From positions 1 through 54,452 of the forward strand of contig CAZZND010000001.1 of NCBI GenBank assembly GCA_964655465.1: 54,452 nucleotides of DNA. The letters run 5' to 3'. A program made the position numbers and the translations under genes. Below the pieces are notes generated by a model. That model worked only from the letters and a program-made list of their open reading frames with translations, was not told the DNA's origin and ran no database searches. Shown piece after piece: positions 1-54,452 of the stretch; position 1 is the stretch's first letter, and every line of letters begins with the position of its first letter. Source of the stretch: an uncultured Actinomycetes bacterium (GTDB lineage Bacteria > Actinomycetota > UBA4738 > HRBIN12).

Positions 1-1
1 C

Positions 2-73
2 GACGAGGCGCTCGAAGGGCTCACGCGCGACGGTCTCGTCGTCGTCGCGCGCGGCCGCGCCCGGCTCGCGTGA
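2..73 (+). CDS. 3' end of an upstream gene (partial, product not assignable)
   Basis: An open frame enters the window and reads ...DEALEGLTRDGLVVVARGRARLA, then TGA at 71-73. It is too short to assign. Confidence 0.3.
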   Translation, partial: DEALEGLTRDGLVVVARGRARLA

Positions 74-179
74 CCCAACGGGTTCGACCCGGCGGCGGGC
101 CGGTAGACTCTCGCGGACCTCACGCCCGGCTGGTGCCGCCGGCCCGCCGCCGCGAGCCACGGAAGGACCTCCTCATACG

Positions 180-1868
180 ATGACCGACGTCCGCCGCACG
201 ACCTCCCGCCGCACCACCGCCCTCCTGCTGACCGTCATCCTCGTCGCGACCGGTTGCGCCGCGGTCGCGACTGCGGGCCCGCAGGCCGGGCTCGCGGCCG
301 CCGACGAAGACACCGCGTTCGCGCAGCAGCTTTGCGAGAACCTGCCGCAGCGCTGGCTGCAGCGCATGGCCAACGCGTTCCGCGACGACTTCAGCGGCGA
401 CGTGCAGTACCTGCCACGCTACCCCAACCCCGTGGACGGTGGTCTCTCGCACGCTGGTCCTTGGGACCACCTTCAGGAAGTCCCTCTGCTCGTGTGGGGA
501 CCCGGGTTCGTGAAGCCGGGCGTCTACCCGAAGGACGCGTCCCTCACCGACATCGCGCCCACCTCTGCCGCGCTCGTCAAGTTCCCGTATCAGGCGCCCG
601 ACGGCCGCGCGCTCACCGAGGGCCTGCTTCCTGCCGGCGAACGGAAGATGCCCAAGCTGGTCGTGACCCTGGTCTGGGACTCGAGCGGCATCAACGTGCT
701 CCAGGAGTGGCCGGACGACTGGCCCTTCCTGCGGTCCATGATCGAGGACGGCGCGTGGTTCCCCCACGCGACCGTCGGCATCTCGAACTCGAACACGCCA
801 CCCGGCCACGCGGCCATCGGCACCGGCGCGTTCCCCACGACGTCGGGGTTCGTCGACGAGTACCTGCGGATCGGCGACGCGCTCCCGCATCCCGGCGATG
901 GCGGCCCGTCCCTCTTGCTCTGGCCGACATTCGCCGACCTGTACGACCTCGCGAACGGCAACCGCCCCGTCGTGGGCGCCGTCGCGACGCTCGCGTCGCA
1001 CACGATGATGATGAGCCACGGGGCGATGTGGAACGGCGGTGACCGCGATATCTCGGTCGTGCGCCAAGCGATCGACGCCGAGACGAGCGGCGTCGAGGCC
1101 GTCGAGTGGAACCTGCCCGGCGAGGCGCGCCTGTACTACAAGTTCCCGCTGTACGCGAACGAGGTGTCCGCGATCGACGAGTTCAACCGCGAGCTTGACC
1201 AGCGCGACGGGCAGCTCGATGGCAACTGGCGGACGCACTCCATCGAGCAGCTCCGCAACGGGTTCGACACGCCGGCCCGAACGCCCTATCAGAGCCAACT
1301 GGTCGAAGCGGTCGTGGAGCGCGAGGGGTTCGGCGCCGACGCCACTCCCGACCTGCTGTTCCTCAATTACAAGGCCATCGACACGATCGGTCACTCGTTC
1401 GGTATGAGCAGCCCCGAGATGCAAGACACCGTCCGGTACCAGGACGAGGCGCTCGAGCAGATCGTCACGTTCCTGAACGAGCAGGTTGGCGAAGGCGAGT
1501 GGGCCTTGGTGCTGACGGCCGACCACGGATCCCAGTACCCCTGGGAGGTCAGCGGTGGCATCCCGATCGACCCGCCCAAGATGAAGGCGCTCGTGAACGA
1601 GCGGTTCGATAGCGATGACGACGGCGTGGCGGCGTTCCAGCAGATCCGCCCGACGCAGCTGTGGGCCGACCTCGACGAGCTCGAGCAGAACGGCTTCACG
1701 ACCGACGACGTGGCGAACTACATCGCGGGTCTGACGGCGGCGCAGGTCGCGCGGACGGACTACCCACTCAGCGACGCGCAGGCGGACGACCTCGTCTACG
1801 AGACCGCATTCCCGAGCCGCGTCATGGACCAGCTGGATTGCGTGACGGAAACCGGGGAGGGCACCTGA
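180..1868 (+). CDS. Alkaline-phosphatase-superfamily protein (nucleotide pyrophosphatase/phosphodiesterase-like), secreted or lipoprotein
   Basis: 562-aa ORF. The N-terminal signal peptide ends LVATGC (weak lipobox). AlkP-superfamily blocks YKAIDTIGHSFG and LVLTADHG are present. The stop overlaps the next start (TGATG at 1866-1870). Confidence 0.85.
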   Translation: MTDVRRTTSRRTTALLLTVILVATGCAAVATAGPQAGLAAADEDTAFAQQLCENLPQRWLQRMANAFRDDFSGDVQYLPRYPNPVDGGLSHAGPWDHLQEVPLLVWGPGFVKPGVYPKDASLTDIAPTSAALVKFPYQAPDGRALTEGLLPAGERKMPKLVVTLVWDSSGINVLQEWPDDWPFLRSMIEDGAWFPHATVGISNSNTPPGHAAIGTGAFPTTSGFVDEYLRIGDALPHPGDGGPSLLLWPTFADLYDLANGNRPVVGAVATLASHTMMMSHGAMWNGGDRDISVVRQAIDAETSGVEAVEWNLPGEARLYYKFPLYANEVSAIDEFNRELDQRDGQLDGNWRTHSIEQLRNGFDTPARTPYQSQLVEAVVEREGFGADATPDLLFLNYKAIDTIGHSFGMSSPEMQDTVRYQDEALEQIVTFLNEQVGEGEWALVLTADHGSQYPWEVSGGIPIDPPKMKALVNERFDSDDDGVAAFQQIRPTQLWADLDELEQNGFTTDDVANYIAGLTAAQVARTDYPLSDAQADDLVYETAFPSRVMDQLDCVTETGEGT

Positions 1869-4800
1869 TGGCCGACGCCGCGACGACGCGGGCCCGGTTC
1901 GGCACCGGGGCGATCGCGATCGCGTGCGCGGCGATCGTCCTGCTGATGCTCGGGTGGCAGTTCATCCAGGACCCGTCGTTGTCGGCGCCTACCCGGGACC
2001 CCGCCTGGTACACGTGGCGCGCCCAGGTGATCCTGGATAGCGACCCCGGCGAGGTCACGGGCGAGTGGGGCCCGTTCGTCGGTGCCGACCCGGCGGTGGG
2101 CAAGGAAGGCACGGCGCTGCTCTCCGCTGGCTACCGGGTCACCGCGCCGCTCGCCGGGGCCTTGTTGCAGCGCGTCGCGGGGATCGACAAGTACTCGTTC
2201 TCTGCCTTCCTGATGCTCGGCATGCCGGTGCTGACCGGCCTCGCGTTCGCCGCGGGCGCCTATCGATCGCGGAAGCACTGGCTCGTCATCCCGATGACGA
2301 TCTTGGCCACGGCCGCGTTGTTCATGACGACGCCGTACGTGGGCTACCTGGACAACATCACGGTGCTGTTCCTGCTGGCGCTCACGTTCCCGTTCCTGGG
2401 CGCGGCGCGCACGCACTGGGGCGCTCGGATCGCGCTGATCCTCATCGGTGCGGCGGCCGCGTTCACGCATCCGACGACCTGCGTCCTGTTCGGCCTGATG
2501 ATGCTCGGCGTCTTCGGGTTCCACTTCCTGACGTCGCGGATCCGCCTGGCGCCGGCCCTCAAGTCGGACGGCCCCGCGCTGCTATCTGTCGGCTTCGGCA
2601 TGATCGCGGGTCTCGCGTGCTGGGTCCTCGGCATCTGGGGGGTCGTGGGCAACCTGAACGACGCCGCGCTGCCGCCCCCGTACACGAAGGCGTTCTTCGT
2701 CGAGCGGCTGAGCGAGTGGGTGCTGTCGCTCCAGCCGCAGATCACCGTGCCGCTTCTCGTGTTCGCCGTGATCTCGACCATCCTTCTCGCTCGGCGCGAG
2801 CGCAGGCCCGCCGACCCCTACGACATCCACGCCGCGTGGTGGATGTTCCCGTTCATCGGGATCGCGACCGTGCTCACCGGCGCGGACTTCGACGTGGCGG
2901 GCGTCGACCCCGGGATCGTCCCGTACTACCGGTTCATGAACGCGTCCGCGGCGCCGATGGCGCTGGTTGGCCTCGGCGGGTTCGCCGTGATCATGTGGTT
3001 CTGGCGGAAGGACTCGCTGAAGCTCGCCCCGGCCGCCATCGCTGGCGGCCTGCTGATCGTGTGGTCGCTCGCCTGGATCGCGGTCGGCGACCTGCAGGGC
3101 GGATTCGAGACGTACGCCGCGTGGGCGTTCGTCGCGCTGGGCGTGCTCGCGATGATCCGGCCGATCCTCGAAGGTGGGCTCGTCCCCGTCGTGGCCGTCC
3201 TCGCGGTCGTGGCCATCGTCGGGTCGCTGGGATGGATGTTCCTGTTCGGATTGCGGCCCTCGAACTGGGTGAGCGAGAAGACCCAATGGGCGAACCAGAA
3301 GGTCCGCGCGTCGCTCGTCGCGGTCAACGAGGTCATCCAGGCAGCCGGCGAGCGGCCCAACGTCCTGGTCATGAACTACAACGACGTCGACGACCCCGAG
3401 ACGCAGGCGAACACCGCCTACGGATGGGCGAAGACCTACACGAACGTGTTCCGCACCGGTCTGCCGGGCGACCGGGCGCGCCAGAGCGTGACGTACCTGG
3501 GCACGGTCGGGAACCTCCTTGCCGGCGAGCAGACCGTCGGCGCGAGCGACGGCTACAACCGCGCCTCGACCGAGCACTTCGACGAGTTCGGCCGTCGTCT
3601 CGAGGAGTACCCCGAGGACCCGGTCGTGTTCCTCATCGGCCAGTACTACGGCGGTCTGTGCAACGCCGGCGCTTGTCCCGACGACGACCCCGCGACCCCC
3701 GACGTGAACGAGCGCACCGAGGCGCAGGCCGCGAACCTCGAGGCGGCGCTCGCCGAGGGGAAAGCCGTCGAGGTCGGTCCCGACGTCTACGTGCTCACGG
3801 GCGACGGGCTGTGGGAGCCGCCGGCCGACGTCGTCGCGAGCGCGAACGCGCGAGCTACCGAGGAGGCAGCGCGGTTCGCGGACCACCCGTCGGCTGCTGC
3901 GAACCCGCTGCACACGCTCGCGGTGCTCGCGGGCCTGTTCGTCCTCGCCATCCTCCCCGGGCTGCTGTCGATGCGGTTCTTCGGCGCCGACTCGGGCGTG
4001 TCGCGCGCAGCGATCGTCCCCGGCATGTCGGTGGTCCTGACGCTGCTGTCGGGGATCGCCGTGTTGTCGGTGTGGCGTGGTCCGCTCACCACGGGCAAGG
4101 GCTGGGTGATCGCCGGCGTCTCCGTCGGCATCGGCGCGCTCCTCGGGTTCGCCGGCGACACGATCCTCAAGCCTTTCCGCGGCTTCGCCGGTTTCTTCGA
4201 CAAGCTCTTCTCGCAGTTCTCGAACGTGGACTTCGCGGTCCTGATGGGTGTGCAGTTCCTGGCCCAGATGGGGCAGGGCATCGTGCAGGGCGCGATCGCG
4301 AAATCGCTCGCGTTCGGCGGCGAGAAGGGCTTCGACGTGCAGAACCTGCCGTCGGCGAAGTACCTGCTGACCGTCGTGCTGTTCCTGTACGTGCCGTACC
4401 TGTTCGTCTCGCCGATCATGGGCGTGTTCATCGACCGGTTCCCGCGCCGGCGCGTCGTGTGGATCGCCTCGTTGATCACGGCCGGCACCATCGCCGCGGT
4501 GGCGATCGCCGTGATGGCGCCGCTCGGGTCCGAGACGACCGAGGGGAAGACGCTGTCGACCGCGGGTCTGATCCTCGCCCTGATCGGCGTCCAGACGTGC
4601 GCCCGTGTCGTGCTCGCGGTGAAGTCGGCCGCCGTACCCGACGTGCTGTCGGGCAAGGACCTGCTGCAGGGCAACTCGGTGTCGCAGGCCGGCGGCGGCT
4701 TCTTCCAGCTGGTGGGGATCGCGGTGGGCGGCGTCGCCGCCGGTCTGCTGCCTCCGTTCATCCCGACGTTGATCGGCGCCGCCGTGTTCGTCATCGCCGG

Positions 4801-5551
4801 GATCGTCGCGCAGCGGCTCCGCCACACCGAGATCACGGCCCACGCGACCTCGCTCGGTCGCGAGATCTCGCACGTCTTCCGGAGCGTCGGCCAGGGATTG
4901 CGCGAGGTGTGGGGCCGCGCGGCCGCCAAGATGGGGCTCGCCTCGTTCCAGATGCTGCGCTACCAGTTCTGGGGCTTCAACGCGTTCACGTTCGGCCTGT
5001 ACGCGAAGTACCTCGCCGAGAGCGGCGACGCCGAGAGCTTGTCGCTCGTGATCTCGGGCACCGGGGGTCTGCTCGGCGCCGCGCTCGGGATCGTGGTCGC
5101 GCAGAAGCTGAAGGACCGCGTCGCGCCCGCGCGGCTGATGATCTCGGCGATGGTCGTGATGGGTGCCGGCACGCTGGTCGGCGGCGTGCTGCTGTCCATC
5201 ACCGGCTTCGCGATCATGCTGTTCGCCGGGTTCTTCGGCTTCTTCCTGGGGAAGGTCTCGGCCGACACGGTCGTGCAGCAGGCCATGCCCGACGACTTCC
5301 GCGGCCGCGCGTTCGCCCTGTTCGACATCGCCTACAACCTCGGCTTCATCATCCCGGCGTTCATCCTGTACCTCGTCTGGGTCGAGGGCAGCGGCGCCCG
5401 AACGCGGGCGATCCTGTTGGTCTCGGGCGCGGTGTTCCTGGTGCTGACGGCGCTGATCGCGTCGTGGGCGCGCCGGATCCGCGGCGAGCTCGCACCCCAG
5501 GACGACCTGATCGGCGAAGAGGCCGAAGAGCTGACGTCGGCGCTGGAGTAG
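1868..5551 (+). CDS. Large polytopic membrane protein: N-terminal multi-TM domain (GT-C/DUF-like), soluble linker, C-terminal MFS-type transporter domain
   Basis: ATG at 1868 is in frame within ORF 1661..5551 (MADAATTRARFG...). There are many hydrophobic helices in the first ~560 aa, then an acidic soluble segment (NYNDVDDPETQ...GLCNAGACPDDDP). The C-terminal ~500 aa carry an MFS motif-A-like GVFIDRFPRRRVVW. Length from this start is 1227 aa. Confidence 0.8.
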   Translation: MADAATTRARFGTGAIAIACAAIVLLMLGWQFIQDPSLSAPTRDPAWYTWRAQVILDSDPGEVTGEWGPFVGADPAVGKEGTALLSAGYRVTAPLAGALLQRVAGIDKYSFSAFLMLGMPVLTGLAFAAGAYRSRKHWLVIPMTILATAALFMTTPYVGYLDNITVLFLLALTFPFLGAARTHWGARIALILIGAAAAFTHPTTCVLFGLMMLGVFGFHFLTSRIRLAPALKSDGPALLSVGFGMIAGLACWVLGIWGVVGNLNDAALPPPYTKAFFVERLSEWVLSLQPQITVPLLVFAVISTILLARRERRPADPYDIHAAWWMFPFIGIATVLTGADFDVAGVDPGIVPYYRFMNASAAPMALVGLGGFAVIMWFWRKDSLKLAPAAIAGGLLIVWSLAWIAVGDLQGGFETYAAWAFVALGVLAMIRPILEGGLVPVVAVLAVVAIVGSLGWMFLFGLRPSNWVSEKTQWANQKVRASLVAVNEVIQAAGERPNVLVMNYNDVDDPETQANTAYGWAKTYTNVFRTGLPGDRARQSVTYLGTVGNLLAGEQTVGASDGYNRASTEHFDEFGRRLEEYPEDPVVFLIGQYYGGLCNAGACPDDDPATPDVNERTEAQAANLEAALAEGKAVEVGPDVYVLTGDGLWEPPADVVASANARATEEAARFADHPSAAANPLHTLAVLAGLFVLAILPGLLSMRFFGADSGVSRAAIVPGMSVVLTLLSGIAVLSVWRGPLTTGKGWVIAGVSVGIGALLGFAGDTILKPFRGFAGFFDKLFSQFSNVDFAVLMGVQFLAQMGQGIVQGAIAKSLAFGGEKGFDVQNLPSAKYLLTVVLFLYVPYLFVSPIMGVFIDRFPRRRVVWIASLITAGTIAAVAIAVMAPLGSETTEGKTLSTAGLILALIGVQTCARVVLAVKSAAVPDVLSGKDLLQGNSVSQAGGGFFQLVGIAVGGVAAGLLPPFIPTLIGAAVFVIAGIVAQRLRHTEITAHATSLGREISHVFRSVGQGLREVWGRAAAKMGLASFQMLRYQFWGFNAFTFGLYAKYLAESGDAESLSLVISGTGGLLGAALGIVVAQKLKDRVAPARLMISAMVVMGAGTLVGGVLLSITGFAIMLFAGFFGFFLGKVSADTVVQQAMPDDFRGRAFALFDIAYNLGFIIPAFILYLVWVEGSGARTRAILLVSGAVFLVLTALIASWARRIRGELAPQDDLIGEEAEELTSALE

Positions 5552-5554
5552 CCG

Positions 5555-5910
5555 GTGGACCTCTACGCACGCGACGGTGTGCGGCTGCACGTCGAGGTCG
5601 ACGGCTCGGGCGACCCCGTCACGGTGCTCGCGCACGGCCTCACGAGCTCCGCCATGAAGCTCGCCGCGTTCACGCCGTTCGTACCTGGCACCAAGGCGCG
5701 GTTCTGCTCCCGGGGTCACGGGCACTCGGGGCGTGGCGAGGCCGGGCACTACGGGTTCGCCGACCACGCGGCGGATCTGGCTTCGGTCGCCGACGAGATC
5801 GGCGCCACGCGCGCAGTGGGGACCTCGCGGCCTCGCTCCCGGACGCCGAGCTCGTGATGCTCGGCTCCGAGGCCGACCTCGTCGCCCGGGTCGCGGCCTT
5901 CGTCTCGTAG
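5555..5910 (+). pseudogene. Alpha/beta-hydrolase remnant (internal deletion plus frameshift)
   Basis: A GTG-started frame gives a typical N-terminus (MDLYARDGVRLHVEVDGSGDPVTVLAHGLTSS...DEIGATRAVG) and stops at 5857. A different frame continues with a typical C-terminus (...DLAASLPDAELVMLGSEADLVARVAAFVS*, stop at 5910). The GxSxG nucleophile elbow and the ~150-aa core are missing. Confidence 0.6.
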
Positions 5911-5954
5911 GCGACACGAACGACCGGCGAACGTTCACCCGTGGGAGCGCGCGA

Positions 5955-5983
5955 CTTGACACCCGAAGTGTCGACTGTAGACA
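5955..5983 (+). promoter_or_regulatory. Promoter with phased GTNNAC operator (site 1), upstream of the oxidoreductase operon
   Basis: TTGACA (5956-5961), a 16-nt spacer, then TAGACA (5978-5983). GTCGAC-T-GTAGAC at 5970-5982 overlaps the -10. Confidence 0.6.
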
Positions 5984-6050
5984 ATCCGCGCGAACGGCCG
6001 GGAGAACTGGCCGGCACGGCGATCGGGGAGGGGAGCGTGAAGCGCTCGTC

Positions 6051-7691
6051 GTGACCTACGACGCGATCATCATCGGTGGCGGCCACAACGGGCTCGTCGC
6101 CGGCTTCTACCTCGCGAAGGCCGGGCTGAAGCCGCTCATCCTCGAGCGACGCCCGTTCGTCGGCGGCGCCTGCAACACGGAGGAGTTCGCTCCCGGGTTC
6201 CGGGCCTCGACCGGCGCCTACGTGCTCTCGATGCTCCGCGAGGCCATCTGGTGGGACATGCGTCTCGTGCAGCGAGGGATCGTCGTCGACCCCGCAGGCC
6301 CGACGCTGAACCTCAACCCCGACGGCGCCGCGTTCCACCTCGGTGACGACATGGCGGCGAACATCGAGGAGACGAAGCGGTTCTCCCCGAAAGATGCCCT
6401 CGCGTTGCCTCGTTTCGAGGACGACCTGGCCGAGATGGCGGGTGCCGTCACGCCGGCGTTCAACTGGACCGCGCCCGACCCGCGCCTGCGCAAGCCCTCC
6501 GACCTCCGCGAGCTCGCCCGCTGGGGACGGATCGGGCTGCGTCATCGGCGGCGGTTGGCCGACCTGGCGTTCCTGTTCTCCACCTCGGCGGCGCGGTTCC
6601 TCGACGAACGGTTCGAGGACGATCACGTGAAGGCGGCGATCGGGTGGCACGCCATCAACGACAGCCTGGCGGGTCCGTCGACCCCCGGGACCGCCTACGT
6701 CCTGCTGCACGACCACGCGAGCGAGGAGACCGGCGGCGGTGTCCGTCGGTGGGGCTTCGTCCGCGGCGGGATGGGTCGGCTCACGGCGAGCATGGCGGAG
6801 GCCGCGCGCGAGGCGGGTGCCGAGATCCGGTGCGACACCGAGGTCGAGCGCATCCTCACTCGCGGCGGCGTGGCGGTCGGCGTCGAGCTCGCGAACGGAG
6901 AGGTCCTGCAGGCCCCGCGCGTGCTGTCCAACGCCGACCCGAAGCGGACGTTCCTGCGTCTGTGCGACCGCGGTGACCTACCCGAGGACTTCCTGGCGAA
7001 GATCGAGGCCTACCGCTGCATCGGTACGAGCATCAAGATCAACCTCGCGGTCTCGGAGCTGCCACAGGTTCGTGGGCTCCCCGAAGGGGGCGTCCAGCCG
7101 TACCACCGTGGGATCATGGAGCTCAACCCGTTCATCCCCGATATGGACCGCCAGCAGGCCCAGGCGATGCAGGGGATCCCGGCGGATCCCTCGCACGTCG
7201 AGCTGTGCTTCCCGACGGTGCACGATCCTTCGCTCGCACCCGAGGGCAAGCACGTCGTCACGATCGACGTGAACTCGCAGCCGTACGCGTTGCGAGACAC
7301 CGACTGGGACACCATCCGCGATGACCGCGCGGACCGCGCGATCGCGCAGATCGCGGAGTACTTCCCCAAGCTCCCCGACCTGATCGAGCATCGTCAGGTC
7401 CTGACGCCGCTCGATATGGAGCGAGTGATGGGGCTCACGGGTGGCCATGCGCTGCACGGCGACATGTCGCCCGACCAGCTGTTGTTCCTGCGTCCGGTCC
7501 GAGGCTGGGCGGACTATCGGACGCCGATCCGAGGGCTGTACCTCTGCGGCGCCGGCACCCATCCGGGTGGCGGTGTCACGGGGGCGAACGGACGCAACGC
7601 CTCTCGTGAGGTGCTGCGTGATGCGCGCACACGGATGCGCCGAGCCAGGAGGGGGAAGGTCGATGGGACGTCGAGCGATCCAGCGGCGTGA
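6051..7691 (+). CDS. NAD(P)/FAD-dependent oxidoreductase, phytoene-desaturase (CrtI)/PYROXD2-like family, paralog 1
   Basis: In-frame GTG at 6051 is followed at once by a Rossmann dinucleotide motif (YDAIIIGGGHNGLVAGFYLAKAGLKPLILERRPFVGGAC). The C-terminal block is LYLCGAGTHPGGGVTGANGRNA. The upstream part of ORF 5733.. is Arg/Pro-rich and overlaps the promoter. Confidence 0.85.
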   Translation: MTYDAIIIGGGHNGLVAGFYLAKAGLKPLILERRPFVGGACNTEEFAPGFRASTGAYVLSMLREAIWWDMRLVQRGIVVDPAGPTLNLNPDGAAFHLGDDMAANIEETKRFSPKDALALPRFEDDLAEMAGAVTPAFNWTAPDPRLRKPSDLRELARWGRIGLRHRRRLADLAFLFSTSAARFLDERFEDDHVKAAIGWHAINDSLAGPSTPGTAYVLLHDHASEETGGGVRRWGFVRGGMGRLTASMAEAAREAGAEIRCDTEVERILTRGGVAVGVELANGEVLQAPRVLSNADPKRTFLRLCDRGDLPEDFLAKIEAYRCIGTSIKINLAVSELPQVRGLPEGGVQPYHRGIMELNPFIPDMDRQQAQAMQGIPADPSHVELCFPTVHDPSLAPEGKHVVTIDVNSQPYALRDTDWDTIRDDRADRAIAQIAEYFPKLPDLIEHRQVLTPLDMERVMGLTGGHALHGDMSPDQLLFLRPVRGWADYRTPIRGLYLCGAGTHPGGGVTGANGRNASREVLRDARTRMRRARRGKVDGTSSDPAA

Positions 7692-9096
7692 GCTTCTCAA
7701 GATGGGCGCGGCAGCGGCCGTGCTCGGGGCGACGGGCGGTCTCACGCAGGCCGCGGCCGCGCGCCCGCGTTTCGCCGCGGCGCTCGCAGGCGCGCAGGGC
7801 CTGAGCCCCGCCGGGCCCGAGCTGGCGCTCCCACCGGGGTTCTCCTACAAGACGCTGTCGCCGTTCGGCTCGGCGCTGAGCGACGGGTTCCCGTGCCCGC
7901 CGATCCACGACGGGATGGGCGTCTACACCAACCCCGGCGGCGGCTACCGGATCGTGCGCAACCACGAGCTGGGCAGCGGGAACGACATCGGGCCCGGCAC
8001 GGTGATCGGCCGTCCGTGGACGGCATACGACCGGCTGGCACCCGGCGGCACGGTGACGCTCGTGGTCGACGGCGACGCGAACCTCGTCGAGCACTACATC
8101 AGCCTGAACGGCACCGACACCAACTGCGCGGGTGCCGAGACCCCGTGGGGCACGTGGCTCTCGTGCGAGGAGACGACGGTCGGCACCCACAGGGGCTGGG
8201 GCAAGCCGCACGGCTACCTGTTCGAGGTCGACCCGATGGGCGACGGCTCCGACGTCGGCAGACCGATCAAGGCTGCCGGACGGTTCGTGCACGAAGCGGC
8301 GGCGGTCGATCCCGAGACGTCGGTCGTGTTCATGACCGAGGACTGGAACCCCGACGGCTTCTACCGCTACGTCCCGGACGCCCCGGGCAACCTCCTCAAG
8401 GGCGGGGTCCTGCAGGCGCTGAAGGTGAAGGGTCATCCCCTGTACAACACCATCCAAGGCGAGACGGTCGGCGCCGTCTTGCCGGTGAGCTGGGTCGACA
8501 TCGACGACCCGGACCCGGACGACGCCGAGCGTGACGCCCGCGCGGTGCTCAAGCAGGCGAAGGCCAGGGGGGCCGCGCAGTTCCTCTCGGGGGAGGGGTG
8601 CACGTGGCGCGGCGACTCCGTCGTGTTCAGCTGCGGCGACGGCGGCGACAACGGCCGAGGGCAGATCTGGCAGTACACGCCGACGTCCAAGCGAGGGAGG
8701 GTCGGGGAGGAGGGCGAGCTGGTCCTGCTGTACCAGTCCACCGGCAAGGGACAGCTCGACTTCCCGGACAACCTGTGCACCAGCCCCGGTGGGGCGATCG
8801 TGATCGCGGAGGACGGCGACGACGAGCGGAACTTCCTGCGGGTCCTGCTCCCCGACGGGACGATCTTCGCCCTGGCCGAGAACCTCGTGCTGCTGCGCAA
8901 GCACATCATCGACGCGTCCGGCAAGCTCTACGACCCGACGGTGCCCGACGACGACTTCCACATCGACGACGGGGTCGGCGCCGGTGAGATGGCGGGCCCG
9001 CGGTTCAGCCCCGACGGGAAGTGGCTGTTCGTCAACATCCAGGTGCCGGGGGTCACGTGCGCGATCACCGGCGACTGGGACAGCCTGGGGATGTGA
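7663..9096 (+). CDS. Tat-secreted PhoX/DUF839-family phosphatase-like protein
   Basis: ATG at 7663 follows the RBS AGGAGGGGGAAG. Twin-arginine signal MGRRAIQRRELLKMGAAAAVLG. Blocks CAGAETPWGTWLSCEE, FEVDP, GRFVHEAAAVDP and MTEDWNPDGFYRY are typical of PhoX/DUF839. Confidence 0.8.
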   Translation: MGRRAIQRRELLKMGAAAAVLGATGGLTQAAAARPRFAAALAGAQGLSPAGPELALPPGFSYKTLSPFGSALSDGFPCPPIHDGMGVYTNPGGGYRIVRNHELGSGNDIGPGTVIGRPWTAYDRLAPGGTVTLVVDGDANLVEHYISLNGTDTNCAGAETPWGTWLSCEETTVGTHRGWGKPHGYLFEVDPMGDGSDVGRPIKAAGRFVHEAAAVDPETSVVFMTEDWNPDGFYRYVPDAPGNLLKGGVLQALKVKGHPLYNTIQGETVGAVLPVSWVDIDDPDPDDAERDARAVLKQAKARGAAQFLSGEGCTWRGDSVVFSCGDGGDNGRGQIWQYTPTSKRGRVGEEGELVLLYQSTGKGQLDFPDNLCTSPGGAIVIAEDGDDERNFLRVLLPDGTIFALAENLVLLRKHIIDASGKLYDPTVPDDDFHIDDGVGAGEMAGPRFSPDGKWLFVNIQVPGVTCAITGDWDSLGM

Positions 9097-10466
9097 CGAC
9101 GAGCACCGTGCGACCACCTGTGACGCACGACGTCGTTCCGAACGTGCGGACGGACCTGCCCGGCCCGAAGAGCCGGGAGGTCCTCGCGCGCCTCGATGAC
9201 GTGCTCTACGCGGGGCTGGTCCACGAGCTCGGACCGTTCGTCATCACCCGCAAGCACGGGTCAACGGTCGAGGACATCGACGGCAACGTGTTCCTCGACC
9301 TGCTCTCGGCGATGGCGTCCGTCCCGCTCGGCGCCGGTCACGAGCGGATCATGGAGGCGGCGCTCGAGGCCCACCGCCGCTTCGGCCTCGAGGACGCGCA
9401 CTTCTACGCGCACGAGCACATGCTGCCACTGTCCGAGAAGCTGCTGGCGGTGGCGCCCGAGGGGTTGGCGCGCGTCGACATCGCGCTGAACGGGACCGAA
9501 GCTGTCGAGACCATGGTGCGCTTCATGCGTCGCGCGACCGGCCGCCCGATCGTGATCGGCTTCATGGGCGGTTACCACGGCGAGGCAGGGACCGCGGGGG
9601 CGCTCAGCGCCGAGACGAGCGACCTGTCGACGGGGTACCGAGCGCTGATGCCCGGGTTCGCCCACGTGCCATACCCCAACCCGTACAGGACCCCGTTCGA
9701 GCCGCGCTCGGGCGGGACCGGCGACGGCACGATCGACTACCTGCGCGACCACGTGTTGTTCCACGCGATCGACGCGAGTGAGGTGGCGGGCGTGGTGATC
9801 GAGCCCGTGCTCGGCTCCGGCGGGTGCGTGGCGCCCCCGGTCGCGTTCTGGCCTGCGCTCCGCGAGCTCTGCGATGAGCACGGCTGGCTGCTGGGTGTCG
9901 ACGAGGTGAAGTCCGGCTACGGCCGGAGCGGTGCGATGTTCGCGATCGAGCGGAGCGGGGTGCGACCCGACCTGATGGCGCTCGGCAAAGCGATGGGCGG
10001 CGGCGTGATGCCGATCGGCGCCGTGCTCGGCACCGATCGAGCCATGGGCTTCGATGACCTCTCGACGGGGTCGACCTGGTCGTGGTTCCCGGCCTCCTGC
10101 GCGGCCGCGCTCGAGACGCTCGCGATCTTCGAGGAAGAGGACATCCTCGGCAACGTGGCGGCGCTCGAAGCGATCGGCGCCGAGGCGCTCGGGGGGCTGA
10201 TGGCGCGTCACACGTCGATCGGCGACGTGCGCGCGATCGGCGGCTTCCAGGCGATCGAGTTCGTCAAGGACCGCGTGACCGAAGAGCGCGATCTGGATCT
10301 TCAGGAGGCGGTCGCGTGGGCGATGGCAGGGCGAGGGGTGCTGGCGGACTCGTCGACGACCTCGCTGAACATCCAACCGTCACTCGTGCTCGCGCCTGAC
10401 GCCCTTCGTCGCGCGTACGCGATCGTGGGCGAGGCCATCGACGAGGCGGAGCGCGACGCCCGCTGA
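9093..10466 (+). CDS. Class-III (omega) aminotransferase, paralog 1
   Basis: GTG at 9093 overlaps the upstream stop (ATGTGA). It has the LPGPKS N-terminal block, DEVKSGYGRSGAMFA, and the PLP-lysine block LGKAMGGG. Confidence 0.85.
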   Translation: MTTSTVRPPVTHDVVPNVRTDLPGPKSREVLARLDDVLYAGLVHELGPFVITRKHGSTVEDIDGNVFLDLLSAMASVPLGAGHERIMEAALEAHRRFGLEDAHFYAHEHMLPLSEKLLAVAPEGLARVDIALNGTEAVETMVRFMRRATGRPIVIGFMGGYHGEAGTAGALSAETSDLSTGYRALMPGFAHVPYPNPYRTPFEPRSGGTGDGTIDYLRDHVLFHAIDASEVAGVVIEPVLGSGGCVAPPVAFWPALRELCDEHGWLLGVDEVKSGYGRSGAMFAIERSGVRPDLMALGKAMGGGVMPIGAVLGTDRAMGFDDLSTGSTWSWFPASCAAALETLAIFEEEDILGNVAALEAIGAEALGGLMARHTSIGDVRAIGGFQAIEFVKDRVTEERDLDLQEAVAWAMAGRGVLADSSTTSLNIQPSLVLAPDALRRAYAIVGEAIDEAERDAR

Positions 10467-11578
10467 TGCGCGACGACGAGGCTCTCGCCTGGGCGGGCGA
10501 CGAACTGCTGGCGCTCGTCGGCATCGGGTCGACCAGTGGGCACGAGCACGCGGCCGTCCACCATCTCGAGGAGCGCTGCGCGGCCTGGGGGCTGCCGGCG
10601 CGTCGCCTCCCCGTCGGGAGCGCTGCCGACGACCTGGTGATCGGATGGGCGGCCGAGCCGCGGCTCCTGCTGACCGCGCACATCGACACGATCGTGCCCG
10701 AGTGGGAGTGGACGGCGGCGCGCGAGGGCGACCGGGTGCGCGGGGTCGGCGCGGGCGACGACAAGGGCTCGATCGTGGCATCCGCGCTCGGCATGGTGCT
10801 TGCACGGGAGCAGGGGATCTCGCTCGAGGACCTGCCCGTCGCGCTCGGTGTGTGTACCGATGAGGAGCTCACCGGTCTCGGGTCGATCGCGATGGCGACG
10901 GCCTTGCGCCCCGAGTTCGTCGTCGCGGGCGAGCCGTCGCGGCTCCGGATCGGTGTCGCCGAGGCCGGGTTCGTCGACGCCCGATACCGCGTGCTCGGCC
11001 GTTCGGTGCACGGCTCGTTCCCCGAGCTCGGCGACAACGCCATCGAGAAGATGGCACGGATGATCGTGGCCGTGCACGAGGAGCCGTTCGCGCAGGTCAC
11101 CCACCCGCTGCTCGGCCGCAACGTCCCCGGCGCCCTGCAGATCGAGGGAGGCGGTGACCTCCACGTGATCCCCGGCCGCGCCTCCACTCGGATCGAGGTC
11201 CGGGTGGTCCCCGGCGGCCCCTCGGCGACCGAGATCGAAGCGAGGATGCGGCAGATCGCCGCCGACCATGACGCCGAGGTCGAGCTCGTGGAGCCGAGCG
11301 TCGAGCCGTTCGAGACCGACCCGGGCGGCCCGCTCGTCCACGCGCTGCAGGATGCGGTCGAGGTGGTGTGCGGGTCTCGCGCCGAGGAGATCGGGGTCCC
11401 GGCGTGGACGGACGCACACAACTTCGTCGACCTCGCGGGTGCTCAGGCGGTCGTGTGGGGACCGGGCGACTTCGAGCTTGCGCACGACGCCGACGAGGCG
11501 ATCGATCTGCACCAGGTAGTCACGGCGGCACGCGTCGTCGAACGGCTGCTGACCGACGCGAAGGGGTGGCTCTCGTGA
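10466..11578 (+). CDS. M20-family amidohydrolase/peptidase (ArgE/DapE-like), paralog 1
   Basis: 370-aa ORF with start ATG overlapping the upstream TGA. Metal-binding blocks LLLTAHIDTIVP and GAGDDKGS, then AWTDAHNF near the C-terminus. Confidence 0.85.
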   Translation: MRDDEALAWAGDELLALVGIGSTSGHEHAAVHHLEERCAAWGLPARRLPVGSAADDLVIGWAAEPRLLLTAHIDTIVPEWEWTAAREGDRVRGVGAGDDKGSIVASALGMVLAREQGISLEDLPVALGVCTDEELTGLGSIAMATALRPEFVVAGEPSRLRIGVAEAGFVDARYRVLGRSVHGSFPELGDNAIEKMARMIVAVHEEPFAQVTHPLLGRNVPGALQIEGGGDLHVIPGRASTRIEVRVVPGGPSATEIEARMRQIAADHDAEVELVEPSVEPFETDPGGPLVHALQDAVEVVCGSRAEEIGVPAWTDAHNFVDLAGAQAVVWGPGDFELAHDADEAIDLHQVVTAARVVERLLTDAKGWLS

Positions 11579-13161
11579 CCGCGGACGCGGTGGTCGTCGG
11601 GGCCGGGCACAACGGCCTCGTCACGGCGTTCTACCTGGCGCGCGCCGGTCTGAAGACCGTCGTGCTCGAACGGCGCGACGTCGTCGGGGGCGCCTGCGTC
11701 ACCGAGGAGTTCGCGCCGGGATCCCGGGCTTCGCCCGGCGCCTACGTCTTGTCGATGCTGCGTCCCGCCGTCTGGAGGGACATGCGTCTGGCCGAACGTG
11801 GGCTCCGTGTGGTGCCGGGCGGCCCCTCGCTCAACGTGTTCCCTGACGGGTCGTCGTTCACGCTGCACGCCGACACACACGCCGCGGTCGACGAGATCGA
11901 ACGGCTCGACCCCCGAGACGCCCGTGCGTTCCCCGCCTACGAGCGGCGGCTCCAGCAGGTCGCGCAGATGCTGCTGCCTCTCATCGACCGCGCGCCGTTC
12001 GATCCCCGCGTCCGCCGTCCGAGGGACCTCCGCGAGCTCCTCCACCTCGCCGGCATGGCCTGGCGGCATCGGGGGGAACTAGCCGACGCCGCGTTCCTGT
12101 TCTCGACGTCGGCGCGGCAGTACCTCGACGAGCATTTCCGGAGCGAGGAGCTCAAGGCGGCGCTCGGGTGGGAATCGATCAGCAACACGCTCGCCGGACC
12201 GTCGACGCCGGGTACCGCGTACGGTTTGCTGCACGAGGCCGCGTCAGGCGGGTCGGGCGGCGGTATCGGCTGGGGATTCGTCGATGGCGGCATGGGCGAG
12301 GTGACTCGTCTGATGGCCGAGGCGGCAGGCGAGGCCGGTGCTGTGATCCGCACCGGCGCCTCTGTCGCGCGCGTCCGCATCCAGCGCGGCCGAGCCAACG
12401 GGGTGGTGCTCGCCGACGGCCAGGAGATCGCGGCCGCCCGGGTGGTGTCCAACGCTGACCCGCGGCGCACGTTCGGGCTCGTGGACGCCGAGCACCTCCC
12501 CGAGTCGTTCGTGGCCTCCCTCGGTGCCTACAAGATCCGCGGCGCGAGCCTCAAGATCAACCTGGCCGTTGCCGAGCTGCCACGCCTGCGTGGTGACCGC
12601 AGCACCGAGGTACAGCCGTACCACCGCGGGCTCATCCAGGTCACGAAAACCCTGGGTGAGATGGATGCCGATCAGGCGATGGCCCGCGCCGGCACGCCGG
12701 CGGAGCGTCCGCACCTCGAAGTCTGCTTCCCGTCGGTCCACGACCCGTCGCTCGCGCCCGAGGGGCGACACGTGGTCACCGTCGGCGCTCGCTCGCAGCC
12801 CTATGACCTTCGCGGTACGACGTGGGACGAGCTGCGCGAGGTGGTCGCGGACCGGGTGATCGCCCAGCTCGGCGAGGTGTTCCCCGACCTGCCCGGCGCG
12901 GTCCTGCACAGCGAGGTGCTCTCGCCACTCGACCTCGAGCGCAGGCTCGCCCTCACCGGCGGGCACCACCTGCACGGCGACATGTCGCCCGATCAGCTGT
13001 ACTTCCTGCGGCCCGTCCGTGGGTACGCCGACTACCGCACGCCGGTGCCGGGGCTCTACCTCTGCGGCGCCGGCACCCATCCCGGCGGTGGTGTGACCGG
13101 GGCCAATGGCCGCAACGCCGCGGCCGTCATCCTCCGAGACGCCCGGAAAGGACGACGTTGA
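11575..13161 (+). CDS. NAD(P)/FAD-dependent oxidoreductase, CrtI/PYROXD2-like, paralog 2
   Basis: GTG at 11575 overlaps the upstream stop (GTGA). It has DAVVVGAGHNGLVTAFYLARAGLKTVVLERRDVVGGAC and is collinear along its whole length with the 6051-7691 product, sharing the same C-terminal LYLCGAGTHPGGGVTGANGRNA. Confidence 0.85.
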   Translation: MTADAVVVGAGHNGLVTAFYLARAGLKTVVLERRDVVGGACVTEEFAPGSRASPGAYVLSMLRPAVWRDMRLAERGLRVVPGGPSLNVFPDGSSFTLHADTHAAVDEIERLDPRDARAFPAYERRLQQVAQMLLPLIDRAPFDPRVRRPRDLRELLHLAGMAWRHRGELADAAFLFSTSARQYLDEHFRSEELKAALGWESISNTLAGPSTPGTAYGLLHEAASGGSGGGIGWGFVDGGMGEVTRLMAEAAGEAGAVIRTGASVARVRIQRGRANGVVLADGQEIAAARVVSNADPRRTFGLVDAEHLPESFVASLGAYKIRGASLKINLAVAELPRLRGDRSTEVQPYHRGLIQVTKTLGEMDADQAMARAGTPAERPHLEVCFPSVHDPSLAPEGRHVVTVGARSQPYDLRGTTWDELREVVADRVIAQLGEVFPDLPGAVLHSEVLSPLDLERRLALTGGHHLHGDMSPDQLYFLRPVRGYADYRTPVPGLYLCGAGTHPGGGVTGANGRNAAAVILRDARKGRR

Positions 13162-13994
13162 TGCTCGACCGTTTCGCGGAGTTCGCCGACGGGCTCGATC
13201 ACCCCGAAGGCGTCACCTGGAACCCTTTCGACGGGCACGTCTGGGCCGGCGGAGAAGGCGGCGAGCTCTATCGCGTGTCGCTGGACGGCGACGTTGAGCT
13301 CGTCGGCGCCACCGGGGGCTCGATGCTGGGCGTCACCGTGGACGGATCGGGGCGGGTCTATGCGTGCGACGCCGGCAAGGGCGAGATCGCCCGCCTCGAT
13401 CCGTCGACCGGCACGATCGAGACCTACGCGCGGGGCGTCGACGGCGCCGAGATGGCCGAGCCCAACGTCGCGGCCTTCGGGCCCGACGGGTCCCTGTACG
13501 TGACGTGCTCCGGCGAGGAGCGGACCGAGATCGTGCGGATCGCGCCCGGCGGCCGGACCGAGGTCTGGACCGAGGAGCTCACCGCCTACCCGAACGGGAT
13601 GGTCGTCCTGCCCGACGCGTCCGCGGTGCTCGTGATCGAGGCGAAGGCCGAGCGGGTCGCCCGCATCCCGATCCTCCCCGACGGGTCCGCCGGGCCGGCG
13701 ACGACCTTCGCGGCGCTTCCGGACACCGACGCTGACGGTCTGGCGCTCGACGAGGACGGTTTCGTGTGGGCCACGCTGTACCGGCCTGACGGCCTCGTTC
13801 GGCTATCCCCGGAGGGCGATGAGGTGCTCCGGATCGACGATCACCTGGCGAGCATCATGGACGCCCCCACCAACCTCGCGTTCGTGGGCGCGGACCTCGG
13901 CCGAGTGGTCGTGGCCAACGTCGGGGGACGCCACCTCCTCTCGGCCGATCTCGGTGTCCGAGGACAACCACTTCACTACCCGGAGGTGCCCTGA
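13161..13994 (+). CDS. SMP-30/gluconolactonase/LRE-like beta-propeller protein
   Basis: ATG at 13161 overlaps the upstream TGA. It reads MLDRFAEFADGLDHPEGVTWNP..., with repeated propeller-like segments (GRVYACD, GSLYVTC, PNGMVVLPD, DGLALDEDGFVWA). Confidence 0.75.
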   Translation: MLDRFAEFADGLDHPEGVTWNPFDGHVWAGGEGGELYRVSLDGDVELVGATGGSMLGVTVDGSGRVYACDAGKGEIARLDPSTGTIETYARGVDGAEMAEPNVAAFGPDGSLYVTCSGEERTEIVRIAPGGRTEVWTEELTAYPNGMVVLPDASAVLVIEAKAERVARIPILPDGSAGPATTFAALPDTDADGLALDEDGFVWATLYRPDGLVRLSPEGDEVLRIDDHLASIMDAPTNLAFVGADLGRVVVANVGGRHLLSADLGVRGQPLHYPEVP

Positions 13995-14791
13995 TGCGGT
14001 TCGATGGGAAGAACGTGATCGTGACCGGTGCGGCGCAAGGGATCGGCCGCGGCATCGTACAGGCCTTCCTGGACGAAGGCGCGCAGGTCCTCGCCGCCGA
14101 CGTTCGTGCCGACGGGCTGGGAGGCACGGTCGCGCTTGCGCCCGAACGCGTGCGTGCGCACGTGGTCGACCTCTCCGATTTCGATGCCGCTCGCGGCGTC
14201 GTGCCCGCGGCGTTGGGAGCGTTCGGCCGCGTGCACGTGCTGGTCAACTGCGCCGGGGTGATGCCCGGCGGTCCGCTCGTCGACGTCACGCAGGGGACCT
14301 TCGACCTGACGTTCGCGGTCAACGCACGCGCGCCGATGGCCACGATGCAGGCGATCGTCCCGCACTTCGCGGAGCACGGCGGCGGTGCGATCGTGAACAT
14401 CGCGTCGGCGAACGCCTTCAAGAACGAATCGCCCGAGGCGCCCTACAACGCCTCGAAGGCGGCGCTGGTCGCCCTCACCAAGGCTGCCGCGCATGAATGG
14501 GGCCACCTCGGGGTCCGGGCGAACTGCGTCGCGCCGGGACAAACCGTGACCCCCGAGGAAGAGGCTGAGATCGCGAACGATCCCGACGAGGCGCGGTTGC
14601 AGCGTGAGTACCTCCGCAAGATCCCCCTCCGTCGCGCCGGGGTGCCTCGCGATCAGGCCATGGCCGTGCTGTTCCTGGCGTCGGAGGACGCTGCATGGAT
14701 CAGCGGACAGACGCTGATCGTCGACGGCGGCGAGCTGGGCGGGGGGGACTGGTACGACGCGGCCGACGCGCCTCCCATCCCGGGTCGATGA
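13994..14791 (+). CDS. SDR-family oxidoreductase
   Basis: 265-aa ORF. It has TGAAQGIGRG (TGxxxGxG), NCAG, and the YNASKAA catalytic Tyr-x3-Lys. Confidence 0.9.
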   Translation: MRFDGKNVIVTGAAQGIGRGIVQAFLDEGAQVLAADVRADGLGGTVALAPERVRAHVVDLSDFDAARGVVPAALGAFGRVHVLVNCAGVMPGGPLVDVTQGTFDLTFAVNARAPMATMQAIVPHFAEHGGGAIVNIASANAFKNESPEAPYNASKAALVALTKAAAHEWGHLGVRANCVAPGQTVTPEEEAEIANDPDEARLQREYLRKIPLRRAGVPRDQAMAVLFLASEDAAWISGQTLIVDGGELGGGDWYDAADAPPIPGR

Positions 14792-14802
14792 GTCGGGGGT
14801 GC

Positions 14803-14829
14803 GCTGACTGTCGACCGTTGACAAGATCT
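14803..14829 (+). promoter_or_regulatory. Phased GTNNAC operator array (site 2) with promoter, upstream of the binding-protein operon
   Basis: GCTGAC-T-GTCGAC-C-GTTGAC-A-AGATCT, four hexamers with 7-bp period. TTGACA at 14818-14823 is a possible -35, with a TAGCGT -10-like box ~19 nt downstream. Confidence 0.55.
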
Positions 14830-14879
14830 GAGCCCCGGGCATAGCGTCCCGAGAGGAAAGGATCTAGGGGGAGGGATCC

Positions 14880-15965
14880 ATGTCCGCTCGTCGTGTGGTG
14901 GCCATCCTGAGCGTGCTGATCGTGGTCGGCGCGGCGTGTTCGTCCGATCCGACCTCGGCGCCGGCTTCAGGAGGGGGCTCCCCCGGCCCCGTCCAGGGCA
15001 CCGTCACCCTGTTCGGCTACGAGGACAACTTCGTCCCCGAGGTGATCGACCCCTTCTTCGCGGCCTACCCCGACCTCGAGGTGCGAACGGCCGTCTTCAG
15101 CAGCAACGACGAGGCCGTGACGAAGCTCCAGAACGGGTTCCAGGCCGACGTGATCAACGTGTGCACCGAGGAGACCGGTCGCATGATCGACCTCGGACTG
15201 CTGCAGCCGATCGACACGTCGCGCATCGAAGGCTGGGAGACCGTGTTCCCGGCGCTCAAGGACCAGCCAGGCGTGGTCAGCGACGGCCAGGTCTACATGA
15301 TCCCCAACGTGGGCGGGACCTCGGGCGTGATCTACAACCCCGAGGCCGTGCCGCAGGGCATCGATTCCTACCGCGACCTGTTCGAAGACCCCTCCCTCGC
15401 CGGCAAGGTGACGTTGGAGGACTCGGCGGCCACCGTGATCGCGATCGGCGCGCTGGCCCTCGGGCACACCGATCCTTTCAACCTGACCGAAGAGGAGATC
15501 GCCGAGATCCGCGACTACCTCATCGCGCACAAGTCGCAGATCCGCGCGTTGTTCAAGGGCGACGCGGACTTCCTGAACCTCTACCGGTCGGGCGAGATCG
15601 TGGCCGGCTTCGGCTACCACGACTACCGGGCCGCGATGACACGGGAAGGGTTCCCGGTCGAGTTCGTGCCCGCCGAGGGCTCGCTCGCGTGGATCTGCGG
15701 CGTGGGTCTGTCCTCGACCACTCGGAACGTCGATGCGGCCTACGCGGCGATGAACTACTACGTGTCGCCGACCCCGCAGAAGTTCTACGCCGAGTCCTAC
15801 ACCTATCTGGTCTCGGACCAGCGCACGCTCGACGAGCTCGATCCCGCACTCGTAGCGGAGCTTGGCCTCGACGACCCCACACAGCTCGAGGCGGCGATCG
15901 CGCTGCAGCTGCCCGAGAACTACGACCTGTGGCTCGAGGCCTTCCGCGACTTCAAGTCCGCCTGA
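14880..15965 (+). CDS. ABC transporter substrate-binding lipoprotein, PotD/PotF (polyamine-type) family, paralog 1
   Basis: 361-aa ORF preceded by the RBS GGGGGAGGG. The signal peptide ends VVGAACSS. It is collinear with the other three SBPs (FGYEDNF...EVIDPF...YPDLEV...AVFSSNDEA..KLQ.GF.ADV). Confidence 0.9.
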   Translation: MSARRVVAILSVLIVVGAACSSDPTSAPASGGGSPGPVQGTVTLFGYEDNFVPEVIDPFFAAYPDLEVRTAVFSSNDEAVTKLQNGFQADVINVCTEETGRMIDLGLLQPIDTSRIEGWETVFPALKDQPGVVSDGQVYMIPNVGGTSGVIYNPEAVPQGIDSYRDLFEDPSLAGKVTLEDSAATVIAIGALALGHTDPFNLTEEEIAEIRDYLIAHKSQIRALFKGDADFLNLYRSGEIVAGFGYHDYRAAMTREGFPVEFVPAEGSLAWICGVGLSSTTRNVDAAYAAMNYYVSPTPQKFYAESYTYLVSDQRTLDELDPALVAELGLDDPTQLEAAIALQLPENYDLWLEAFRDFKSA

Positions 15966-15987
15966 CGACATGAAAGGAGAGTTGCCC

Positions 15988-17085
15988 GTGTTCACCAAGC
16001 CCATCCGCACTCTCGCGGCGATCGCGGTCGTCGCGCTCGTCGCGGCGGCCTGTTCAAGCTCCAGCTCCAGCGCCCCGACCGGTGGCGGGACCGACTCGGG
16101 TGCTCCTGCAGAGCCATCCGGGACGTTGCGGGTCTTCGCCTTCGAAGACTCGATCATCCCCGAGGTCACCGAGCCGTTCCTCGAGCAGTACCCGAACGTC
16201 GAGCTCGAGACGGCGGCGTTCGGCTCCGGCGACGAAGCGCTCACCAAGCTCGAGTCCGGCTTCCAGACCGACGTGGTGGAGGTGTGCATCCGAGAGGTGC
16301 CCCGCTACACGGCCTCCGGCGTCCTCCTGCCCTTGGACGCGGCGCGGCTGGAGTCGTGGGAGTCGGTGTTCCCCGCGTTCAAGACCGGCGGCGAGCTCGA
16401 CGGCCAGACCTGGGTGGCGGTCGCGCAGGGAGGCCCCGCCGGGGTGGTGTGGAGCCCCGAGACCTTCCCGGCGGGCGTCACGTCGTACAGGCAGCTGTTC
16501 GAGGACCCGGCCTTGGCGGGCCGGGTCGCGATGGACTCCACGCCGTACTACATGATCGCGATCGGAGCCCTGGCGTTGGGGCAGGAGGATCCATACGACC
16601 TCACCCAAGAGGAGCTCGATCAGGTGACGCAGTACTTCATCGACCACAAGTCGCAGTTCCGCTCCTTCTACGAAGGTGACGCCGACTTCTTGAGCCTGTA
16701 CCGGAACGGCGAGATCGACGCGGCGGCGTCGTTCCCCGGCTACGAAGGCCAGTTGGCGAAGGACGGTCTCGAGATCGGCTTCAACTTCGCCGAGGAGGGG
16801 ACGCTGACCTGGATGTGCGGCATGGGGATCTCCGCCAACGCTGAGAACCCCGATGCCGCCTACGCCTGGGTGAACCACTTCCTGTCGACCGACATCCAGA
16901 AGTACTTCGCTGAGCAGTGGAACTACCTCGCCTCCAACGAGGAGACGCTCGCGGTCCTCGAGCAGGAGACGATCGAGAGCCTTCGGATGACCGATCCCGA
17001 GTGGCTGACACGGGCGATCCCGACGCAGATCCCGGCCAACTACGACGCGTGGCTCGACGCCGTGCGCCAGATCAAGTCGGCGTAA
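15988..17085 (+). CDS. ABC transporter substrate-binding lipoprotein, PotD/PotF family, paralog 2
   Basis: GTG at 15988 lies 7 nt after the strong RBS AAAGGAGAG (an alternative ATG at 15970 has no RBS). The signal peptide ends LVAAACSSSS and the overall architecture matches paralog 1. Confidence 0.85.
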   Translation: MFTKPIRTLAAIAVVALVAAACSSSSSSAPTGGGTDSGAPAEPSGTLRVFAFEDSIIPEVTEPFLEQYPNVELETAAFGSGDEALTKLESGFQTDVVEVCIREVPRYTASGVLLPLDAARLESWESVFPAFKTGGELDGQTWVAVAQGGPAGVVWSPETFPAGVTSYRQLFEDPALAGRVAMDSTPYYMIAIGALALGQEDPYDLTQEELDQVTQYFIDHKSQFRSFYEGDADFLSLYRNGEIDAAASFPGYEGQLAKDGLEIGFNFAEEGTLTWMCGMGISANAENPDAAYAWVNHFLSTDIQKYFAEQWNYLASNEETLAVLEQETIESLRMTDPEWLTRAIPTQIPANYDAWLDAVRQIKSA

Positions 17086-17116
17086 GAGTCGCGGGAAGGG
17101 GCGAAGAGGGAGCGCC

Positions 17117-17596
17117 ATGGGCGAGCTGCTGAGCCTTCGGAGCGTGCTCGATGAGACGGACGAACGGATCATCGAGGCTCTGAACCACGATGGGCGCCGC
17201 CCATTCACCCAGATCGCGCGTGAGCTCGGCGTGAACGAAGCGACGGTCCGACATCGCTATGCTCGCCTGGCGCGGCGTGGGGTCATCCAGGTCGTCGGGA
17301 TCTCCGACGCGCTGGCGCTCGGTCTCGTGTTCGCGGAGGTTGGGGTTCGCGTGCGAGGCGGTCCCGTGAGCCGTACGGTCGGCGCGCTCGTCGAGATCCC
17401 CGAGGTCGACTACGTGGCCGTGTGCACCGGCGCCTACGATCTCCTCATCGAGGTCGTGTGCATGGACAACGACCATCTCCTCCGAGTCCTCGACGAGGAG
17501 GTCCGGTCCGCGCCTGGCGTGGACTCGATCGACACCTTCACCATCCTGCAGGTGCCGAAGCACAGTTACGCTTGGACGAGCCTGCTGACCACGTAG
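17117..17596 (+). CDS. Lrp/AsnC-family transcriptional regulator
   Basis: 159-aa ORF. The N-terminal HTH is DERIIEALNHDGRRPFTQIARELGVNEATVRHRYARLARRGVI, and the C-terminal part is ASNC/RAM-like. Confidence 0.9.
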   Translation: MGELLSLRSVLDETDERIIEALNHDGRRPFTQIARELGVNEATVRHRYARLARRGVIQVVGISDALALGLVFAEVGVRVRGGPVSRTVGALVEIPEVDYVAVCTGAYDLLIEVVCMDNDHLLRVLDEEVRSAPGVDSIDTFTILQVPKHSYAWTSLLTT

Positions 17597-17698
17597 ATGA
17601 GGCGGCCGATCGCCGAAATCCGGCATGCGACGGTGTCGGCGATGCGGGTCTTCGGCGCATCGCTCCCTTGCCCACACCGGGGGTCGTGGCTAGCGTCA

Positions 17699-17725
17699 CG
17701 ATCGGCGGGATCAGCCCGCCGATCG
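17699..17725 (+). other. Perfect 11-bp GC-rich hairpin immediately upstream of the RBS of the M20 gene
   Basis: CGATCGGCGGG-ATCAG-CCCGCCGATCG is followed by TGAGGGAGCG and GTG at 17736. Confidence 0.6.
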
Positions 17726-17735
17726 TGAGGGAGCG

Positions 17736-18881
17736 GTGCGTGATGACGAGGCGCTCAGGTTCGCCATCGACGAACTGGCCCGTCTGATCGAGATCCCTTC
17801 GGTTTCCGATCGCGAGCACGAAGCGATGAAGCACCTGGCGCTTCGGTGCCGGCAACTCGATCTGCCGGTCGAAGAGCAGCCGGTGGCGGGAGCGGGTCCG
17901 AACCTGCTCGTCGGATGGGACCCGTCGCCGACGCTCCTGTTGACGGCCCATATCGACACGATCGTCCCCACGTGGCAGACCGATCACCGAGCGACCGTTG
18001 ACGGATCCGTCGTCCACGGTCTCGGTGCGCAGGATGACAAAGGTTGCGCTGTCGCCATCTTGCTGGCTCTGCTCATGGCTCGCGATGCGGGGATGCCGGT
18101 CGAGCGCTTGCCGGTCGCTCTGGGGTTCTGCGTCGACGAGGAGGTCGGAGGGAAAGGCTCCCGAGCCATGGCGGACTCCATGCGTCCACCGTTCGTCGTC
18201 GCTTCGGAGGGAACGGAGCTCGACGTTGCCGTAACGGAGACAGGTTTCGTCGAGGCCTGGGTCCGGATCGAGGGGCGTTCGATGCACGGATCGCTGATCG
18301 AGGAGGCGGACAACCCGCTGCTGCGCGCTGCCGGTCTCATACAGGATCTCGTCCGGGCCCCCTTCACCCAGATCGAGCACCCCATCGCGGGCAGGAACAT
18401 GGTTGCCATCCTGCACCTGCTCGCCGAACAGCGTTCGAACGCAACACCCGATGAGGCCCTGATGCTTATCGCGGCCCGCGTCTTCGGACAGCCGGACCTC
18501 GGCGACGTGGCAGAGGAGCTGACGCGGATCTGCGCCGGGCACCGAGCGAGGTTCGAGGAGATCGATCGTGGCGGTTGGTGGGAGACGCAGTGGGACGCGC
18601 CGCTCGTCCGAGCGCTCGGCAGTGCATCCGAGCGAGCGATCGGCCGAACCCCGCGGCCCACCAGGATGCCGGCGTGGACCGATGCCCATAGCTTCCATGA
18701 CCGGAGCGGCTCGCAGGTGGTGGTCTACGGGCCGGGTCACCTGCGGACTGCTCACCGACCCGACGAGCACATCGATGCGGCGGAGATCGTGCGTGCGGCC
18801 CGCGTGATGGCCCAGGTGATCGGCGACGTCCATCAACTCGAGGACGCAGTGCCGGCGACGGAGAAAGGGGAAGCGCCATGA
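17736..18881 (+). CDS. M20-family amidohydrolase/peptidase (ArgE/DapE-like), paralog 2
   Basis: 381-aa ORF with a GTG start after the GAGGGAG RBS. It has LLLTAHIDTIVP, GAQDDKGC and AWTDAHSF, and is collinear with 10466-11578. Confidence 0.85.
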   Translation: MRDDEALRFAIDELARLIEIPSVSDREHEAMKHLALRCRQLDLPVEEQPVAGAGPNLLVGWDPSPTLLLTAHIDTIVPTWQTDHRATVDGSVVHGLGAQDDKGCAVAILLALLMARDAGMPVERLPVALGFCVDEEVGGKGSRAMADSMRPPFVVASEGTELDVAVTETGFVEAWVRIEGRSMHGSLIEEADNPLLRAAGLIQDLVRAPFTQIEHPIAGRNMVAILHLLAEQRSNATPDEALMLIAARVFGQPDLGDVAEELTRICAGHRARFEEIDRGGWWETQWDAPLVRALGSASERAIGRTPRPTRMPAWTDAHSFHDRSGSQVVVYGPGHLRTAHRPDEHIDAAEIVRAARVMAQVIGDVHQLEDAVPATEKGEAP

Positions 18882-19966
18882 AGCGTGGGAGGACCATCGC
18901 AGCGAGCCTGGCGACGGCGGTGCTGCTTGCCGCATGCGGCACCGGGGGAAGCACCACGGCGGAGGGGACGGAGACGAGCGCAGCGCCGCTCTCGGGCGAC
19001 CTCACCTTCTTCGCCTACGAGGACGCCTTCGAACCTGCGTTGTTGGATCCATTCGAGTCCGCCAACCCAGGGGTGAACGTCAGGACGGCGGCTTTCTCGA
19101 GCGCCGACGAGACGATCACGAAGCTGCAGAGCGGATTCGTGGCGGACGTGGTGAACGTCTGTGTTGAGGACACTGGCCGGATGGTGGCCTCGGGCCTGTT
19201 GCAGCCGATCGACACCGCGCGGCTCGCGAACTGGGAGCGGATGTTCCCGGCGTTCCGCGAGCTGGATGGAGTCGCCGTGGACGGGCAGGTGTACCTCGTG
19301 CCGATGGTGGGCGGGACGAGCGGGATCATGTACGACGAGGACGCCATACCGGAAGGGGTCAGCTCGTACGCGACCGCCTTCTCGGAGGAGTACGCGGGGG
19401 AGATCGGGCTGGATGACGATCCTCTGACGGGGATCGCGGTAGCCGCGATGGCCCTTGGCATCGAGGAGCCTCTCAACCTGACCGAGGACCAGCTCGCCCA
19501 AGTCAAGGGATTCCTGATCGAGAAGAAACCGCTGATCCGGTCGCTCTTCAAGGGGGACTCCGACGTGTCGCAGCTGTTCGGATCGGGTGAGATCAGCATC
19601 GCGATCCCGGGGTACAAGGGCACGACAGAGACCCTTCAGGACGACGGGCTGCCGGCGGCGTTCTCGCTCGCGTCCGAGGGACAGCTGACGTGGACCTGCG
19701 GCTACTCGATCGGCGCGAACGCCGAGAACGTCGATGCCGCCTACGCCCTGATCAACCACTACAGCCAGCCTCAGACCCAGGCCTGGCAAGCGGAGAACTT
19801 CTTCTACCTCGTGTCCAACCAAGACACGCTGGATGCGGTGGCACCCGAGATCGTCGAAACGGCGGGGCTCGAGGACCCGGGGAACTTCGAGAACGCCGTG
19901 CCGTACGCCGTCCCTTCGAACTACGACGAGTGGGTCGCGGTCTGGCGCGAGTTCAAGTCCGCGTAG
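18878..19966 (+). CDS. ABC transporter substrate-binding lipoprotein, PotD/PotF family, paralog 3
   Basis: 362-aa ORF whose ATG overlaps the upstream stop (ATGA). The lipobox is LLAACGT. The fold pattern matches the other SBPs. Confidence 0.9.
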   Translation: MKRGRTIAASLATAVLLAACGTGGSTTAEGTETSAAPLSGDLTFFAYEDAFEPALLDPFESANPGVNVRTAAFSSADETITKLQSGFVADVVNVCVEDTGRMVASGLLQPIDTARLANWERMFPAFRELDGVAVDGQVYLVPMVGGTSGIMYDEDAIPEGVSSYATAFSEEYAGEIGLDDDPLTGIAVAAMALGIEEPLNLTEDQLAQVKGFLIEKKPLIRSLFKGDSDVSQLFGSGEISIAIPGYKGTTETLQDDGLPAAFSLASEGQLTWTCGYSIGANAENVDAAYALINHYSQPQTQAWQAENFFYLVSNQDTLDAVAPEIVETAGLEDPGNFENAVPYAVPSNYDEWVAVWREFKSA

Positions 19967-19978
19967 CTCATGGAGCGG

Positions 19979-20005
19979 AGCGGCCCGGTCTCGGACCGGG
20001 CCGCT
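19979..20005. terminator. Bidirectional stem-loop between convergent genes
   Basis: AGCGGCCCGGTC-TCG-GACCGGGCCGCT, a perfect 12-bp stem between the stops at 19966 (+) and 20013 (-). Confidence 0.65.
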
Positions 20006-20012
20006 GAGGCCG

Positions 20013-21551
20013 TCACGATCCGCGCTCCCGGTCGATCAGGTGGGCCGGCTCCGGTGGAGGATGGGAGGCGATCTCGCGCACGGCCTCTGCAACCCGTTCG
20101 CAGGACCAGCGGAACAGATCGGTCGGCATGTCCAGCGGTGGCTGCAGCCGGTACACCCACTTGCCCCACTGCGTGAGCCCGAGGACGCCGCGCTGTACGG
20201 CGACACGGTGAACGGCCCTGTGGAAGGCCGGAGCGGGCCGGATCGAGCTCTTGTCCTGCACGAACTCGATGCCGATGTACGCGCCCGCTGCCCGGACGTC
20301 GCCCACCTGCTCGACCTGGTGCACGAGCGGTCCGAGCACCTCGAGCGCGGTCCGTTCCATCAGCATGACGTTCTCGAGCGCGCCGGTGTCGAGGATCGCG
20401 TCGATGTTGGCGAGGGCGCCCGCCGCAGATGGTGGCGTCCACGCGAAGGTGCCGCCCAGAGCGAGGGTGCTGCTCGCCATGATCTCCTCGGTGCCCAAGA
20501 TCGCGCCGATCGGCTGTCCACCGCCGCTGAACCCCTTGCCGAGGAGCAGCAGATCCGGGCGGATGCCGTAGCGCTCGGCCGCGAACATCGTGCCGCAGCG
20601 TCCCAGGCCGGTCTGGACCTCGTCGAGGATCAGCTTCCAGCCCCATCGCGTACACATCGCCTGCAACCGCTCCCAGAACGCGGGCGAGGGCACGATGATC
20701 CCGCCCTCACCCAGCACGGGCTCTATCAGTACGCCGGCGATCTCGCCTGGTTCGACCTGGTGAACCAGCACCCAGTCCTCGAGATAGTCGAGCGTGGCCG
20801 TGTCATCGAAGGGTCCGGCCCCGCGATGGAACGGGGCCCGGTAGGCGTTCGGGTAGGGGATGAAGACGAGGCCCGGCGCGAACTGCGCGTGCTGGGTAGT
20901 CACCTCGGAGAGATCGGTCGACGATCCCGCCGTGAGGTAGGTGCTCTCGCCGTGGTACTGACCGAGGAACCCGAGGATCATCGGGCGGCCCGTGGCCTCT
21001 CGAGCAAGCTTGATGCCGCCTTCGACCGCCAGGGTGCCCGACAAGGAGTAGGCGACCCGCGAAAGGCCCTCCGGCGCGATCTCGAGGATGCGCTCGGCGA
21101 GCTCGATGACCGGCTCCGAGATCGTGTAGGCGGTGTTCTGCATGCCGAGCGAGCGTTCGCACTCGATCACAGCCTCGGTCACTCTCGACGTCCCTCGAAG
21201 AGGGGTCGACCCCCAGGCCGAGACATGGTCGGCGAACGTGTTGCCGTCCACGTCCTCCAGCAGCCACCCTCGTTGCCTGGCAAGGACGAGGGGTACGTCC
21301 GCGTGGTCGGCACGGCCGATGTACCGGCGGTCGAATCGGTCCAAGAGCTTGGAACTCAACGGACCGGGCAACGACGTGCGGACGCGAGGAGATTCGCCCT
21401 CCAGGGATGTGCGTAGTCGGTCCGTCTCCGCGTCGATGGCCAGACTGTAGGTGTCCCGTTCCGTCCTGTCGTCTCGGATCGCGGCGTGAGGAGGCGAAGA
21501 TCCATCGAACTTCGGACCGTGGCGGTCGTCCTCTGCCTTGACTCGACCCAC
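20013..21551 (-). CDS. Class-III (omega) aminotransferase, paralog 2
   Basis: It has LPGPLSSKL, DEVQTGLGRCGTMFAAE and the PLP-lysine block LGKGFSGG. I place the start at the in-frame GTG 21551-21549. This GTG sits in the same TAGAC(A/T)-GTCGACC-start arrangement as kbl, and it avoids overlap with the divergent permease gene. The N-terminus is still uncertain. Confidence 0.8.
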   Translation of the reverse strand: MGRVKAEDDRHGPKFDGSSPPHAAIRDDRTERDTYSLAIDAETDRLRTSLEGESPRVRTSLPGPLSSKLLDRFDRRYIGRADHADVPLVLARQRGWLLEDVDGNTFADHVSAWGSTPLRGTSRVTEAVIECERSLGMQNTAYTISEPVIELAERILEIAPEGLSRVAYSLSGTLAVEGGIKLAREATGRPMILGFLGQYHGESTYLTAGSSTDLSEVTTQHAQFAPGLVFIPYPNAYRAPFHRGAGPFDDTATLDYLEDWVLVHQVEPGEIAGVLIEPVLGEGGIIVPSPAFWERLQAMCTRWGWKLILDEVQTGLGRCGTMFAAERYGIRPDLLLLGKGFSGGGQPIGAILGTEEIMASSTLALGGTFAWTPPSAAGALANIDAILDTGALENVMLMERTALEVLGPLVHQVEQVGDVRAAGAYIGIEFVQDKSSIRPAPAFHRAVHRVAVQRGVLGLTQWGKWVYRLQPPLDMPTDLFRWSCERVAEAVREIASHPPPEPAHLIDRERGS

Positions 21552-21568
21552 GGTCGACTGTCTACTAT
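21552..21568. promoter_or_regulatory. Phased GTNNAC operator (site 3) in a divergent promoter region
   Basis: GTCGAC-T-GTCTAC at 21553-21565. The plus-strand -10-like box is TACTAT (21563-21568). The minus-strand -10-like box is TAGACA (21564-21559), 7 nt before GTG 21551. Confidence 0.6.
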
Positions 21569-21636
21569 CTTCCGCCCGTCCCCAGCGCCGCTGCCGACCT
21601 GCCGGCGGCTCGGTACGGAGGGTGCCCGGAGGTGAC

Positions 21637-22518
21637 GTGGCCGACCAGATCGCGACGGTGAAGACTGAGGAGGAGCGCCGCTCTGAGCCGATCGGTGGGG
21701 CTGGTCGCCCCGCCCGCGTTGCCAGGATCGCCTTCCTGGCCGGGGTCATGCTGCTGCTGTACGGGCCACTAGCGGTCCTCGCCCTCTTCTCTTTCAACGA
21801 TCAGATCGTGATCGCGTTGCCGTTCCACGCATTCACGCTCGAGTGGTATCGAGAGGCGCTCGACAACAAGCTGGTTCGGGAGTCGCTGAAGAACTCGCTG
21901 ATCCTGGCCTCCATCGTGACGCCGGTCGCGGTGGTGCTCGGGACGCTGGCCGCGTTCGCCCTCACGCGGTTCGCCTACCGGCTCCGCGGCGGCGTGGCGA
22001 TCCTCGTGGGAGGTCCGCTCGTGGTGCCGTGGCTGCTGATCGCCGTCGGGCTGTTGCTGTTCTTCAGCCGGCTCAAGATAGCGCTAGGGTTCACCACGAT
22101 CGGCCTGTCGCACGTGGTGGTCGCGTTCCCGCTCGTTGCGGCCATCGTCTCGGCCCGGCTCCTGCGGTTCGATCCGCGCCAGGAAGAGGCGGCGCGCGAT
22201 CTGGGCGCCACCAACGGCGAGGTCCTGAGGTTCGTGATCCTCCCGCACCTCGCGCCCGCGATCGCCGCCGCGGCGGTCCTCGCCTTCAGCTACTCGTTCA
22301 ACAATTTCGTGATCAGCTTCTTCACCGGAGGCTTCGAGCTCACCTTCCCGACGTGGGTGTTCTCGACCCTCCGCCATGCGCAGAACGTGCCGATTGTCAA
22401 CGCGATCTCGACGCTCGTCTCGGCGGTCCAACTGGCGGTCATCGTGCTCGCCTGGGTGCTGTGGAACCGTCGCGCGCGCAGGATCGCCAGCGCCGACCCG
22501 ATGGCGATGCTGTGGTAG
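21637..22518 (+). CDS. ABC transporter permease (PotC-like), system 1
   Basis: In-frame GTG at 21637 follows GGAGG. The product is a multi-TM protein with the EAA-type loop EEAARDLGATNGEVLRFVILPHLAPAI. Confidence 0.85.
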   Translation: MADQIATVKTEEERRSEPIGGAGRPARVARIAFLAGVMLLLYGPLAVLALFSFNDQIVIALPFHAFTLEWYREALDNKLVRESLKNSLILASIVTPVAVVLGTLAAFALTRFAYRLRGGVAILVGGPLVVPWLLIAVGLLLFFSRLKIALGFTTIGLSHVVVAFPLVAAIVSARLLRFDPRQEEAARDLGATNGEVLRFVILPHLAPAIAAAAVLAFSYSFNNFVISFFTGGFELTFPTWVFSTLRHAQNVPIVNAISTLVSAVQLAVIVLAWVLWNRRARRIASADPMAMLW

Positions 22519-23393
22519 CCAGCGCAGCTGCTGCGCCTCACCGCCGTAGCCTCGCCGGGCCGTTCTACGCGGCGCTGCCCACGGCGGTGCTCCTGCTGCT
22601 GTTCGTGGGGCCGATGCTCATCCTGCTGTACTTCTCGTTCCAGGAGTCGCTGTTCGGCCAGGCGAAGGGCTGGACGTTCGACAACTACACGTCGATCCTG
22701 ACCGATCGCACCTACGGGAAGGTCATGCTCACCACCGTCACGATCTGCACGATCTCCATGCTGGTGATGCTCGCGATCGCGATCCCCATGGCCTACCTAC
22801 TCGCCTTCCGCCTGCGCCCGAAGATGGAGTTGCTGTTCCTCCTCCTGCTCGTGCTCTCCGAAGAGCTCAACCCGTTGATCCGGGTGTACGCCTGGCGCAC
22901 CATCTTGGGTCGGCAAGGAGTCGTGAACTTCCTTCTCATGAAGCTCGGGCTCATCGAACACCCGATCGACGTGCTGTTGTTCTCGAGCCTGGCGGTTGTC
23001 ATCGTCATGTCGACCACTTACGTGCCGTACACGACCATCCCGATCTACGCGGCGTTGAAGGCGGTGGACCCCTCACTTCTCGAGGCGGCGGACGATCTGG
23101 GGGCCTCGTTCGCGACGAGGTTCCGCAAGATCCTCCTTCCGCTCGCGGCGCCGGGGATCTTCGTGTCGATCATCTTGGTCTACATCCCCTTGTACTCGGA
23201 GTTCGCCGCGCCGTCGCTGGTCGGCGGGACCAGCGGCTACATGATCGGCAACGCCATCCAGGAGCAGATCCTGGAGGCGGGCAACCGCGGTGTCGGCGCG
23301 GCGATGAGCTTCATGTTGCTGGTGCTGTCGGGGGCGATCGCCTTCGCCGGGTACCGGCTCGGCAGGATCAAGCGGCTGCAAGCGACGGCATAG
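22512..23393 (+). CDS. ABC transporter permease (PotB-like), system 1
   Basis: In-frame GTG at 22512 overlaps the upstream stop. The product is a multi-TM protein with the EAA loop LEAADDLGASFATRFRKILLPLAAPGI. Confidence 0.85.
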   Translation: MVASAAAAPHRRSLAGPFYAALPTAVLLLLFVGPMLILLYFSFQESLFGQAKGWTFDNYTSILTDRTYGKVMLTTVTICTISMLVMLAIAIPMAYLLAFRLRPKMELLFLLLLVLSEELNPLIRVYAWRTILGRQGVVNFLLMKLGLIEHPIDVLLFSSLAVVIVMSTTYVPYTTIPIYAALKAVDPSLLEAADDLGASFATRFRKILLPLAAPGIFVSIILVYIPLYSEFAAPSLVGGTSGYMIGNAIQEQILEAGNRGVGAAMSFMLLVLSGAIAFAGYRLGRIKRLQATA

Positions 23394-23402
23394 GAGGACG
23401 AC

Positions 23403-24542
23403 GTGTCTGAGGCATCGGAGTCGCGGGGTGGCGGGCCCGCCATGCGGCTGGAGGGGGTGGTGAAGCGGTTCGGCGATGTCGTGGCGGTCGATCACATCGA
23501 CTTCGAGATCCGGCCGAGCGAGTTCTTCTCTTTGCTCGGTCCGAGCGGCTGCGGCAAGACCACGACCCTGCGCATGCTCGCAGGGTTCGAGCGCCCCACC
23601 GAGGGACGCATCCTGATCGACGAGGTCGACTCCGCCGATCTGCCGCCGCACCGCCGCGATACGAACATGGTGTTCCAGAGCTACGCGCTGTTCCCGCACA
23701 TGACCGTGGCGCAGAACGTGGCGTTCGGGCCGCAGCGCAAGCGGTTGGGGCGTGCGGAGGTCGAGAACGCCGTGCGTGAGGCTCTCGCCACGGTACGGAT
23801 GAGGGACTACGCCGGCCGCTACCCGCGCGAGCTCTCCGGCGGGCAGCAGCAGCGGATCGCGCTCGCGCGCGCGCTCGACGAGCCGCTCGGGGCGCTCGAC
23901 CTGAAGCTCCGCGAGGAGATGCAGTTCGAGTTGAAGCGCATCCAGCGCGACGTGGGGATCAGCTTCGTCTATGTCACGCACGACCAAGGTGAGGCCATCA
24001 CGATGTCGGATCGGATCGCCGTGATGAACGGCGGTCGTGTCGAGCACCTCGGCACACCCGAAGAGGTCTACCTGCGGCCCGCCACGCGGTTCGTGGCCGG
24101 CTTCATCGGGCAGGCGAGCTTCCTGCCGTGCCGCGTCGAGACCGCCGGCCGCGATAGCGCTCGTGTCGTGCTCCCCGGTGGGGTCCCCGCGACGGCCGGG
24201 GGTGCCGCGGCAGGGTGCGTCGCCGGCACCGAGGCCGTGCTGATGCTGCGCCCAGAGCACGTGCGGTTGAGCGCCGCCGATCCCGGCCGGCCCGGCTCGT
24301 TCCCGGCCCGTGTCGTCGAGCAGGTCTTCCAGGGCGCGGTGGTGCGCTACGGCCTCGAGGCCGCCGAAGGCGCGCGCCTCACGGCGATCACGCCGCTCGC
24401 CGACCGCCTCGACCCCGACGCAGGGGGCAACGCGTGGGTGAGCTGGTCCTCCGAGTGGGCGTACGTGTTGCCGGCCGAAGACGGGGGCGAGACGCCAGCA
24501 GAGCAGACGGCGAGGCTTCCCAGCGGCGACGTCGTGTCGTAG
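23403..24542 (+). CDS. ABC transporter ATP-binding protein (PotA-like), system 1, with a 9-aa deletion at Walker B
   Basis: It has Walker A [9 protein letters not shown], Q-loop [11 protein letters not shown], signature LSGGQQQR and H-loop YVTHDQ. The segment between the signature and DEP reads [14 protein letters not shown], whereas the paralog reads [23 protein letters not shown]. Confidence 0.85.
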   Translation: [379 protein letters not shown]

Positions 24543-24551
24543 ACTGTCAAC
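24539..24551 (+). promoter_or_regulatory. Phased GTNNAC operator (site 4) with a -10-like TAGACT, upstream of the grd-like operon
   Basis: GTAGAC-T-GTCAAC overlaps the potA-like stop codon (TAG 24540-24542). TAGACT lies at 24540-24545. Confidence 0.55.
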
Positions 24552-24554
24552 AGC

Positions 24555-25808
24555 TTGTCATCCACCCACGCTGATCTTGTGATCGCGGCGTTCGCGATCG
24601 ACGAGATCGTCGAGGGGACCCAGACAGGGCGGGACGGCACGACGCTGATCGTGTCGCCACCGCAGCTCGCGGTCGGAGCCGGGGAACCGGCACTGGCGGA
24701 GGCCACGGTCGAGGTCGTCCGTCCCGGCGATCGCGTCCGCATCTCGAACGTCCTCGATGCCGTGCTGCCCGACGTGCGCGCGGACGACCCCGTGTGCACG
24801 TTCCCGGGTGCCCTCGGCACCCTCAGCCCGGCGGGGAACGGCCGGTTGCATCGCCTGCGCGGGGTCGCGGTCCTGTCGGTCTGCGACTGGCAGGCCGCCG
24901 GCCACGTCGAGCCCGACGACTTCCCGGATTGCGTCGTGGACATGGACGGGCCGGGCGCGTCCCTCAGCCCCTGGGGCTCGACGTGCAACGTCGTCGTGCG
25001 GGCGGTGCCGGCGACCGGCGCGCCGGTCGCCGACGTAGATCGCGCGATCCGGCGCGCGACGCTTCGCGTCGCGCGCACCCTCGCCGAGACAACCATGGAG
25101 GCTGCGCCCGACGACGTGACCACCTTCGGACCGCTGCGCGCCGCGCCGGACGACCTGCCTCGCGTCGCGGCCATCCTGCAGGTCGCCTCCGAGGGTCCGC
25201 TGACCGACACGTTCTTCTACGGGGCGCCGATGGGCGGCCTGGTTCCCACCGTGATCGATCCCCGCGAACCGCTCGGTGGCGCGTTGATCAACGGGGCGTA
25301 CGACTGGCCGTCGGTCCGCAACCAGACGGCGACGTACCAGGACCTCGCGCTCGTCCACGAGCTGATCGCCGCCGACGGCGAGCGTCTGCGCTTCGCCGGG
25401 CTGATCGTGGCGCTCGGCTACCTCAGCACGGCGTTCGAGAAGCAGCGTTCGGCCATGCTGTCGGCGCGTCTCGCCCGTTCTCTCGGAGCCGACGCTGCGA
25501 TCTGCACGACGTTCTCGTCGGGCAACTCCCACACCGACACGATGCTCACCGTGCGCGCGCTCGAGCGTATGGACATCGCCGCGGTGCCGATCGTGGCCGA
25601 GACCAACGGCGGGCTCACCGACCACGTCCCCGAGGCCGTGAGCATCGTGAGCGTGGGGAACGAGGACGAGCTCGTCGAGGCGTGGACGCCCGACCGCGTG
25701 ATCGGGAGCGACGGGCCCGCGCGCGCCGGCGAGCCCGTCCCGACGTGGGCGTACCTCGGCGCGACGGTGCAGACCGGTGACGGATGGCTCCAGGCGGTGC
25801 CGGCATGA
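24555..25808 (+). CDS. Glycine/sarcosine/betaine reductase component B, GrdE/GrdG/GrdI-family subunit (no mid-protein Cys, so GrdI-like)
   Basis: 417-aa ORF. From memory it is collinear with GrdE-family proteins (VEVVRPGDRVRISNVLDAV...FPGALG...GRLHRLRGVAV; CVVDMDGPGASLSPWGSTCNVVV; SSGNSHTD...PIVAETNG). Its stop overlaps the start of the GrdB-like gene (ATGA). The start is uncertain: TTG 24555 or GTG 24579. Confidence 0.72.
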   Translation: MSSTHADLVIAAFAIDEIVEGTQTGRDGTTLIVSPPQLAVGAGEPALAEATVEVVRPGDRVRISNVLDAVLPDVRADDPVCTFPGALGTLSPAGNGRLHRLRGVAVLSVCDWQAAGHVEPDDFPDCVVDMDGPGASLSPWGSTCNVVVRAVPATGAPVADVDRAIRRATLRVARTLAETTMEAAPDDVTTFGPLRAAPDDLPRVAAILQVASEGPLTDTFFYGAPMGGLVPTVIDPREPLGGALINGAYDWPSVRNQTATYQDLALVHELIAADGERLRFAGLIVALGYLSTAFEKQRSAMLSARLARSLGADAAICTTFSSGNSHTDTMLTVRALERMDIAAVPIVAETNGGLTDHVPEAVSIVSVGNEDELVEAWTPDRVIGSDGPARAGEPVPTWAYLGATVQTGDGWLQAVPA

Positions 25809-27094
25809 CGGTCGTGCACTACCTCAACCAGTTCTTCGCCGGCCTCGGCGGCGAGGAGGTGGCCGGCCACGAACCGATCCGCCTCGACGGACCGCAGGGC
25901 CCGGGACGAGGTCTCGCGGCCGAGGGTCTCGACGTCGACGTCACCCTCGCCTGTGGCGACGATCATTTCGGTGAGCACGAGGACGAAGCGCTGCGGACCC
26001 TCCTCGGCTGGATCGACGAGCTCGATCCGGACGTGCTCGTCTGCGGGCCGGCGTTCGGCTCGGGTCGCTACGGCTACGCGTGCGGCGTGCTGGCGCGCGA
26101 GGCCGCGCGGCGCGGCGTGCCGGTCGTGACCGCGATGACGCCCGACTCGCCCGGGGTGCTCGCTGCCGAGGGCGCGGCGTACGTCGTGCCGACCACGTCC
26201 AATGTCGCCGGCATGCGGGCGGTGCTGCCCGTCGTGGCAGGGCTCGCGAAGAGGCTCGCCGCCGCCGAGGCCGTGGGGGGGCCCGAGGAGGAGGGCTACC
26301 TGCCGCGGGGGCTCCGCGCGAACGCGCGGGCCGATCGCCCGGGCGCCGCGCGCGCGATCGACCTGGCGCTCGCCCGCCTGGCCGGCGAAACGATGACCGA
26401 GGTCGAGCCCTCCGGCGATCGGGTACCGCCGCCGCCCGCGCTGACGGACCTCTCGGATGCCACGATCGCGCTCGTCACGGAGGCCGGCTGTGTGCCACAG
26501 GGCAATCCCGATCGCTTGCCCACGCGTCGCGCCAACGTGTGGTTGCGTTATCCGATCGATGGGGTCGCGTCGTTCACCGCCGACCGGTATCAGTCGGTCC
26601 ACGCTGGCTTCGACACGACCGCCGCGAACGAAGATCCCAACCGCCTGGTGCCGCTCGACGCCGCGCGCGCGTTAGAAGCGGCCGGCAAGTTCGGTCGCTT
26701 GCACGACGCGTTCTACACGACGTCGGGCGTCGACACGCCGGTGGCCACGGCCGCCAAGTTCGGGCGCGAGATCGCCGAGGAATGCCGCGAGGCCGGGGTG
26801 CAGGCCGTGATCCTGACAGGCACCTGAGGGACAGGAACGCGTTGCGGGGCAACGCTGTCGAAGGAGTTGGAGCGGATGGGGATCCCGACCGTGTTCATCA
26901 CGGCGCTCCCGACCATCGCGCAGATGGTGGGCGCCAACCGGATCATGCGCGGTGTCTCGATCACGCACCCCACGGGCGACCCGTCGCTCGCGGCTGGGGA
27001 CGAGCTCGCACTTCGCACCGCGATGCTCGACCGCGCCCTGGACATGCTGCAGACCGACGTCGGGCCGCTGACGGTGTGGGAGGTCGAACGCTGA
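25805..27094 (+). CDS. grdB: Selenoprotein B of a Grd-type reductase (GrdB/GrdF/GrdH family); TGA 26825-26827 decoded as selenocysteine
   Basis: The N-terminus MTVVHYLNQFFAGLGGEE is the hallmark GrdB start. ORF 25784..26827 ends ...AVILTGT at a TGA. The same frame continues GTGTRCGATLSKELERMGIPTVFITALPTIAQMVGANRIMRGVSITHPTGDP..., which includes the 75-aa ORF 26867..27094. This reproduces the U-x2-C-x2-C Sec motif of GrdB. The product is 429 aa with Sec at residue 341. The symbol is family-level only. Confidence 0.88.
26838..26857 (+). other. Candidate bacterial SECIS hairpin for the GrdB-like UGA
   Basis: The 7-bp stem GCGTTGC/GCAACGC (26839-26845 and 26849-26855) has a G-rich apex (GGG). 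It starts about 11 nt after the UGA, and C26838:G26857 extends it across a bulged T. Confidence 0.55.
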
Positions 27095-27095
27095 C

Positions 27096-28409
27096 GTGAC
27101 CACCCCCGCGATCCTCGGCGCCAGTCTGACCCTGCAGCACGTGCCCGACCTCGTGCGGCACGGGTCCAAACCGGCGCGCGAGCCCGACCTGCTGCCCCGG
27201 TTGCTCACGTCGCTCAGGACCTACGACGACGCCGTCGCGTACCCGCCGCATCAGGTGTTCATCGGCAACCTCTCGCCGCGCGCGCTCCGTGACCTGCCTC
27301 GGCCGTGGTGGCGCGACGCGCCTCCCGCGCCCGAGGACGGGCCGAGCGGGCAGATCGTCGATGAGGCCACGTTCTACGAGTGGCTCGCCGCGCTCGACCG
27401 GTTCGAGCTGGTGCGCATGAAACAGGAGCCTCGTCCCGGAGATCTGCCACTGTACGCAGGCGGAGAAGTCATCGGCGCGTTCGCGCCTGGCCACGACCAG
27501 GACGAGTCGCTCACCGCCTCGGTGCTGCTCGAGAACCTGTCGTGCCTGGTGAGCGCGACGTCCGCGACCCGCCACCTGCTGACCGCCTCCGGTGTCGATC
27601 CCGCGTCGATCACCCATGTGATCGCCTGCGGCGAAGAGGCGATCGGCGACCGCTACCAGCGTGGCGGCGGCAACCTCGCGAAGGCGGTCGCCGAGGCCTG
27701 CGACCTGACCGAGGCCAGCGGCGCCGACGTGAAGGCGTTCTGTGCGGGCCCGATCCACGCGCTGATCGTCGCCGGGGCGCTCGTCGCCTCCGGCGTGCAC
27801 GACCGGGTCGCCGTCGTGGCCGGCGGATCGCTCGCCAAGCTCGGCATGAAGTTCCTCGGGGCGCTCGAGACCGGTGGGCCGATCATCGACGATACCCTCG
27901 CGGGGATGGCCGTCTTGGTGGGCCGCGCCGAGGACGATCCGTCTGCGCCGGTCATGCGCATGGACGCGATCGGACGCCACCGCACCGGCTCGGTCTCGCA
28001 GCAGGCCTTGCTGGAGGACATCGTCGGTGGACCGCTGGATGCGATGGGTATCGGCATCGCCGACATCGATGTCTACGCGACGGAGCTGCACAACCCCGAG
28101 GTCACCGAGCCCGCCGGCGGCGGCGACGTGCCCGACCGCAACTACCGGATGCTCGCGGGGCTCGGGGTCGTTCGAGGCGAGCTCGAGCGCGAGGCGATGG
28201 CCACGTTCGTGCACGACCACGGCTTGCCCGGCTTCTCGCCCACGCAGGGGCATATCGCCTCGGGCGTGCCCTGGCTCCCGCACGCGCTCGCGCGGTTCCG
28301 CGCGCGCGACCTCGACCGAACGATGTTGCTCGCCAAAGGCAGCCTGTTCCTCGGGCGGATGACGCGGCTGTGGGACGGCGCCTCGATCACCATGGAGGCC
28401 CAACGATGA
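27096..28409 (+). CDS. grdC: Grd reductase component C, beta subunit (GrdC-like, thiolase/KAS-III-like fold)
   Basis: 437-aa ORF with a GTG 2 nt after the GrdB stop. These blocks match my recollection of GrdC: ASLTLQHVPDLVRHG, AYPPHQVFIGNLSP..PWW, ACGEEAIGDRYQRGGGNLAKAV, DVKAFCAGPIHALI, EPAGGGDVPDRNYRML, GLPGFSPTQGHIASGVPW and KGSLFLGRMT. Confidence 0.75.
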   Translation: MTTPAILGASLTLQHVPDLVRHGSKPAREPDLLPRLLTSLRTYDDAVAYPPHQVFIGNLSPRALRDLPRPWWRDAPPAPEDGPSGQIVDEATFYEWLAALDRFELVRMKQEPRPGDLPLYAGGEVIGAFAPGHDQDESLTASVLLENLSCLVSATSATRHLLTASGVDPASITHVIACGEEAIGDRYQRGGGNLAKAVAEACDLTEASGADVKAFCAGPIHALIVAGALVASGVHDRVAVVAGGSLAKLGMKFLGALETGGPIIDDTLAGMAVLVGRAEDDPSAPVMRMDAIGRHRTGSVSQQALLEDIVGGPLDAMGIGIADIDVYATELHNPEVTEPAGGGDVPDRNYRMLAGLGVVRGELEREAMATFVHDHGLPGFSPTQGHIASGVPWLPHALARFRARDLDRTMLLAKGSLFLGRMTRLWDGASITMEAQR

Positions 28410-28762
28410 ACGTCAGCGCCGAGACCTACGACGTCCTCGCGACGAGCGGCCACGTCTTCCTCGACGTGTGGGGTCCGCAGTGCCAGCCGTGCATCGCGAT
28501 GATGCCGGCGATCGACGATCTGGCGCGCCGTTACGACGGCCGGGTCAAGGTCTTGAAGCTCGAAGGGCCCGAGCACCGCGAGCTGTGCCGCTCGCTCCGC
28601 GTGGCCGGTCTGCCCACCTACATCACGATGCGCGACGGCGGCGAGGTCGAACGCCTGACCGGCAACGGGCTCACGTTCACCGACCTGGAGGCCGCGATCG
28701 AGCGGCTGCTGGACGGCGCCCCCGTGGTGGGGCTCCCCGTTCCCGAACACCTGAGGGGGTGA
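28406..28762 (+). CDS. Thioredoxin-family protein with an atypical CQPC active site
   Basis: ATG at 28406 overlaps the GrdC stop (ATGA). It reads FLDVWGPQCQPCIAMMPAIDDLARRYDGRVKVLKLE...GLPTYITMRDGGEV, a Trx fold with CQPC in place of CGPC. Length 118 aa. Confidence 0.85.
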   Translation: MNVSAETYDVLATSGHVFLDVWGPQCQPCIAMMPAIDDLARRYDGRVKVLKLEGPEHRELCRSLRVAGLPTYITMRDGGEVERLTGNGLTFTDLEAAIERLLDGAPVVGLPVPEHLRG

Positions 28763-28773
28763 ATACGAGATCC

Positions 28774-29232
28774 ATGGAACTTCGAGGCAAGAAGGTGATC
28801 GCCCTCGGCGAGCGCGACAGCGTGCCCGGCGAGGCGCTCGCCGAGGTCGCCCGCTCGGCGGGCGCCGAGGTCATCGAGGTGCGCACGGAGTGCTTCGTCT
28901 GAACAGCTTCCGGTGCGATGGATCCTGAGAACCAGGGACTGATCAAGGGGATCGTCGAGGAACACGGCTCCGCCGACCTGGTCGTGCTGCTGGGCGCAGC
29001 CGACGAGGACGCGGTGGAGGTCGCGGCCCAGACGGTCCGTGAGGGCGATCCCTCGTACGTGGGTCCACTCGCCGGGGTCCAGTTGGGACTCCCCGTGCTG
29101 CACGTCTTCGAGGACCAAGTGAAGGAGCAGGCCGACCCGGTCGTCTACGAGGAGCAGGTCGGTTTCTTCGTGCTGTCCTTCGACACCGGCGCGATCATCC
29201 AGGCGATGCGGCGGGCCCGTGGCGAAGCCTGA
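28774..29232 (+). CDS. grdA: Glycine/sarcosine/betaine reductase complex selenoprotein A (GrdA); TGA 28900-28902 decoded as selenocysteine
   Basis: MELRGKKVIALGERDSVPGEALAEVARSAGAEVIEVRTECFV-[TGA]-TASGAMDPENQ...VVLLGAADEDAVEVAAQTVREGDPSYVGPLAGVQLGLPVLHVFE. The CFV-U-TAxGAMD motif and GPLAGVQLGLPV are diagnostic of GrdA. The ORF track splits the gene into the end of 28468..28902 and 28918..29232. The product is 152 aa with Sec at residue 43. Confidence 0.92.
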
Positions 29233-29258
29233 CGCGGCGGGCCCGCCCCTGGGTCCGC

Positions 29259-30455
29259 TCAGGATCGAAGACCGAGCTCACGGCCGACGCGGCCGAAGAT
29301 GGCGATGGCCTCGTCGAGATCGTCGTCAGTATGGTCCGCGGTCACGATGGTGCGCACGCGCGCCCGACCCTTCGCCACCGTCGGGAACACGATCGCCGGG
29401 GCGAACACCCCGGCGTCGAACAGCGCGGCGGCGAACGCCTGGGCCGTCGACTCGTCGCTGGTGATCACCGGGGTGATCGGGGTCTCCGACCCGCCCGTGT
29501 CGAACCCGAGCCCGGCCAGCCCCTCCTTGGATCGTGCGGTGTTCGTCCACAGGCGCTCGAGCCGCTCGGGCTCGTCGCGCATGACGCCGAGCGCCTCGAG
29601 GCATGCCGCCGCCACCGCGGGCGGCGTCGATGTCGAGAACAGGTACGGACGCCCGCGTTGTCGCAACCACTCGATGAGGTGGGCCGGGCCCGCGATGAAC
29701 CCGCCGAGCACGCCGATCGCCTTCGACAGCGTCCCCACCTGGATGTCGACGCGGCCGTGCAGGCCGAAGTGGTCGACCGTGCCTGCGCCGCCCGCGCCGA
29801 GGACCCCGCTCGCGTGTGCATCGTCGACCATCATGATCGCGCCCCGCCGCTCGGCGACCTCGACCAGGTCCGGCAGGGGCGCGATGTCGCCGTCCATAGA
29901 GAACACGCCGTCGGTGATCAGCAGCTGCCGGCGGGCCTCGCCGGCGGTCTCGGCCAACAGACGCTCGGCATGGGCGGCGTCGGCGTGCTCGTAGACCTCG
30001 ATCCTGGCCTTCGACAACCGGGCGCCATCGATGATCGACGCGTGGTTGAGCCGGTCGGACACGATCACGTCCTCGGGCCCCAAGATCGCGGCGACGGTGC
30101 CGGCGTTCGCGGCGAACCCCGACTGGAACATCAGCGCCGCTTCCGCGTGTTTGAAGGCGGCGAACCGTTCCTCCAACTCGACGTGCAGGTCCATCGTCCC
30201 CGCGATCGTTCGGACCGCCCCCGAGCCGGCGCCCAGGTCGCGGGCAGCCCGTGCCGCCGCCTCGTTGAGGCGCGGATGGTTCGCGAGACCCAGGTAGTTG
30301 TTCGACGCGAGGTTGATCACCTCGCGACCGTCGAAGGTCGCGCGGGCTCCGGTCGGGCCGGACAAGGTGCGCGACCGCAGGAGCAGCCCGTCGGCCTCGA
30401 GGCTGGCGACCTCGTCGCGGAGGAACGCGAGCCGGTCCACGGATCCAGCTGACAT
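29259..30455 (-). CDS. kbl: Glycine C-acetyltransferase (2-amino-3-ketobutyrate CoA ligase), Kbl/BioF family
   Basis: ATG at 30455 (MSAGSVDRLAF...) gives 398 aa. Blocks are NLASNNYLGLANHP, VRTIAGTMDLHVELE, VSDRLNHASIIDG, DDAHASGVLG and GTLSKA (PLP Lys). The LNHASIIDG block and the length favour Kbl over BioF. Confidence 0.78.
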   Translation of the reverse strand: MSAGSVDRLAFLRDEVASLEADGLLLRSRTLSGPTGARATFDGREVINLASNNYLGLANHPRLNEAAARAARDLGAGSGAVRTIAGTMDLHVELEERFAAFKHAEAALMFQSGFAANAGTVAAILGPEDVIVSDRLNHASIIDGARLSKARIEVYEHADAAHAERLLAETAGEARRQLLITDGVFSMDGDIAPLPDLVEVAERRGAIMMVDDAHASGVLGAGGAGTVDHFGLHGRVDIQVGTLSKAIGVLGGFIAGPAHLIEWLRQRGRPYLFSTSTPPAVAAACLEALGVMRDEPERLERLWTNTARSKEGLAGLGFDTGGSETPITPVITSDESTAQAFAAALFDAGVFAPAIVFPTVAKGRARVRTIVTADHTDDDLDEAIAIFGRVGRELGLRS

Positions 30456-30469
30456 GGTCGACAGTCTAC
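30456..30469 (-). promoter_or_regulatory. Phased GTNNAC operator (site 5a) with -10 TAGACT, directly abutting the kbl start codon
   Basis: The minus strand reads TAGACT-GTCGACC-ATG. The plus strand reads GTCGAC-A-GTCTAC at 30457-30469. The geometry fits a leaderless transcript. Confidence 0.6.
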
Positions 30470-30505
30470 CGTCATGGATGGCAACCCCAGGTGGTGTTGT
30501 CACCG

Positions 30506-30521
30506 GTTGACGGTCTACCAT
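30506..30521 (+). promoter_or_regulatory. Phased GTNNAC operator (site 5b) with -10 TACCAT, 6 nt upstream of the GntR start
   Basis: GTTGAC-G-GTCTAC at 30506-30518. TACCAT at 30516-30521 is followed by GGGTGC and ATG 30528. Confidence 0.6.
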
Positions 30522-30527
30522 GGGTGC

Positions 30528-31196
30528 ATGACGCAACTCACTCCACTGGAGGTGCCTCGTTCCCTCGCCGAGGACGCCGCCGACCGCGTTCGGGAACAGA
30601 TCCTGTCCGGCGGATTCGCCCAGGGCGAGCACCTCGTTGAAGCGAAGATCGCCGAGCAGCTCGGGATCAGCCGCGGGCCGGTGCGCGAAGCCTTCAAGCT
30701 GCTGCGCGCCGAGGGCCTACTGCAGGAAGAGCCCCGGCGTGGGACCTTCGTGGTACGGATGGTGCCGGACGATGTGCGCGAGATCTACGGGCTCCGGGCC
30801 TCGATCGAAGGACGGGCCGCCCGGATGGTGGCGGGAGCGCGAGACGACGATGTGCTCGGAAGGCTTCGGACGAGACTCGGCGCGATCGACGACGCCGTCC
30901 GGAGCGGCGACGCTGCCGCGGTGTTCCAGGCAGACCTGGCGTTCCACCAGGAGATGGTCGCCCTGGCCGGCAACAGCAGGATCGCCGAGGTGTTCGCCAG
31001 GTACGTGCCGACGCTCCGAGCGTTGCTCCGGCTCGATGAGCATGTCTACCGTTCGCTCGACGACATCGCGATGGAGCACCGGCCGTTGTTCGAGGCTATC
31101 GAAGCCGGAGACGCCGACGAAGCTGCTCGGCTCGCCGAGCAACACTGCGACCACGCGGGCGACCTGATCGCCGACTACGTCGAAAGCGGCGGGTAG
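30528..31196 (+). CDS. GntR-family transcriptional regulator (FadR/VanR-like, FCD ligand domain)
   Basis: Starts MTQLTPLEVPRSLAEDAADRVREQILSGGFAQGEHLVEAKIAEQLGISRGPVREAFKLLRAEGLL (GntR wHTH). The C-terminal region is all-helical and FCD-like. I chose ATG 30528 over 30474 because of the promoter geometry. Confidence 0.85.
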   Translation: MTQLTPLEVPRSLAEDAADRVREQILSGGFAQGEHLVEAKIAEQLGISRGPVREAFKLLRAEGLLQEEPRRGTFVVRMVPDDVREIYGLRASIEGRAARMVAGARDDDVLGRLRTRLGAIDDAVRSGDAAAVFQADLAFHQEMVALAGNSRIAEVFARYVPTLRALLRLDEHVYRSLDDIAMEHRPLFEAIEAGDADEAARLAEQHCDHAGDLIADYVESGG

Positions 31197-31216
31197 GGGG
31201 TCTCCGAGGTCGTTTC

Positions 31217-31239
31217 GTAGACGGTTGACGATCTACCAT
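31217..31239 (+). promoter_or_regulatory. Phased GTNNAC operator (site 6) with promoter, upstream of ABC system 2
   Basis: GTAGAC-G-GTTGAC-G-ATCTAC at 31217-31236. The -10-like box is TACCAT at 31234-31239. Confidence 0.6.
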
Positions 31240-31306
31240 CGGGTGTCCTAGCTTCACGGCCATCCGGACACGACGCCCCGGATCTGGGGCAGGGGAGGGC
31301 TGGATC

Positions 31307-32431
31307 ATGCGTCGTCGATCTCTCGGTGCGGTCGCCTTGGCAGCGACCTTCGCGATCTTCTCGGCGGCGTGTTCGTCCGACACGACGCCGTCCGAACCCA
31401 CGAGCTCGGCGGGCGGGACCGCGACCGCAGCCCCCTCGGGCCCCCTGCGGTTGTTCTCCTACAGCGACGGGTTCGATCCGACCTACATGGAGACGTTCTT
31501 CGAGGAGTACCCCGACATCGAGCTCGAGACCGCCGCGTTCGGGTCGAACGACGAAGCCATCGCCAAGCTCCTCGCGGGCTTCGAGGCCGACGTCGTGAAC
31601 AGCTGTGTCGACGAGGCAACCCTTGAGATGGTGACCAGGGGTCTGTACCAGCCGCTGGATCTGTCGCGTCTCGAGCATTGGGAAGAGCTCTTCCCGTCGA
31701 TGAAGGAGCTTCCCGGCGTCGTGGTGGATGGGCAGGCATACATCGTGCCGGTCGATGCCGGCACCGCAGGGATCATGTACGACGCCGACGTGGTCACCGA
31801 GACGCCGGATTCATGGCTCGACCTGTTCGACCCGCAGTGGGCGGACCGCGCCTCGATTGAAGACCTGTCCGTGACCGCGATCGACATCGGCGCCCTCGCG
31901 ACGGGCATCACCGACCCGATCGGCATGGATGAGGCGCAGCTGGAGCAGGTCAAGCAGTTCCTCATCGACAACCGTGGTCAGTTCCGCACGTTCTGGAAGG
32001 GCGAAGCGGACATCAAGGCACAGTTCAAGAACGGCGAGGTGGTGATCGCGAGCGGGTATCCCGGCACCGCGAAGTCTCTCCGGGATCAGGGCGTGAACGT
32101 CCAGTTCGCGCAGGCGTCGGAGGGTCAGCCGCTGTGGACGTGCGGCTACGGGATCAGCCCCGAGGCCGAGAACCTCGACGCCGCGTACGCGCTGCTGAAC
32201 TGGTACACGAGCCTTCCCCCGCAGATCTACGCGGCCGAGAACTTCAGCTATGTCACGTCGAACAGCAAGATCGTCGACGAGGTGTCCGAGGACGTGCTCA
32301 ACGCCACGGGGATCATGCGCTTCGTCACCGGAGCTGACGGCGCCCCCGCCGACGTCAACCTGATCCCGGCGAGCCCGCCTGAAGACTCAGAGGCCTGGCG
32401 CGCGGCCTGGACCGAGGTCAAGGCGTCGTAG
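31307..32431 (+). CDS. ABC transporter substrate-binding lipoprotein, PotD/PotF family, paralog 4
   Basis: 374-aa ORF preceded by the RBS GGGGAGGG. The signal peptide ends IFSAACSS. It is collinear with SBP paralogs 1-3. Confidence 0.9.
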   Translation: MRRRSLGAVALAATFAIFSAACSSDTTPSEPTSSAGGTATAAPSGPLRLFSYSDGFDPTYMETFFEEYPDIELETAAFGSNDEAIAKLLAGFEADVVNSCVDEATLEMVTRGLYQPLDLSRLEHWEELFPSMKELPGVVVDGQAYIVPVDAGTAGIMYDADVVTETPDSWLDLFDPQWADRASIEDLSVTAIDIGALATGITDPIGMDEAQLEQVKQFLIDNRGQFRTFWKGEADIKAQFKNGEVVIASGYPGTAKSLRDQGVNVQFAQASEGQPLWTCGYGISPEAENLDAAYALLNWYTSLPPQIYAAENFSYVTSNSKIVDEVSEDVLNATGIMRFVTGADGAPADVNLIPASPPEDSEAWRAAWTEVKAS

Positions 32432-33330
32432 TGGCCATCGCCGCCGAGCGAGGCCTGCCGCCGCTCGCGGCTCCCGGCACCGACGCGCTGCGGCGGCGCC
32501 GTGCCGCCGGGCGGTGGGCCTGGCGCGCGTTCCTCGGCGTCGTCGGGCTCGTTCTGTTCGGGCCCCTGCTGATCCTCGTCGCGTTCGCGTTCAGCGATTC
32601 GAACATCCTCGCCTTCCCGTTCGAAGGTGTCACGACCCGCTGGTTCACGGCGGTGTTCGACGACGCGCTCCTGCGGAAGGCGCTCGTGAACTCCTTCGTG
32701 ATCGCCGCCATCGTCACGCCGGTCTGTCTGGTCTTGGGGACCCTCGCCGCGTTCGGGCTGACCCGCTTCCGCTTCCGTGGCCGAGGTGCGGTCGGCGGTC
32801 TGGTCGCCGCGCCGCTCGTGCTGCCCTGGCTCCTTATCGGGATCGCCGCGTTGATGGCGTACGCCAGGCTGGACATCGAACTGTCGCGTGGCACGGTCAT
32901 CGTCACGCAGATCGTGTGCACGTTCCCGCTGGTCACGGCCATCGTCGCGGCGCAGCTGTTCCGGTTCCAGCGAACCCAGGAAGAGGCCGCGATCGACCTC
33001 GGCTGCTCGCGGCTTCAGGTATTGCGCTACATCATCTTGCCGCACATCGGTCCTGCCCTCGCCGCGGCGGCGATCTTCGCGTTCACCTGGTCGTTCAACA
33101 ACTACGAGATCAGCCTGTTCACGATCGGATTCGACATGACCTTCCCGATCTGGGTGTATTCGTCGGTCCGCAACCCCGACCACACCGCCGTCGTCAACGC
33201 CGTCTCCACGCTGATCTCGGCGGCGCAGGTGGTGCTGATCGTGATCGCGGTGCAGCTTCTGCGGGCCAGAGGCGGCAGCGTGCACGCCATGGCGGGCAGC
33301 GAGATGGCGACGGCGGCGGCGAAGACCTGA
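32431..33330 (+). CDS. ABC transporter permease (PotC-like), system 2
   Basis: 299-aa ORF whose GTG overlaps the upstream TAG by 1 nt. The EAA loop is EEAAIDLGCSRLQVLRYIILPHIGPAL. It is collinear with 21637-22518. Confidence 0.85.
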   Translation: MAIAAERGLPPLAAPGTDALRRRRAAGRWAWRAFLGVVGLVLFGPLLILVAFAFSDSNILAFPFEGVTTRWFTAVFDDALLRKALVNSFVIAAIVTPVCLVLGTLAAFGLTRFRFRGRGAVGGLVAAPLVLPWLLIGIAALMAYARLDIELSRGTVIVTQIVCTFPLVTAIVAAQLFRFQRTQEEAAIDLGCSRLQVLRYIILPHIGPALAAAAIFAFTWSFNNYEISLFTIGFDMTFPIWVYSSVRNPDHTAVVNAVSTLISAAQVVLIVIAVQLLRARGGSVHAMAGSEMATAAAKT

Positions 33331-34214
33331 TGGCTGCCACCGACCCCGGCATCGTCCGTCCCGCGTTCGGGCGTCCTCTCCGGCGCCACGGCGGCGCGGT
33401 CGGGATCTTGTTCGCACCCGTCACGCTGCTCGTGATCTTGTTCCTCGGGCCGATGCTGATCATGGTGCAGATGAGCGTCGTCAGGTTCCCGCCGAGCACC
33501 GCCGGGGGCTACACGCTCGGGCATTACGCCGACGTGCTCACGAACGAGCTCAACCGCACCATCGCGGTCAACACCGCGTTCATCGCAACGACCTCGATGA
33601 TCGTCATGCTCGCGATCGCGATCCCGCTCGCGTACTACCTGGCGTTCAAGGCGCGGAAGTGGGAGCTCTGGATGTTGCTCGCGCTCGTCCTGGCCGACGA
33701 GCTCGCGCCCGTCGTGAAGATCTACGCCTGGCAGGTGATCCTCGGCCGCAACGGGATCGCGAACTACCTGATCCCGGGCGAGCCCGTGGACTGGCTCATC
33801 TACAGCCGGTTCGCCGTCATCCTCACGCTCGCGACCACCTACATCACGTACACCACGATCCCGATCTACGCGGCGATGAAGGCGATCGACCCCACGGTGT
33901 TCGAGGCGTCGACCGACCTCGGGGCCGGCTGGTGGCCACAGGCCCGGCGCATCCTGATCCCTCTGGCCGCCCCGGGCATCTTCATCGCTCTGATCCTCGT
34001 GTACATCCCGATGCTCACGGACTTCGTTACCTCCGACATCGTCGGCGGCGCGGGCGGGGGCACGTACATGCTGGGCCAGCGCGTGCGCGACCTGATCCTG
34101 CAGGGCGCGAACTGGGGTCCCGGCGCAGCGCTCAACTTCCTGCTCCTGATCACGTCCGGGGTGCTCGCCCTGGCCGCCTACCGACTCGCCAAGCTGAACA
34201 GGATCCAGACATGA
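33330..34214 (+). CDS. ABC transporter permease (PotB-like), system 2
   Basis: ATG at 33330 overlaps the upstream TGA. The EAA loop is FEASTDLGAGWWPQARRILIPLAAPGI. It is collinear with 22512-23393. Confidence 0.85.
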   Translation: MAATDPGIVRPAFGRPLRRHGGAVGILFAPVTLLVILFLGPMLIMVQMSVVRFPPSTAGGYTLGHYADVLTNELNRTIAVNTAFIATTSMIVMLAIAIPLAYYLAFKARKWELWMLLALVLADELAPVVKIYAWQVILGRNGIANYLIPGEPVDWLIYSRFAVILTLATTYITYTTIPIYAAMKAIDPTVFEASTDLGAGWWPQARRILIPLAAPGIFIALILVYIPMLTDFVTSDIVGGAGGGTYMLGQRVRDLILQGANWGPGAALNFLLLITSGVLALAAYRLAKLNRIQT

Positions 34215-35365
34215 CCGCACGCACGCAGGGCGCTGGAGAGCTCGTCGTCGACAGATGCACGAAGGCGTTCGGCGATGTCGTCGCCGTGAATGACGTCACC
34301 CTCGAGATCCCGAGCGGTGGGTTCTTCTCGATGCTCGGTCCGTCGGGATGCGGCAAGACCACGACCCTCAGGATGATCGCGGGTTTCGAGACGCCCGACC
34401 GCGGGAGGATCCTCCTCCGCGGCGGCGACGTCACGGGGCTGCCTCCGCAGCGCCGCGACGTGAACATGGTCTTCCAGTCCTACGCCCTGTTCCCCCACAT
34501 GACGGTCGCCGAGAACGTCGCGTTCGGGCTCAAGATCAAGCGGGTCGCTCGCGCCGAGGTTGGCCCCCGCGTGGAGGAGGCGCTTCGAACCGTCCGGCTC
34601 GACGGCCTCGCTGACCGTCGCCCGAGCCAGCTGTCGGGGGGTCAGCAGCAGCGGGTCGCCCTCGCTCGCGCGCTCGTCAATCGCCCGGCCGCGTTGCTGC
34701 TCGACGAGCCGCTGGGGGCCCTCGATCTGCAGCTGCGCAAGGAGATGCAGCTCGAGCTCAAGCAGTTGCAGGTGCGTACCGGAACGACGTTCGTCTATGT
34801 GACCCACGACCAGGAAGAGGCGATGACCATGTCGGATCGCATCGCGGTCATGAGCGGCGGCGTCGTCGAACAGCTGGCCCCGCCGCGCGAGCTCTACCAG
34901 CGCCCGGCCACCCCGTTCGTCGCTGGATTCATCGGCGTGTCCAACCTGATCGAGCTCCGCGTCGACGATCGCGCCGATGGGCGGCTGATCATGCGCATCG
35001 GAGAGGGCGAGCGGATCTTGGCCGTGGACCCCGGCGGGGTCGACGGGAGCGCGACCATCACCGTGCGCCCCGAATGGATCCGGCTCGCCCCGAGCGGTGC
35101 GTCGACGGACGACGGCTCCTCGTCGGTCACCGGCACGGTGTCCGACGTCGTGTACCTCGGCTCCGTCACCCAGGTGCTCGTCGACCTCCGGACGGGGGAG
35201 CGCCTCACGGTGCACCGGCTCAACGACGAGGTGGCTGCCGTGGATCCTCGTCCCGGCGACGAGGTCGTCCTACGATGGGCCGCCGAGCACAGCTACGTGA
35301 TCGGGTCCCCAGGCGCGGGTACGGAAGAGGAAGCGAGCCCCGTCGGGGCGCGAGGAGAGGGGTAG
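34211..35365 (+). CDS. ABC transporter ATP-binding protein (PotA-like), system 2 (intact Walker B)
   Basis: ATG at 34211 overlaps the upstream stop (ATGA). It has GPSGCGKTT, LSGGQQQRVALARALVNRPAALLLDEPLGALD and YVTHDQ. Confidence 0.9.
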   Translation: MTARTQGAGELVVDRCTKAFGDVVAVNDVTLEIPSGGFFSMLGPSGCGKTTTLRMIAGFETPDRGRILLRGGDVTGLPPQRRDVNMVFQSYALFPHMTVAENVAFGLKIKRVARAEVGPRVEEALRTVRLDGLADRRPSQLSGGQQQRVALARALVNRPAALLLDEPLGALDLQLRKEMQLELKQLQVRTGTTFVYVTHDQEEAMTMSDRIAVMSGGVVEQLAPPRELYQRPATPFVAGFIGVSNLIELRVDDRADGRLIMRIGEGERILAVDPGGVDGSATITVRPEWIRLAPSGASTDDGSSSVTGTVSDVVYLGSVTQVLVDLRTGERLTVHRLNDEVAAVDPRPGDEVVLRWAAEHSYVIGSPGAGTEEEASPVGARGEG

Positions 35366-35369
35366 ACCG

Positions 35370-36689
35370 ATGGCCAGGTTGAGCGCGAGCCAGATCGTTG
35401 AGATGTCCAAGCGGTACACGATGTTCGACTGGCAGGCGCAGTCCAAGGTTTCGCCGATCCCCGTGGAGCGCGCCAAGGGGGTCTATTTCTGGGACGTCGA
35501 CGGCAAGCGCTACCTGGATCTCAACAGCCAGCTATGGAGCGTGAACGCGGGGCACGGCGACCCGCGCATCGTGGCGGCGATCGCCAAGCAGGCCGAGCGC
35601 CTCGCGTTCATCTCGCCGTTCCAGACCTACGAGGAGCGGGCGCTGCTCGGCCAGAAGATGGCGGAGCTCCTTCCGGGAGACATCGAGAAGACCTTCTTCA
35701 CGCTGGGTGGGGCAGAGGCGAACGAGAACGCGGTCAAGATCGCGCGCATGGTGACGGGTCGCCACAAGATCCTCGCGCGCTACCGCTCGTACCACGGCGC
35801 CACCACCGGAACGATGACGCTCACGGGTGATCCGCGCCGCTGGCCGCACGAGCCCGGGCTCAGCGGCGTGGTGCACGTGCTGGACCCCTATCACGGTCCC
35901 GGACGCCCGTGGGACGATGCGGAGACGGCGCTCGCGCTCCTGGAGGAGACGATCGAGCTCGAGGGGCCCGAGTCGATCGCGGCCTTCTTCCTGGAGACGA
36001 TCACCGGCACGAACGGCGTTCTGATCCCGCCCGATGGCTACCTGCAAGGGGTTCGTGCGCTCTGCGACCGCTACGGGATCCTGATGGTGTGCGACGAGGT
36101 CATGTGCGGCTTCGGGCGCACCGGGGAGTGGTTCGGAGTCAACCACTGGGGCATCGTCCCCGACCTGATGTCGATGGCGAAGGGACTCACGTCCTCCTAC
36201 GTCCCGCTCGGGGCCCTCGGGCTGCGGCCCCACGTCGCGGCCCACTTCGAGGACAACGTGTTCGGAGCGGGGCTCACCTACAACAGCCATCCGGTTGGGG
36301 TCGCCACCGCGCTCGCCACGATCGCCGTCTACGAAGAGGACGGCCTGGTCGAGAACGCGAAGAAGATGGGCGAGGTCATGGCTCGTCACCATCAGGAGCT
36401 GAAGGCGAAGCACCCGAGCGTGGGCGACGTGCGCAGCATCGGGCTGTTCGGCGTGATCGACCTCGTGAAGTCGCAGGCCACCGGAGAGCCGATGTCGCCG
36501 TTCAACGTCACGAACGAGGTCATGGGCAAGATCAACCGTTACCTGCTCGATCACGGGGTCGCGACGGTGGTCCGGTGGTGGAGCGTGAACACCAACCCGC
36601 CGCTGTGCATCGACGAGGAGCAGCTCGGCGAGGCCTTCGAGGTGCTCGACCAGGCGCTGGTGATCGCCGACGAAGCCATGGAGGACTGA
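35370..36689 (+). CDS. Class-III (omega) aminotransferase, paralog 3
   Basis: 439-aa ORF. It has SYHGATTGTMTLTG, CDEVMCGFGRTGEWFG and the PLP-lysine block SMAKGLTSSYVPLG. Confidence 0.88.
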   Translation: MARLSASQIVEMSKRYTMFDWQAQSKVSPIPVERAKGVYFWDVDGKRYLDLNSQLWSVNAGHGDPRIVAAIAKQAERLAFISPFQTYEERALLGQKMAELLPGDIEKTFFTLGGAEANENAVKIARMVTGRHKILARYRSYHGATTGTMTLTGDPRRWPHEPGLSGVVHVLDPYHGPGRPWDDAETALALLEETIELEGPESIAAFFLETITGTNGVLIPPDGYLQGVRALCDRYGILMVCDEVMCGFGRTGEWFGVNHWGIVPDLMSMAKGLTSSYVPLGALGLRPHVAAHFEDNVFGAGLTYNSHPVGVATALATIAVYEEDGLVENAKKMGEVMARHHQELKAKHPSVGDVRSIGLFGVIDLVKSQATGEPMSPFNVTNEVMGKINRYLLDHGVATVVRWWSVNTNPPLCIDEEQLGEAFEVLDQALVIADEAMED

Positions 36690-36694
36690 ACCTC

Positions 36695-37564
36695 GTGCGC
36701 GAGCGCGTCGGGTTCATCGGCCTCGGCATCATGGGCCGGCCGATGGCGAAGAACCTGCTCGCCGCCGGGTTCCCGCTCACGGTGCACTCCCGGAGCCCGG
36801 ATCCCGTCGATGAGCTGGTCTCCCTGGGAGCGGCGCGTGGGGAGGGGCCGGCCTCGGTCGCGGCGGCCAGCGACATCACGATCACGATGCTGCCCGACAC
36901 CGCCGATGTCGAGCAGGTCCTGACGGGCCCCGGCGGCGTGATCGAGGCTGCGGCCGCGGGCTCGCTCGTGATCGACATGAGCTCGATCGATCCCGGGCCG
37001 ACGAGCGCGATGGCGGCGGCCTTCGGGGACCGGGGCGTTGCGATGCTCGATGCGCCGGTCAGCGGCGGTGAGAAGGGGGCGACCGAGGCGGCCCTCTCGA
37101 TCATGGTCGGTGGCGACGGGGCCGCGTTCGAACGCGCCCGGCCGGTGTTCCAGGCCCTGGGGAAGAACATCGTGCACGTCGGGCCGGCCGGTGCCGGACA
37201 GGTGTGCAAGGCGTGCAACCAGCTGGTGGTCGCCGCCACGATCGAAGCCGTTGCTGAGGCCTTGCTGCTCGCCGAGCGTTCCGGTGTGGATCCCGCCAAG
37301 GTCCGCGAGGCGCTGATGGGCGGGTTCGCGGGGTCGAAGATCCTCGAGGTGCACGGACAGCGGATGCTCGACCGTGCGTTCGACCCCGGATTCCGGATCC
37401 GGCTGCACCGCAAGGACGCGAGGATCGTGGAAGACGCCGCCGCAGTAGCCGGATCCCCCATCCCGTCGTTCGCGGTGGTCGCTCAGCAGCTGCAGGCGGC
37501 GGTCGAGGCCGGGGACGGGGAGCGCGACCACTCGGCGCTGTTCGCCGAGCTCGAACGATCGTAG
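36695..37564 (+). CDS. NAD(P)-dependent 3-hydroxyacid dehydrogenase (HIBADH/tartronate-semialdehyde-reductase family)
   Basis: In-frame GTG at 36695. It has VGFIGLGIMGRPMAKNLL (Rossmann), DAPVSGG and the CKACNQL block. Confidence 0.85.
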   Translation: MRERVGFIGLGIMGRPMAKNLLAAGFPLTVHSRSPDPVDELVSLGAARGEGPASVAAASDITITMLPDTADVEQVLTGPGGVIEAAAAGSLVIDMSSIDPGPTSAMAAAFGDRGVAMLDAPVSGGEKGATEAALSIMVGGDGAAFERARPVFQALGKNIVHVGPAGAGQVCKACNQLVVAATIEAVAEALLLAERSGVDPAKVREALMGGFAGSKILEVHGQRMLDRAFDPGFRIRLHRKDARIVEDAAAVAGSPIPSFAVVAQQLQAAVEAGDGERDHSALFAELERS

Positions 37565-37600
37565 TCGGGCACGCGGCATGCTCTGCAGCGGAATCTTTGG

Positions 37601-37627
37601 GTCTACTGTCGACTGTTGACGATCTAC
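37601..37627 (+). promoter_or_regulatory. Phased GTNNAC operator array (site 7, the most regular) with promoter, upstream of the PhoA-type phosphatase
   Basis: GTCTAC-T-GTCGAC-T-GTTGAC-G-ATCTAC, four hexamers with 7-bp period. TTGACG at 37615-37620 is followed after an 18-nt spacer by TAGGAT at 37639-37644. Confidence 0.65.
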
Positions 37628-37687
37628 CCGGGTGCCCATAGGATCGTCGAGTCGCCGGGCCCGTACCCCGGCGGAGGAGGGGGAGTC

Positions 37688-39010
37688 ATGCGCGGGAGAA
37701 CGTTGCGGCGTTCCGTCCGTGTCGCGCTCGTCGCGAGCGGGTTGGTCTTCGCGCTGATCGCGCCGAGCACGGCGGCGCGACCGCCGAGGCCCTCGTCGGC
37801 GCCGAAGAACATCATCGTCTTCATCGGCGACGGGATGGGGCCCGAGCAGGTCAGGTTGGGCCGTCTGTACAAGGGGAGCGCGCTCAACGTCAACGGCATC
37901 CCGTGGGGCGCGGTCGGCTCCCTCAACACGAACTCGCTCGACGGCGTCACCGACTCGGCCGCCGGCGCGACGGCGCTCGCCACCGGCTACGAGACCCACA
38001 ACGGCTGGGTTTCGATGATCCCGACGATCCCGACGCCCACCGCGGTCGAGACGGTGCTCGAGCGGGCGGAGGACAAAGGCAAGGCCACCGGGCTCGTGAC
38101 GAGCGTCGGGATGACGAACGCCACGACCGCGGCCTACGCCTCCCACGTCACCGACCGGGGCGAGGACGATGAGATCGCCGTGCAGATGCACGCGCAGGGT
38201 AGTGAGTTCCTGATGGGCGCCGGCTCCGAGGCCGGGCTCGTGAACCAGCCGGGCGTGACGTACGTGGACAACGTGACCGAGATGAACGCCTACGTGGCGG
38301 GCCCGGGAACTGGTCCGATGTACGGCCTGATGGGTGTGGAGTCGTTCGCACATCCGATCGACCGCGCGAACGAAGGCGTGATCGGGATCGAGCCGACCCT
38401 TGCGGAGATGACCACGTCCGCGCTCGACGTCCTGAGCACTGACCCCGACGGGTTCCTCCTCATGGTCGAGGACGGTGCGATCGATTGGGCCGGCCACTCG
38501 CGCGACGGCGCTTGGTCCGCCACGGACATGATCGCCATGGACAACGCCGTGAAGGCTGCGTACGACTGGGCGATAACCCGGACCGACACCCTGATCGTCG
38601 TCACCGCGGACCACGAGTGCGGCGGCCTGACCTTCTTGACGAAGGGCGCCTCCAAGATCGACGTCGTCGGGCTCCGGCAACAAACCGCGACCGTCGAGTT
38701 CATGTGGGGCGAGATCAAGCACGGTGCAGACACCGAGGCGACCGTGGAGCGCTACACGGGCCTCGACCTCACGCGGACGGAGCTAGCCCACATCAACGAC
38801 ATCGCCGCACAGGGAAGCGGCGAGATGGGCATCGCCGACGTTCTGTCCGACCGGTGGAACGTGGGCTGGGGCTGGTACGGCCTGGATGAAGGTGACCACA
38901 CCGACACGCCTGTGCCGATCTACGCATGGGGTCCGAAGGCTTCGGACTTCGCGGGCACGGCCTACGTGAACGAGCGCGTGGGTCAGCTCCTTCTGTCCTA
39001 CCTGACGTAG
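37688..39010 (+). CDS. Alkaline phosphatase (PhoA family), secreted
   Basis: ATG at 37688 follows GGAGGAGGGGGAG. The signal peptide is MRGRTLRRSVRVALVASGLVFALIAPSTAA. It has NIIVFIGDGMG, the active-site block DSAAGATALATGY, WAGHS and VTADHECGG. Confidence 0.88.
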   Translation: MRGRTLRRSVRVALVASGLVFALIAPSTAARPPRPSSAPKNIIVFIGDGMGPEQVRLGRLYKGSALNVNGIPWGAVGSLNTNSLDGVTDSAAGATALATGYETHNGWVSMIPTIPTPTAVETVLERAEDKGKATGLVTSVGMTNATTAAYASHVTDRGEDDEIAVQMHAQGSEFLMGAGSEAGLVNQPGVTYVDNVTEMNAYVAGPGTGPMYGLMGVESFAHPIDRANEGVIGIEPTLAEMTTSALDVLSTDPDGFLLMVEDGAIDWAGHSRDGAWSATDMIAMDNAVKAAYDWAITRTDTLIVVTADHECGGLTFLTKGASKIDVVGLRQQTATVEFMWGEIKHGADTEATVERYTGLDLTRTELAHINDIAAQGSGEMGIADVLSDRWNVGWGWYGLDEGDHTDTPVPIYAWGPKASDFAGTAYVNERVGQLLLSYLT

Positions 39011-39017
39011 CGCGGTC

Positions 39018-39051
39018 GTGGGGGCGGGCGACGGAAGTCGCCCGCCCCCAC
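39018..39051 (+). terminator. Strong GC-rich stem-loop terminator (no U-tract)
   Basis: GTGGGGGCGGGCGAC-GGAA-GTCGCCCGCCCCCAC, a perfect 15-bp stem 8 nt after the stop at 39010. Confidence 0.75.
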
Positions 39052-39130
39052 CGCCCTATCGCGCTCTGGGTCGTTCGGGCCGCGTTCTTCCACGAGACCC
39101 CGATCGCCGCCGCGGGCTAGCATCTCGGGG

Positions 39131-39853
39131 ATGACCGAGGAGCTCTTCAGCCACGACGCCTACCTGCGGGATTGCGACGCGACGGTGATCGCCGTCACCG
39201 ACGAGGGCGTCGTGCTCGACCGGACCGTGTGTTACGCCCGTGGGGGCGGCCAGCCCGGCGACACGGGCACCCTCATGTGGGAAGGGGGGCACGCCACCAT
39301 CACCGATACCGTGAAATCGCGCGACACCGGAGAGGTCCTGCACCCGGTCGACGGCGCACCGCCTCCGGTCGGCGCATCCGTGACCGTGTCGATCGATTGG
39401 GATCGCCGGTACCTGCACATGCGGACGCACACGGCGCTGCATTCGCTGTCCGGGATCGTCTACGCCGACTACGGCGCGAAGGTCACGGGCGGCAACATGG
39501 AGTCAGGCGGCATCGCCCGGATGGATTTCGAGCTGGGCGGCATCAGCCAGGAGTTCGGCCGCGAGGTCGAGGACAAGCTGAACGCCGCCCTGACGCGCGA
39601 CGTCGAGGTCCACGTGCTGTTCCTGCCTCGCGCCGAGGCGTTCGCGGACCCCGACCTCATCCGGACCAAGGTGTCGTTGATCCCCGAGCACGTGGACCCC
39701 ATCCGCGTGATCGACATCACGGGTATCGACAAGCAGGCCGACGGTGGCACCCACGTCCGCTCCACGGGTGAGGTCGGCCGTGTCCGCGTGGTCAAGACCG
39801 AGTCGAAGGGCAAGGCCAACAAGCGGATGCGGATCGAGCTCGAGACGCGGTGA
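39131..39853 (+). CDS. alaX: Alanyl-tRNA editing protein (AlaX-M-like; tRNA synthetase second additional domain)
   Basis: 240-aa ORF with zinc/editing motifs HTALHSLSG and GGTHV. The N-terminal beta-barrel-like region begins FSHDAYLRDCDATV. Confidence 0.8.
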   Translation: MTEELFSHDAYLRDCDATVIAVTDEGVVLDRTVCYARGGGQPGDTGTLMWEGGHATITDTVKSRDTGEVLHPVDGAPPPVGASVTVSIDWDRRYLHMRTHTALHSLSGIVYADYGAKVTGGNMESGGIARMDFELGGISQEFGREVEDKLNAALTRDVEVHVLFLPRAEAFADPDLIRTKVSLIPEHVDPIRVIDITGIDKQADGGTHVRSTGEVGRVRVVKTESKGKANKRMRIELETR

Positions 39854-40884
39854 CGGCGCCGATCGCAGGCCGCACCCCGCGCGACGACGGGTTCTCGATG
39901 CCGGCCGAGTGGGCGCCGCACCAGGCGACCCTCATGGCATGGCCGAACCGCATGCGCGCGGATCTGTGGGGTCACCTGTTCGCAGACGCCGAGCACGACT
40001 ACGCGACCGTCGCGAACGCGATCGCCGCTTTCGAGCCGGTGATCATGGTCGTCGACCCGGCGCAGATGACCGAGGCGCGTGAGCGCCTGCGCGACGACAT
40101 CGAGTTGCTGCCCGTGCTGATCGACGACTCCTGGATACGTGACAGCGGCCCCATCTTCGTGACCGACGGCCGTGGCGATGTCGCGCTCGTGCACTTCGGT
40201 TTCAACGGGTGGGGCGAACGGTACCGGCCGTACGACCACGACGCACGGGTTCCCCAGGCTATCGCCGCGCACCTCGGGATGCGACGATACGTCGCTCCGA
40301 TGATCCTCGAGGGCGGTTCGATCTGCGTTGACGGTGAAGGCACGCTCCTGACCACCGAGACCTGCAACCTGAACCCGAACCGGAACCCCTCGATGACCGC
40401 GGAACAGATCGATGCGGTGCTGCATGACTACCTCGGCGCCGAGGTCGTCGTGTGGCTCCCCTACGGCTGGTCCGCGAGCCGAGACACCGACGGGCACGTC
40501 GACGGGATCGCGCTGTTCACCGCGGCGGGGACGGCCATGTTGCTCGCGCCCGCCGACCCCTCCGACCCCGACCACGATCGCGGTCTCGCCAACGCCGAGG
40601 TGATCGCACGCACCCCCGACGCGCGCGGCCGCACGATCGAGGTCACGCCGTTCGACCCCGGGGCGCCGGTGGAGCTCACCCACCTGAACGTCTATCTGAC
40701 CAACGGTGGCGGCGTGATCGTGCCGGTCGGAGACGTCCCTGAGGACGAGGTCGCGCTCGCGCAGATCCGCGCTGCGATGCCCGACCGCGAAGTGGTGCCG
40801 GTGCCCGGGGTCGTGCTCCACGAGGGCGGTGGCGGTCCCCACTGCATCACCCAGCAGGTGCCGGCGGGCACGGCGGTGGCGTGA
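39850..40884 (+). CDS. aguA: Agmatine deiminase (porphyromonas-type peptidyl-arginine deiminase family)
   Basis: 344-aa ORF whose GTG overlaps the upstream stop (GTGA). It has MPAEWAPHQATLMAWP, DDSWIRDSGP, LEGGSICVDGEGT and the catalytic-Cys block GGGPHCITQQVP. Confidence 0.88.
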   Translation: MTAPIAGRTPRDDGFSMPAEWAPHQATLMAWPNRMRADLWGHLFADAEHDYATVANAIAAFEPVIMVVDPAQMTEARERLRDDIELLPVLIDDSWIRDSGPIFVTDGRGDVALVHFGFNGWGERYRPYDHDARVPQAIAAHLGMRRYVAPMILEGGSICVDGEGTLLTTETCNLNPNRNPSMTAEQIDAVLHDYLGAEVVVWLPYGWSASRDTDGHVDGIALFTAAGTAMLLAPADPSDPDHDRGLANAEVIARTPDARGRTIEVTPFDPGAPVELTHLNVYLTNGGGVIVPVGDVPEDEVALAQIRAAMPDREVVPVPGVVLHEGGGGPHCITQQVPAGTAVA

Positions 40885-40893
40885 GCCGCGCGT

Positions 40894-42807
40894 TCAGCTC
40901 ACGAGCACGGTCGCCGCGACGAACACCAGATACACCGCGACACCACCCGCGGTAAGGACGAGGCGAAGCTGTCGCGGGATGGGGGACCGGCCCCAGACGA
41001 AGTAGAGCAGCGGGCCCAGGAACGGCACCACCAGAACGACGAGCATCCACCGGGCGCGGAACGGGATGGGCAGGGACTCCTGCCGGATGAGGTCCCACAC
41101 CGCGACCGCCACCCAGGTCACGTACAGAACGAGCGGCAGGATGTAGCCGTAGAGCCCGAGGGCGAGGCTCCACCACGACGTCGCGATCGGTACACCAAGC
41201 ACGGTCGGCTCCTTCATGGTCTGCGGTCCGTGCGCGGGCTCGATGTCGCCCACGGCGCGGATCCGATAGGTCGGTGGGACGTTCTGCTCGGGGATGGCGG
41301 GGATCGGCGGCGCTGCCGCAGGATCACCCGGCATCTGCTCCTGGGGCGGCGCCGCCGGTTGGTCGCGGTAGTCGGGCAGCCGGACGTCCAGGAGCAGCCG
41401 TCCGCCGACGGTGATCCACGGGGCCATCGAGCCGCCGGTTCCACCGAGTCGGAAGCCCTCGCAGGGGAAGCGCAGCTCGATCGCACCGGGCACGCTCGAG
41501 GTCGCGTCGTTCGCCGCGAAGCAGTCACCCCCGAGCGTCGGTGCCGCGAGCGCCAGATCGGCGAGGCCGCTGCCCCGCACGACGTTGGCCTCGATGTTGT
41601 TGCCGCCCGTCGGCCAGAAGGCGCGGTCGGGCGCCGGCAACAACACCACCCCGTACGAAGGGTGGTTCTCTATCAGGTTGCCGCTGATCAGGTTGCCGCG
41701 GCCGCCGAACACGATGATCCCGTTGCCGAAGGCGGGCGCCCACTCCGAGGACGTCATGGGCGCGTCCGTGTACCCGTTGTCGTGGATGTGGTTCCCAGCG
41801 ATCACCGCGTCGCGCTGTGGCGCGGCCGGCTCGGAGTCCAGCGTGTTCGGCACGACTCCCGCCGCGTTGTCGTGCCACTCGCTGTTCACGATCGCGAGGT
41901 TTCCTCCCGCGTTCGTCCCCGAATAGCCGAGCAGGTTGTGCTCGGCCTCGACATCGGTGATCACCACGTCGCAGGGCTGGCACCCGCCGATGGAGAACCC
42001 CGAGTCGGGGGAACCGCTCGCGTAAGAGTGGTCGAACTGGCCGAAGCGCGAGGCGAACGCGTAGATCCCGTAGTCCCCGTTGTTCTCGGCGGTCACGTAC
42101 GAGGCGCGGAACCCGAGGACCCCGTTCCAGAACACGCCGTTCAGCAGGTGGTTCCGGACCGTCAGGTTCTCGACGACCACCCCGTCGGCCTCGAAGACCT
42201 GGATGCCGTTCGCGCGCTCGAACCGGCCGTCGATGATCGTGCGGTTGCGGTCGACGCCTCGGATCGTGACGTAGGGAACGCCCACCGTCACCGACTCGTG
42301 GTAGACGCCGCGATCGATCAGCACCATGCCCCCTGGCTCGGCCGCGTCGACCGCCTCCTGGATGGTGGGTCGATCCTCGGGGACCCGGATGGTCGCCGCG
42401 AACCCGGCCGGCGGTGGTTCGGCGCCGGGCCCCACGTCACGGGTCGGACCCGGTGCCGCCACGTCGCCGACCACGACGATGCCCGTCATCCCGTTGCCCG
42501 CGGCGCCGTGCAGCGAGCAGTGGTAGGCGTAGACCCCAGGAGCGTCGAACGTGCGGTCGTACTCGAGCTCCGGTTCGAGGATCGGTGAACGCCACGCGCC
42601 GTCGTCGGCCACCACGTCGTGCTGGGCGCGTCCTCGGTTCGTCCACTCGACGGTCTGACCGGGCTGGACCCTGACGATCTGGCTCGCGAAGACGTTGTCC
42701 AGGGCCTCGACGGCGGCCCCGTATCCGGGGTCCTGCGCTCCCGCAGGCGTGGCGACCAGGGCCAACGGCCCGACGAGCAGGAACAGGCTCATCCAACGCC
42801 GGGTCAT
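40894..42807 (-). CDS. Secreted cupredoxin-domain / right-handed parallel beta-helix protein with a C-terminal PLDc_N-like membrane anchor
   Basis: In-frame ATG at 42807 gives the signal peptide MTRRWMSLFLLVGPLALVATPAGAQ. A type-1 copper-like site is present (HDVV...YAYHCSLHGAAGNGMTG). The beta-helix (NosD-like) repeats are long and Gly/Asn-rich. The C-terminus has 3-4 TM helices with WDLIRQ...VPFLGPLLYFVWGR. Confidence 0.75.
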   Translation of the reverse strand: MTRRWMSLFLLVGPLALVATPAGAQDPGYGAAVEALDNVFASQIVRVQPGQTVEWTNRGRAQHDVVADDGAWRSPILEPELEYDRTFDAPGVYAYHCSLHGAAGNGMTGIVVVGDVAAPGPTRDVGPGAEPPPAGFAATIRVPEDRPTIQEAVDAAEPGGMVLIDRGVYHESVTVGVPYVTIRGVDRNRTIIDGRFERANGIQVFEADGVVVENLTVRNHLLNGVFWNGVLGFRASYVTAENNGDYGIYAFASRFGQFDHSYASGSPDSGFSIGGCQPCDVVITDVEAEHNLLGYSGTNAGGNLAIVNSEWHDNAAGVVPNTLDSEPAAPQRDAVIAGNHIHDNGYTDAPMTSSEWAPAFGNGIIVFGGRGNLISGNLIENHPSYGVVLLPAPDRAFWPTGGNNIEANVVRGSGLADLALAAPTLGGDCFAANDATSSVPGAIELRFPCEGFRLGGTGGSMAPWITVGGRLLLDVRLPDYRDQPAAPPQEQMPGDPAAAPPIPAIPEQNVPPTYRIRAVGDIEPAHGPQTMKEPTVLGVPIATSWWSLALGLYGYILPLVLYVTWVAVAVWDLIRQESLPIPFRARWMLVVLVVPFLGPLLYFVWGRSPIPRQLRLVLTAGGVAVYLVFVAATVLVS

Positions 42808-42823
42808 CGGCGCTGGCCCTCGC

Positions 42824-43720
42824 TCACGCCAGGTTCGCCGCATGCCAGTCGGCGACCTCGGCGACCCAACGCCCGGGCGCCTCCATCTGCGGCACGTGCC
42901 CGACACCAGGGAGGATCCTGCCACGCCACGCCGGGTGCCGAACCAGCTCGGCCTCGGCGAAGCGGGCGGGGACGAACCGATCGCGGCGGCCATGCACGAC
43001 CAGCACCGGGCAGCGCACGGCGTCGAGTGCACGGCGGGCGACGTCGCGACGCCGGGCCAGCCGGAGCAAGGAGCGCGATGCCTGCACGAACGCGACGGGC
43101 ACATCGGGGCGTTCCTGCTGGTCGGCGATCAGTTCCTCGTGCAAGCGCACGACCTCGGTCGGGATCGTTCGGGGGTCGGCGGTGACCATGCGCATCGCGA
43201 GACGGACGACCTGGTCCGGCCGGAGCCTGGTGAGGCGCGCCCGCACCACGGCCTCGCCCAGACCGGGGATCTCGGCGGTGCCGAAGCCGGCCATGACGAT
43301 CGGGCTCGGAACGCCGCCGCCTGCCCACGGGAAGGCCGAGCCGGTCAGGATCAGTCCGGCGACCCGGTCGGGCTCGATCGCTGCCTGCAGGACGGCGAGC
43401 ACCCCGCCCATGGAGTTGCCCGAGAGCACCACCGGACCCGGTGCTTCGACTGCCAGGAACCCGTCGAGGGCCCGCCGGAGGTCCGTGATCCCGGCCGGTC
43501 GTCCCGCGAGCGGGGTCCGGCCGAACCCCGGCAGGTCGAGGGCGATGACCGGCCCCAGTCCGGCGAGGCTGGGCGCGACCTGCACCCAGTTCAGGTGGGA
43601 GCCGCCCAGGCCGTGGACCAGGACGAACGAGACGTCGCCCGGGCCCTCCCACCCCCGCCACATCACGGGCCCGTCGGGAGTCTCGGTGGTCCGGGGACCC
43701 GGCAGCTCGATCCCACTCAC
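42824..43720 (-). CDS. Alpha/beta-fold hydrolase
   Basis: 298-aa ORF. It has FVLVHGLGGSHLNW, the nucleophile elbow GNSMGG, and a C-terminal GVGHVPQME block. Confidence 0.85.
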   Translation of the reverse strand: MSGIELPGPRTTETPDGPVMWRGWEGPGDVSFVLVHGLGGSHLNWVQVAPSLAGLGPVIALDLPGFGRTPLAGRPAGITDLRRALDGFLAVEAPGPVVLSGNSMGGVLAVLQAAIEPDRVAGLILTGSAFPWAGGGVPSPIVMAGFGTAEIPGLGEAVVRARLTRLRPDQVVRLAMRMVTADPRTIPTEVVRLHEELIADQQERPDVPVAFVQASRSLLRLARRRDVARRALDAVRCPVLVVHGRRDRFVPARFAEAELVRHPAWRGRILPGVGHVPQMEAPGRWVAEVADWHAANLA

Positions 43721-43820
43721 CGCGCGAGCCTACCGCCCACCTGAGGCGGGGCTCGCGGGTGGGCGGCCCTCCGGCCGGACCCTCGTGAACGTCTTCACAA
43801 GACCTCCACGTGCCTTGAGC

Positions 43821-43850
43821 TTTACAGATGTGCAGGTCACCCCCTACGAT
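43821..43850 (+). promoter_or_regulatory. Candidate sigma-70-type promoter for the sigma-factor gene
   Basis: TTTACA (43821-43826), an 18-nt spacer, then TACGAT (43845-43850). This implies a 5' UTR of ~150 nt. Confidence 0.35.
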
Positions 43851-44002
43851 GGTCGTCGAGCGGCGAAGGCGTTTCGCAGGCACGGGGGGTGCCTCGATGA
43901 ACCCGTCGGCCGCCCGATCCGAACCAGGAACGACCCCGAGTTCCCGAGGACCGCCTCGTCGCGCCCAGCGGCCGGAGGCCTCGAGGAGGAGAGTGATACG
44001 AA

Positions 44003-44938
44003 GTGCCTGAGCCGGCGCGTCCCTTGGGGACCGACGACGCTGATGACCTGCGCCTCTACCTCGAGGCGGCGGCACGCGAGCCGCTGCTGACCAAAGAGGA
44101 AGAGGTGGAGCTGGCGATGACCATCGAGGGTGGGAAAGAGGCCGAGGAGCGCCTGCGCGCCGGCCGCCTCCGCTCGGAGAAGTCGATCGCGAAGGCCCGT
44201 GCCGACGTGCGCAAGGCCGAGGCCGCCCGCCAGCGGTTCATCATGGCCAACCTGCGTCTGGTCGTGTCCGTCGCTCGCAAGTACCAGGGACAGGGGCTGC
44301 CGCTCCTTGACCTGATCCAGGAAGGCAACATCGGCCTGATGCGCGCCGTCGAGCTGTTCGACTGGCGTCGTGGGTTCAAGTTCTCGACCTACGCCACGTG
44401 GTGGATCCGCCAGGGGATCACGCGCGCGATCGCCGATCGTTCGCGCTCGATCCGTCTGCCCGTGCACATCCACGATCGTCTGCGCAAGCTGAACCGCACG
44501 CGGTTCCAGTTCGCCCAGTCGATGGGCCGCGAGCCCTCGCGCGACGAGCTGGCGAAGGCCCTCGACACCACGGTCGAAGAGATCGACGACCTGACCGAGA
44601 TGGGCCGTCGTGAGCCGCTGTCGCTGCAGTCGCCCGTGGGCGAGGACACCGAGCTCGGCGACCTGATCGAGGAGGTCGACTCCGACGCCGGGTTCAACGA
44701 GGTCGAGGATCAGCTGCTGCGCGAGGAGATCGGTGGCGCGGTCGACAAGGTGCTCGACGAGCGCGAGCGTCACGTGGTGGCGCTGCGCTACGGACTCGAG
44801 AACGGCCAGCCGCTCAGCCTGCGTGAGACCGGCAAGGTGCTCGGTCTGTCGGGCGAGCGCGTGCGGCTGATCGAGCGTGAGGCGCTGCGCAAGCTGCGCG
44901 ACTCGAACCTGATCAACGCGATGGCGCTCGGCGGCTGA
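44003..44938 (+). CDS. RNA polymerase sigma-70 family factor, group 1/2 (HrdB/SigB-like, short N-terminus)
   Basis: 311-aa ORF with a GTG start after GGAGGAGAG. It has region 1.2 ([20 protein letters not shown]), region 2 ([12 protein letters not shown]...[19 protein letters not shown]...[17 protein letters not shown]) and region 4 ([29 protein letters not shown]). Confidence 0.9.
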
Positions 44939-44959
44939 GCCGCCGACCCATCTGACCTT

Positions 44960-44990
44960 CGAAGGGGCGGCCCTGCGGGCCGCCCCTTCG
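44960..44990 (+). terminator. Stem-loop terminator after the sigma-factor gene
   Basis: CGAAGGGGCGGCCC-TGC-GGGCCGCCCCTTCG, a perfect 14-bp stem. Confidence 0.75.
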
Positions 44991-45112
44991 CGCTTCCTGG
45001 CAGCGGCCGACCGGCCGCCCGGATGGCCCTATCACCCGAATTCCTGGATCTCACCCAGAAGGTTCCCCTGAAGCGACGCGGCCGGCTCGCTGGGCCCCGG
45101 TCGAGGGCTACG

Positions 45113-46831
45113 ATGCCATCCATGTCCGATGATCCGGAGATCGTTCGTCGCATACGCGAGGCCGTCATCGGCGACGACGCGGCCGTGCAGGGCCCGTTCG
45201 GCGTCCGGCGGGTCACCTACGCCGACTACACCGCGAGCGGGCGGTCACTCGCCTTCATCGAGGACGTGATCCGCGACCAGGTCCTGCCGCTGTACGGCAA
45301 CACGCACAGCGAGTCCTCGGGGACGGGTCGTCAGACGACGAGGCTCCGCGAGGACTCGAGGCGGGTCATCCGCGATGCCTGCGGCGGCACCGACGAGCAC
45401 GTGGTCCTGTTCGCGGGCTCGGGCTCGACCGGTGCGATCATGAAGCTGATCGACTGCATGAACCTGTGGCTGCCCGCCGACCTCGACCGCCGCTACGGCC
45501 TCGCGTCGCACATCCCTGCCTCGGAGCGTCCCGTCGTGCTCATCGGCCCGTACGAGCATCATTCGAACGAGCTGCCGTGGCGTGAATCGATCGCGGATGT
45601 CGTCACGATCCCCGAGGACGCCGACGGCAGGATCGATCTGCATGCCCTGGAGCAGGCACTGCACGCCCACGAGGACCGGCCGCTCAAGATCGGCAGCTTC
45701 TCGGCCGCTTCGAACGTGACCGGGATCTTGTCGGACATGCAGGCGATCTCTATCCTTCTGCACCGCCACGGCGCCCTGTCGTGCTGGGATGCCGCGGCCG
45801 CCGCGCCCTACGTCGAGCTCCGGATGGCGCCGCACCGGTCGGGCTCTGAGGCGGACCTCGACTACGCCGACGCGATGTTCATCTCGCCGCACAAGCTCAT
45901 CGGCGGGCCCGGCACGCCCGGCGTTCTCGTGGCGCGGCGCGCCCTGTTCACGAACAGCGTGCCGAGCGTCCCGGGCGGAGGGACGGTCGAGTACGTCAAC
46001 GCGCTCGAGCACGTGTACGCGCCCGAGATCGAGCGACGCGAGGAAGGAGGGACCCCCGACATCGTGGGGTCCATCCGCGCAGGGCTCGTGTTCAAGCTCA
46101 AGGAGGAGGTCGGGGCGCCGTTCATCCGCGACCGCGAGGAGGAGCTGACCCACCGGGCGCTGCACCGATGGGAGGAGAACACCGCGATCGAGATCCTCGG
46201 GAGCCACGATCTGCCGCGCCTGTCCATCGTGTCGTTCGTCGTCCGTCATCGCGACCGGTACCTGCACCACAATTTCGTGGTCGCCTTGCTGAACGACCTG
46301 TTCGGCATCCAGGCCCGTGGTGGGTGCTCGTGCGCGGGACCCTACGGGCACCGGCTGCTTGGGATCGACCTCGAGCGCTCGCACGAGTTCGAGCGCGAGA
46401 TCCACCTCGGCTGCGAAGGGATCAAGCCCGGGTGGATCCGGGTCAGCTTCAACTACTTCATCGACGAGACCGTGTTCGGGTTCATCCTGGACGCCGTGGA
46501 CCTGGTCGCCACCGACGGGTGGCGGCTGCTGCCGTGGTACCGGCTCGAACCGTCGAGCGGGACGTGGCGCCACGTCGACGGGGCGGGCGAGGCGCCGCTG
46601 TCCCTCGATGCGATCCGGTTCGACGCAGCGGACCCCGTCGTCCCGGACCATCTGCTGCACGAGCCGGCCGCGCGGTTGCGGGCCTATCTCGACGAGGCGC
46701 GTGCTCTGCTCGCGTCGCTGCCGGCCCCGCCTCCCGGCGGTGATCTCACCGGCGACGTCGGTCCGGACTTCGAGCACCTGCGCTGGTTCTGGCTGCCGTC
46801 GGAGGCGGCCGCCGAGCTGATCCAGGGCTGA
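45113..46831 (+). CDS. Class-V-fold PLP-dependent enzyme (cysteine-desulfurase/NifS-like, long form)
   Basis: The ORF has two candidate ATGs, 45113 (5 nt after GAGGG) and 45122. It has YADYTASGRSL, YGNTHSE, FAGSGSTGA, the PLP-lysine region SPHKLIGGPGTPGVL, and a C-terminal GGCSCAGPYGHRLL block. Confidence 0.75.
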   Translation: MPSMSDDPEIVRRIREAVIGDDAAVQGPFGVRRVTYADYTASGRSLAFIEDVIRDQVLPLYGNTHSESSGTGRQTTRLREDSRRVIRDACGGTDEHVVLFAGSGSTGAIMKLIDCMNLWLPADLDRRYGLASHIPASERPVVLIGPYEHHSNELPWRESIADVVTIPEDADGRIDLHALEQALHAHEDRPLKIGSFSAASNVTGILSDMQAISILLHRHGALSCWDAAAAAPYVELRMAPHRSGSEADLDYADAMFISPHKLIGGPGTPGVLVARRALFTNSVPSVPGGGTVEYVNALEHVYAPEIERREEGGTPDIVGSIRAGLVFKLKEEVGAPFIRDREEELTHRALHRWEENTAIEILGSHDLPRLSIVSFVVRHRDRYLHHNFVVALLNDLFGIQARGGCSCAGPYGHRLLGIDLERSHEFEREIHLGCEGIKPGWIRVSFNYFIDETVFGFILDAVDLVATDGWRLLPWYRLEPSSGTWRHVDGAGEAPLSLDAIRFDAADPVVPDHLLHEPAARLRAYLDEARALLASLPAPPPGGDLTGDVGPDFEHLRWFWLPSEAAAELIQG

Positions 46832-46841
46832 ACCGGCGCGC

Positions 46842-47519
46842 CTACACGGGGTCGCCTGCGGCCCGTCGTGCGAGCGCCACCTGCTCCTCGAGGTGCGCCC
46901 CGAGCTGCGCCACGAACGCGTCGATGTCGTCCTGTACCTCGACGTCACCTGTCGGGAGGATGGGCGGGCCCACCGCGATCGCGAGCTTCGGACGAAGCGG
47001 GAGCCGGAGCTTCGGGCCGCCGCGCGGCCACCGGACCTGCGTGCCCCAGATCCCCACGGGGACCACGGGCGCGCCGGTCGTCAGCGCGATCCGGGCCGCC
47101 CCGGTCCGCAGACGCTGGAGCCCGTCGCGGCCCCCGTGGTCGTCGATGCGCCCCTCTGGGGCGACCGCGGTCATCCCACCGTGGCGGATCTGGGTGATGA
47201 TCGCCTCGAGCGCGCCACCGTCGCCCGCCCCCCGCCGGATGGGGACCTGATCCGCGCTGCGCAAGATCCACCCGACCACCGGGAACCGGAACATCTCGGC
47301 GGCGACCAGGAACCGGCTCTCACGACGAAGCGCGCGTGCGACCTCGATGGCGAGCACCGGTCCGTCGAGCATGCTCACGTGGTTGAAGGCCAAGATCGCA
47401 GGCCCCTTCGCCGGGATGTGTTCGACGCCTCGGATGCGCACCCGGAACAGCAGCCGGACGAAGGGAGCCACCAACGGGAGCGCGACCCGCCAGAAGGTGT
47501 TCAGCTCGCCGGCCCGCAC
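46842..47519 (-). CDS. plsC: Lysophospholipid (1-acyl-sn-glycerol-3-phosphate) acyltransferase
   Basis: 225-aa ORF. It has the HX4D motif FNHVSMLDGP, plus the APEGR block. Confidence 0.8.
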   Translation of the reverse strand: MRAGELNTFWRVALPLVAPFVRLLFRVRIRGVEHIPAKGPAILAFNHVSMLDGPVLAIEVARALRRESRFLVAAEMFRFPVVGWILRSADQVPIRRGAGDGGALEAIITQIRHGGMTAVAPEGRIDDHGGRDGLQRLRTGAARIALTTGAPVVPVGIWGTQVRWPRGGPKLRLPLRPKLAIAVGPPILPTGDVEVQDDIDAFVAQLGAHLEEQVALARRAAGDPV

Positions 47520-47556
47520 GCGGCGATGCTACGCCTCGCGCGCGGCGGCCGCACCC

Positions 47557-48657
47557 TCAGAACCGGACGACGGTGCGGATGACCTCCCCGGCGAGCATCG
47601 AGGCGAACGCCTCGTCGATGGCCTCGTCGGTGAACGCGATCTCCTGCGAGACCATCGACTCGAGGTCGAGCCTCCCGTCGACCGACCAATGCAACCACGT
47701 GCGGAAGTCCTCGGTGAGGGGGTCGCCGCCGTCCGTGATCGCCAGCCTCGCCTTGTTGGGGTAGGCGGCGCCCGGGAGCCCATCGCCCCAGGCGATCGTC
47801 ACGGTGGACCCAGGGCGCGGCACGCCTACCGCGACCGCGACGCCCGCCCTGGCAAGCATGGCGACGGCCTGCTCGACGACCTTGGCGACGCCCGTGGCCT
47901 CGATCGCCACGTCGACCCCGCCGGTGAGGTCGCGGACCGCGTCGACGGCGTCGTGAGCCGTCGCGTCGACGGTGTCGGTGGCGCCGAGACGACGTGCGAT
48001 GTCGAGCTTCGTCGCGATCAGATCGACCGCGACGATCCGTGCGGCGCCTGCGATCCTGGCTGCTTGCACCGCGGCGAGGCCGATCCCTCCGAGCCCGATC
48101 ACCGCGACGGAGTCACCGGGCTGCACCCCGGCGGTGTTCACGACGGCGCCGATCCCGGTCGAGGCCCCGCACCCGAGTAGACAGGCATGCACGGGATCTG
48201 CGCCGTCGGGCATCGCGATCGCCTGTGGCGCCTGCACCACGACGTGGGTAGCGAGGGACCCGACCGACAGCGTGCCGGTGAGGTTGGCGCCGTCGGTCAC
48301 GGCCCGCATGCGCGGCGGCTGCTCCCAGGCGTGTGTGCACTGCCGTGGCCGGCCTCGCGCGCAGGCCCGGCACGTGCCGCAGGGCACCGCCCACACCAGT
48401 AGCACGGAAGTGCCCGGTGCCAGGCCGTCGACGTCGGGACCGACGGCGTCGACCACGCCCGCGCCCTCGTGACCGAGGAGCATGGGGAACGGCACCCCCC
48501 AGTTGCCGTGCTCGATCGCCCACAGGTCGGAGTGACACAGGCCGTTCGCGGTGACGGCGATCCGGACCTCGCCGGGGCCTGGGTCGTCGATCTCGATGGG
48601 CTCGATCCGAGCAGGCCCTCCGGATCGCCGCACGACAACCCCTCGTCCCTCGATCAC
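47557..48657 (-). CDS. Zinc-dependent alcohol dehydrogenase family protein
   Basis: 366-aa ORF. It has GLCHSDLW, LGHEGAGVV, the structural-zinc block CGTCRACARGRPRQC, and the Rossmann motif VIGLGGIGLAAV. Confidence 0.85.
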   Translation of the reverse strand: MIEGRGVVVRRSGGPARIEPIEIDDPGPGEVRIAVTANGLCHSDLWAIEHGNWGVPFPMLLGHEGAGVVDAVGPDVDGLAPGTSVLLVWAVPCGTCRACARGRPRQCTHAWEQPPRMRAVTDGANLTGTLSVGSLATHVVVQAPQAIAMPDGADPVHACLLGCGASTGIGAVVNTAGVQPGDSVAVIGLGGIGLAAVQAARIAGAARIVAVDLIATKLDIARRLGATDTVDATAHDAVDAVRDLTGGVDVAIEATGVAKVVEQAVAMLARAGVAVAVGVPRPGSTVTIAWGDGLPGAAYPNKARLAITDGGDPLTEDFRTWLHWSVDGRLDLESMVSQEIAFTDEAIDEAFASMLAGEVIRTVVRF

Positions 48658-48712
48658 GCTCGCCCTCCGCTCATGGCTCTCGGCGTTCGGCGCATGCTAG
48701 CGTCGGGCGCCG

Positions 48713-49879
48713 ATGGACGTGGACGTTCGGACGTTGAGGGATCGGGTGGCCGCACGCGAGGACGAGTTCCTCGCCGTGCTCGAGCAGATGGTGAACGTCG
48801 ACTGCGGCTCGTACACGCCGGGCGGCGTCAACGCGATCGCCGACCTCTGCGAGCAGCGGTTCCGCGACGGGGGATGGGACGTCGAGCGTCGCCCGCACGA
48901 GCCGGCTGAAGGCGAGGCGCAGCTCGGGGACCTGGTGATCGGTCGGCTGCAAGGCACAGGGACCACGAACGTGTTGCTGATCGGCCACACGGACACGGTG
49001 TTCGACGAGGGAACCGTCGCCGAGCGTCCGTTCCGGATCGAGGGGACCCTCGCCCGCGGACCGGGGGTGTCCGACATGAAGGGCGGGCTCCTGACGGGAT
49101 TCTTCGCGACCCTGGCGCTGCAGGACGCCGGCGTGAAGAGGTTCGGCACCCTCACCTACGTCTGCAACCCCGACGAGGAGATCGGGTCGCCGTTCTCGCG
49201 GCCGGTCATCCGCTCGCTCGCGCCCGAGCACGACGTCGCGTTCGTGCTCGAAGGGGCGCGGGAGAACGGCGATGTCGTGTCGGCGCGGAAAGGGGTGACC
49301 GACTACGAGATGATCGTGAACGGCCGTGCCGCCCACGCCGGTGTCGAGCCCGAGCGCGGGCGCCACGCGGTGTTGCAGGCGGCCCACACGATCGTGGCGC
49401 TGCAGGCGCTGAACGGCCGCTGGCCGGGCGTCACGGTGAACGTTGGCGTCGCTCGCGGCGGCACGCGGCCGAACGTCGTGCCCGCCCGTTGCGTGCTCGA
49501 GGTGGATCTGCGTTCGCCCGCGCTCGACACGCTCGAGGAGGCCGAGCGCGAGATCGAACGGGTCTGCGCGCAGACGCTGGTGGACGACACGCGGATCGAG
49601 GTGCACCGCAGCGCGTGGCATCGCCCGATGGAGAAGAGCGACGGTTCCGCTCGGCTGGTCGAGATCGCGACCGGCCTCGCCGCCGAGCTCGGGTTCGACC
49701 TGAAGGACGCGGCGACGGGCGGCGCCTCGGACGCGAACACGACCAGCGCCGCCGGCACGCCCACCCTCGACGGGCTCGGCCCGATCGGCGGCGACGACCA
49801 CGCGCCGGGGGAGTGGCTCGACCTCGAGAGCGTGGTCCCCCGCACCGCGATGCTCGCGGGCCTGATCGCCTCGTCATGA
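48713..49879 (+). CDS. M20-family metallopeptidase (carboxypeptidase G2-like)
   Basis: 388-aa ORF. It has LLIGHTDTVF, GVSDMKGG, NPDEEIGSP and GGASDAN. Confidence 0.85.
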   Translation: MDVDVRTLRDRVAAREDEFLAVLEQMVNVDCGSYTPGGVNAIADLCEQRFRDGGWDVERRPHEPAEGEAQLGDLVIGRLQGTGTTNVLLIGHTDTVFDEGTVAERPFRIEGTLARGPGVSDMKGGLLTGFFATLALQDAGVKRFGTLTYVCNPDEEIGSPFSRPVIRSLAPEHDVAFVLEGARENGDVVSARKGVTDYEMIVNGRAAHAGVEPERGRHAVLQAAHTIVALQALNGRWPGVTVNVGVARGGTRPNVVPARCVLEVDLRSPALDTLEEAEREIERVCAQTLVDDTRIEVHRSAWHRPMEKSDGSARLVEIATGLAAELGFDLKDAATGGASDANTTSAAGTPTLDGLGPIGGDDHAPGEWLDLESVVPRTAMLAGLIASS

Positions 49880-50997
49880 GCGAGTTATGGCGCTTCGACG
49901 AGCTGCACCCCGACGCCTACCGAACGCTCGTCGAGGGCGTTCCGGCGATCTTGTACATCGACCGGCCGGATGAGGACTCGACCAACCTGTACACCAGCCC
50001 CCAGGTCGAGCAGCTCCTGGGCTACACGGTCCAGGAGTGGACGACCGACCTCGAGCTGTGGCGGGCGTGCCTGCATCCTGACGACGTCGATCCCACGATG
50101 CAGGCCAATCGGATCTCCAACGAGCGCGGCGAACGGTTCCTGCACGAGTACCGACTGCGCGCGAAGGACGGCCGGTGGGTGTGGATCCGCGACGAGGCCA
50201 TCCCCATGACATCCAAGGACGGCACGCTGCTGTACTGGCGCGGGGTGATGCTGGACATCACCGACCGCAAGGAGGCCGAGGAGCGCCTGCGCTGGAGCCT
50301 CGATGTCCTGCGGCAGACGCTGCAGCAGCGACGCGAGCTGGCGGCGCGCGTGCAGCACGCCCAAGAGGCCGAGCGGCGCAAGATCGCGGCAGAGCTGCAC
50401 GACGACCCGATCCAGGTGATGAGCGCCGTGGACATGCGTCTGCAGATGATGGCGGGCTATCCCGACGCCGTGACGAGCGAGGCGCTCGAGGCGCTCGAGG
50501 CGGACGTGCGCGGGGCGATCGAACGGTTGCGCTCGATGCTATTCGAGCTGCGGCCCGTGGCGCTCGATCGTAGCGGGCTCGTCGTAGCGCTCGAGCAGTA
50601 CCTCGAGTACCTGGCCCCCACGGCCGGGTGGCGCTGGGAGATCCACGGCGAGCTCGAGACCCAGCCCGAGCCCGACACCCGGGCGCTGCTCTACCGCATC
50701 GCCCAGGAGGCCATCCAGAACGTCCGCAAGCACGCCGGCGCGACCCGGGTCCGGGTCGACGTCGCGTCGGCGGGGGACGGGGTCACCGTTCGCGTATTCG
50801 ACGACGGTTCGGGCTTCGACCCTGACGTCGCGACCACACCCGAGCCCGGGCACCTCGGCATGTCCGCGATGCTCGAGAGCGCGGAGCTCGCCGGCGGCTG
50901 GGTCCGGATCTCCAGCGCGCAAGGCGAGGGCAGCACGGTGGAGTGCTGGCTGCCCCTCGACGTGAGCGTCGATCCGGGGCTCACGCAGGAGGTCTAG
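49876..50997 (+). CDS. PAS-domain sensor histidine kinase (HisKA_3/NarX-type)
   Basis: ATG at 49876 overlaps the upstream stop (ATGA). It has a PAS block (EWTTDLELWRACLHPDDVD...YRLRAKDGRWVWIRDEA), the H-box ERRKIAAELHDDPIQ, an ATPase N-box AQEAIQNVRKHA, and the G-box DDGSGFD. Confidence 0.85.
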   Translation: MSELWRFDELHPDAYRTLVEGVPAILYIDRPDEDSTNLYTSPQVEQLLGYTVQEWTTDLELWRACLHPDDVDPTMQANRISNERGERFLHEYRLRAKDGRWVWIRDEAIPMTSKDGTLLYWRGVMLDITDRKEAEERLRWSLDVLRQTLQQRRELAARVQHAQEAERRKIAAELHDDPIQVMSAVDMRLQMMAGYPDAVTSEALEALEADVRGAIERLRSMLFELRPVALDRSGLVVALEQYLEYLAPTAGWRWEIHGELETQPEPDTRALLYRIAQEAIQNVRKHAGATRVRVDVASAGDGVTVRVFDDGSGFDPDVATTPEPGHLGMSAMLESAELAGGWVRISSAQGEGSTVECWLPLDVSVDPGLTQEV

Positions 50998-51752
50998 ACC
51001 GGCTCGTCCGCCCGCGCCTTCAAGGCGTCGAACAGCCGGTGGGCCTCGTCGCGCGCCTCGCCGACCGCCCGCACGAGCGGCGTGAGCGCCGCCTTGCGGC
51101 CTTCTCGCCAGCCGGTGGGCCGGCCGACCCGCCGTTCGAACTCGTTGCCCTCGCCGACCTGTGAACGCCAGAACTCGTCCATCTCCTCGAAGACCCGCGC
51201 CGCGTTCTCCGGCGTGTGGTCGAACGGGACGAACGTGGTGCCGAACCGTTCGTTCAGGCGGCGCATGATGGCGCCGAAGTCGGTCGTGACCTCGTCGAAC
51301 GGGGCGACGACGAACCCGTCGGCGACCCGGAGCACGGCGCGGTGGAAGCGCACGTAGGAGTGGAATGCCGCGTGCGGGGTCAGGAACGGCCGGTATTGCA
51401 TGGTGCCCAAGACGGCGGCGTCGGGCTCGCGGATCAGCACCATCGTCGGGACCCCGAGGCGCACGGCCTCGAGCACCTGTGCCGCCGCGTGCGTATGGTG
51501 CGCGATCTGGAGGGGGCGCCCTTGGGGCATCCGGAAGGCAGCGACCGCGAACGAGTTGGCCGAGCGCGCGAACCCCTCGATCACGACGTCGGTGGCGGCG
51601 CCGACGAGCTCGCCGTGACCTCGGATCTTCGCGATGGCCATCCCCGGTCCGCGATAGGAGGCCACCAGCGTCTTGGCCCACCAGGCCGTCCGGCGCGCGG
51701 CGGCTTCGCCGCCGCGCGCCTCCGCCAACGGGTCGAACGAGGCTCCCGCCAT
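50994..51752 (-). CDS. Hypothetical protein (no family recognised)
   Basis: 252-aa ORF with normal composition and codon bias. It lies co-directionally downstream of the Ppx/GppA gene, and its stop overlaps the kinase stop. Confidence 0.6.
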   Translation of the reverse strand: MAGASFDPLAEARGGEAAARRTAWWAKTLVASYRGPGMAIAKIRGHGELVGAATDVVIEGFARSANSFAVAAFRMPQGRPLQIAHHTHAAAQVLEAVRLGVPTMVLIREPDAAVLGTMQYRPFLTPHAAFHSYVRFHRAVLRVADGFVVAPFDEVTTDFGAIMRRLNERFGTTFVPFDHTPENAARVFEEMDEFWRSQVGEGNEFERRVGRPTGWREGRKAALTPLVRAVGEARDEAHRLFDALKARADEPV

Positions 51753-51810
51753 CGTTCGACCCTAACGTGATGGGACGGGGCCGGCTCGCTCGCGTTTCGG
51801 TAAGACGCTC

Positions 51811-53313
51811 TCAGTCGAGTCCGGCCGGGATGATGCGGAGCGGGCGGCCGACCGCCTCGACGAACCGGTCGGCGACCCCACGGGGCCGCCACCCCGCGGG
51901 GACGGGAGCGGTGACCTCGAACCCCTCGCTCGTCCAGGCGCAGCGGATCTCGGCGGCCGAATCCTTCAGGATACGCCGGTGCAGGTCGTCGGCCAGCGCC
52001 AGCGCCGCCGCGGCCCGCTCCACGACCGCACGATCCTGCTCGTCGACGAGACGCCCGGCCGAGACGTCGTCTCCGGCGTCGCGCAGGATGGTCGCGAGCG
52101 CCGCCAGGTCACCGTGCGAGAAGCCTGCGAGGTCCGAGGTGAGGACGATCATCGCCGCGTGCTTGAACCGGTCGTAGTAGTCGATCGCGCGTCCGACGTC
52201 GACGAGGGTCGCGGCATGCCCGAGCATCTCGCGGATCGACGATGGCGACGCCGCGTCGAGCACGTCGAAGATGCGCAGCGCGATCGCCGTGCGTCGGTCG
52301 GCGGTGTTGGCTTCCCACGTGGCGAACCGGCGTGCGAGCGTTGCCACCGAGATCGTTCGAACCCACGATGCCGGCGGCACGTCGCGTCCGAACGAGTCGA
52401 GGGCGAGCCCCTCGCGCAGACCGCGGCTGGAGACCACGATGCGGCGGGCACCGACGTGGTCCATGACACCGGCGGCCACGATCGCGCCCCCGACGATCGT
52501 GTCGGCGCGGTCGGGGTTGAGCCCGGGTACCAGCGCGCGCCGCTTCATGGATCGCTCGGCGAGGTCGTCGAGCATGGCCGCGAGACCTCGGCCGGTCAGC
52601 TCGTAGCCGTGCAGCAGCGGCAGGTCGGGGTCGGTACGCCGCACGTCGATCTTGGCCAGGTTGCGCACGGTCCCTCCGATGCCGACCAGGTCCTCGTGCC
52701 TGCGGAGCTCGGTGAGGCCGGCTTCGTCGAGCGCCTCGGCGAAGGCCTTGCGCAGCCGCGCCATCTCTTCCTCGGCGGGGGGGTCGTGCTCGAGGTAGCG
52801 GTCCGAAGCACGGAGCGAACCGTACGGCAGGGTCCACGACCCCGCGAGCTCGCGGTCCTCGAACCGCGTGAGCTCGACGCTGCCGCCGCCGATGTCCATC
52901 GTGAGCCCGGCGGTGACGGGAAGGTCATAAACCGCCCCGAGGAACCCCAGGCGTGCCTCGAGCTCACCGTCGATCACCCGCAGCGGGATGCCGACCGCCT
53001 CGGCGGCGCCGACGAGATCGGACCCGTTGCGGGCCTCACGGGCCGCCGAGGTCGCGACGGCGATGATCCGGGTCGCGCCCGCGCCGTCGGCGATGGCTTT
53101 GAAATCGTGGAGCGCCTCGACGGCGCGGGCGATCGCGTCCTCGCCGAGGGCGTCGCCGTCGCGGAGCTCGCGTGCGAGGCGCAGCGGCGAGCGCGCGTCC
53201 TCGATGACGTCGAGGTGCCCGTCCTCGCGCAGACGGAAGACGGTCATCCGGCCCGAGTTCGAACCGATGTCGACGACGGCGAACGGGCGGTCGTCGGTCG
53301 TCACATCCGTCAT
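51811..53313 (-). CDS. ppx: Ppx/GppA-family exopolyphosphatase / guanosine pentaphosphate phosphohydrolase
   Basis: In-frame ATG at 53313 (MTDVTTDDRPFAVVDIGSNSGRMTVF) carries the ASKHA phosphate-1 motif DIGSNS. It also has DIGGGSVE and a C-terminal HD-like helical domain. The upstream extension of ORF ..53727 is low-complexity. Confidence 0.85.
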   Translation of the reverse strand: MTDVTTDDRPFAVVDIGSNSGRMTVFRLREDGHLDVIEDARSPLRLARELRDGDALGEDAIARAVEALHDFKAIADGAGATRIIAVATSAAREARNGSDLVGAAEAVGIPLRVIDGELEARLGFLGAVYDLPVTAGLTMDIGGGSVELTRFEDRELAGSWTLPYGSLRASDRYLEHDPPAEEEMARLRKAFAEALDEAGLTELRRHEDLVGIGGTVRNLAKIDVRRTDPDLPLLHGYELTGRGLAAMLDDLAERSMKRRALVPGLNPDRADTIVGGAIVAAGVMDHVGARRIVVSSRGLREGLALDSFGRDVPPASWVRTISVATLARRFATWEANTADRRTAIALRIFDVLDAASPSSIREMLGHAATLVDVGRAIDYYDRFKHAAMIVLTSDLAGFSHGDLAALATILRDAGDDVSAGRLVDEQDRAVVERAAAALALADDLHRRILKDSAAEIRCAWTSEGFEVTAPVPAGWRPRGVADRFVEAVGRPLRIIPAGLD

Positions 53314-53597
53314 GGGCGCATGCTCCCACACGAGCCCGTCGCACCGATGAACGCGACGGGTCGGGGAGGTTTTTTTTTTAAGGCGGGTGCGCGAGCGAGC
53401 CATCATCGCCAGCGAGCTGCCAACAGCCTGAGCGACACCCCCAGCCGGCTTCGGCGAGGGCCTGGGCTTCGCGTCGTCTTGAACACCGCTCAGCCTGTCA
53501 TGTCCGAACGGCCTCTCGGATCCGGGTCGGAAGGCCCGATCGCGCGCGGGGGCCCGGTCGCAGGCTCCGAGGGAGGTGTCGTGGAAGGGAGCACGGG

Positions 53598-54092
53598 ATG
53601 AAGGTGCTGGTGGCGACGGCGAGCAGGCACGGCTCGACCGCCGAGATCGGATCGTGGATCGCGGATGTGCTGACCGAGGCGGGATACGACGTGTCGTGCC
53701 TGGACGTGACGGCCGGCCCGGATCCACGTGACTTCGACGCGGTGGTCCTGGGCAGCGCGGTGTACGCGGGACACTGGACGAAGGAGGCCAAGGCGTTCGT
53801 GGAGGGCGCGGACGGCGGGTTCGCCGGCCGGCCCGTGTGGCTGTTCTCGAGCGGCCCGGTCGGCGATCCGCCGAAGCCCGAGGAAGAGTCCGTGGACGCG
53901 GCGAACGTCATCGCGGCGACCCGGGCCCGCGAGCACCGGGTGTTCGCGGGGCGCATCGTCAAGGCAGACCTTCACTTCGCCGAGCGCGCGATCGTCACCG
54001 CCCTGAAGGTGCCCGAAGGCGATTTCCGCGATCGGGACGAGGTCGAGGCGTGGGCGCGCTCGATCGCCGGCGCGCTGGGCGCCGGCTCGTGA
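53598..54092 (+). CDS. Flavodoxin-domain protein (HemG/flavodoxin_5-like)
   Basis: 164-aa ORF preceded by the RBS GGAAGGGAG. It starts MKVLVATASRHGSTAEIGSWIA, with VVLGSAVYAGHW. Confidence 0.8.
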   Translation: MKVLVATASRHGSTAEIGSWIADVLTEAGYDVSCLDVTAGPDPRDFDAVVLGSAVYAGHWTKEAKAFVEGADGGFAGRPVWLFSSGPVGDPPKPEEESVDAANVIAATRAREHRVFAGRIVKADLHFAERAIVTALKVPEGDFRDRDEVEAWARSIAGALGAGS

Positions 54093-54093
54093 G

Positions 54094-54186
54094 CGGAGGC
54101 GGACGGGAATCGAACCCGCCAGGGGGCTCGTCGCCCCCTCATCGGTTTTGAAGACCGAGGGGCCCACCAGGAACCCGGACGCCTCC
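54094..54186 (-). tRNA. selC: tRNA-Sec (anticodon UCA)
   Basis: The reverse complement reads GGAGGCGT-CC-GGGTTC-CTGGT-GGGCCC-C-TCGGT-CTTCAAA-ACCGA-TG-AGGGGGC-GACGA-GCCCCCT-G-GCGGG-TTCGATT-CCCGT-CCGCCTCC-G. Features are a 7-nt anticodon loop with UCA, a 6-bp D stem, a long variable arm (7-bp stem), a TTCGATT T-loop and discriminator G. It is 93 nt long and no CCA is encoded. A TAGCCT -10-like box (54199-54194) lies 7 nt upstream of the 5' end. Confidence 0.93.
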
Positions 54187-54316
54187 GACGCTCAGGCTAC
54201 CGTCGAACCGGCGCCGAGGACCGAGATCCTTAGTGAGTCCTTGGCTCGGCGTTGCCCGGTCCCTTGCGCGCGGCTCGCGAGCATGGGAGATGTCCGAGAC
54301 CCACAGGAGGGTTCGA

Positions 54317-54452
54317 ATGAACGGGAAGCGGTACCTGATGGCCGTCGCGATCGCCGGCACGATGCTCGCCGGCCTGATCCCCGCGGCGCACGCGAACGAT
54401 GCCGACGTCATCCGTCGCGGATCGTGCAGCGGCGCGAGCGACTGGAAGCTCA
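54317..54452 (+). CDS. Secreted protein, 5' partial (runs off the window)
   Basis: ATG at 54317 follows the RBS AGGAGGG. The signal peptide is MNGKRYLMAVAIAGTMLAGLIPAAHA. Confidence 0.55.
   Translation, partial: MNGKRYLMAVAIAGTMLAGLIPAAHANDADVIRRGSCSGASDWKL

Follow-up and report, generated by a model that had tools for sequence, protein, structure and literature searches.

Operators of the FadR subfamily of GntR regulators follow the consensus NyGTM-N0-1-KACNy (Suvorova et al. 2015, PMC4494728). A 2-nt gap between GT and AC is known for the GntR, HpxS, HypR, MdcY, PrpR, and UxuR groups, and weaker auxiliary boxes are known 7 to 12 nt from the site center at FadR-type operators (PMC4494728). 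In Escherichia coli, the operator of NanR is (GGTATA)3, on which dimers assemble cooperatively side by side; this cooperativity requires a 32-residue N-terminal extension that was described as unique to NanR (PMC8012715). Here, we analyzed a 54,452-nt stretch of DNA from an uncultured Actinomycetes bacterium (the window), in which GT-N2-AC hexamers form phased arrays with a 7-bp period. Because a GT-N2-AC core and auxiliary boxes are both known for the FadR subfamily, the putative operator belongs to a known kind. Literature searches found no published description of the operator or of its gene cluster.

The paired motif GTNNACNGTNNAC was observed 9 times at 8 places in the window, versus 0.55 ± 0.72 matches expected from 100 dinucleotide-preserving shuffles (maximum, 3 matches). 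Hexamers were 7 nt apart 9 times, whereas any other distance up to 40 nt occurred 1 to 4 times. Lone GTNNAC hexamers were placed as expected by chance (227 of 253 in coding sequence, which makes up 94.1% of the window). In contrast, all nine paired 13-mers were noncoding, although noncoding DNA makes up 5.9% of the window (P ~1e-10, counted over 8 independent places); the equal density within genes that the original prediction had named as evidence against itself was not found. As that prediction had also cautioned, GTCGAC alone is common (71 copies in the window), and such abundance could suggest a chance or compositional artifact of GC-rich DNA. The shuffles, the enrichment of the 7-nt spacing alone, and the all-noncoding placement of pairs next to randomly placed single hexamers rule out this origin. 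With the motif also positionally conserved in 35 genomes, we assign it a negligible probability.

A position weight matrix (PWM) trained on the sites of other genomes only recovered precisely the same eight places. With this matrix, 18 window positions scored at least 14 bits, compared to 0.67 in shuffles, and the sole match in confirmed coding sequence was weak (10.7 bits at 9258). Third hexamers flanking the pairs in 7-bp phase were enriched (31% at offsets -7/+14 versus 4.3% elsewhere), but the same flank-offset analysis revealed no general enrichment of a fourth phased hexamer. The typical array thus consists of two strong boxes and one weaker box; four-box arrays are exceptional, being found at site 8 of the window and in one related locus (L033).

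GT and AC are 2 nt apart in every box; at the two variable positions between them (third and fourth), C and G predominate, as in GTCGAC. The original prediction held that GT..AC cores are typical of GntR-family operators, which is documented for the FadR subfamily (PMC4494728). The rule NyGTM-N0-1-KACNy is followed by GTAGAC, GTCTAC, and GTCGAC (in which M = C and K = G), whereas GTTGAC and GTCAAC depart from it at M or K. The outer flanks also match, with K (G/T) at position 0 in 61 of 69 sites and M (A/C) at position 14 in 65 of 69, and the operator was scored as conforming to the FadR-subfamily consensus (PMC4494728). Boxes of the OmpR family were considered as well (GlnR or AfsQ1 GTnAC-n6-GTnAC; PhoP PHO boxes) and ruled out: their 11-nt period is missing at the sites. 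No AfsQ1- or PHO-type matches were detected, and two GlnR-like matches (38892 and 6347) lie away from the sites.

All eight originally predicted sites were recovered with their sequences and coordinates. The first, GTCGAC-T-GTAGAC followed by A-ATC (5970 to 5982; 23.8 bits), lies in the promoter of the AOX1 operon (TTGACA at 5956, 18 nt, GACAAT at 5985), within its spacer/-10 region. The predicted target, operon A (6051 to 14791, forward strand), encodes an amine oxidase, PhoX, a class-III aminotransferase, an M20 peptidase, a second amine oxidase, SGL, and SDR; we infer its cotranscription from the common strand and from overlaps or short gaps. Site 2 (14803 to 14829; GCTGAC-T-GTCGAC-C-GTTGAC-A-AGATCT; 27.0 bits) covers a TTGACA -35-like box 5′ of the SBP1 operon (ATG at 14880), or operon B (14880 to 19966, forward strand), a predicted target comprising genes for SBP1, SBP2, an AsnC-type regulator, an M20 peptidase, and SBP3 that are probably cotranscribed. 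Site 3 (21553 to 21565; GTCGAC-T-GTCTAC; 21.1 bits) overlaps a TACTAT -10-like box in the divergent intergenic region common to AT3b, a class-III aminotransferase gene (20013 to 21416, reverse strand), and Perm1, the start of the predicted target operon C (21637 to 24542, forward strand; two ABC permeases and an ATPase). The predicted intergenic placement of the sites holds in general. For site 3, it depends on Perm1 starting at GTG 21637, which is the likely start, with a GGAGG ribosome binding site (RBS) upstream; an alternative start at TTG 21538, which would put the site inside the gene, was rejected.

Site 4 (24539 to 24551; GTAGAC-T-GTCAAC; 21.4 bits) includes a TAGACT -10-like box and ends 3 nt 5′ of the GrdE-like gene (start codon TTG), a leaderless-type layout. 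Here begins operon D (24555 to 29232, forward strand), a predicted target encoding GrdE-like, GrdB-like, GrdC-like (DUF5940), and GrdA proteins. The genes of this Grd-type reductase contain conserved in-frame TGA (selenocysteine) codons, at 26825 to 26827 in the GrdB-like gene and at 28900 to 28902 in grdA. The same layout recurs at site 5 (30457 to 30469; GTCGAC-A-GTCTAC; 22.5 bits), which reads GTAGAC-T-GTCGAC-C-ATG on the minus strand and adjoins the start codon (ATG 30455) of a kbl-like gene for a BioF/Kbl-family acyltransferase (29259 to 30455, reverse strand). That gene diverges from gntR, and site 6, the proposed autoregulatory site, overlaps a TACCAT -10-like box 7 nt 5′ of the gntR ATG. 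Site 6 runs further left than originally described, by a degenerate GTCACC (30499 to 30504), so that it reads GTCACC-G-GTTGAC-G-GTCTAC (30499 to 30518).

Downstream of gntR, site 7 (31217 to 31236; GTAGAC-G-GTTGAC-G-ATCTAC; 20.7 bits) covers the -35 box (TTGACG) in the promoter of the SBP4 operon, with the -10 box TAGCTT ~18 nt further downstream. This promoter precedes operon E (31307 to 37564, forward strand), a predicted target and the conserved core of the putative regulon, with genes for SBP4, two permeases, an ATPase, a class-III aminotransferase, and a tartronate-semialdehyde-reductase-like dehydrogenase. Site 8 (37601 to 37627; 24.9 bits) has four boxes, GTCTAC-T-GTCGAC-T-GTTGAC-G-ATCTAC, over the -35 box of a predicted promoter (TTGACG at 37616, 17 nt, TAGGAT at 37644). 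It stands 5′ of a PhoA-type alkaline phosphatase gene (ATG 37688, preceded by an RBS and preferred to TTG 37616, which would put the site inside the gene). The predicted target, operon F (37688 to 40884, forward strand, predicted extent), possibly also includes AlaX-like and agmatine-deiminase-like genes. Throughout, placing distal genes in the regulon assumes cotranscription.

The arrays thus lie on the -35 box at SBP1, SBP4, and PhoA, in the spacer/-10 region at AOX1 and Perm1/AT3b, and on the -10 box directly before a leaderless-type start at grd, kbl, and gntR. Between 5.8 and 37.8 kb, only two sigma70-like promoters were predicted, and both overlap sites. The scan was E. coli-style and too stringent for the TANNNT type of -10 box in actinobacteria; the remaining promoters were therefore assigned from conservation and by eye. 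These overlaps, together with conserved -10 boxes at fixed array distances at gntR and SBP4, agree with the repressor geometry proposed originally, and coverage of -35/-10 elements supports reading the sites as repressor sites. The same overlaps might instead indicate that the hexamers are themselves promoter elements read by a housekeeping or dedicated sigma factor, given that TTGAC (-35-like) is contained in GTTGAC and TAGACT (-10-like) in GTAGAC-T. However, the array sits on the -35 box at SBP4, SBP1, and PhoA but in the spacer/-10 region at AOX1 and Perm1, and a separate conserved -10 box (TAGGTT) lies 9 to 17 nt from the array. Moreover, GTCGAC and GTCTAC resemble neither promoter hexamer, and promoter architecture offers no parallel for a tandem 7-bp phase extended by a third box. 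We regard the promoter-element explanation as highly improbable.

The proposed cognate binder is gntR (30528 to 31196, forward strand), which encodes a FadR-subfamily GntR protein of 222 amino acids. Its product matches the GntR-type winged helix-turn-helix (wHTH) at the N terminus (PF00392; E = 1.7e-17, 63.2 bits, cutoff 27) and the FCD domain at the C terminus (PF07729; E = 7e-24, 85.1 bits, cutoff 24.3), and its nearest PDB chains are FCD-type GntR proteins throughout. No other gene of the GntR family occurs among the annotated ORFs of the window; the original prediction had said as much for the island. Residues D136, H140, H184, and H206, all 100% conserved in orthologs, align with the metal-site residues of TM0439 (numbering from PMC6608401), and the FCD domain is accordingly predicted to hold a conserved His-triad (with Asp) metal site as in TM0439. 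None of the curated NCBIfam family models reached its cutoff with the gntR product, which led us to reject membership in the PhnR, NanR, and LldR families. The best-scoring curated family was PhnR (TIGR03338 phnR_burk; E = 2.4e-41, 141.7 bits, cutoff 271.5). Like PhnR, the protein is a GntR/FCD regulator associated with PotD-like ABC importer and aminotransferase genes. Unlike those of PhnR, its putative target genes include amine oxidases and a Grd-type selenoprotein reductase, and PhnW/PhnX-type NCBIfam models found no match among the ten regulon proteins scanned. Streptomyces coelicolor HypR was also discarded as a characterized relative, its experimental motif CTNTGC(A/C)ATGTCAC being unrelated.

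To place the motif in an evolutionary context, we compared 35 orthologous loci (~20 kb per genome) from uncultured soil Actinomycetota, to which the ortholog group is limited as far as found; their regulators are 58 to 84% identical to that of the window. The motif was present 5′ of the orthologous gntR in 35 of 35 loci and 5′ of the neighboring SBP4 ABC-transporter operon in 29 of 35, where those 29 read GTCAAC-G-GTTGAC-A-ATCTAC, then 17 nt, then TAGGTT. At least 10 loci have a site immediately 5′ of GrdE, and orthologous sites upstream of AOX1 occur in L017, L022, L024, L026, and L029. The motif follows operon 5′ ends under changed gene order, standing before AOX1 where grd is fused behind it (L017, L026, and L029) and otherwise before GrdE. 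In L033, the cluster genes are absent, yet a four-box array is kept with the regulator. No site was found with an alphaproteobacterial homolog that is 37% identical (L036). In a MAFFT alignment of gntR upstream regions, invariant columns were confined to three phased hexamers and the -10 box was at least 70% conserved. These were the sole conserved parts, the spacers around the motif being otherwise unalignable. Across the 35 loci, which hold ~3-fold more mapped coding than other DNA, a window-trained PWM detected 83 clusters (nearly all 17 to 25 bits) beyond the mapped coding sequence versus 3 weak ones within it. This footprinting, which the original prediction had suggested as a check, lends support to its proposal that the regulator controls both itself and the island.

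We consider it probable that the arrays serve as operator for the FadR-subfamily regulator encoded at 30528 to 31196, which would repress eight promoters, including its own. The regulon would most likely comprise gntR itself and the ~35-kb amine-catabolism/selenoprotein-reductase island. The arrays could instead be bound by another factor, either the AsnC/Lrp-type regulator encoded within the island or one encoded elsewhere, with gntR merely one target. The wHTH is invariant in orthologs (87% conserved, with SRGPVRE and PRRG unchanged), so protein-DNA covariation is uninformative and offers no specific link between the GntR protein and the arrays; in addition, the sequence covered is local (~20 kb per relative and the 54 kb here), and a global factor with sites across the wider genome is conceivable. 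On the other hand, none of the 35 motif-bearing loci has an equivalent of the AsnC gene, which rules out its product as the binder. The retention of the array with gntR outside the cluster in L033, the correspondence of GT-N2-AC to the motif class of FadR-type GntR proteins (PMC4494728), and the lack of GlnR-, AfsQ1-, or PHO-type 11-nt repeats at the sites likewise make a different factor very unlikely.

With the gntR product as the probable binder, we infer repression and ligand induction. In the absence of effector, regulator dimers would bind the GT-N2-AC palindromic boxes. The arrays lie on -35/-10 elements, so a protein bound to the -35, spacer/-10, or -10 region would exclude RNA polymerase, silencing the eight promoters, including that of gntR. 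The effector would be a metabolite of low molecular weight, probably a carboxylate or an amine-derived intermediate of the island pathway; its binding to the metal-containing FCD domain would release the protein and induce uptake and catabolism. The regulator might instead activate, or act in both directions, at some promoters. FadR-subfamily proteins that activate are known (FadR at some targets, CitO; PMC6608401), and the position of the site relative to the promoter varies among targets. However, all sites overlap the -35 box, spacer, -10 box, or start point, none lies upstream of -35 as is typical of class I/II activators, and the -35 boxes of the promoters (TTGACA/TTGACG) are already near consensus. 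Activation or dual action therefore appears very unlikely.

The putative repressor resembles FadR-type repressors (PMC4494728) in its wHTH and FCD domains, the GT-NN-AC core, the K/M-type flanks, the auxiliary boxes, and the predicted autoregulation and control of local transporter and catabolic genes. In contrast to those operators, which are A/T-rich, the operator here is GC-rich and has two equally strong full cores separated by a 1-nt spacer and extendable to 3 or 4 boxes. A full dimer may occupy each hexamer, with dimers 7 bp and about 240 degrees apart, or one dimer may occupy each 13-mer; either is compatible with the arrays. MetJ (at met boxes) and tandem TrpR provide a parallel to the former, in which 8-bp palindromic units are repeated head-to-tail 2 to 5 times and bound cooperatively by a dimer per unit. 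The number of units varies between operators, and the folds are ribbon-helix-helix and the TrpR helix-turn-helix, respectively; these folds are unrelated to that of the GntR protein, and the period is 8 bp rather than 7 bp, leaving a functional analogy only.

NanR is a FadR-type GntR repressor with a short tandem hexamer array over a promoter, features that the gntR product, as a probable repressor, would share. NanR requires at least two closely spaced repeats with one dimer per repeat, and the arrays here have 2 to 4 boxes. NanR boxes are direct repeats of another sequence, and the gntR product scores 56.2 bits against the NanR model (NF003011; cutoff, 260). It is tentatively conceivable, though doubtful, that a whole dimer binds to every single GT-N2-AC hexamer and that 2 to 4 boxes recruit 2 to 4 GntR dimers, which would wind around the promoter as a cooperative assembly like those of MetJ and NanR, though without the NanR N-terminal extension. 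Each step of the 7-bp phase would then rotate about 240 degrees, returning to the same face every 21 bp. Counting against GntR binding to the arrays and against such an assembly, a 7-bp center-to-center distance between full palindromic cores is tight for adjacent FadR-type dimers, and the regulator lacks the extension that mediates cooperativity in NanR: the wHTH of the window protein is preceded by only ~12 residues, and that of orthologs by 8 to 20 (~8 to 20 versus ~32 in NanR).

A local, autoregulated GntR repressor is a textbook mechanism, and in this respect the putative regulon is well supported but fairly ordinary. The operator provides a sequence handle on an uncharacterized island found so far only in metagenome-assembled genomes of uncultured soil Actinomycetota. 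It marks as one pathway a predicted coregulated set of three PotD-like uptake systems, amine oxidases, class-III (omega-type) aminotransferases, a selenocysteine-containing Grd-type reductase, a kbl-like gene, and phosphatases. The nominated ligand-responsive regulator could help to find the substrate of the island, and the arrays are a natural test case for the role of auxiliary boxes beside FadR-type GntR operators. If each box does bind a dimer, GntR-family proteins would have arrived at higher-order assembly by a second and independent route, which would explain the widespread "additional boxes" near FadR-type sites and would allow box number to tune repression of each operon.

All eight arrays of phased GTNNAC hexamers (boxes) that the original prediction had placed in the window, beginning at 5970, 14803, 21553, 24539, 30457, 30506, 31217, and 37601, were recovered with identical coordinates and sequences. 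The paired unit GTNNAC-N-GTNNAC (13-mer) occurred nine times, compared with 0.55 ± 0.72 expected (maximum, 3) in dinucleotide-preserving shuffles, and a distance of 7 was the sole outlier between hexamers (nine cases versus 1 to 4 at each other distance; range, ≤40 nt). According to a gene map based on GC3 frame bias and Pfam and NCBIfam annotation, 94.1% of the window is coding. Single hexamers followed this proportion (227 of 253 coding), whereas all nine paired units fell within the 5.9% of non-coding DNA (P ~ 1e-10, counted as eight independent places). The pairs are therefore clearly not equally dense within genes, the outcome named beforehand as contradicting a shared operator, and chance is a negligible explanation for the arrays. 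Once gene starts were slightly corrected (amine oxidase AOX1, GTG 6051; ABC permease Perm1, GTG 21637; acyltransferase kbl, ATG 30455 on the minus strand; gntR, ATG 30528; PhoA, ATG 37688), every site lay upstream of a gene. Elsewhere on the map, ORF 1661-5551 (1,296 aa) carries an MFS transporter domain at residues 862 to 1231 only, with no Pfam match at 1e-5 in its N-terminal ~860 residues; this may reflect a gene fusion or a mechanical ORF call that joined two genes.

A search with the regulator protein against 185,579 species, each represented by a single genome, recovered 35 orthologous loci (regulator identity, 58 to 84%), all from MAGs of uncultured soil Actinomycetota. An alphaproteobacterial homolog (37% identity) was also among the matches, and no strict 13-mer was found at its locus. 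The strict 13-mer stood 35 to 170 bp upstream of gntR in 34 of the 35 loci and directly after the gntR stop codon in 29, with a third conserved copy directly before the GrdE-like gene. A position weight matrix (PWM) trained on these loci only recovered exactly those eight arrays of the window, with 18 positions scoring ≥14 bits (0.67 in shuffles). A window-only-trained PWM detected 83 site clusters outside the mapped coding sequence of the loci, nearly all at 17 to 25 bits, versus three weak clusters (12 to 13.5 bits) inside it, the mapped coding DNA being ~3 times longer. Cluster targets were the SBP4 binding-protein operon (29), AOX1 (5), GrdE (at least 7, plus 3 unlabelled), and, in other loci, divergent SDR, AT3b aminotransferase, Kbl, and M20b genes. 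gntR itself was a target in 35/35, and footprinting in relatives, as proposed with the original prediction, supports it. The upstream regions of 14 gntR genes, aligned with MAFFT in an unbiased way, had a mean column identity of 45%; invariant columns were confined to three phased hexamers, and the -10 box reached the ≥70% conservation level.

The site abuts GrdE in loci in which GrdE is the first gene of its own operon. In L017, L026, and L029, whose grd genes are fused behind AOX1-AT3a-SGL-SDR, it lies at AOX1 and is missing at GrdE. The most divergent ortholog (L033, 58% identical) lies in an unrelated neighborhood without any cluster genes and has, ~150 bp upstream, the A/T-richer four-box array GTTTAC-G-GTAAAT-T-GTCAAC-A-GTTAAC (L033:9818-9849), the only site in 20 kb. 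Because sites shift with operon heads and persist at this regulator, the motif travels with the regulator. We consider it quite unlikely that some other factor binds the arrays. In line with the prediction for the island, ORF 30528-31196 is the only GntR-family gene among the annotated window ORFs, alongside an AsnC-type protein, a sigma factor, and a histidine kinase as further regulators. The AsnC/Lrp-type gene (17117-17596, inside the SBP1-SBP2-M20-SBP3 operon) is missing from all 35 loci and therefore cannot encode the conserved binder.

The regulator comprises GntR wHTH and FCD domains behind an N-terminal arm of only 8 to 20 residues. Across orthologs, the wHTH is 87% conserved (SRGPVRE and PRRG invariant) and the FCD domain 63%. 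D136, H140, H184, and H206 are invariant and aligned with the metal-site residues of TM0439, which suggests a metal-assisted ligand pocket, a feature of most FCD domains (PMC6608401). Among curated families, PhnR (TIGR03338) scored best, at 141.7 bits versus a cutoff of 271.5; NanR and LldR models scored far lower.

The core of each array is two strong boxes, K-GT(C/T/A)(G/A)AC-N-GT(C/T)(G/A)AC-M. Over 69 sites, G/T occupies position 0 in 61, and position 14 carries A at 60 sites and C at 5; the shared spacer is mixed (T27, G18, A14, C10). Overlapping full sites, one centered on each hexamer, fit these outer flanks combined with the mixed spacer; a single dimer may also span the 13-mer. A third, weaker box that keeps the 7-bp phase, at offset -7 or +14, occurred in 31% of contexts versus 4.3% at other offsets, with no general enrichment of a fourth. 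The operator fits the FadR-subfamily consensus NyGTM-N0-1-KACNy, for which groups with a 2-nt GT/AC gap are listed, as are weaker "additional boxes" of unknown function 7 to 12 nt from the site center in 13 groups (Suvorova et al. 2015, PMC4494728); here, a second core of full strength takes the place of the auxiliary box. Among FadR-type proteins, NanR is the one for which loading of three dimers on as many tandem hexamers has been shown, and its cooperativity needs an N-terminal extension of 32 residues that is described as NanR-specific (PMC8012715); the window regulator lacks this extension. The S. coelicolor HypR motif is unrelated, and a literature search found no prior publication on the present operator or gene cluster. 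The assembly mode of this tidy tandem-box operator is worth testing.

At SBP4 in the related loci, TTGACA is made up of the second box and the A next to it, with a conserved TAGGTT 17 nt downstream; the window has TTGACG, 18 nt, and TAGCTT, and SBP1 and PhoA share this layout. Only two sigma70-like promoters were predicted in 5.8 to 37.8 kb, at PhoA (TTGACG, 17 nt, TAGGAT) and at AOX1 (TTGACA, 18 nt, GACAAT), where the boxes occupy the spacer and -10. With boxes contributing such hexamers, they could be promoter elements in their own right, which we regard as very unlikely. At grd and kbl, GTAGAC-T-GTCrAC is followed 1 to 3 nt on by the start codon; with TAGACT as the presumed -10, these transcripts would lack a leader. 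At gntR, the array precedes a -10 box that stops 6 to 7 nt short of the ATG, likewise a leaderless-type layout. Within 24539-24557, 30453-30469 (minus strand), and 30513-30530, as at the orthologous positions, -10-like boxes end about 7 to 9 nt before the grd, kbl, and gntR starts, and no Shine-Dalgarno sequence precedes these start codons, which together suggest leaderless mRNAs. The GrdE-like start would be TTG (GTG in some orthologs), 1 to 3 nt past the last box; in a leaderless transcript, TTG would be an uncommon start. Intrinsic-terminator scans returned none in 5.8 to 24.7 kb and four in 24.4 to 37.8 kb, no more than shuffles, so canonical terminators do not mark where operons end in the island.

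All eight sites thus overlap core promoter elements, the repressor geometry originally claimed. Probably, one or more dimers of the FadR-type GntR protein bind the arrays and block RNA polymerase at eight promoters, including its own, until binding of a pathway metabolite to the FCD domain frees the protein. The same protein acting as an activator or dual regulator is unlikely with this placement. The initial observation is confirmed, and its reading as a GntR operator supported, by the motif's statistics, its placement and conservation, and the fact that it co-occurs with the regulator; we infer binding by this protein, repressor sign, and ligand induction. The system is probably a FadR-type GntR regulon that acts locally and is autoregulated.

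The conserved core has three to four sites; the window regulon exceeds it considerably, with eight sites, three ABC systems, and PhoX/PhoA. The last two genes of the core operon, kept in nearly all loci, encode a class-III aminotransferase (35370-36689) and a dehydrogenase (36704-37564), the latter scoring higher than the cutoff of TIGR01505, the equivalog for tartronate-semialdehyde (2-hydroxy-3-oxopropionate) reductase; this pair hints at import of an amino compound converted via an aldehyde to a hydroxy acid. The Grd-type genes are embedded amid amine-oxidase, aminotransferase, and ABC-transporter genes. In-frame TGA codons lie in canonical selenocysteine (Sec) motifs of the GrdB-like gene 25784-27094 (26825-26827, LTGT-U-GTGTRCG) and the GrdA-like gene ~28770-29232 (28900-28902, ECFV-U-TASGAMD), and are conserved in 22/22 and 28/28 in-frame orthologs, respectively. 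The GrdB TGA is directly followed by a hairpin, a possible SECIS element, and no GrdD-like gene was identified among annotated ORFs. The conserved TGA codons thus suggest that a Sec-dependent reductase of the Grd type (GrdE/GrdB/GrdC-like/GrdA) is encoded in these uncultured, high-GC Actinomycetota from soil. This regulon content, above all the conserved selenocysteine-encoding reductase, may be the more interesting lead.

Follow-up and report, generated by a model that had tools for sequence, protein, structure and literature searches.

A predicted GrdB-family selenoprotein with an in-frame UGA codon in a Grd-type operon of an uncultured actinomycete

The gene at 25805-27094 on the plus strand of a 54,452-nt contig from an uncultured Actinomycetes bacterium (the window, meaning the whole stretch of DNA that was analysed) very probably encodes the selenocysteine (Sec) subunit of a Grd-type reductase complex, with its in-frame UGA recoded through a SECIS hairpin and a tRNA-Sec and with chemistry of the kind proposed below. 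Judged from its sequence, the product is predicted to be the substrate-specific 'protein B' selenosubunit of that complex. It is a selenoprotein of an ordinary, well-known kind and a fresh member of the GrdB family, from an uncharacterised branch of soil Actinomycetota, and the predicted recoding of the TGA at 26825-26827 adds nothing new on Sec recoding itself. The comparisons described here directly establish that the protein belongs to the family, the presence of the recoding signals, the make-up of the operon and the sequence differences that run through the clade.

Reading frame and family membership

An earlier note on this DNA had proposed that ORF 25784..26827, which stops at TGA 26825-26827 after ...AVILTGT, continues in the same frame, absorbs the separate ORF 26867..27094 and ends at the TGA at 27092-27094. 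These coordinates agree with ours, and read-through past the first TGA gives GTGTRCGATLSKELERMGIPTVF... up to the terminal codon. The true start was placed at ATG 25805 (MTVVHYLNQFF), in an ATGA overlap with the TGA of the upstream gene, so that Sec is residue 341 of 429. Comparison with the family profiles, as the note had suggested, gave a full-length match of the read-through product to TIGR01918 (414.5 bits, cutoff 65.45; residues 3-426 aligned to profile positions 2-431 of 431) and 370.8 bits against Pfam GRDB (PF07355). The 88 residues that follow the TGA were also compared alone and are 47-51% identical to the C-termini of bona fide GrdB proteins (E 1e-20 to 1e-25), so the homology expected past the TGA is present.

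An open extension of 88 codons is by itself within chance in DNA of 70% GC, since a second frame is likewise open; the significance of the extension, and of the hairpin behind the UGA, comes from homology, codon bias and comparative data. GC3 of the gene is 0.90 after the TGA and 0.89 before it, and the ratio of nonsynonymous to synonymous codons across 55 loci is 1.11 downstream and 1.06 upstream. Gene calls for this contig in a public collection are truncated (340 aa and 104 aa), and the 340-aa call ends where the note had expected standard annotation to cut the protein, just before Sec 341.

Searches of the PDB by sequence and by family profile gave no match. In the structure that AlphaFold predicts for the Cys-form homologue P0002 (mean pLDDT 81), the Sec position falls in a redox loop of strand-loop-helix geometry, and a Foldseek search of this model against the PDB returned only generic alpha/beta-domain matches (TM ~0.2), with no informative structural relative. 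A database look-up of contigs encoding P0001 found none on record.

The UGA codon and its decoding

At the column of codon 341 (26825-26827, plus strand), TGA is kept in 79 of the 80 aligned loci, which range from Actinomycetota to Firmicutes, and the remaining locus (L001) has TGC, a Cys codon. Cys likewise occupies the Sec position in five full-length database homologues (P0002/3/7/20/60), and alignment A2 shows no variation at the active-site column C341. A check of the orthologues for a genuine stop or a Cys-less truncation at this place therefore returned only TGA and, in the exceptions, Cys.

A tRNA-Sec with anticodon UCA was identified at 54093-54186 on the minus strand by ARAGORN and matches Rfam RF01852 over its full length (76.2 bits, gathering score 47); it is predicted to decode both Sec-UGA codons of the contig, in the grdB-like gene and in grdA. 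The genes selA, selB and selD were sought among the ORFs of the whole 54-kb contig, including the 266 nt past the tRNA-Sec, and none was found; a tRNA-Sec sought within 10 kb of the operon in 31 related loci was likewise absent.

The SECIS hairpin

A bacterial SECIS element at 26828-26864 (plus strand) is supported by covariation, RNAalifold and alignment to SECIS_4. Its hairpin, GCGUUGC-GGG-GCAACGC, has a stem at 26839-26845 and 26849-26855 and a GGG loop at 26846-26848, and begins exactly 11 nt past the UGA, in keeping with the earlier proposal of a SECIS-position hairpin about 11 nt downstream. When 26825-26890 was folded as a single sequence, as the note had advised, the hairpin formed at the place described, while its energy was no better than that of shuffled sequences (z = 0.12). 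Single-sequence folding is uninformative here because the DNA is GC-rich, and comparative analysis was used instead. Across 70 distinct sequences the stem is paired in 95.9% of cells, and the hairpin is kept across phyla with compensatory changes; pair 18-28 occurs as UA in 42 sequences and CG in 28, never unpaired, and pair 15-31 as GC in 49 and UA in 13. None of 500 shuffles reached the observed pairing values, and the RNAalifold consensus recovered the same helix. The stem contains the rare codons CGT (14%) and GCA (5.7%), and the hairpin is absent from the Cys-form locus L001.

Rfam SECIS_4 (RF01990) aligned to the element over its full length (1-38/38) with 20.7 bits, under the gathering score of 38, whereas classical loci reach 52-65 bits. 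Both forms lie directly past the UGA and share a CGYUGC-GGN-GCARCG stem-loop; the copy in the window is a GC-rich variant, which scores below threshold because its wobble positions are GC-shifted and its flanking codons differ. As a consequence, curated Rfam annotation misses the whole Actinomycetota clade. With the full-length TIGR01918 match, the TGA-or-Cys column, the covarying hairpin and the tRNA-Sec, the central claim of the earlier note, a GrdB-family selenoprotein with its catalytic Sec at the in-frame TGA, is well supported.

Operon composition and neighbourhood

The gene lies in a plus-strand operon of the order grdE-like, grdB-like, grdC-like, trx and grdA, whose members overlap or nearly abut. 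The adjacent partner of protein B, a GrdE/GrdG/GrdI-family protein (24555-25808, start codon uncertain; Pfam Gly_reductase PF09338, 247.9 bits), has a stop that overlaps the start of the grdB-like gene. It reads NGAYDWPSVRN where classical proteins have SGNCVSACDKN, a difference found throughout the clade, and as both processing cysteines are absent it is probably no pyruvoyl proprotein. Downstream follow a GrdC-like subunit (component C beta; 27096-28409; NF040746 reduct_C_beta, 499 bits, cutoff 450; Pfam DUF5940) and a thioredoxin with a WGPQCQPC active site (28406-28762; PF00085, 48.6 bits), which overlaps the grdC stop in an ATGA and is presumed to be the reductant of GrdA. The last gene (28774-29232) encodes GrdA, selenoprotein A, of 152 aa, with a second Sec-UGA at 28900-28902 (ECFV-U-TASGAMD). 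Its read-through product matches PF04723 GRDA over 1-147/147 with 183 bits and carries the CxxU motif, and its Sec-TGA stands at the same position in 65 of 65 loci. When the 60 nt past the GrdA UGA were folded jointly for 23 loci, no common structure was predicted, and Rfam yielded no SECIS match in this segment.

Immediately upstream and co-directional, 12 nt from the grdE-like gene, is a PotABC-type ABC importer (21538-24542; BPD_transp_1, ABC_tran/TOBE_2) made up of permeases at 21538-22518 and ~22518-23393 and a PotA-like ATPase at 23403-24542; it probably brings in the substrate of the reductase. The window encodes four periplasmic binding proteins of the PotD/PotF type, one of them at 18878-19966 on the same strand (SBP_bac_8, 76 bits). 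Operons of the clade often have a PotD-type importer, an amine oxidase or an aminotransferase beside them; the relatives repeatedly show a flavin amine oxidase, and the neighbourhood is one of amine catabolism. A Kbl-family (glycine C-acetyltransferase-like) gene adjoins the operon on the opposite strand, an adjacency seen only in this window.

GrdD was sought by tblastn over the 54-kb contig and within 10 kb in ~57 clade loci and was not found, whereas it is adjacent in classical loci, and since none lies within 10 kb, no local gene accounts for the final step of the textbook mechanism, which yields acetyl phosphate. No TrxB was found within 10 kb of the operon, and no glycine riboswitch, which classical loci possess.

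Relationship to known reductases

The clade of the window protein comprises ~57 species of uncultured Actinomycetota, and literature searches on glycine or betaine reductase in Gaiellales or Actinomycetota yielded no relevant paper. Alignment to the models of GrdB, GrdF and GrdH, proposed in the earlier note, upheld family membership, while the cutoffs of all three equivalogs were missed; by these scores the protein belongs to the GrdB family and is an equivalog of none of the three. TIGR01917 (glycine GrdB) gave 380.2 bits against a cutoff of 602.2, which the classical loci L071 and L064 pass (654 and 625), the GrdF model NF040794 gave 411.4 against 800, and the GrdH model NF040795 gave 375.3 against 775. 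The published GrdB motif, AHGGxD[QTAP]x8RV[IL]PxD...TxGNxTxV (PMC9751293), is replaced by VHAGFDT...RLVPLD...TSGVDTPV, with GPAFGSGRYG in place of GPxF[NF]AGRYG, and the GrdF motif IHGGYDR...TTGTGT is absent.

The note's reading of the Sec region as a U-x2-C-x2-C redox motif was incorrect. A U-x-x-C-x-x-C motif has been reported for GrdB/F/H (Wagner 1999, as quoted in PMC6778437), and the window protein has U341-G-T-G344-T-R-C347, that is U-x-x-G-x-x-C, so that the canonical motif is incomplete. In each of the ~57 clade members, and in several relatives outside the Actinomycetota, the place of the first Cys is taken by Gly344.

Precedent for several of these features is offered by the fluoroacetate reductase FarB/FarE of Cloacibacillus porcorum (PMC10838667): the Cys motif behind its Sec is degenerate, its partner subunit has no processing cysteines, and its operon includes a dedicated transporter. 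It differs in that FarB lacks both cysteines, whereas the window protein retains Cys347; the FarE model gave 98 bits (cutoff 675), and neither a radical-SAM farC nor an MFS antiporter occurs in the window. D-proline reductase PrdB is homologous to the C-terminal half of the protein, Sec region included (TIGR04483, 78.6 bits, residues 214-415), at a score far under the cutoff of 300; unlike the window protein, PrdB is ~240 aa long, has no N-terminal domain, and works with PrdA and without GrdA or GrdC.

Alternative readings

A GrdHI-like B component of a reductase for betaine, or for another quaternary or tertiary amine, in which Sec attacks directly and no carbonyl cofactor is used, is possible though rather doubtful. 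The absence of both processing cysteines from the partner is shared with GrdI and FarE (PMC10838667), GrdI also not being a self-cleaving proprotein; the selenosubunits are of similar size (~45 kDa); and the junction of the operon with an importer amid amine catabolism, with an amine oxidase recurrent in relatives, would suit such a substrate. The score against betaine_GrdH, less than half its cutoff, argues against this reading, as do a transporter of PotABCD type rather than a BCCT/OpuD or ProU-type betaine system and the lack of the first motif Cys in a protein to be compared with GrdH, for which U-x-x-C-x-x-C is reported (PMC6778437).

An ordinary glycine reductase GrdB, converting glycine to acetyl phosphate as in Clostridia, is improbable. 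With the Peptoclostridium acidaminophilum / Clostridium sticklandii type the window protein shares fold family, length, a Sec that follows ...LT[GS]T at the homologous site, the location of the SECIS and the partners GrdA (a CxxU selenoprotein), GrdC and thioredoxin; its relatives are labelled 'glycine reductase' or 'betaine reductase' at JGI, and the Kbl-family gene next door would fit this reading. It is, however, ~45% identical to that type and comes from a high-GC Actinomycetota host, it falls below the TIGR01917 cutoff that classical loci pass, and it fails the published discriminating motifs of GrdB and GrdF (PMC9751293). Its partner lacks the pyruvoyl-forming Cys, while glycine and sarcosine enzymes need a Schiff base (PMC10838667, PMC9908766), GrdD, TrxB and the glycine riboswitch are missing nearby, and the Kbl adjacency is confined to this window.

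That the TGA is a genuine stop, leaving a split or truncated GrdB, either a pseudogene or two polypeptides with a separate 75-aa ORF at 26867-27094, is very hard to sustain: TGA is indeed the main stop codon of the contig (20 of 28 genes, in line with the heavy use as a true stop that the note had described for the genome), ORF callers split the gene and the hairpin by itself shows no significant folding energy, but the codon is kept over several phyla and replaced only by Cys codons, the 13 codons between it and TTG 26867 (GTGTRCGAT...) are conserved like the rest, the synonymous/nonsynonymous pattern is equal on both sides, the RNA hairpin covaries and a tRNA-Sec lies on the contig.

Proposed mechanism

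For the preferred reading, a UGA-recoded Sec subunit of a Grd-type complex, we infer the chemistry, the substrate class and what the importer does by analogy with characterised systems, for which the Grd mechanism and the finding that GrdI and FarE are not proproteins have been published (PMC13188914, PMC10838667, PMC9908766). The UGA at 26825-26827 would be translated as Sec-341 by tRNA-Sec, presumably with SelB, under the direction of the SECIS 11 nt downstream. The importer would take up a substrate of the X-CH2-COO- type, and Sec-341 would attack its alpha-carbon, releasing X and forming a carboxymethyl-selenoether. Since the pyruvoyl-forming cysteines are missing from the GrdE-like partner, activation of the substrate would probably proceed without a Schiff base, as in betaine GrdHI and fluoroacetate FarBE. 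The carboxymethyl group would then pass to Sec-43 of GrdA and be processed by the GrdC-like protein, and oxidised GrdA would be re-reduced by the operon thioredoxin.

Substrates related to phosphonoacetate or 2-aminoethylphosphonate were set aside: apart from an alkaline-phosphatase-family gene and weak PhnR/PhnT-like scores, nothing points to them.

Significance

A wider and tentative reading, of somewhat less than even probability, is that the window contains one example of a widespread Grd-type reductase, found among soil Actinomycetota (Gaiellaceae, Thermoleophilia and relatives), whose substrate is not glycine, sarcosine or betaine and whose output is perhaps not acetyl phosphate. Its core would consist of a GrdE-like protein without the pyruvoyl Cys, a GrdB-like protein with U-x-x-G-x-x-C, a GrdC-like protein, thioredoxin and GrdA, in the absence of GrdD, TrxB and a glycine riboswitch. 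If true, bacteria that are not known for Stickland-type metabolism would add a new substrate specificity, and perhaps a new output as well, to selenium-dependent reductive C-X cleavage.

Gene callers that are naive to stop-codon recoding split or truncate both the grdB-like gene and grdA, and since the SECIS_4 threshold also misses the GC-rich form of the hairpin, the selenoproteins of a large soil clade are systematically under-called. Selenium-dependent Grd-type reductases are common in uncultured soil Actinomycetota, in a form that lacks a pyruvoyl site, has no GrdD next to it and shows a reduced Cys motif; identification of the substrate would widen the chemistry of a family so far associated with glycine, sarcosine, betaine, proline and fluoroacetate.

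Reading frame of the GrdB-like gene

The contig is a single sequence of 54,452 bp with 69.6% GC. ORF 25784..26827 ends in ...AVILTGT followed by TGA 26825-26827, and reading through this codon in frame gives GTGTRCGATLSKELERMGIPTVF... up to the TGA at 27092-27094, absorbing ORF 26867..27094; all coordinates in the earlier note proved correct when checked on the window. The functional start is ATG 25805 (MTVVHYLNQFF), in an ATGA overlap with the stop codon of the upstream gene, so that the TGA is codon 341 of 429. TGA terminates 20 of the 28 confident genes on the contig and is thus the majority stop codon, which makes the concern that selenocysteine (Sec) is hard to distinguish from a stop here a fair one. 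The open frame beyond the TGA is not significant as a lone argument, since long ORFs are common at 70% GC and a second frame is also open downstream.

The read-through product was compared with NCBIfam TIGR01918, the model for the glycine/betaine/sarcosine/D-proline family reductase selenoprotein B, and matched it end to end (414.5 bits, residues 3-426 to profile 2-431/431). Taken alone, the 88-residue segment that follows the TGA is collinear with bona fide GrdB C-termini (47-51% identity, E 1e-20 to 1e-25). GC by codon position was 0.66/0.52/0.90 downstream of the TGA versus 0.76/0.54/0.89 upstream, and the ratio of nonsynonymous to synonymous codon differences over 55 clade loci was 1.11 downstream versus 1.06 upstream. 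Public gene calls for the contig contain the split products, a 340-aa GrdB fragment and a 104-aa GrdA tail.

Comparative evidence and decoding

A search of 5.8 billion protein sequences returned 2,429 relatives. Among the best 120 of these, 115 end near residue 340 and the 5 full-length relatives carry Cys precisely at the TGA column (...LTGT-C-GTGTRCG...). Among GTDB species representatives, 80 loci could be parsed, drawn from Actinomycetota, Chloroflexota, Desulfobaccales, Spirochaetota, and Firmicutes, and TGA occupies the Sec column in 79 of them. The remaining locus, L001, has TGC in its grdB-like gene yet keeps TGA in grdA. In L007 and L032, the GrdB-like genes look frameshifted shortly before the Sec region (near 10900-11100), probably through errors in the assembly of long-read MAGs and not through biology.

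A tRNA-Sec with anticodon UCA was located at 54093-54186 on the minus strand by ARAGORN and Rfam (RF01852, 76.2 bits). No selA, selB, or selD was found in the 54,452 bp of the contig. A 602-aa class-V aminotransferase (45023-46831) shows weak similarity to SufS and selenocysteine-lyase (SclA).

SECIS element

The hairpin GCGUUGC-GGG-GCAACGC lies at 26839-26855, beginning 11 nt past the UGA. Its free energy is no better than that of dinucleotide shuffles (z = 0.12), so the hairpin proposed in the earlier note does not stand as a lone argument. Across 70 distinct sequences, 95.9% of the cells of the 7-bp stem are paired. Pair 18-28 is U-A in 42 sequences, C-G in 28, and unpaired in none; on its 5' side the pair falls on the synonymous wobble position of an Arg codon (CGU/CGC), and on its 3' side on the first base of the next Thr or Val/Ala codon. 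Pair 15-31 is G-C in 49 sequences and U-A in 13. None of 500 shuffles matched the observed pairing or covariation, slid registers collapsed, and RNAalifold recovered the identical helix, whose loop has an invariant GG. The stem is built from codons this genome seldom uses (Arg CGT 14%, Ala GCA 5.7%, Thr ACA 2.1%), and in the Cys-form locus L001 the helix is destroyed.

The whole of Rfam SECIS_4 (RF01990; 1-38/38) aligned to 26828-26864, directly after the UGA, but with 20.7 bits it stayed below the gathering score of 38; at the equivalent site in Caloramator, Thermobrachium, and Sporomusa it scored 52-65 bits. The hairpin therefore belongs to a known SECIS family as a GC-shifted member, and Actinomycetota loci are missed at the curated threshold. 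A match to the viral frameshift element weev_FSE inside grdC (27666-27692) reached 30.5 bits, short of its gathering score of 40, and is almost certainly chance.

Taken with the TIGR01918 match, the conserved TGA, and the tRNA-Sec, this covarying SECIS bears out the central claim of the earlier note, that the in-frame TGA of a GrdB-family gene encodes Sec.

Operon and neighborhood

The GrdB-like gene lies in a tightly packed, co-directional unit that runs from importer genes through GrdA. Ahead of it are two ABC permeases (21538-23393), a PotA-like ATPase (23403-24542), and the GrdE/G/I-family subunit (24555-25808). Behind it come a GrdC-like gene (27096-28409), which scores 499 bits with reduct_C_beta (cutoff 450), a thioredoxin whose site reads CQPC (28406-28762), and GrdA (28774-29232). 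Like the GrdB-like gene, the GrdA gene is a selenoprotein gene interrupted by an in-frame TGA, here at 28900-28902 (ECFV-U-TASGAMD); its read-through product spans Pfam GRDA 1-147/147, and the position is TGA in 65/65 related loci. Downstream of the GrdA UGA, no conserved structure and no Rfam SECIS match was detected.

Around the operon are a GntR/FCD regulator, a Kbl/BioF-family gene, two class-III aminotransferases, an agmatine-deiminase-like gene, and four PotD/PotF-like binding proteins, and the neighborhood looks like one of amine catabolism. The binding proteins, the aminotransferases, the agmatine-deiminase-like gene, and two PotABC-type transporter sets, which give this impression, occur at 14880-17085, 18878-19966, 20013-21305 (minus strand), 31307-36689, and 39850-40884. 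The Kbl/BioF-family PLP acyltransferase (29259-30452, minus strand; TIGR01825, 553 bits) converges on grdA, an adjacency seen only in the window among the loci examined. Unbiased neighbor clustering returned only the GrdE-like, GrdB, GrdC-like, thioredoxin, and GrdA genes as core; the variable neighbors are IclR or GntR regulators, PotD-type transporters, a flavin amine oxidase, an SMP-30-like gene, SDRs, and CtaG. In Gaiellaceae-type genomes (L035, L038, L040, L044, L046, L047, L050, L058, L059), the position of the grd cluster is conserved, with tRNA-Pro(UGG) upstream and tRNA-Gly(UCC) downstream.

Departures from characterized systems

The GrdB-like protein is the equivalog of no characterized B subunit, scoring 380 bits for GrdB (cutoff 602), 411 for GrdF (cutoff 800), and 375 for GrdH (cutoff 775), and it carries neither of the motifs that Nobu et al. 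2022 (PMC9751293) use to recognize GrdB and GrdF. Its clade, which comprises about 57 species of uncultured Actinomycetota along with some relatives elsewhere, is defined by four conserved departures. The motif after Sec is U-G-T-G-T-R-C in the clade and U-G-T-C-T-R-C in classical proteins; the U-x2-C-x2-C motif read here in the earlier note, a GrdB/F/H hallmark said to protect Sec (PMC6778437, PMC13188914), was thus wrong. In the GrdE-like partner and about 57 related loci, NGAYDWPSVRN replaces the SGNCVSACDKN of classical GrdE, so that neither of the cysteines that serve in autocatalytic cleavage and in forming the pyruvoyl group is present; the pyruvoyl site of C. difficile GrdE is residue 242 (PMC9908766). 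Betaine GrdI and fluoroacetate FarE, which are not proproteins, are described as having likewise lost these cysteines, and FarB is also without CxxC (PMC10838667). The glycine riboswitch found upstream in classical loci (L067 6216-6313, L071 6079-6166, L075 6298-6394) was not detected in the window or in Actinomycetota loci. GrdD, the acetyl-phosphate-forming subunit, and TrxB both adjoin grdC in classical Firmicutes loci, whereas for neither was a homologue found on the contig or, in any clade locus (L003-L060), within 10 kb of the operon.

Structure and proposed mechanism

No solved structure was found for any family member by sequence or by profile. In the AlphaFold model of P0002, a natural Cys-form homologue (76% identical, mean pLDDT 81), residue 341 is predicted in the loop that links strand 334-338 to helix 346-357, with Cys347 on the first helical turn, and this modeled placement is a typical redox-loop arrangement. 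Foldseek with this model returned only generic alpha/beta domains (TM ~0.2).

The family, recoding signals, and partners of the GrdB-like protein are established by these data, and the catalytic steps are modeled on the established Grd mechanism (PMC13188914, PMC9908766). Sec-341 would attack the alpha-carbon of an X-CH2-COO- substrate, probably supplied by the directly fused importer, and the carboxymethyl group would be transferred to Sec-43 of GrdA, where the GrdC-like protein would process it; GrdA would then be re-reduced by thioredoxin. The missing pyruvoyl site in the GrdE-like partner favors a reaction in which a good leaving group is displaced directly, as in GrdHI and FarBE, over one in which a primary or secondary amine is activated as a Schiff base.

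Significance

The GrdB-like gene is of a textbook type of selenoprotein gene, its protein already covered by TIGR01918 and its RNA by Rfam SECIS_4, and the close relative P0020 is already named family selenoprotein B by NCBI. The modest added interest is that it represents an uncharacterized, widespread Actinomycetota subfamily, and that standard ORF calling and Rfam thresholds miss the C-terminus of the GrdB-like protein and its SECIS.

Follow-up and report, generated by a model that had tools for sequence, protein, structure and literature searches.

A five-gene relative of clostridial glycine and betaine reductases, without a neighbouring GrdD, in uncultured soil bacteria

The window analysed here, a complete 54,452-nt MAG contig, contains a genuine relative, five genes long, of the glycine/betaine reductase of clostridia, and hundreds of genomes of uncultured soil bacteria conserve this cassette. 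It is without three parts that are hallmarks of the known enzyme, so that the substrate and the end product are probably different. The reading that we favour, with modest confidence, is a distinct, GrdD-independent branch of the Grd family, a five-gene module whose substrate would carry a betaine-like leaving group and whose acyl product would leave from the thiol of GrdC. That the locus might represent a functional variant was suggested in a preliminary description of this DNA; the suggestion is supported, and its strongest arguments, overlooked at the time, are that the cysteine precursor of pyruvoyl is lost, that selenoprotein B has a U-x-x-G-x-x-C motif, and that the GrdC tail is missing.

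The family is large. At least 587 relatives have been confirmed in the stretches scanned from a collection that has a single genome for each species, and of 8000 candidate proteins that were scored, 5956 reach E <= 1e-10. The hosts are uncultured soil Actinomycetota and Dehalococcoidia; every relative is a MAG, known here from its genes alone. In 82 related loci, GrdC is found in all 82, thioredoxin and GrdA in 77 each, GrdB in 76, and GrdE in 67, and the genes lacking from some loci are mostly accounted for by contig ends.

The cassette of the window (24555-29232, forward strand throughout) is tightly coupled and lies immediately 3' of a PotABC-type importer, made of a PotB/PotC-like permease that is probably the first gene of the operon (21538..22518, PF00528), a second permease (22503..23393, PF00528, E = 6e-17), and a PotA-like ATPase with a TOBE domain (23403..24542, PF00005 and PF08402). 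The permease-permease-ATPase-grdE order is also seen in two related loci (L019 and L023). The gene for the alpha-type subunit of protein B (GrdE/G/I-like, 24555..25808; PF09338, E = 1.7e-73) has a TTG start 12 nt past the stop of the ATPase gene, and overlaps by ATGA (25805-25808) with the gene for GrdB-like selenoprotein B (25805..27094; PF07355, E = 1e-110; TIGR01918, 414 bits). One base past the grdB stop, a GTG codon starts the gene for a short form of the protein C beta subunit (GrdC-like, 27096..28409; NF040746 and DUF5940), which in turn shares an ATGA overlap with the gene for a Grd-associated thioredoxin (28406..28762, PF00085). The thioredoxin has a C-Q-P-C motif, and C-x-P-C, mostly C-Q-P-C, is present in 67 of the 68 thioredoxin motifs listed; its best NCBIfam match is clostridial TrxA, at 77 bits, under the cut-off of 140. 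Selenoprotein A (GrdA, 28774..29232; PF04723; NF040748, 186 bits against a cut-off of 130) completes the set. The five gene identities and the couplings between the genes, as first described, thus stand.

Upstream, a block of forward-strand genes (5733..14791), recognised by Pfam and NCBIfam matches, encodes a CrtI-like FAD oxidoreductase (5733-7691), a PhoX-like protein (7441-9096), a class III aminotransferase (9021-10466), an M20 deacylase (10466-11578), a second CrtI-like oxidoreductase (11368-13161), an SMP-30/gluconolactonase-like protein (about 13170-13994), and a glucose-1-dehydrogenase-like SDR (13994-14791). The same genes adjoin the cassette in the same order in about 25-30 related loci, and the block is a conserved one of clade 1, to which the window belongs. 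The enzymes previously called FAD amine-oxidase-like are nearer to CrtI/CrtO-type desaturases. There follows an importer and regulator block (14880..21797, Pfam matches) with three PotD/PotF-like binding proteins (14880-15965, 15862-17085 and 18878-19966), which have polyamine-binding proteins as their relatives in the PDB, together with an AsnC regulator (17117-17596), a second M20 hydrolase (17736-18881), and a class III aminotransferase on the reverse strand (20013-21797); the block is largely common to locus L011, from which the minus-strand aminotransferase is missing. Downstream of the cassette, a clade 1 block on the forward strand (30474..37564), with its order kept in more than 15 loci, includes a GntR-FCD regulator (30474-31196), a second PotF-like ABC importer (31307 to about 35365), a class III aminotransferase (35370-36689) whose best solved relative is taurine:2-oxoglutarate aminotransferase (6jix, 377 bits), and a tartronate-semialdehyde-reductase-like dehydrogenase (36689-37564; TIGR01505, 360 bits, cut-off 340.75); the block was assigned by Pfam. 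The amine-catabolic surroundings proposed in the preliminary description are preserved in one clade but not family-wide: the Gaiellaceae cassette has an IclR-type regulator in front of it and is otherwise solitary. The genomic context is of the aerobic type, since a caa3 oxidase assembly factor adjoins the cassette in 16 of the 21 clade 2 loci examined.

The subunits have diverged at their catalytic motifs. The alpha-type subunit of protein B reads NG-A-YDW at the position of GrdE Cys242, and cysteine is found there in none of 65 relatives. From its sequence the protein is predicted to remain unprocessed, with no pyruvoyl-precursor cysteine; alternatively, some other carbonyl cofactor may be used instead of pyruvoyl. 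Its NCBIfam match to GrdG is 152 bits, against a cut-off of 780. Selenoprotein B carries U-G-T-G-(T/S)-R-C in 67 of 72 relatives, where the canonical protein has U-G-T-C-T-R-C, that is, a family motif U-x-x-G-x-x-C in place of U-x-x-C-x-x-C. The GrdB-like protein of the window scores 380 bits with the GrdB model (cut-off 602), 411 with GrdF (cut-off 800), 375 with GrdH (cut-off 775), and 79 with PrdB (cut-off 300), while control GrdB and GrdH sequences clear their own models with 946 and 798 bits. By HMM score, then, the B subunits fall far under all cut-offs and outside the characterised GrdB, GrdF, GrdH and PrdB clades, which favours the preliminary description.

The GrdC-like protein, aligned to canonical GrdC, is without the 38-residue internal insert of GrdD-partnered GrdC, and the roughly 32-residue C-terminal tail of the latter is missing across the family (12-16 residues of tail in 49 relatives vs 46-49 in three canonical GrdC). 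It retains the FabH-type nucleophile, Cys216 (FCAGP), which aligns with the catalytic cysteine of KAS III, and its predicted structure is a thiolase-superfamily fold (pLDDT 84.9) with OleA and FabH as top PDB matches. Because its score of 499 bits is above the NCBI equivalog cut-off for protein C beta (450), PGAP would label it conventional. Each subunit is further from the glycine-type and betaine-type references than these are from each other.

The closest comparison is with betaine reductase of the Eubacterium acidaminophilum type (GrdH/GrdI with GrdA, GrdC, GrdD, TrxA and TrxB; for example, the Enterococcus gilvus pCR1A locus, L004). Both have C-x-x-U in selenoprotein A, selenocysteine at the same position of selenoprotein B, an alpha subunit without the pyruvoyl-precursor cysteine, the FabH-type cysteine of GrdC, and a C-x-P-C thioredoxin. 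There is some chance, though a minority one, that the cassette is an ordinary glycine betaine reductase, a GrdHI equivalent that releases trimethylamine and differs by phylogenetic distance only: an unprocessed alpha subunit is a trait of GrdI, many of the relatives have been named 'betaine reductase' by JGI, glycine betaine is plentiful in soil, and a GMC oxidoreductase, of a family that includes choline dehydrogenases, adjoins the cassette in six Gaiellaceae loci. However, the match to the GrdH model is lower than that to GrdF, and window identity is 39% to GrdH and 32% to GrdI, when the references share 47% (GrdB-GrdH) and 39% (GrdE-GrdI). GrdH systems show neither the U-x-x-G-x-x-C motif nor a lack of GrdD; TrxB is also lacking from the window locus, and its GrdC is about 75 residues shorter. 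The importer is PotD/PotF-like rather than BCCT, with no BCCT or OpuA betaine-type transporter in the window, and the host, a soil actinobacterium of high GC content, is probably aerobic and not a fermenter. Trimethylamine as product would also leave the conserved aminotransferase and dehydrogenase genes without a role.

Glycine reductase of the Clostridium/Acetoanaerobium sticklandii type (GrdE/GrdB/GrdA/GrdC/GrdD; for example, the A. noterae locus, L005) has its protein families, its two selenocysteines, and its thioredoxin electron donor in common with the window. A glycine Schiff base is unlikely in the window protein, because the pyruvoyl precursor GrdE Cys242 is replaced, and the gene order is E-B-C-trx-A as opposed to trxB-trxA-E-A-B-C-D. 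The local lack of grdD and trxB, reported earlier, is confirmed. Pfam scans of the ~45 gene products of the window gave zero matches to the FA_synthesis/PlsX family and found no thioredoxin reductase, the only Pyr_redox_2 matches being weak ones over the FAD-binding motif at the N terminus of both CrtI-like oxidoreductases; tblastn of the window with two references each for GrdD and TrxB gave nothing at E <= 1e-5, the best remainder being a 32-residue FAD-motif match at 8e-4. Nor does a grdD-trxB pair, the finding that the preliminary description held to contradict its reading, occur near the cassette in Actinomycetota and Dehalococcoidia MAGs (GrdD and TrxB in 0 of 82 related loci each, within ~10 kb of the cassette).

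These absences apply to a single contig and to ~10 kb to either side of the cassette in relatives, and a split but conventional system, in which grdD and trxB lie elsewhere in the genome, the GrdC-GrdD pair is retained, and the product is acetyl phosphate, is an unlikely explanation that deserves attention. GrdC is above the canonical equivalog cut-off, and, in a related alternative, PlsX or Pta may substitute for GrdD. Since every bacterium should have a housekeeping trxB, the missing dedicated trxB, although true of the window, is weak evidence for a variant. On the other side, each of the three control loci of canonical type (Acetoanaerobium, Enterococcus and Photobacterium) has trxB-trx and adjacent grdC-grdD, whereas in the 82 loci grdC is always within the cassette and grdD never nearby; the tail missing from the short GrdC is present in every GrdD-partnered GrdC sampled; and the other subunits have diverged in their catalytic motifs too.

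Two further systems invite comparison. Fluoroacetate reductase FarE/FarB of Cloacibacillus porcorum resembles the window module in that its B-type module has lost the pyruvoyl cysteines and, partly or wholly, the CxxC beside selenocysteine; the missing precursor cysteine has been described for both GrdI and FarE (PMC10838667). Its substrate needs no Schiff base, and we take the same to hold for the window module. However, FarEB borrows canonical GrdA, GrdC and GrdD, whereas the window co-encodes its own A/C/Trx set with no GrdD. A Far-like reductase acting on an acetate with a non-amine alpha substituent (for example a haloacetate, sulfoacetate or dimethylsulfonioacetate), and releasing halide, sulfite or a sulfide with no amine, appears distinctly improbable: FarE is the second-best NCBIfam match of the alpha subunit, and the taurine aminotransferase relationship of the downstream enzyme hints at organosulfonate metabolism, but the FarE score is just 98 bits (cut-off 675), a polyamine-type importer fits cationic substrates, and Pfam scans detected no sulfite or halide handling genes in the window. 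D-proline reductase PrdA/PrdB is likewise a selenocysteine-dependent enzyme of reductive alpha carbon-nitrogen cleavage, and operates without protein C alpha or acyl phosphate; it differs in having no GrdA or GrdC and a pyruvoyl group on PrdA, and the alpha subunit of the window has no PrdA match.

Both selenoprotein genes contain in-frame TGA codons, at 26825-26827 in grdB (T-U-G-T-G-T-R-C) and at 28900-28902 in grdA (E-C-F-V-U). The UGA position is kept in 71 of 72 grdB and 76 of 76 grdA relatives, with the conserved frame continuing past both, and C-[FY]-V-U is present in GrdA of all 76. A tRNA-Sec, required for decoding both codons, is encoded by selC on the reverse strand of the same contig (54095..54186; Rfam RF01852, 76.2 bits, gathering score 47, E = 6e-14); it adds support to the variant reading and had been overlooked. 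A SECIS-like hairpin (7 bp, GGG loop; forward strand, 26839..26855), obtained by single-sequence folding, starts 14 nt past the grdB UGA; it is 97.1% paired over 60 distinct sequences, with a compensatory U-A to C-G swap in 27, as compared to 24-60% at slid control positions. In one relative selB-selD-selA lies 3.3 kb downstream of the cassette. On these four lines of evidence (tRNA-Sec, UGA conservation, paired hairpin, and the sel genes) the codons are taken to specify selenocysteine. A decaying or non-functional remnant with true stops, as might be imagined from gene callers breaking grdB and grdA at TGA, is effectively refuted by the conserved frame, the tRNA-Sec, the compensatory change, and the retention of the five genes at 40-86% identity across two phyla.

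In the GrdD-independent branch that we favour, the co-transcribed PotABC-type importer would take up the substrate, as gene coupling suggests, and protein B would hold it without a pyruvoyl Schiff base, in which case the substituent of the carbon beside the carboxylate must be a good leaving group from the outset; betaine, with its quaternary ammonium, and fluoroacetate are examples. By analogy with the known enzymes, the GrdB selenolate would attack the alpha carbon and expel the leaving group, and the resulting Se-carboxyalkyl ether would pass to the selenocysteine of GrdA and then form an acyl thioester on the observed Cys216 of GrdC, leaving GrdA oxidised. The CQPC thioredoxin would re-reduce GrdA and be reduced itself by an unlinked housekeeping thioredoxin reductase. 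With no GrdD to form acetyl phosphate by phosphorolysis, release of the acyl group from GrdC would follow a different path: transfer to CoA, known from other thiolase-fold enzymes, is the most plausible one, and hydrolysis is another possibility. Accessory genes vary by clade, and the lactonase-like, SDR, PhoX-like and CrtI-like genes stand outside this scheme, which counts against it. In clade 1 the conserved aminotransferase and dehydrogenase genes would go on to process the amine, or whatever other product is released, and, if this is true, the pathway would serve the scavenging of nitrogen and carbon, not Stickland fermentation.

The five consecutive genes at 24555-29232, all on the forward strand, translate into the Grd-family products named for them in the preliminary description. 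The alpha subunit, product of the grdE-like gene (24555-25808), is a Gly_reductase protein (PF09338, E 1.7e-73). Selenoprotein B (25805-27094) is a GRDB protein (PF07355/TIGR01918; 414 bits against TIGR01918, cut-off 65) with one in-frame TGA at 26825-26827, aligned with the selenocysteine of GrdB and GrdH. The third product (27096-28409) is GrdC-like, scoring 499 bits against the NCBI equivalog model for reductase complex component C subunit beta (NF040746, cut-off 450); it is followed by a thioredoxin of 118 residues with a CQPC motif (28406-28762) and by selenoprotein A, a GRDA protein (28774-29232; NF040748, 186 bits, cut-off 130) with the C-x-x-U redox motif present and an in-frame TGA at 28900-28902 in the motif E-C-F-V-U. 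The junctions also match the earlier account: ATGA overlaps join the grdE-like gene to grdB (25805-25808) and grdC to trx (28406-28409), with a 1-base spacer separating grdB from grdC. A further 11-base spacer separates trx from grdA. The operon does lie directly behind an ABC importer, as had been noted, the grdE-like gene starting 12 bases 3' of the ABC ATPase stop; two permease genes precede the ATPase, with 9-base or overlapping junctions. Because of these tight junctions, importer and reductase likely form a single transcription unit, 21538-29232. A consensus scan of 21200-29400 found no promoter or terminator, a result that says little at the G+C content of about 70% seen throughout the window, which is one whole contig (54,452 nt) from an NCBI metagenome-assembled genome (MAG).

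Of 8000 candidates scored against the GrdC-like protein, 5956 are relatives at E <= 1e-10, and the top 120 are 384-456 residues long (nearly all 428-456) with 63-100% identity. A scan of one genome per species yielded at least 587 relatives. The best 80 of these are all from MAGs, with no cultured organism among them; they are labelled as Actinomycetota (Actinomycetes, Thermoleophilia, Gaiellales/Gaiellaceae, Acidimicrobiales), apart from three Dehalococcoidia and one 'archaeon', probably mis-binned. These 80, together with two loci from look-ups of encoding contigs, make up the 82 related loci compared here, most with 10 kb on each side. They encode GrdC (82), Trx (77), GrdA (77), GrdB (76) and GrdE (67), the shortfalls lying mostly at contig ends. 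One MAG, CAWGUD01, has two cassette copies on different contigs (L013 and L014). The locus binned as 'Candidatus Micrarchaeaceae archaeon' (L021, DATLRQ010000065.1, 7235-12063) contains an actinobacterial-type grdC-trx-grdA and is likely mis-binned; its other strand carries a second, divergent grdE/grdB pair whose motif, U-G-S-C-N-R-C, resembles the canonical one, an arrangement suggesting that a single C/Trx/A set can serve several B modules. No description of a GrdD-less or actinobacterial Grd variant was found in an incomplete library of full-text literature.

Both in-frame UGA triplets are selenocysteine codons, because the window contains a tRNA-Sec gene (selC, 54095-54186, reverse strand; Rfam RF01852, 76.2 bits), the UGA is conserved at the same position in 71 of 72 grdB and 76 of 76 grdA genes of the related loci, a hairpin 3' of the grdB UGA retains its pairing, and selB, selD and selA occur in one related locus, L001. 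The 7-bp hairpin begins 14 nt 3' of the grdB UGA and is 97% paired over 60 distinct sequences, compared with 24-60% in slid controls; one of its pairs changes from U-A to C-G in 27 of the 60. This support is a comparative count and not a single-sequence fold: folding of single sequences 3' of both UGA codons was no better than that of shuffled ones (z-scores -0.4 to +0.7), and established no SECIS element for grdA. The window has no selA, selB or selD. In L001 these genes are clustered at 15455-19576, starting 3.3 kb downstream of the cassette; the interval encodes an acyl-CoA dehydrogenase and a phosphonate-type binding protein and also holds an AurF-like gene.

The defining output of Grd systems is acetyl phosphate, made by GrdC with GrdD, and GrdD reportedly holds the thiol used for phosphorolysis. 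The absence of grdD and trxB from the entire 54 kb, remarked upon earlier, holds up: a Pfam scan of about 45 window gene products found no PlsX/FA_synthesis-type protein and no thioredoxin reductase, and tblastn with reference GrdD and TrxB sequences produced no match in the window. For reference loci, we searched a plasmid collection with the GrdC-like protein and obtained three canonical ones, from Enterococcus gilvus (betaine type, annotated as trxB, trx, grdA, grdC, grdD, B subunit and grdH), Acetoanaerobium noterae (glycine type) and Photobacterium sp. The same tblastn queries matched in all three, grdD being always directly 3' of grdC, and A. noterae GrdD, as a positive control, scored 581 bits against NF040747 (cut-off 350). 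In the 82 related loci, most covering 10 kb on each side of the cassette, neither GrdD nor TrxB was found (0 of 82 for each). The thioredoxin is co-encoded in the window, and a housekeeping TrxB is expected elsewhere in the genome.

Three further features, unseen in the preliminary description, strengthen its suggestion that the cassette may represent a new functional variant, namely loss of the pyruvoyl cysteine, an altered selenocysteine motif and a short GrdC. The pyruvoyl cofactor of GrdE is formed via self-cleavage before a cysteine, which in the A. noterae reference is Cys242 in SGN|CVSAC. The window alpha subunit reads NG-A-YDWPSVRN at this position, with no cysteine, and in all 65 relatives compared the site and its immediate neighbours are likewise free of cysteine. 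Betaine-specific GrdI has Phe there, and an unprocessed alpha subunit without the pyruvoyl cysteine has been described for GrdI (PMC10838667); judged from sequence, the window alpha subunit is probably not processed either. In selenoprotein B, the motif U-G-T-C-T-R-C of canonical GrdB and GrdH is replaced by U-G-T-G-T-R-C in the window, with Gly in place of the first Cys of U-x-x-C-x-x-C; U-G-T-G-(T/S)-R-C occurs in 67 of 72 relatives, and the three Dehalococcoidia proteins have A-U-G-T-S-T-R-S with no nearby cysteine. The short GrdC is without a 38-residue internal insert, and its C-terminal tail after KGSLFLGRMT is 12-16 residues long in 49 evaluable relatives vs 46-49 in the three GrdD-partnered GrdC proteins; the Dehalococcoidia GrdC proteins retain the insert and are missing the tail. 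Cys216 of GrdC, in the motif FCAGP, is invariant and was aligned by HMMER with the catalytic cysteine motif of KAS III. The AlphaFold model of GrdC (pLDDT 84.9, pTM 0.90) matches OleA, FabH and thiolases, which points to a thiolase-superfamily fold. For the alpha subunit and selenoprotein B, sequence searches of PDB turned up no solved relatives.

The window proteins appear to fit no characterised specificity class, as judged by profile scores and pairwise comparison. Glycine reductase (GrdB/GrdE) differs in having the self-processing cysteine of GrdE, and window selenoprotein B falls below the GrdB cut-off (TIGR01917, 380 bits vs 602), which control A. noterae GrdB clears with 946 bits. Sarcosine reductase (GrdF/GrdG) is no better match, with 411 bits for selenoprotein B against GrdF (NF040794, cut-off 800) and 152 bits for the alpha subunit against GrdG (NF040793, cut-off 780), a model on which reference GrdE and GrdI score 668 and 345 bits. 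Betaine reductase (GrdH/GrdI) would share the unprocessed alpha subunit, but selenoprotein B fails the GrdH cut-off (NF040795, 375 bits vs 775), where control E. gilvus GrdH scores 798 bits. The alpha subunit is likewise below the cut-off of the fluoroacetate reductase (FarE/FarB) model NF053623 (98 bits vs 675). D-proline reductase (PrdA/PrdB) has no GrdA or GrdC, whereas the window has both; selenoprotein B is far below the PrdB cut-off (TIGR04483, 79 bits vs 300), and the alpha subunit has no match to PrdA (TIGR04480). In pairwise BLASTP, which serves as a proxy for phylogeny and is not a tree, each of four subunits is further from the glycine- and betaine-type references than these are from each other: selenoprotein B is 43% identical to GrdB and 39% to GrdH, which share 47%, and GrdC is 40% and 39% identical to the glycine- and betaine-type references, which share 59%. 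These scores and identities place the B subunits outside the glycine, sarcosine and betaine classes; tight clustering within one of these was an outcome that the preliminary description had named as speaking against a new variant. Taken in the broad sense, the Grd complex is represented by selenoproteins A and B, a PF09338 alpha subunit and GrdC, and what is missing is the U-x-x-C-x-x-C motif and a grdD adjoining grdC. The cassette is a variant within the Grd family and not a new kind of system; that this variant is functionally new is supported by the family-wide loss of the pyruvoyl cysteine, the U-x-x-G-x-x-C motif and the tail-less GrdC.

The related loci fall into three groups. In clade 1, about 30 loci with an alpha subunit at least 50% identical to that of the window, the upstream order is a CrtI-like FAD oxidoreductase, a PhoX-like protein, a class III aminotransferase, an M20 deacylase (in some loci), an SMP-30/gluconolactonase-like protein and an SDR; downstream come a GntR-FCD regulator, a PotF-like ABC importer, a class III aminotransferase and a tartronate-semialdehyde-reductase-like dehydrogenase. 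The window holds these conserved genes at 5733-14791 and 30474-37564. Some clade 1 loci have a second lactonase-like gene, an SDR and an MR_MLE enolase-superfamily gene 3' of the cassette, and the extra importer block directly 5' of grdE is seen in the window, L019, L023 and, partly, L011. Clade 2 (Gaiellaceae, 21 loci examined in detail) has a bare cassette, with an IclR regulator upstream in 7 of 21, a caa3 oxidase assembly factor downstream in 16 of 21, recurrent AI-2E and EamA transporters nearby, and a GMC oxidoreductase in six loci. Clade 3, the Dehalococcoidia (L080, L082, L084), arranges its genes as grdC-grdA-grdE-grdB and lacks one for thioredoxin. Since the island occurs only in clade 1 and the cassette stands bare in clade 2, the constant unit is the five-gene module; the amine-catabolic island noted earlier does surround the window cassette but is specific to one clade.

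Some neighbouring genes call for other labels. The two putative 'amine oxidases' score best on the CrtO/CrtI models (238-252 bits, below the cut-offs), with phytoene desaturase as the best PDB match, and we discard that label in favour of CrtI/CrtO-like FAD oxidoreductase. Agmatine deiminase, an AlaX-like protein and alkaline phosphatases, all encoded in the window, occur in 0 of the 82 related loci and were rejected as parts of the system. At 35370-37564 (forward strand), the downstream class III aminotransferase has taurine:2-oxoglutarate aminotransferase as its best solved relative (6jix, 377 bits), and the tartronate-semialdehyde-reductase-like dehydrogenase that comes after it scores 360 bits on TIGR01505 (cut-off 340.75); behind the GntR regulator and ABC importer, they may form an amine-to-aldehyde-to-alcohol pair. 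The presumed second permease of this importer lies at approximately 33330-34200. The longest frames of the second ABC ATPase in the window (33659-35365, forward; 568 aa, domain from residue 210) and of the aminotransferase at 20013-21797 (reverse; 594 aa, domain from residue 165) overlap their neighbours, and the true starts are probably some 150-190 codons further in. The PhoX-like protein (7441-9096, forward; PF05787, E 8e-60, no NCBIfam match) occupies the same slot in at least 10 related loci, flanked by the CrtI-like oxidoreductase on one side and the aminotransferase on the other. A 1296-residue frame at 1661-5551 (forward), with coding-type GC3 of 0.92 throughout, matches MFS_1 at residues 862-1231 and has no Pfam match in its N-terminal 860 or so residues; homologues with 50-52% identity head the conserved cluster in L035 and L037. 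Outside the conserved cluster, 40894-43104 (reverse) encodes a 736-residue protein with NosD-like beta-helix, cupredoxin and PLDc_N domains.

We chose no single substrate, because every candidate leaves some of the conserved genes unaccounted for, and those genes are missing from clade 2. The nearest relatives of the window binding proteins are polyamine-binding proteins. The candidates weighed were polyamines, ectoine, creatine or guanidinoacetate, N-acylglycines, opines, glucosaminate, taurine or sulfoacetate, and choline or phosphocholine (considered for the PhoX-like protein and GMC oxidoreductase). Proline betaine was also considered, for an MR_MLE racemase-like gene found in 11 loci; the window is without that gene, and here too conserved genes are left over.

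In known systems protein B holds the carbonyl group, and protein C (GrdC and GrdD) forms acetyl phosphate (PMC9908766; PMC10838667). From the sequence features of the variant we infer its chemical steps as follows. The substrate would not need a Schiff base, and its alpha substituent would probably be quaternary or another good leaving group. The variant would keep the selenoether relay from GrdB to GrdA as well as re-reduction via thioredoxin. An acyl thioester would then form on Cys216 of GrdC and be resolved without GrdD. In enzymes with the thiolase fold, this cysteine trades acyl groups with CoA or ACP, and for this reason CoA as the acceptor is the most economical proposal; alternatively, the acyl group might be released by hydrolysis, or by an unlinked PlsX- or Pta-like enzyme. 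With direct transfer to CoA, the cassette could tentatively be seen as a self-contained GrdD-less selenoenzyme that reductively cleaves an imported cationic compound next to its carboxylate, with no pyruvoyl cofactor, and passes the acyl group straight from GrdC to CoA, in probably aerobic, abundant uncultured soil Actinomycetota (Gaiellales, Thermoleophilia and relatives) and some Dehalococcoidia. This full picture is possible rather than probable.

Textbooks treat the Grd and Prd selenoenzymes as markers of anaerobic amino-acid fermentation. The branch described here, with no grdD near the cassette, a changed selenocysteine motif and apparently no pyruvoyl cofactor, has at least 587 relatives at one genome per species, mostly in Gaiellales and Thermoleophilia, soil lineages that are still poorly understood; its importance lies in departures at three catalytic sites combined with broad spread in dominant uncultured soil lineages. 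The module is only five genes long, which makes the question directly testable. If the proposal is true, pipelines labelling such genes 'betaine reductase' or 'glycine reductase C beta' should be read with caution, as Stickland fermentation or the reductive glycine pathway might be wrongly inferred in soil MAGs. Grd chemistry would be extended to a leaving group and an acyl acceptor new to it, and a family so far associated with anaerobic Stickland fermentation would gain a new substrate and a new output, acyl-CoA and not acetyl phosphate. In soil, this would amount to selenium-dependent turnover of organic nitrogen or osmolytes, possibly with formation of trimethylamine or other amines.

Follow-up and report, generated by a model that had tools for sequence, protein, structure and literature searches.

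The gene at positions 24555–25808 (plus strand) of the window, the 54,452-nt stretch of DNA from an uncultured Actinomycetes bacterium that was analyzed here, encodes a GrdE-like protein that is probably the unprocessed, non-pyruvoyl specificity (alpha-type) subunit of a Grd-type selenoprotein reductase with an uncharacterized substrate. The protein has no cysteine at the pyruvoyl site. The novelty lies in the system rather than in the missing cysteine: the gene opens an E-B(Sec)-C-Trx-A(Sec) operon with an altered selenocysteine (Sec) motif and no GrdD. Grd-type selenoenzymes are regarded as a hallmark of strict anaerobes that ferment amino acids and, to our knowledge, have just four or five known substrates. 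Here a conserved Sec-dependent Grd-like operon is shared by uncultured soil Actinomycetota, with at least 80 genomes at species level carrying it. The operon appears to have neither a pyruvoyl precursor nor the acetyl-phosphate-forming subunit, and it is tied to amine-uptake and transamination genes.

The E-type ORF is 417 codons long from a TTG start codon; database entries begin 8 codons downstream and are 409 aa. The protein is a member of PF09338 (Gly_reductase, E = 1.7e-73), with a full-length domain match at residues 8–386. The best-scoring NCBIfam model is that of GrdG (NF040793), but the score of 151.9 bits does not reach the cut-off of 780 bits; two GrdG copies used as positive controls score 859 and 881 bits. 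The FarE model (NF053623) gives 98.4 bits against a cut-off of 675 bits, and there is no match to the PrdA model TIGR04480 (cut-off 700 bits). The aa sequence identities to GrdE, GrdG and GrdI are alike, 28–32% for all three. Translation confirms that the only cysteines are at residues 81, 110, 126, 144 and 317 and that the N-C dipeptide is absent throughout the 417-aa ORF, both as stated in the original prediction. The AF2 model has a pLDDT of 96 and displays one continuous chain, but is uninformative on processing. Sequence searches of the PDB with the E protein, with a 131-sequence profile and with the B protein gave no match, and the best Foldseek hits of the E model are macrodomains (E 0.019, TMq 0.17); a structural template for positioning Tyr249 relative to Sec is therefore absent.

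GrdE and GrdG are proproteins whose post-translational cleavage yields chains of about 25 and 22 kDa with an N-terminal carbonyl. The segment homologous to their self-cleavage region is at positions 25272–25340 (plus strand) and encodes residues 240–262, LGGALINGAYDWPSVRNQTATYQ. The original prediction had placed this region by eye, and four alignments show the placement to be right, although its coordinates are offset by 15 nt from the 27-mer quoted with them, DPREPLGGALINGAYDWPSVRNQTATY (residues 235–261, positions 25257–25337). The alignments are a MAFFT alignment of 131 sequences, an L-INS-i alignment with both GrdE copies and both GrdG copies of Peptoclostridium acidaminophilum, an L-INS-i alignment with a GrdI orthologue, and pairwise tblastn. 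They took in GrdE, GrdG and the GrdI orthologue and left out PrdA and FarE/FarB; the GrdG and GrdI orthologue sequences are from plasmid records. The region around the cleavage site is anchored by the flanking motifs DGA[IL]xxG and [RK]NxT. In all four alignments Tyr249 (codon TAC, positions 25299–25301, plus strand) falls in the column of the pyruvoyl-forming Cys242 (SGN/C) of GrdE and GrdG, and Ser253 falls in the column of the second conserved cysteine, Cys246. The cleavage position is thus a Tyr and not a Cys, Ser or Thr. All GrdE (three) and GrdG (two) references have the Cys, and SGN/C is kept in both proteins of P. acidaminophilum, a biochemically studied organism. In Clostridioides difficile GrdE, the pyruvoyl has been mapped experimentally to Cys242 (peptide 242–266; PMC9908766).

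The absence of a Cys from one sequence is statistically unremarkable. The set of orthologues consists of 80 loci, all from uncultured soil Actinomycetota MAGs and representing about 80 species. Mapping by tblastn shows that Tyr249 is kept in 78 of these and that Trp251 (codon at positions 25305–25307, plus strand) is conserved alongside it; the site is therefore under selection for Tyr and not merely degenerate. Residue 253 varies among G, A and S within the clade and thus offers no substitute nucleophile. GrdI and FarE are also reported to lack the processing cysteines and not to be proproteins (PMC10838667), and the GrdI orthologue has a Phe at the cleavage position, in agreement with the earlier claim that GrdI is not processed. 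With Tyr at the site, SGN/C in GrdE and GrdG, and the Cys-less precedents of GrdI and FarE, an unprocessed non-pyruvoyl subunit is the best reading that the sequences allow.

The missing central cysteine is real but is unexceptional within the family, from which 123 of about 700 clusters at 50% identity were sampled. The cleavage site holds a Cys in just 6 of the 123 and a Tyr, Phe, His or Trp in 93; Leu also occurs. The Cys-bearing representatives are the GrdE/GrdG cluster, in which every sampled sequence keeps the Cys, plus one outlier (P0297). Ten family representatives scanned against NCBIfam did not reach the GrdG or FarE cut-off. Database names of 10 family representatives are generic only, and GrdI is not recognizable among them.

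The absence of the Cys could also be compatible with a carbonyl cofactor made in another way, on the B subunit or from another residue. A carbonyl or quinone from another residue, e.g., a quinone derived from Tyr249 or a pyruvoyl formed from Ser or Thr at some other cleavage site, is very unlikely. The Tyr is nearly invariant at the exact cofactor position and is followed by Asp or His, and one paralogue (L056) has a Ser at the site. However, neither a copper site nor another maturation signature is seen, the residue before the Tyr (A, Q or E) and the one after it vary, and the occurrence of F, H, W and L family-wide does not fit an obligatory Tyr-derived cofactor. The clade-invariant Ser and Thr residues lie in motifs that are common to the Cys-type proteins as well. 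For the same reasons, the variable flanks and the tolerance of F, H, W or L at the site, a topaquinone-like cofactor (N-Y-D motif) carries little weight as an explanation.

The selenoprotein B-like subunit is encoded at positions 25784–27094 (plus strand; PF07355, TIGR01918). Its likely start, the ATG at 25805, overlaps the stop codon of the E gene. The in-frame UGA for Sec is at positions 26825–26827 (plus strand) in the motif GT-U-GTGTRCG, and 76 of 77 loci retain the TGA. In the clade the Sec motif reads U-GT-G-TR-C, and of the two cysteines of UxxCxxC only the second remains. Just 3' of the UGA is a SECIS-like hairpin (positions 26830–26859, plus strand) with a GCGUUGC-GGG-GCAACGC core. 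Its offset and shape match the hairpin that follows the UGA of P. acidaminophilum grdB, but its folding energy alone is not significant (z = -0.4). A tRNA-Sec gene (selC) with anticodon TCA is found by ARAGORN at positions 54093–54186 on the minus strand.

The B protein passes the various_sel_PB model TIGR01918 (414 bits, cut-off 65) and fails the specific models. The best of these is GrdF (NF040794, 412 bits, cut-off 800), followed by GrdB (TIGR01917, 380 bits, cut-off 602), GrdH (NF040795, 375 bits, cut-off 775) and PrdB (TIGR04483, 78.6 bits, cut-off 300). The control, GrdH of Enterococcus gilvus, scores 798 bits on NF040795 against the same cut-off of 775. Identities to GrdB, GrdF and GrdH are alike, 40–43% for all three. 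The window system falls short of every curated threshold for a glycine, sarcosine, betaine, fluoroacetate or proline reductase. Published motifs are AHGGxD, RV[IL]PxD and TxGNxTxV for GrdB and IHGGYDR and TTGTGT for GrdF (PMC9908766). The window protein has VHAGFDTT, RLVPLD, TTSGVDTP and GPAFGSGRYG instead and, by these definitions, matches neither set. The VHAGFD motif recurs in GrdH as IHAGFD, and the partner of GrdH is likewise Cys-less; GrdB and GrdF, which have pyruvoyl partners, show HGG[HY]D in place of HAGFD.

These scores and motifs bear on whether the enzyme could be a glycine or sarcosine reductase that does without the GrdE pyruvoyl, with the carbonyl residing on the B subunit or being dispensable. 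Homologues are so named by JGI pipelines, the role of the GrdE pyruvoyl is unsettled, and a second carbonyl has been proposed on GrdB for glycine reductase (PMC9908766). A glycine C-acetyltransferase (Kbl)-like gene also adjoins the operon in the window, at positions 29259–30632 on the minus strand and divergent from it (NF005394, 487 bits, cut-off 460). The GrdB and GrdF scores and the unmatched signature motifs nevertheless stand against this explanation, as does the Cys kept by every sampled sequence of the GrdE/GrdG cluster, and it is quite unlikely. The Kbl gene is not a conserved neighbor. Just 3 of 83 sources have it, and it was rejected as a pointer to a glycine substrate.

Comparison with the characterized systems shows both likeness and difference. 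GrdE of P. acidaminophilum, Acetoanaerobium sticklandii and C. difficile is also a PF09338 protein, is alignable over its whole length with the window E protein, is likewise encoded beside a Sec-containing B, and works with GrdA, GrdC and thioredoxin. However, the two are only 29–32% identical, with Cys242 and Cys246 replaced by Tyr249 and Ser253, and the hosts of GrdE are Stickland fermenters, whereas the window host is a soil actinobacterium. Neither of the two chromosomal grdE loci of P. acidaminophilum has a grdI in its 10-kb flanks. GrdG and GrdF, present in two copies on the P. acidaminophilum megaplasmid, are of the same family and their models are the top-scoring ones for the window E and B proteins. 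GrdG, however, keeps SGN/C-VAPC, and GrdF has IHGGYDR and ST-U-GTCTRCG. They are flanked by genes for a BCCT transporter and a creatinase-like M24 protein.

The GrdI orthologue of E. gilvus plasmid pCR1A, identified as the partner of the bona fide GrdH that scores 798 bits, is of interest in that it and the window E protein both have an aromatic residue in place of the Cys. This likeness, the shared HAGFD motif, and the fact that betaine requires no Schiff base (PMC10838667) favor an actinobacterial betaine reductase, i.e., a GrdI/GrdH orthologue that converts glycine betaine to trimethylamine and an acetyl unit. The betaine-like substrate offered in the original prediction nevertheless fails the curated criteria. 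The B score on the GrdH model is far below its cut-off and below that on the GrdF model, and the B protein is about 40% identical to GrdH. The window E protein is about 30% identical to the GrdI orthologue, which is itself closer to GrdE (40%). GrdH keeps ST-U-GTCTRCG, not GT-U-GTGTRCG. The betaine operon includes grdC with grdD, trxB and a BCCT transporter; grdD, trxB and BCCT are all missing at the window operon. BCCT transporters accompany the operons of E. gilvus and P. acidaminophilum. PotD-like ABC systems take their place in the window and in most of the 80 loci, where they occur with aminotransferases and an FAD oxidoreductase; the window shows no betaine transporter of the BCCT or OpuA type, and the conserved neighborhood shows no BCCT. 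A betaine reductase is therefore unlikely.

In Cloacibacillus porcorum, the FarE protein of the fluoroacetate reductase reportedly has neither processing cysteine, as is true of the window E protein, and FarB is reported to have lost the CxxC beside Sec, of which the window B protein has lost the first Cys only. FarE and FarB show that the family can process a non-amine leaving group. They differ from the window system in phylum and neighborhood, and a radical-SAM farC-type gene is absent from the window operon. PrdA and PrdB of D-proline reductase are distant homologues that share the logic of Sec plus a specificity subunit. In PrdA, itself a proprotein, the pyruvoyl comes from a Cys (Cys421 in C. 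difficile), whereas the window E protein has no Cys at the site, and proline reductase works without GrdA and GrdC, both of which are in the window operon.

The operon order is E-B(Sec)-C-Trx-A(Sec), with translational coupling and overlapping start and stop codons at the gene junctions, and the synteny is found in about 70 of 80 loci. The GrdC-like gene (protein C beta, KAS-III-like plus DUF5940) is at positions 27096–28409 (plus strand; NF040746, 499 bits, cut-off 450). Its product is 437 aa, about 75 aa shorter than the canonical 513 aa, and 43% identical to P. acidaminophilum GrdC; there is an internal deletion and the C-terminal tail is missing, but the Cys of FCAGP is retained. A dedicated thioredoxin with active site C-Q-P-C (PF00085) follows at positions 28406–28762 (plus strand). 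Its CxPC motif matches the Grd-operon thioredoxins of P. acidaminophilum and E. gilvus, and the gene is present in about 70 of 80 loci. Selenoprotein A (GrdA) is encoded at positions 28774–29232 (plus strand; NF040748, 186 bits, cut-off 130), with an in-frame UGA at positions 28900–28902 (plus strand) in ECFV-U-TASGAMD, and this TGA is conserved in 70 of 70 loci. The Sec codons, the SECIS-like hairpin, the tRNA-Sec, the GrdA, GrdC and various_sel_PB scores above cut-off, and the synteny are consistent with a functional selenoenzyme set.

GrdD (protein C alpha, PF02504) is the subunit credited with acetyl-phosphate formation. Two GrdD queries gave no tblastn match below E = 0.1 in the window and the 80 loci (1.48 Mb), and GrdX and TrxB were not found with the operon. 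The downstream chemistry is therefore uncertain. These missing parts, the shortened GrdC and the lost first Cys of UxxCxxC are features that a decaying or non-functional operon remnant might show. Such a remnant is strongly disfavored, however. The architecture, the Sec codons and Tyr249 are conserved over about 80 species-level MAGs at protein identities of 42–85%, the GC3 is 0.88–0.91 in all operon genes scored, the start/stop junctions overlap, and a tRNA-Sec is present.

Genes for an FAD oxidoreductase, for class-III aminotransferases and for a PotD-like ABC transporter usually flank the operon. A first PotD-like transporter set is at positions 18878–24542 (plus strand), with the substrate-binding protein (SBP) at 18878–19966, permeases at 21538–23393 and the ATPase at 23403–24542; within this region is a class-III aminotransferase (20013–21797, minus strand). 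The gene types of this region recur beside the operon in most orthologous loci. Downstream are a GntR/FCD regulator (30474–31196), a second PotD-like set (31307–35365, with its SBP at 31307–32431) and a class-III aminotransferase (35301–36689), all on the plus strand; the order A-GntR-SBP-permease-ATPase-AT3 is seen downstream more often than any other across the 80 loci. Farther upstream on the plus strand is a module with two CrtI-family FAD oxidoreductases (5658–7691 and 11272–13161), a class-III aminotransferase (8988–10466) and an M20 deacylase (10400–11578). The counterpart of this module (5658–13161) sits directly upstream of the E gene in most orthologous loci. A literature search for actinobacterial Grd systems found nothing relevant. 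The gene neighborhood points to a transported amine-type compound as the substrate. The conserved aminotransferases and the polyamine-type binding protein suggest primary or secondary amine substrates, which counts against an unprocessed, non-pyruvoyl subunit and fits poorly with the original prediction of a substrate not bound through a primary or secondary amine. In classical Grd chemistry such amines are handled via a Schiff base.

The window enzyme probably acts on an uncharacterized compound by a cofactor-independent route. The E subunit, not being a proprotein, would stay one chain of about 44 kDa without a Cys-derived pyruvoyl and would pair with the B-like subunit encoded next to it, whose Sec may attack the methylene carbon of a substrate X-CH2-COO-, with transfer of the carboxymethyl group to the Sec of GrdA. 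Reductive release by the thioredoxin of the operon may then leave an acetyl thioester on the GrdC-like protein. As the Schiff-base cofactor is missing, the leaving group X would have to be good by itself, e.g., a quaternary or iminium nitrogen or some other leaving group, and the Tyr249/Trp251 pair probably binds or positions it. The substrate would be none of the four characterized ones.

A wider reading, which is tentative and on balance improbable, places the window clade within a large group of pyruvoyl-less and GrdD-less Grd-type selenoenzyme systems of non-fermenting soil bacteria (Actinomycetota, Burkholderiales, Limnocylindria and others). In the window clade the enzyme would reductively remove the carboxymethyl group of an amine taken up by transport. 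The substrate pathway itself would turn the amine nitrogen into a good leaving group, with the neighboring FAD oxidoreductase or class-III aminotransferase, for instance, making a cyclic iminium or a quaternary N-carboxymethyl compound. The iminium borne by the substrate would substitute for the pyruvoyl Schiff base borne by the enzyme, Tyr249 and Trp251 would form a cation-binding site, and the acetyl group would exit via the GrdC-like thiolase-fold protein alone, e.g., to CoA and not as acetyl phosphate.

If the operon is active, it would represent a new substrate class, a cofactor-independent cleavage of a C-N (or C-X) bond beside a carboxylate, and an additional use of selenium in soil bacteria. 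Pyruvoyl-dependent enzymes would then be the exception and not the rule among the sampled family clusters, and the blanket "glycine reductase" label given by annotation pipelines would miss the pyruvoyl-less majority of them. Other Cys-less E genes are found in a Burkholderiales MAG, a Limnocylindria MAG and an unassigned metagenome contig. GrdD is present in none of these three loci. Each of the E genes is paired with a Sec-containing B, and GrdA and a GrdC-like gene are present in two of the three.

The E gene (24555–25808, + strand) encodes a 417-aa GrdE-like subunit in a window of 69.6% G+C. Over its full length this subunit matches Pfam PF09338, "Glycine/sarcosine/betaine reductase component B subunits" (E = 1.7e-73). 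A third-position G+C of 0.91 and start/stop overlaps with the neighbour genes show that it is a real gene. Its only cysteines are at residues 81, 110, 126, 144 and 317, and the ORF translation has no Asn-Cys dipeptide, as the original prediction had it. The counterpart of the cleavage region had been placed at positions 25272–25340, i.e., residues 240–262; the region is right, but the peptide quoted for it is residues 235–261, so the coordinates are shifted by 15 nt.

Reference sequences were GrdE from Peptoclostridium (Eubacterium) acidaminophilum (two copies) and Acetoanaerobium sticklandii (one), two pairs of GrdG and GrdF encoded on the P. acidaminophilum megaplasmid (GrdGs of 859 and 881 bits vs the NCBI cut-off of 780), and a GrdI orthologue from Enterococcus gilvus pCR1A. 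The latter was identified by its position, with grdD on one side and on the other a GrdH gene scoring above the cut-off (798 vs 775 bits); a BCCT transporter is 3' of the GrdH gene. The megaplasmid (NZ_CP007453, 809 kb) has its two grdG-grdF pairs (L083, L084) at 83% mutual identity, one with BCCT, a creatinase-like M24 gene and grdA, the other with grdX, and each with a sigma-54 regulator 5' of it.

All GrdE and GrdG references read ...DGA[IV]xSGN-C-V[SA][SP]C-DK..T..., where the Cys is residue 242. In C. difficile GrdE, Cys242 gives rise to the pyruvoyl group, as seen by mass spectrometry of peptide 242–266 (PMC9908766). Tyr249 of window E occupies the Cys242 column, and Ser253 that of the second Cys, in a 131-sequence MAFFT alignment, in two L-INS-i alignments and in pairwise tblastn. 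The site reads NGA-Y-DWPS in window E and has Phe (SGS-F-MPCS) in the GrdI orthologue. A Ser, Thr or Cys at this position, named beforehand as grounds for abandoning the idea, is absent. The alignments with these paralogues show that E, as predicted, is unable to make a Cys-derived pyruvoyl group, and the proposal of an unprocessed, non-pyruvoyl subunit is correct as far as sequence reaches.

Among 185,579 species-representative genomes scanned, 88 relatives came up, of which the best 80 were kept. All 80 are uncultured Actinomycetota MAGs, mainly from soil catalogues, and include Actinomycetes, Thermoleophilia, Gaiellales and one Streptosporangiaceae. Tyr249 is kept in 78 of these loci, the other two being a frameshifted assembly and L056 (Ser), and Trp251 is conserved alongside it (G-x-Y-[DH]-W), which implies that Tyr249 is under selection. 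Position 253 varies among G, A and S, so a nearby substitute nucleophile is not conserved. An alternative carbonyl cofactor has nothing to support it and is unlikely. The L056 gene (~10001–11122, MAG MFD09212.bin.2.71) is a paralogue with the site SGE-S-FWAA, where the Ser could in principle support pyruvoyl formation. It is followed by a B gene alone, with C, Trx and A absent; the same MAG also carries a standard EYHW copy (L076).

The family comprises 711 clusters in an exhaustive HMMER search against 1.84 billion cluster representatives. Among the 123 full-length representatives closest to the query, 67 have Tyr at the site, 26 have Phe, His or Trp, and only 6 have Cys. Of the six with Cys, five fall into a single cluster with GrdE/GrdG, and P0297 stands apart as an outlier. 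Judged by this census, a Cys-less site is the normal state of the family. GrdI and the fluoroacetate-reductase subunit FarE are already reported to be without processing cysteines and not to be proproteins (PMC10838667). With these precedents and the rarity of Cys in the family, the missing Cys is informative but not in itself a novelty. The main interest is the system as a whole, an operon for a variant Grd-type selenoenzyme that is conserved in soil Actinomycetota.

The operon has the order E, B, GrdC-like, thioredoxin and GrdA, and its genes are translationally coupled. The B-like selenoprotein gene (25784/25805–27094) has an in-frame TGA at 26825–26827. It is followed by the GrdC-like gene (27096–28409), the thioredoxin gene (28406–28762) and the GrdA gene (28774–29232), which has an in-frame TGA at 28900–28902. 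In a mechanical ORF list these TGAs cut both selenoprotein genes into two ORFs each. The TGA is kept in 76 of 77 orthologous loci for B and in 70 of 70 for GrdA; TGC (Cys) replaces it in the B-like gene at L022:12238, a naturally occurring exchange of Sec for Cys within the clade. A hairpin is found 3' of the B UGA at an offset identical to that in P. acidaminophilum grdB, and the window also carries tRNA-Sec (selC, 54093–54186, − strand); selA, selB and selD were not recognised among its scanned ORFs. Cut-offs are passed by window B for the generic selenoprotein-B subfamily (414 vs 65 bits), by the GrdC-like protein (499 vs 450) and by GrdA (186 vs 130). Conserved TGAs, hairpin, tRNA-Sec and passed cut-offs predict a working Grd-type system and not a relic, and a pseudo-operon is further contradicted by conservation of the operon in ~80 species. 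The gene content is that of a Sec-dependent E/B pair with A, C and Trx. The GrdC-like gene, found in 73 of the loci L003–L082, encodes a protein that is ~75 residues short of the canonical length and retains the FCAGP cysteine.

The canonical operons of P. acidaminophilum and E. gilvus carry grdC-grdD and trxB, whereas GrdD and TrxB were not found in the window operon. GrdD is the PlsX-like protein C subunit credited with acetyl-phosphate formation. GrdD and GrdX have no match in the 1.48 Mb formed by the window and the 80 loci (within ±10 kb), and TrxB gave only short matches there to its N-terminal FAD-binding segment. The Sec motif is GT-U-GTGTRCG in every clade member where it was located but ST-U-GTCTRCG in GrdB, GrdF and GrdH; the clade has Gly for the first Cys of UxxCxxC. 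FarB is reported to have lost CxxC by Sec (PMC10838667).

Window E is 28–32% identical to GrdE, GrdG and GrdI, and window B 43% to GrdB, 43% to GrdF and 40% to GrdH. All specific cut-offs are missed, by B for GrdF (412/800 bits), GrdB (380/602), GrdH (375/775) and PrdB (79/300), and by E for GrdG (152/780) and FarE (98/675). A glycine or sarcosine reductase working without pyruvoyl fails on these cut-offs and also on the GrdB and GrdF signature motifs (PMC9908766), neither of which matches window B. Kbl, glycine C-acetyltransferase (29259–30632, − strand; NCBIfam cut-off passed), is divergent and adjoins GrdA, but does so in only 3 of 83 sources and is probably an incidental neighbour. A betaine reductase orthologue would account for the aromatic residue at the site, as in the GrdI orthologue, and for VHAGFD in window B, similar to IHAGFD in GrdH; GrdB and GrdF, which have pyruvoyl partners, read HGG[HY]D. 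This possible pairing of HAGFD with a Cys-less partner is a lead and not a rule, with n = 4 (window B ~268–275, L085 GrdH, L002 GrdB and L083 GrdF). The membership tests do not support the betaine-like substrate originally suggested, since the GrdH cut-off is missed and a betaine transporter is absent from the window.

Upstream of the operon, most of the 80 loci carry a CrtI-family FAD oxidoreductase and a class-III aminotransferase, frequently together with an M20 deacylase; downstream come GntR, a PotD-like binding protein, a permease, an ATPase and a further class-III aminotransferase. The window has equivalent genes in slightly changed order; its PotD-like binding proteins number four and its aminotransferases three. 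They belong to an amine-catabolism island (5658–19966 and 30474–40884) that comprises, besides these binding proteins and aminotransferases, two ABC sets, three M20 deacylases, two CrtI-family FAD oxidoreductases, AsnC and GntR regulators and agmatine deiminase (39772–40884). Phosphate-scavenging genes (type I phosphodiesterase, PhoX, alkaline phosphatase, Ppx/GppA) are scattered at 3–1868, 7429–9096, 37565–39010 and 51811–53907. Conservation of an aminotransferase, an FAD oxidoreductase and a polyamine-type transporter beside the operon points to a substrate derived from an amine. The variant operon is apparently undescribed in the literature searched; it combines an altered Sec motif, a missing GrdD and a link to amine catabolism.

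The neighbourhoods differ in deeper branches, so specificity may vary inside the clade. One Thermoleophilia locus has an extra amidohydrolase, APC permease and aldehyde dehydrogenase, and Gaiellaceae have the bare operon beside a caa3 oxidase assembly gene (CtaG, L074:14698–15510, − strand). The CtaG neighbour may point to oxygen-respiring hosts, an unexpected setting for a Grd-type selenoenzyme.

In the proposed mechanism E would remain uncleaved, and the Sec of B would attack a carboxymethyl compound at its methylene carbon, the leaving group being one that requires no Schiff base. Tyr249 and Trp251 are candidate binders of a cationic leaving group. The carboxymethyl group would pass to the GrdA Sec and be reduced by the operon thioredoxin to an acetyl thioester on the GrdC-like protein. 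As GrdD is absent, the acetyl group probably exits as acetyl-CoA or acetate and not as acetyl phosphate. A speculative but chemically attractive substrate would be an N-carboxymethyl compound, iminium or quaternary, that the neighbour enzymes make and that bears its own "Schiff base".

Three distant Cys-less systems were examined (L086–L088), from a Burkholderiales MAG, an unassigned 7.6-Mb metagenome contig and a Limnocylindria MAG. Each E gene has a Sec-containing B as its partner, two of the systems also possess a GrdA with Sec and a GrdC-like gene of ~477 aa, and GrdD is absent from all three loci. Their neighbourhoods are mutually unrelated and include alcohol dehydrogenase, DeoC aldolase, FGGY kinase and GMC oxidoreductase. 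A gut riboflavin-degradation cluster is also reported, in a recent preprint, to include two Grd-family genes (bioRxiv 10.64898/2026.02.13.705874). Together these suggest that Grd chemistry serves many X-CH2-COOH substrates, with the pyruvoyl-dependent glycine and sarcosine enzymes as one specialised branch. The B protein of one distant system (L087) reads IHGGFD, though its partner has Gln at the site.
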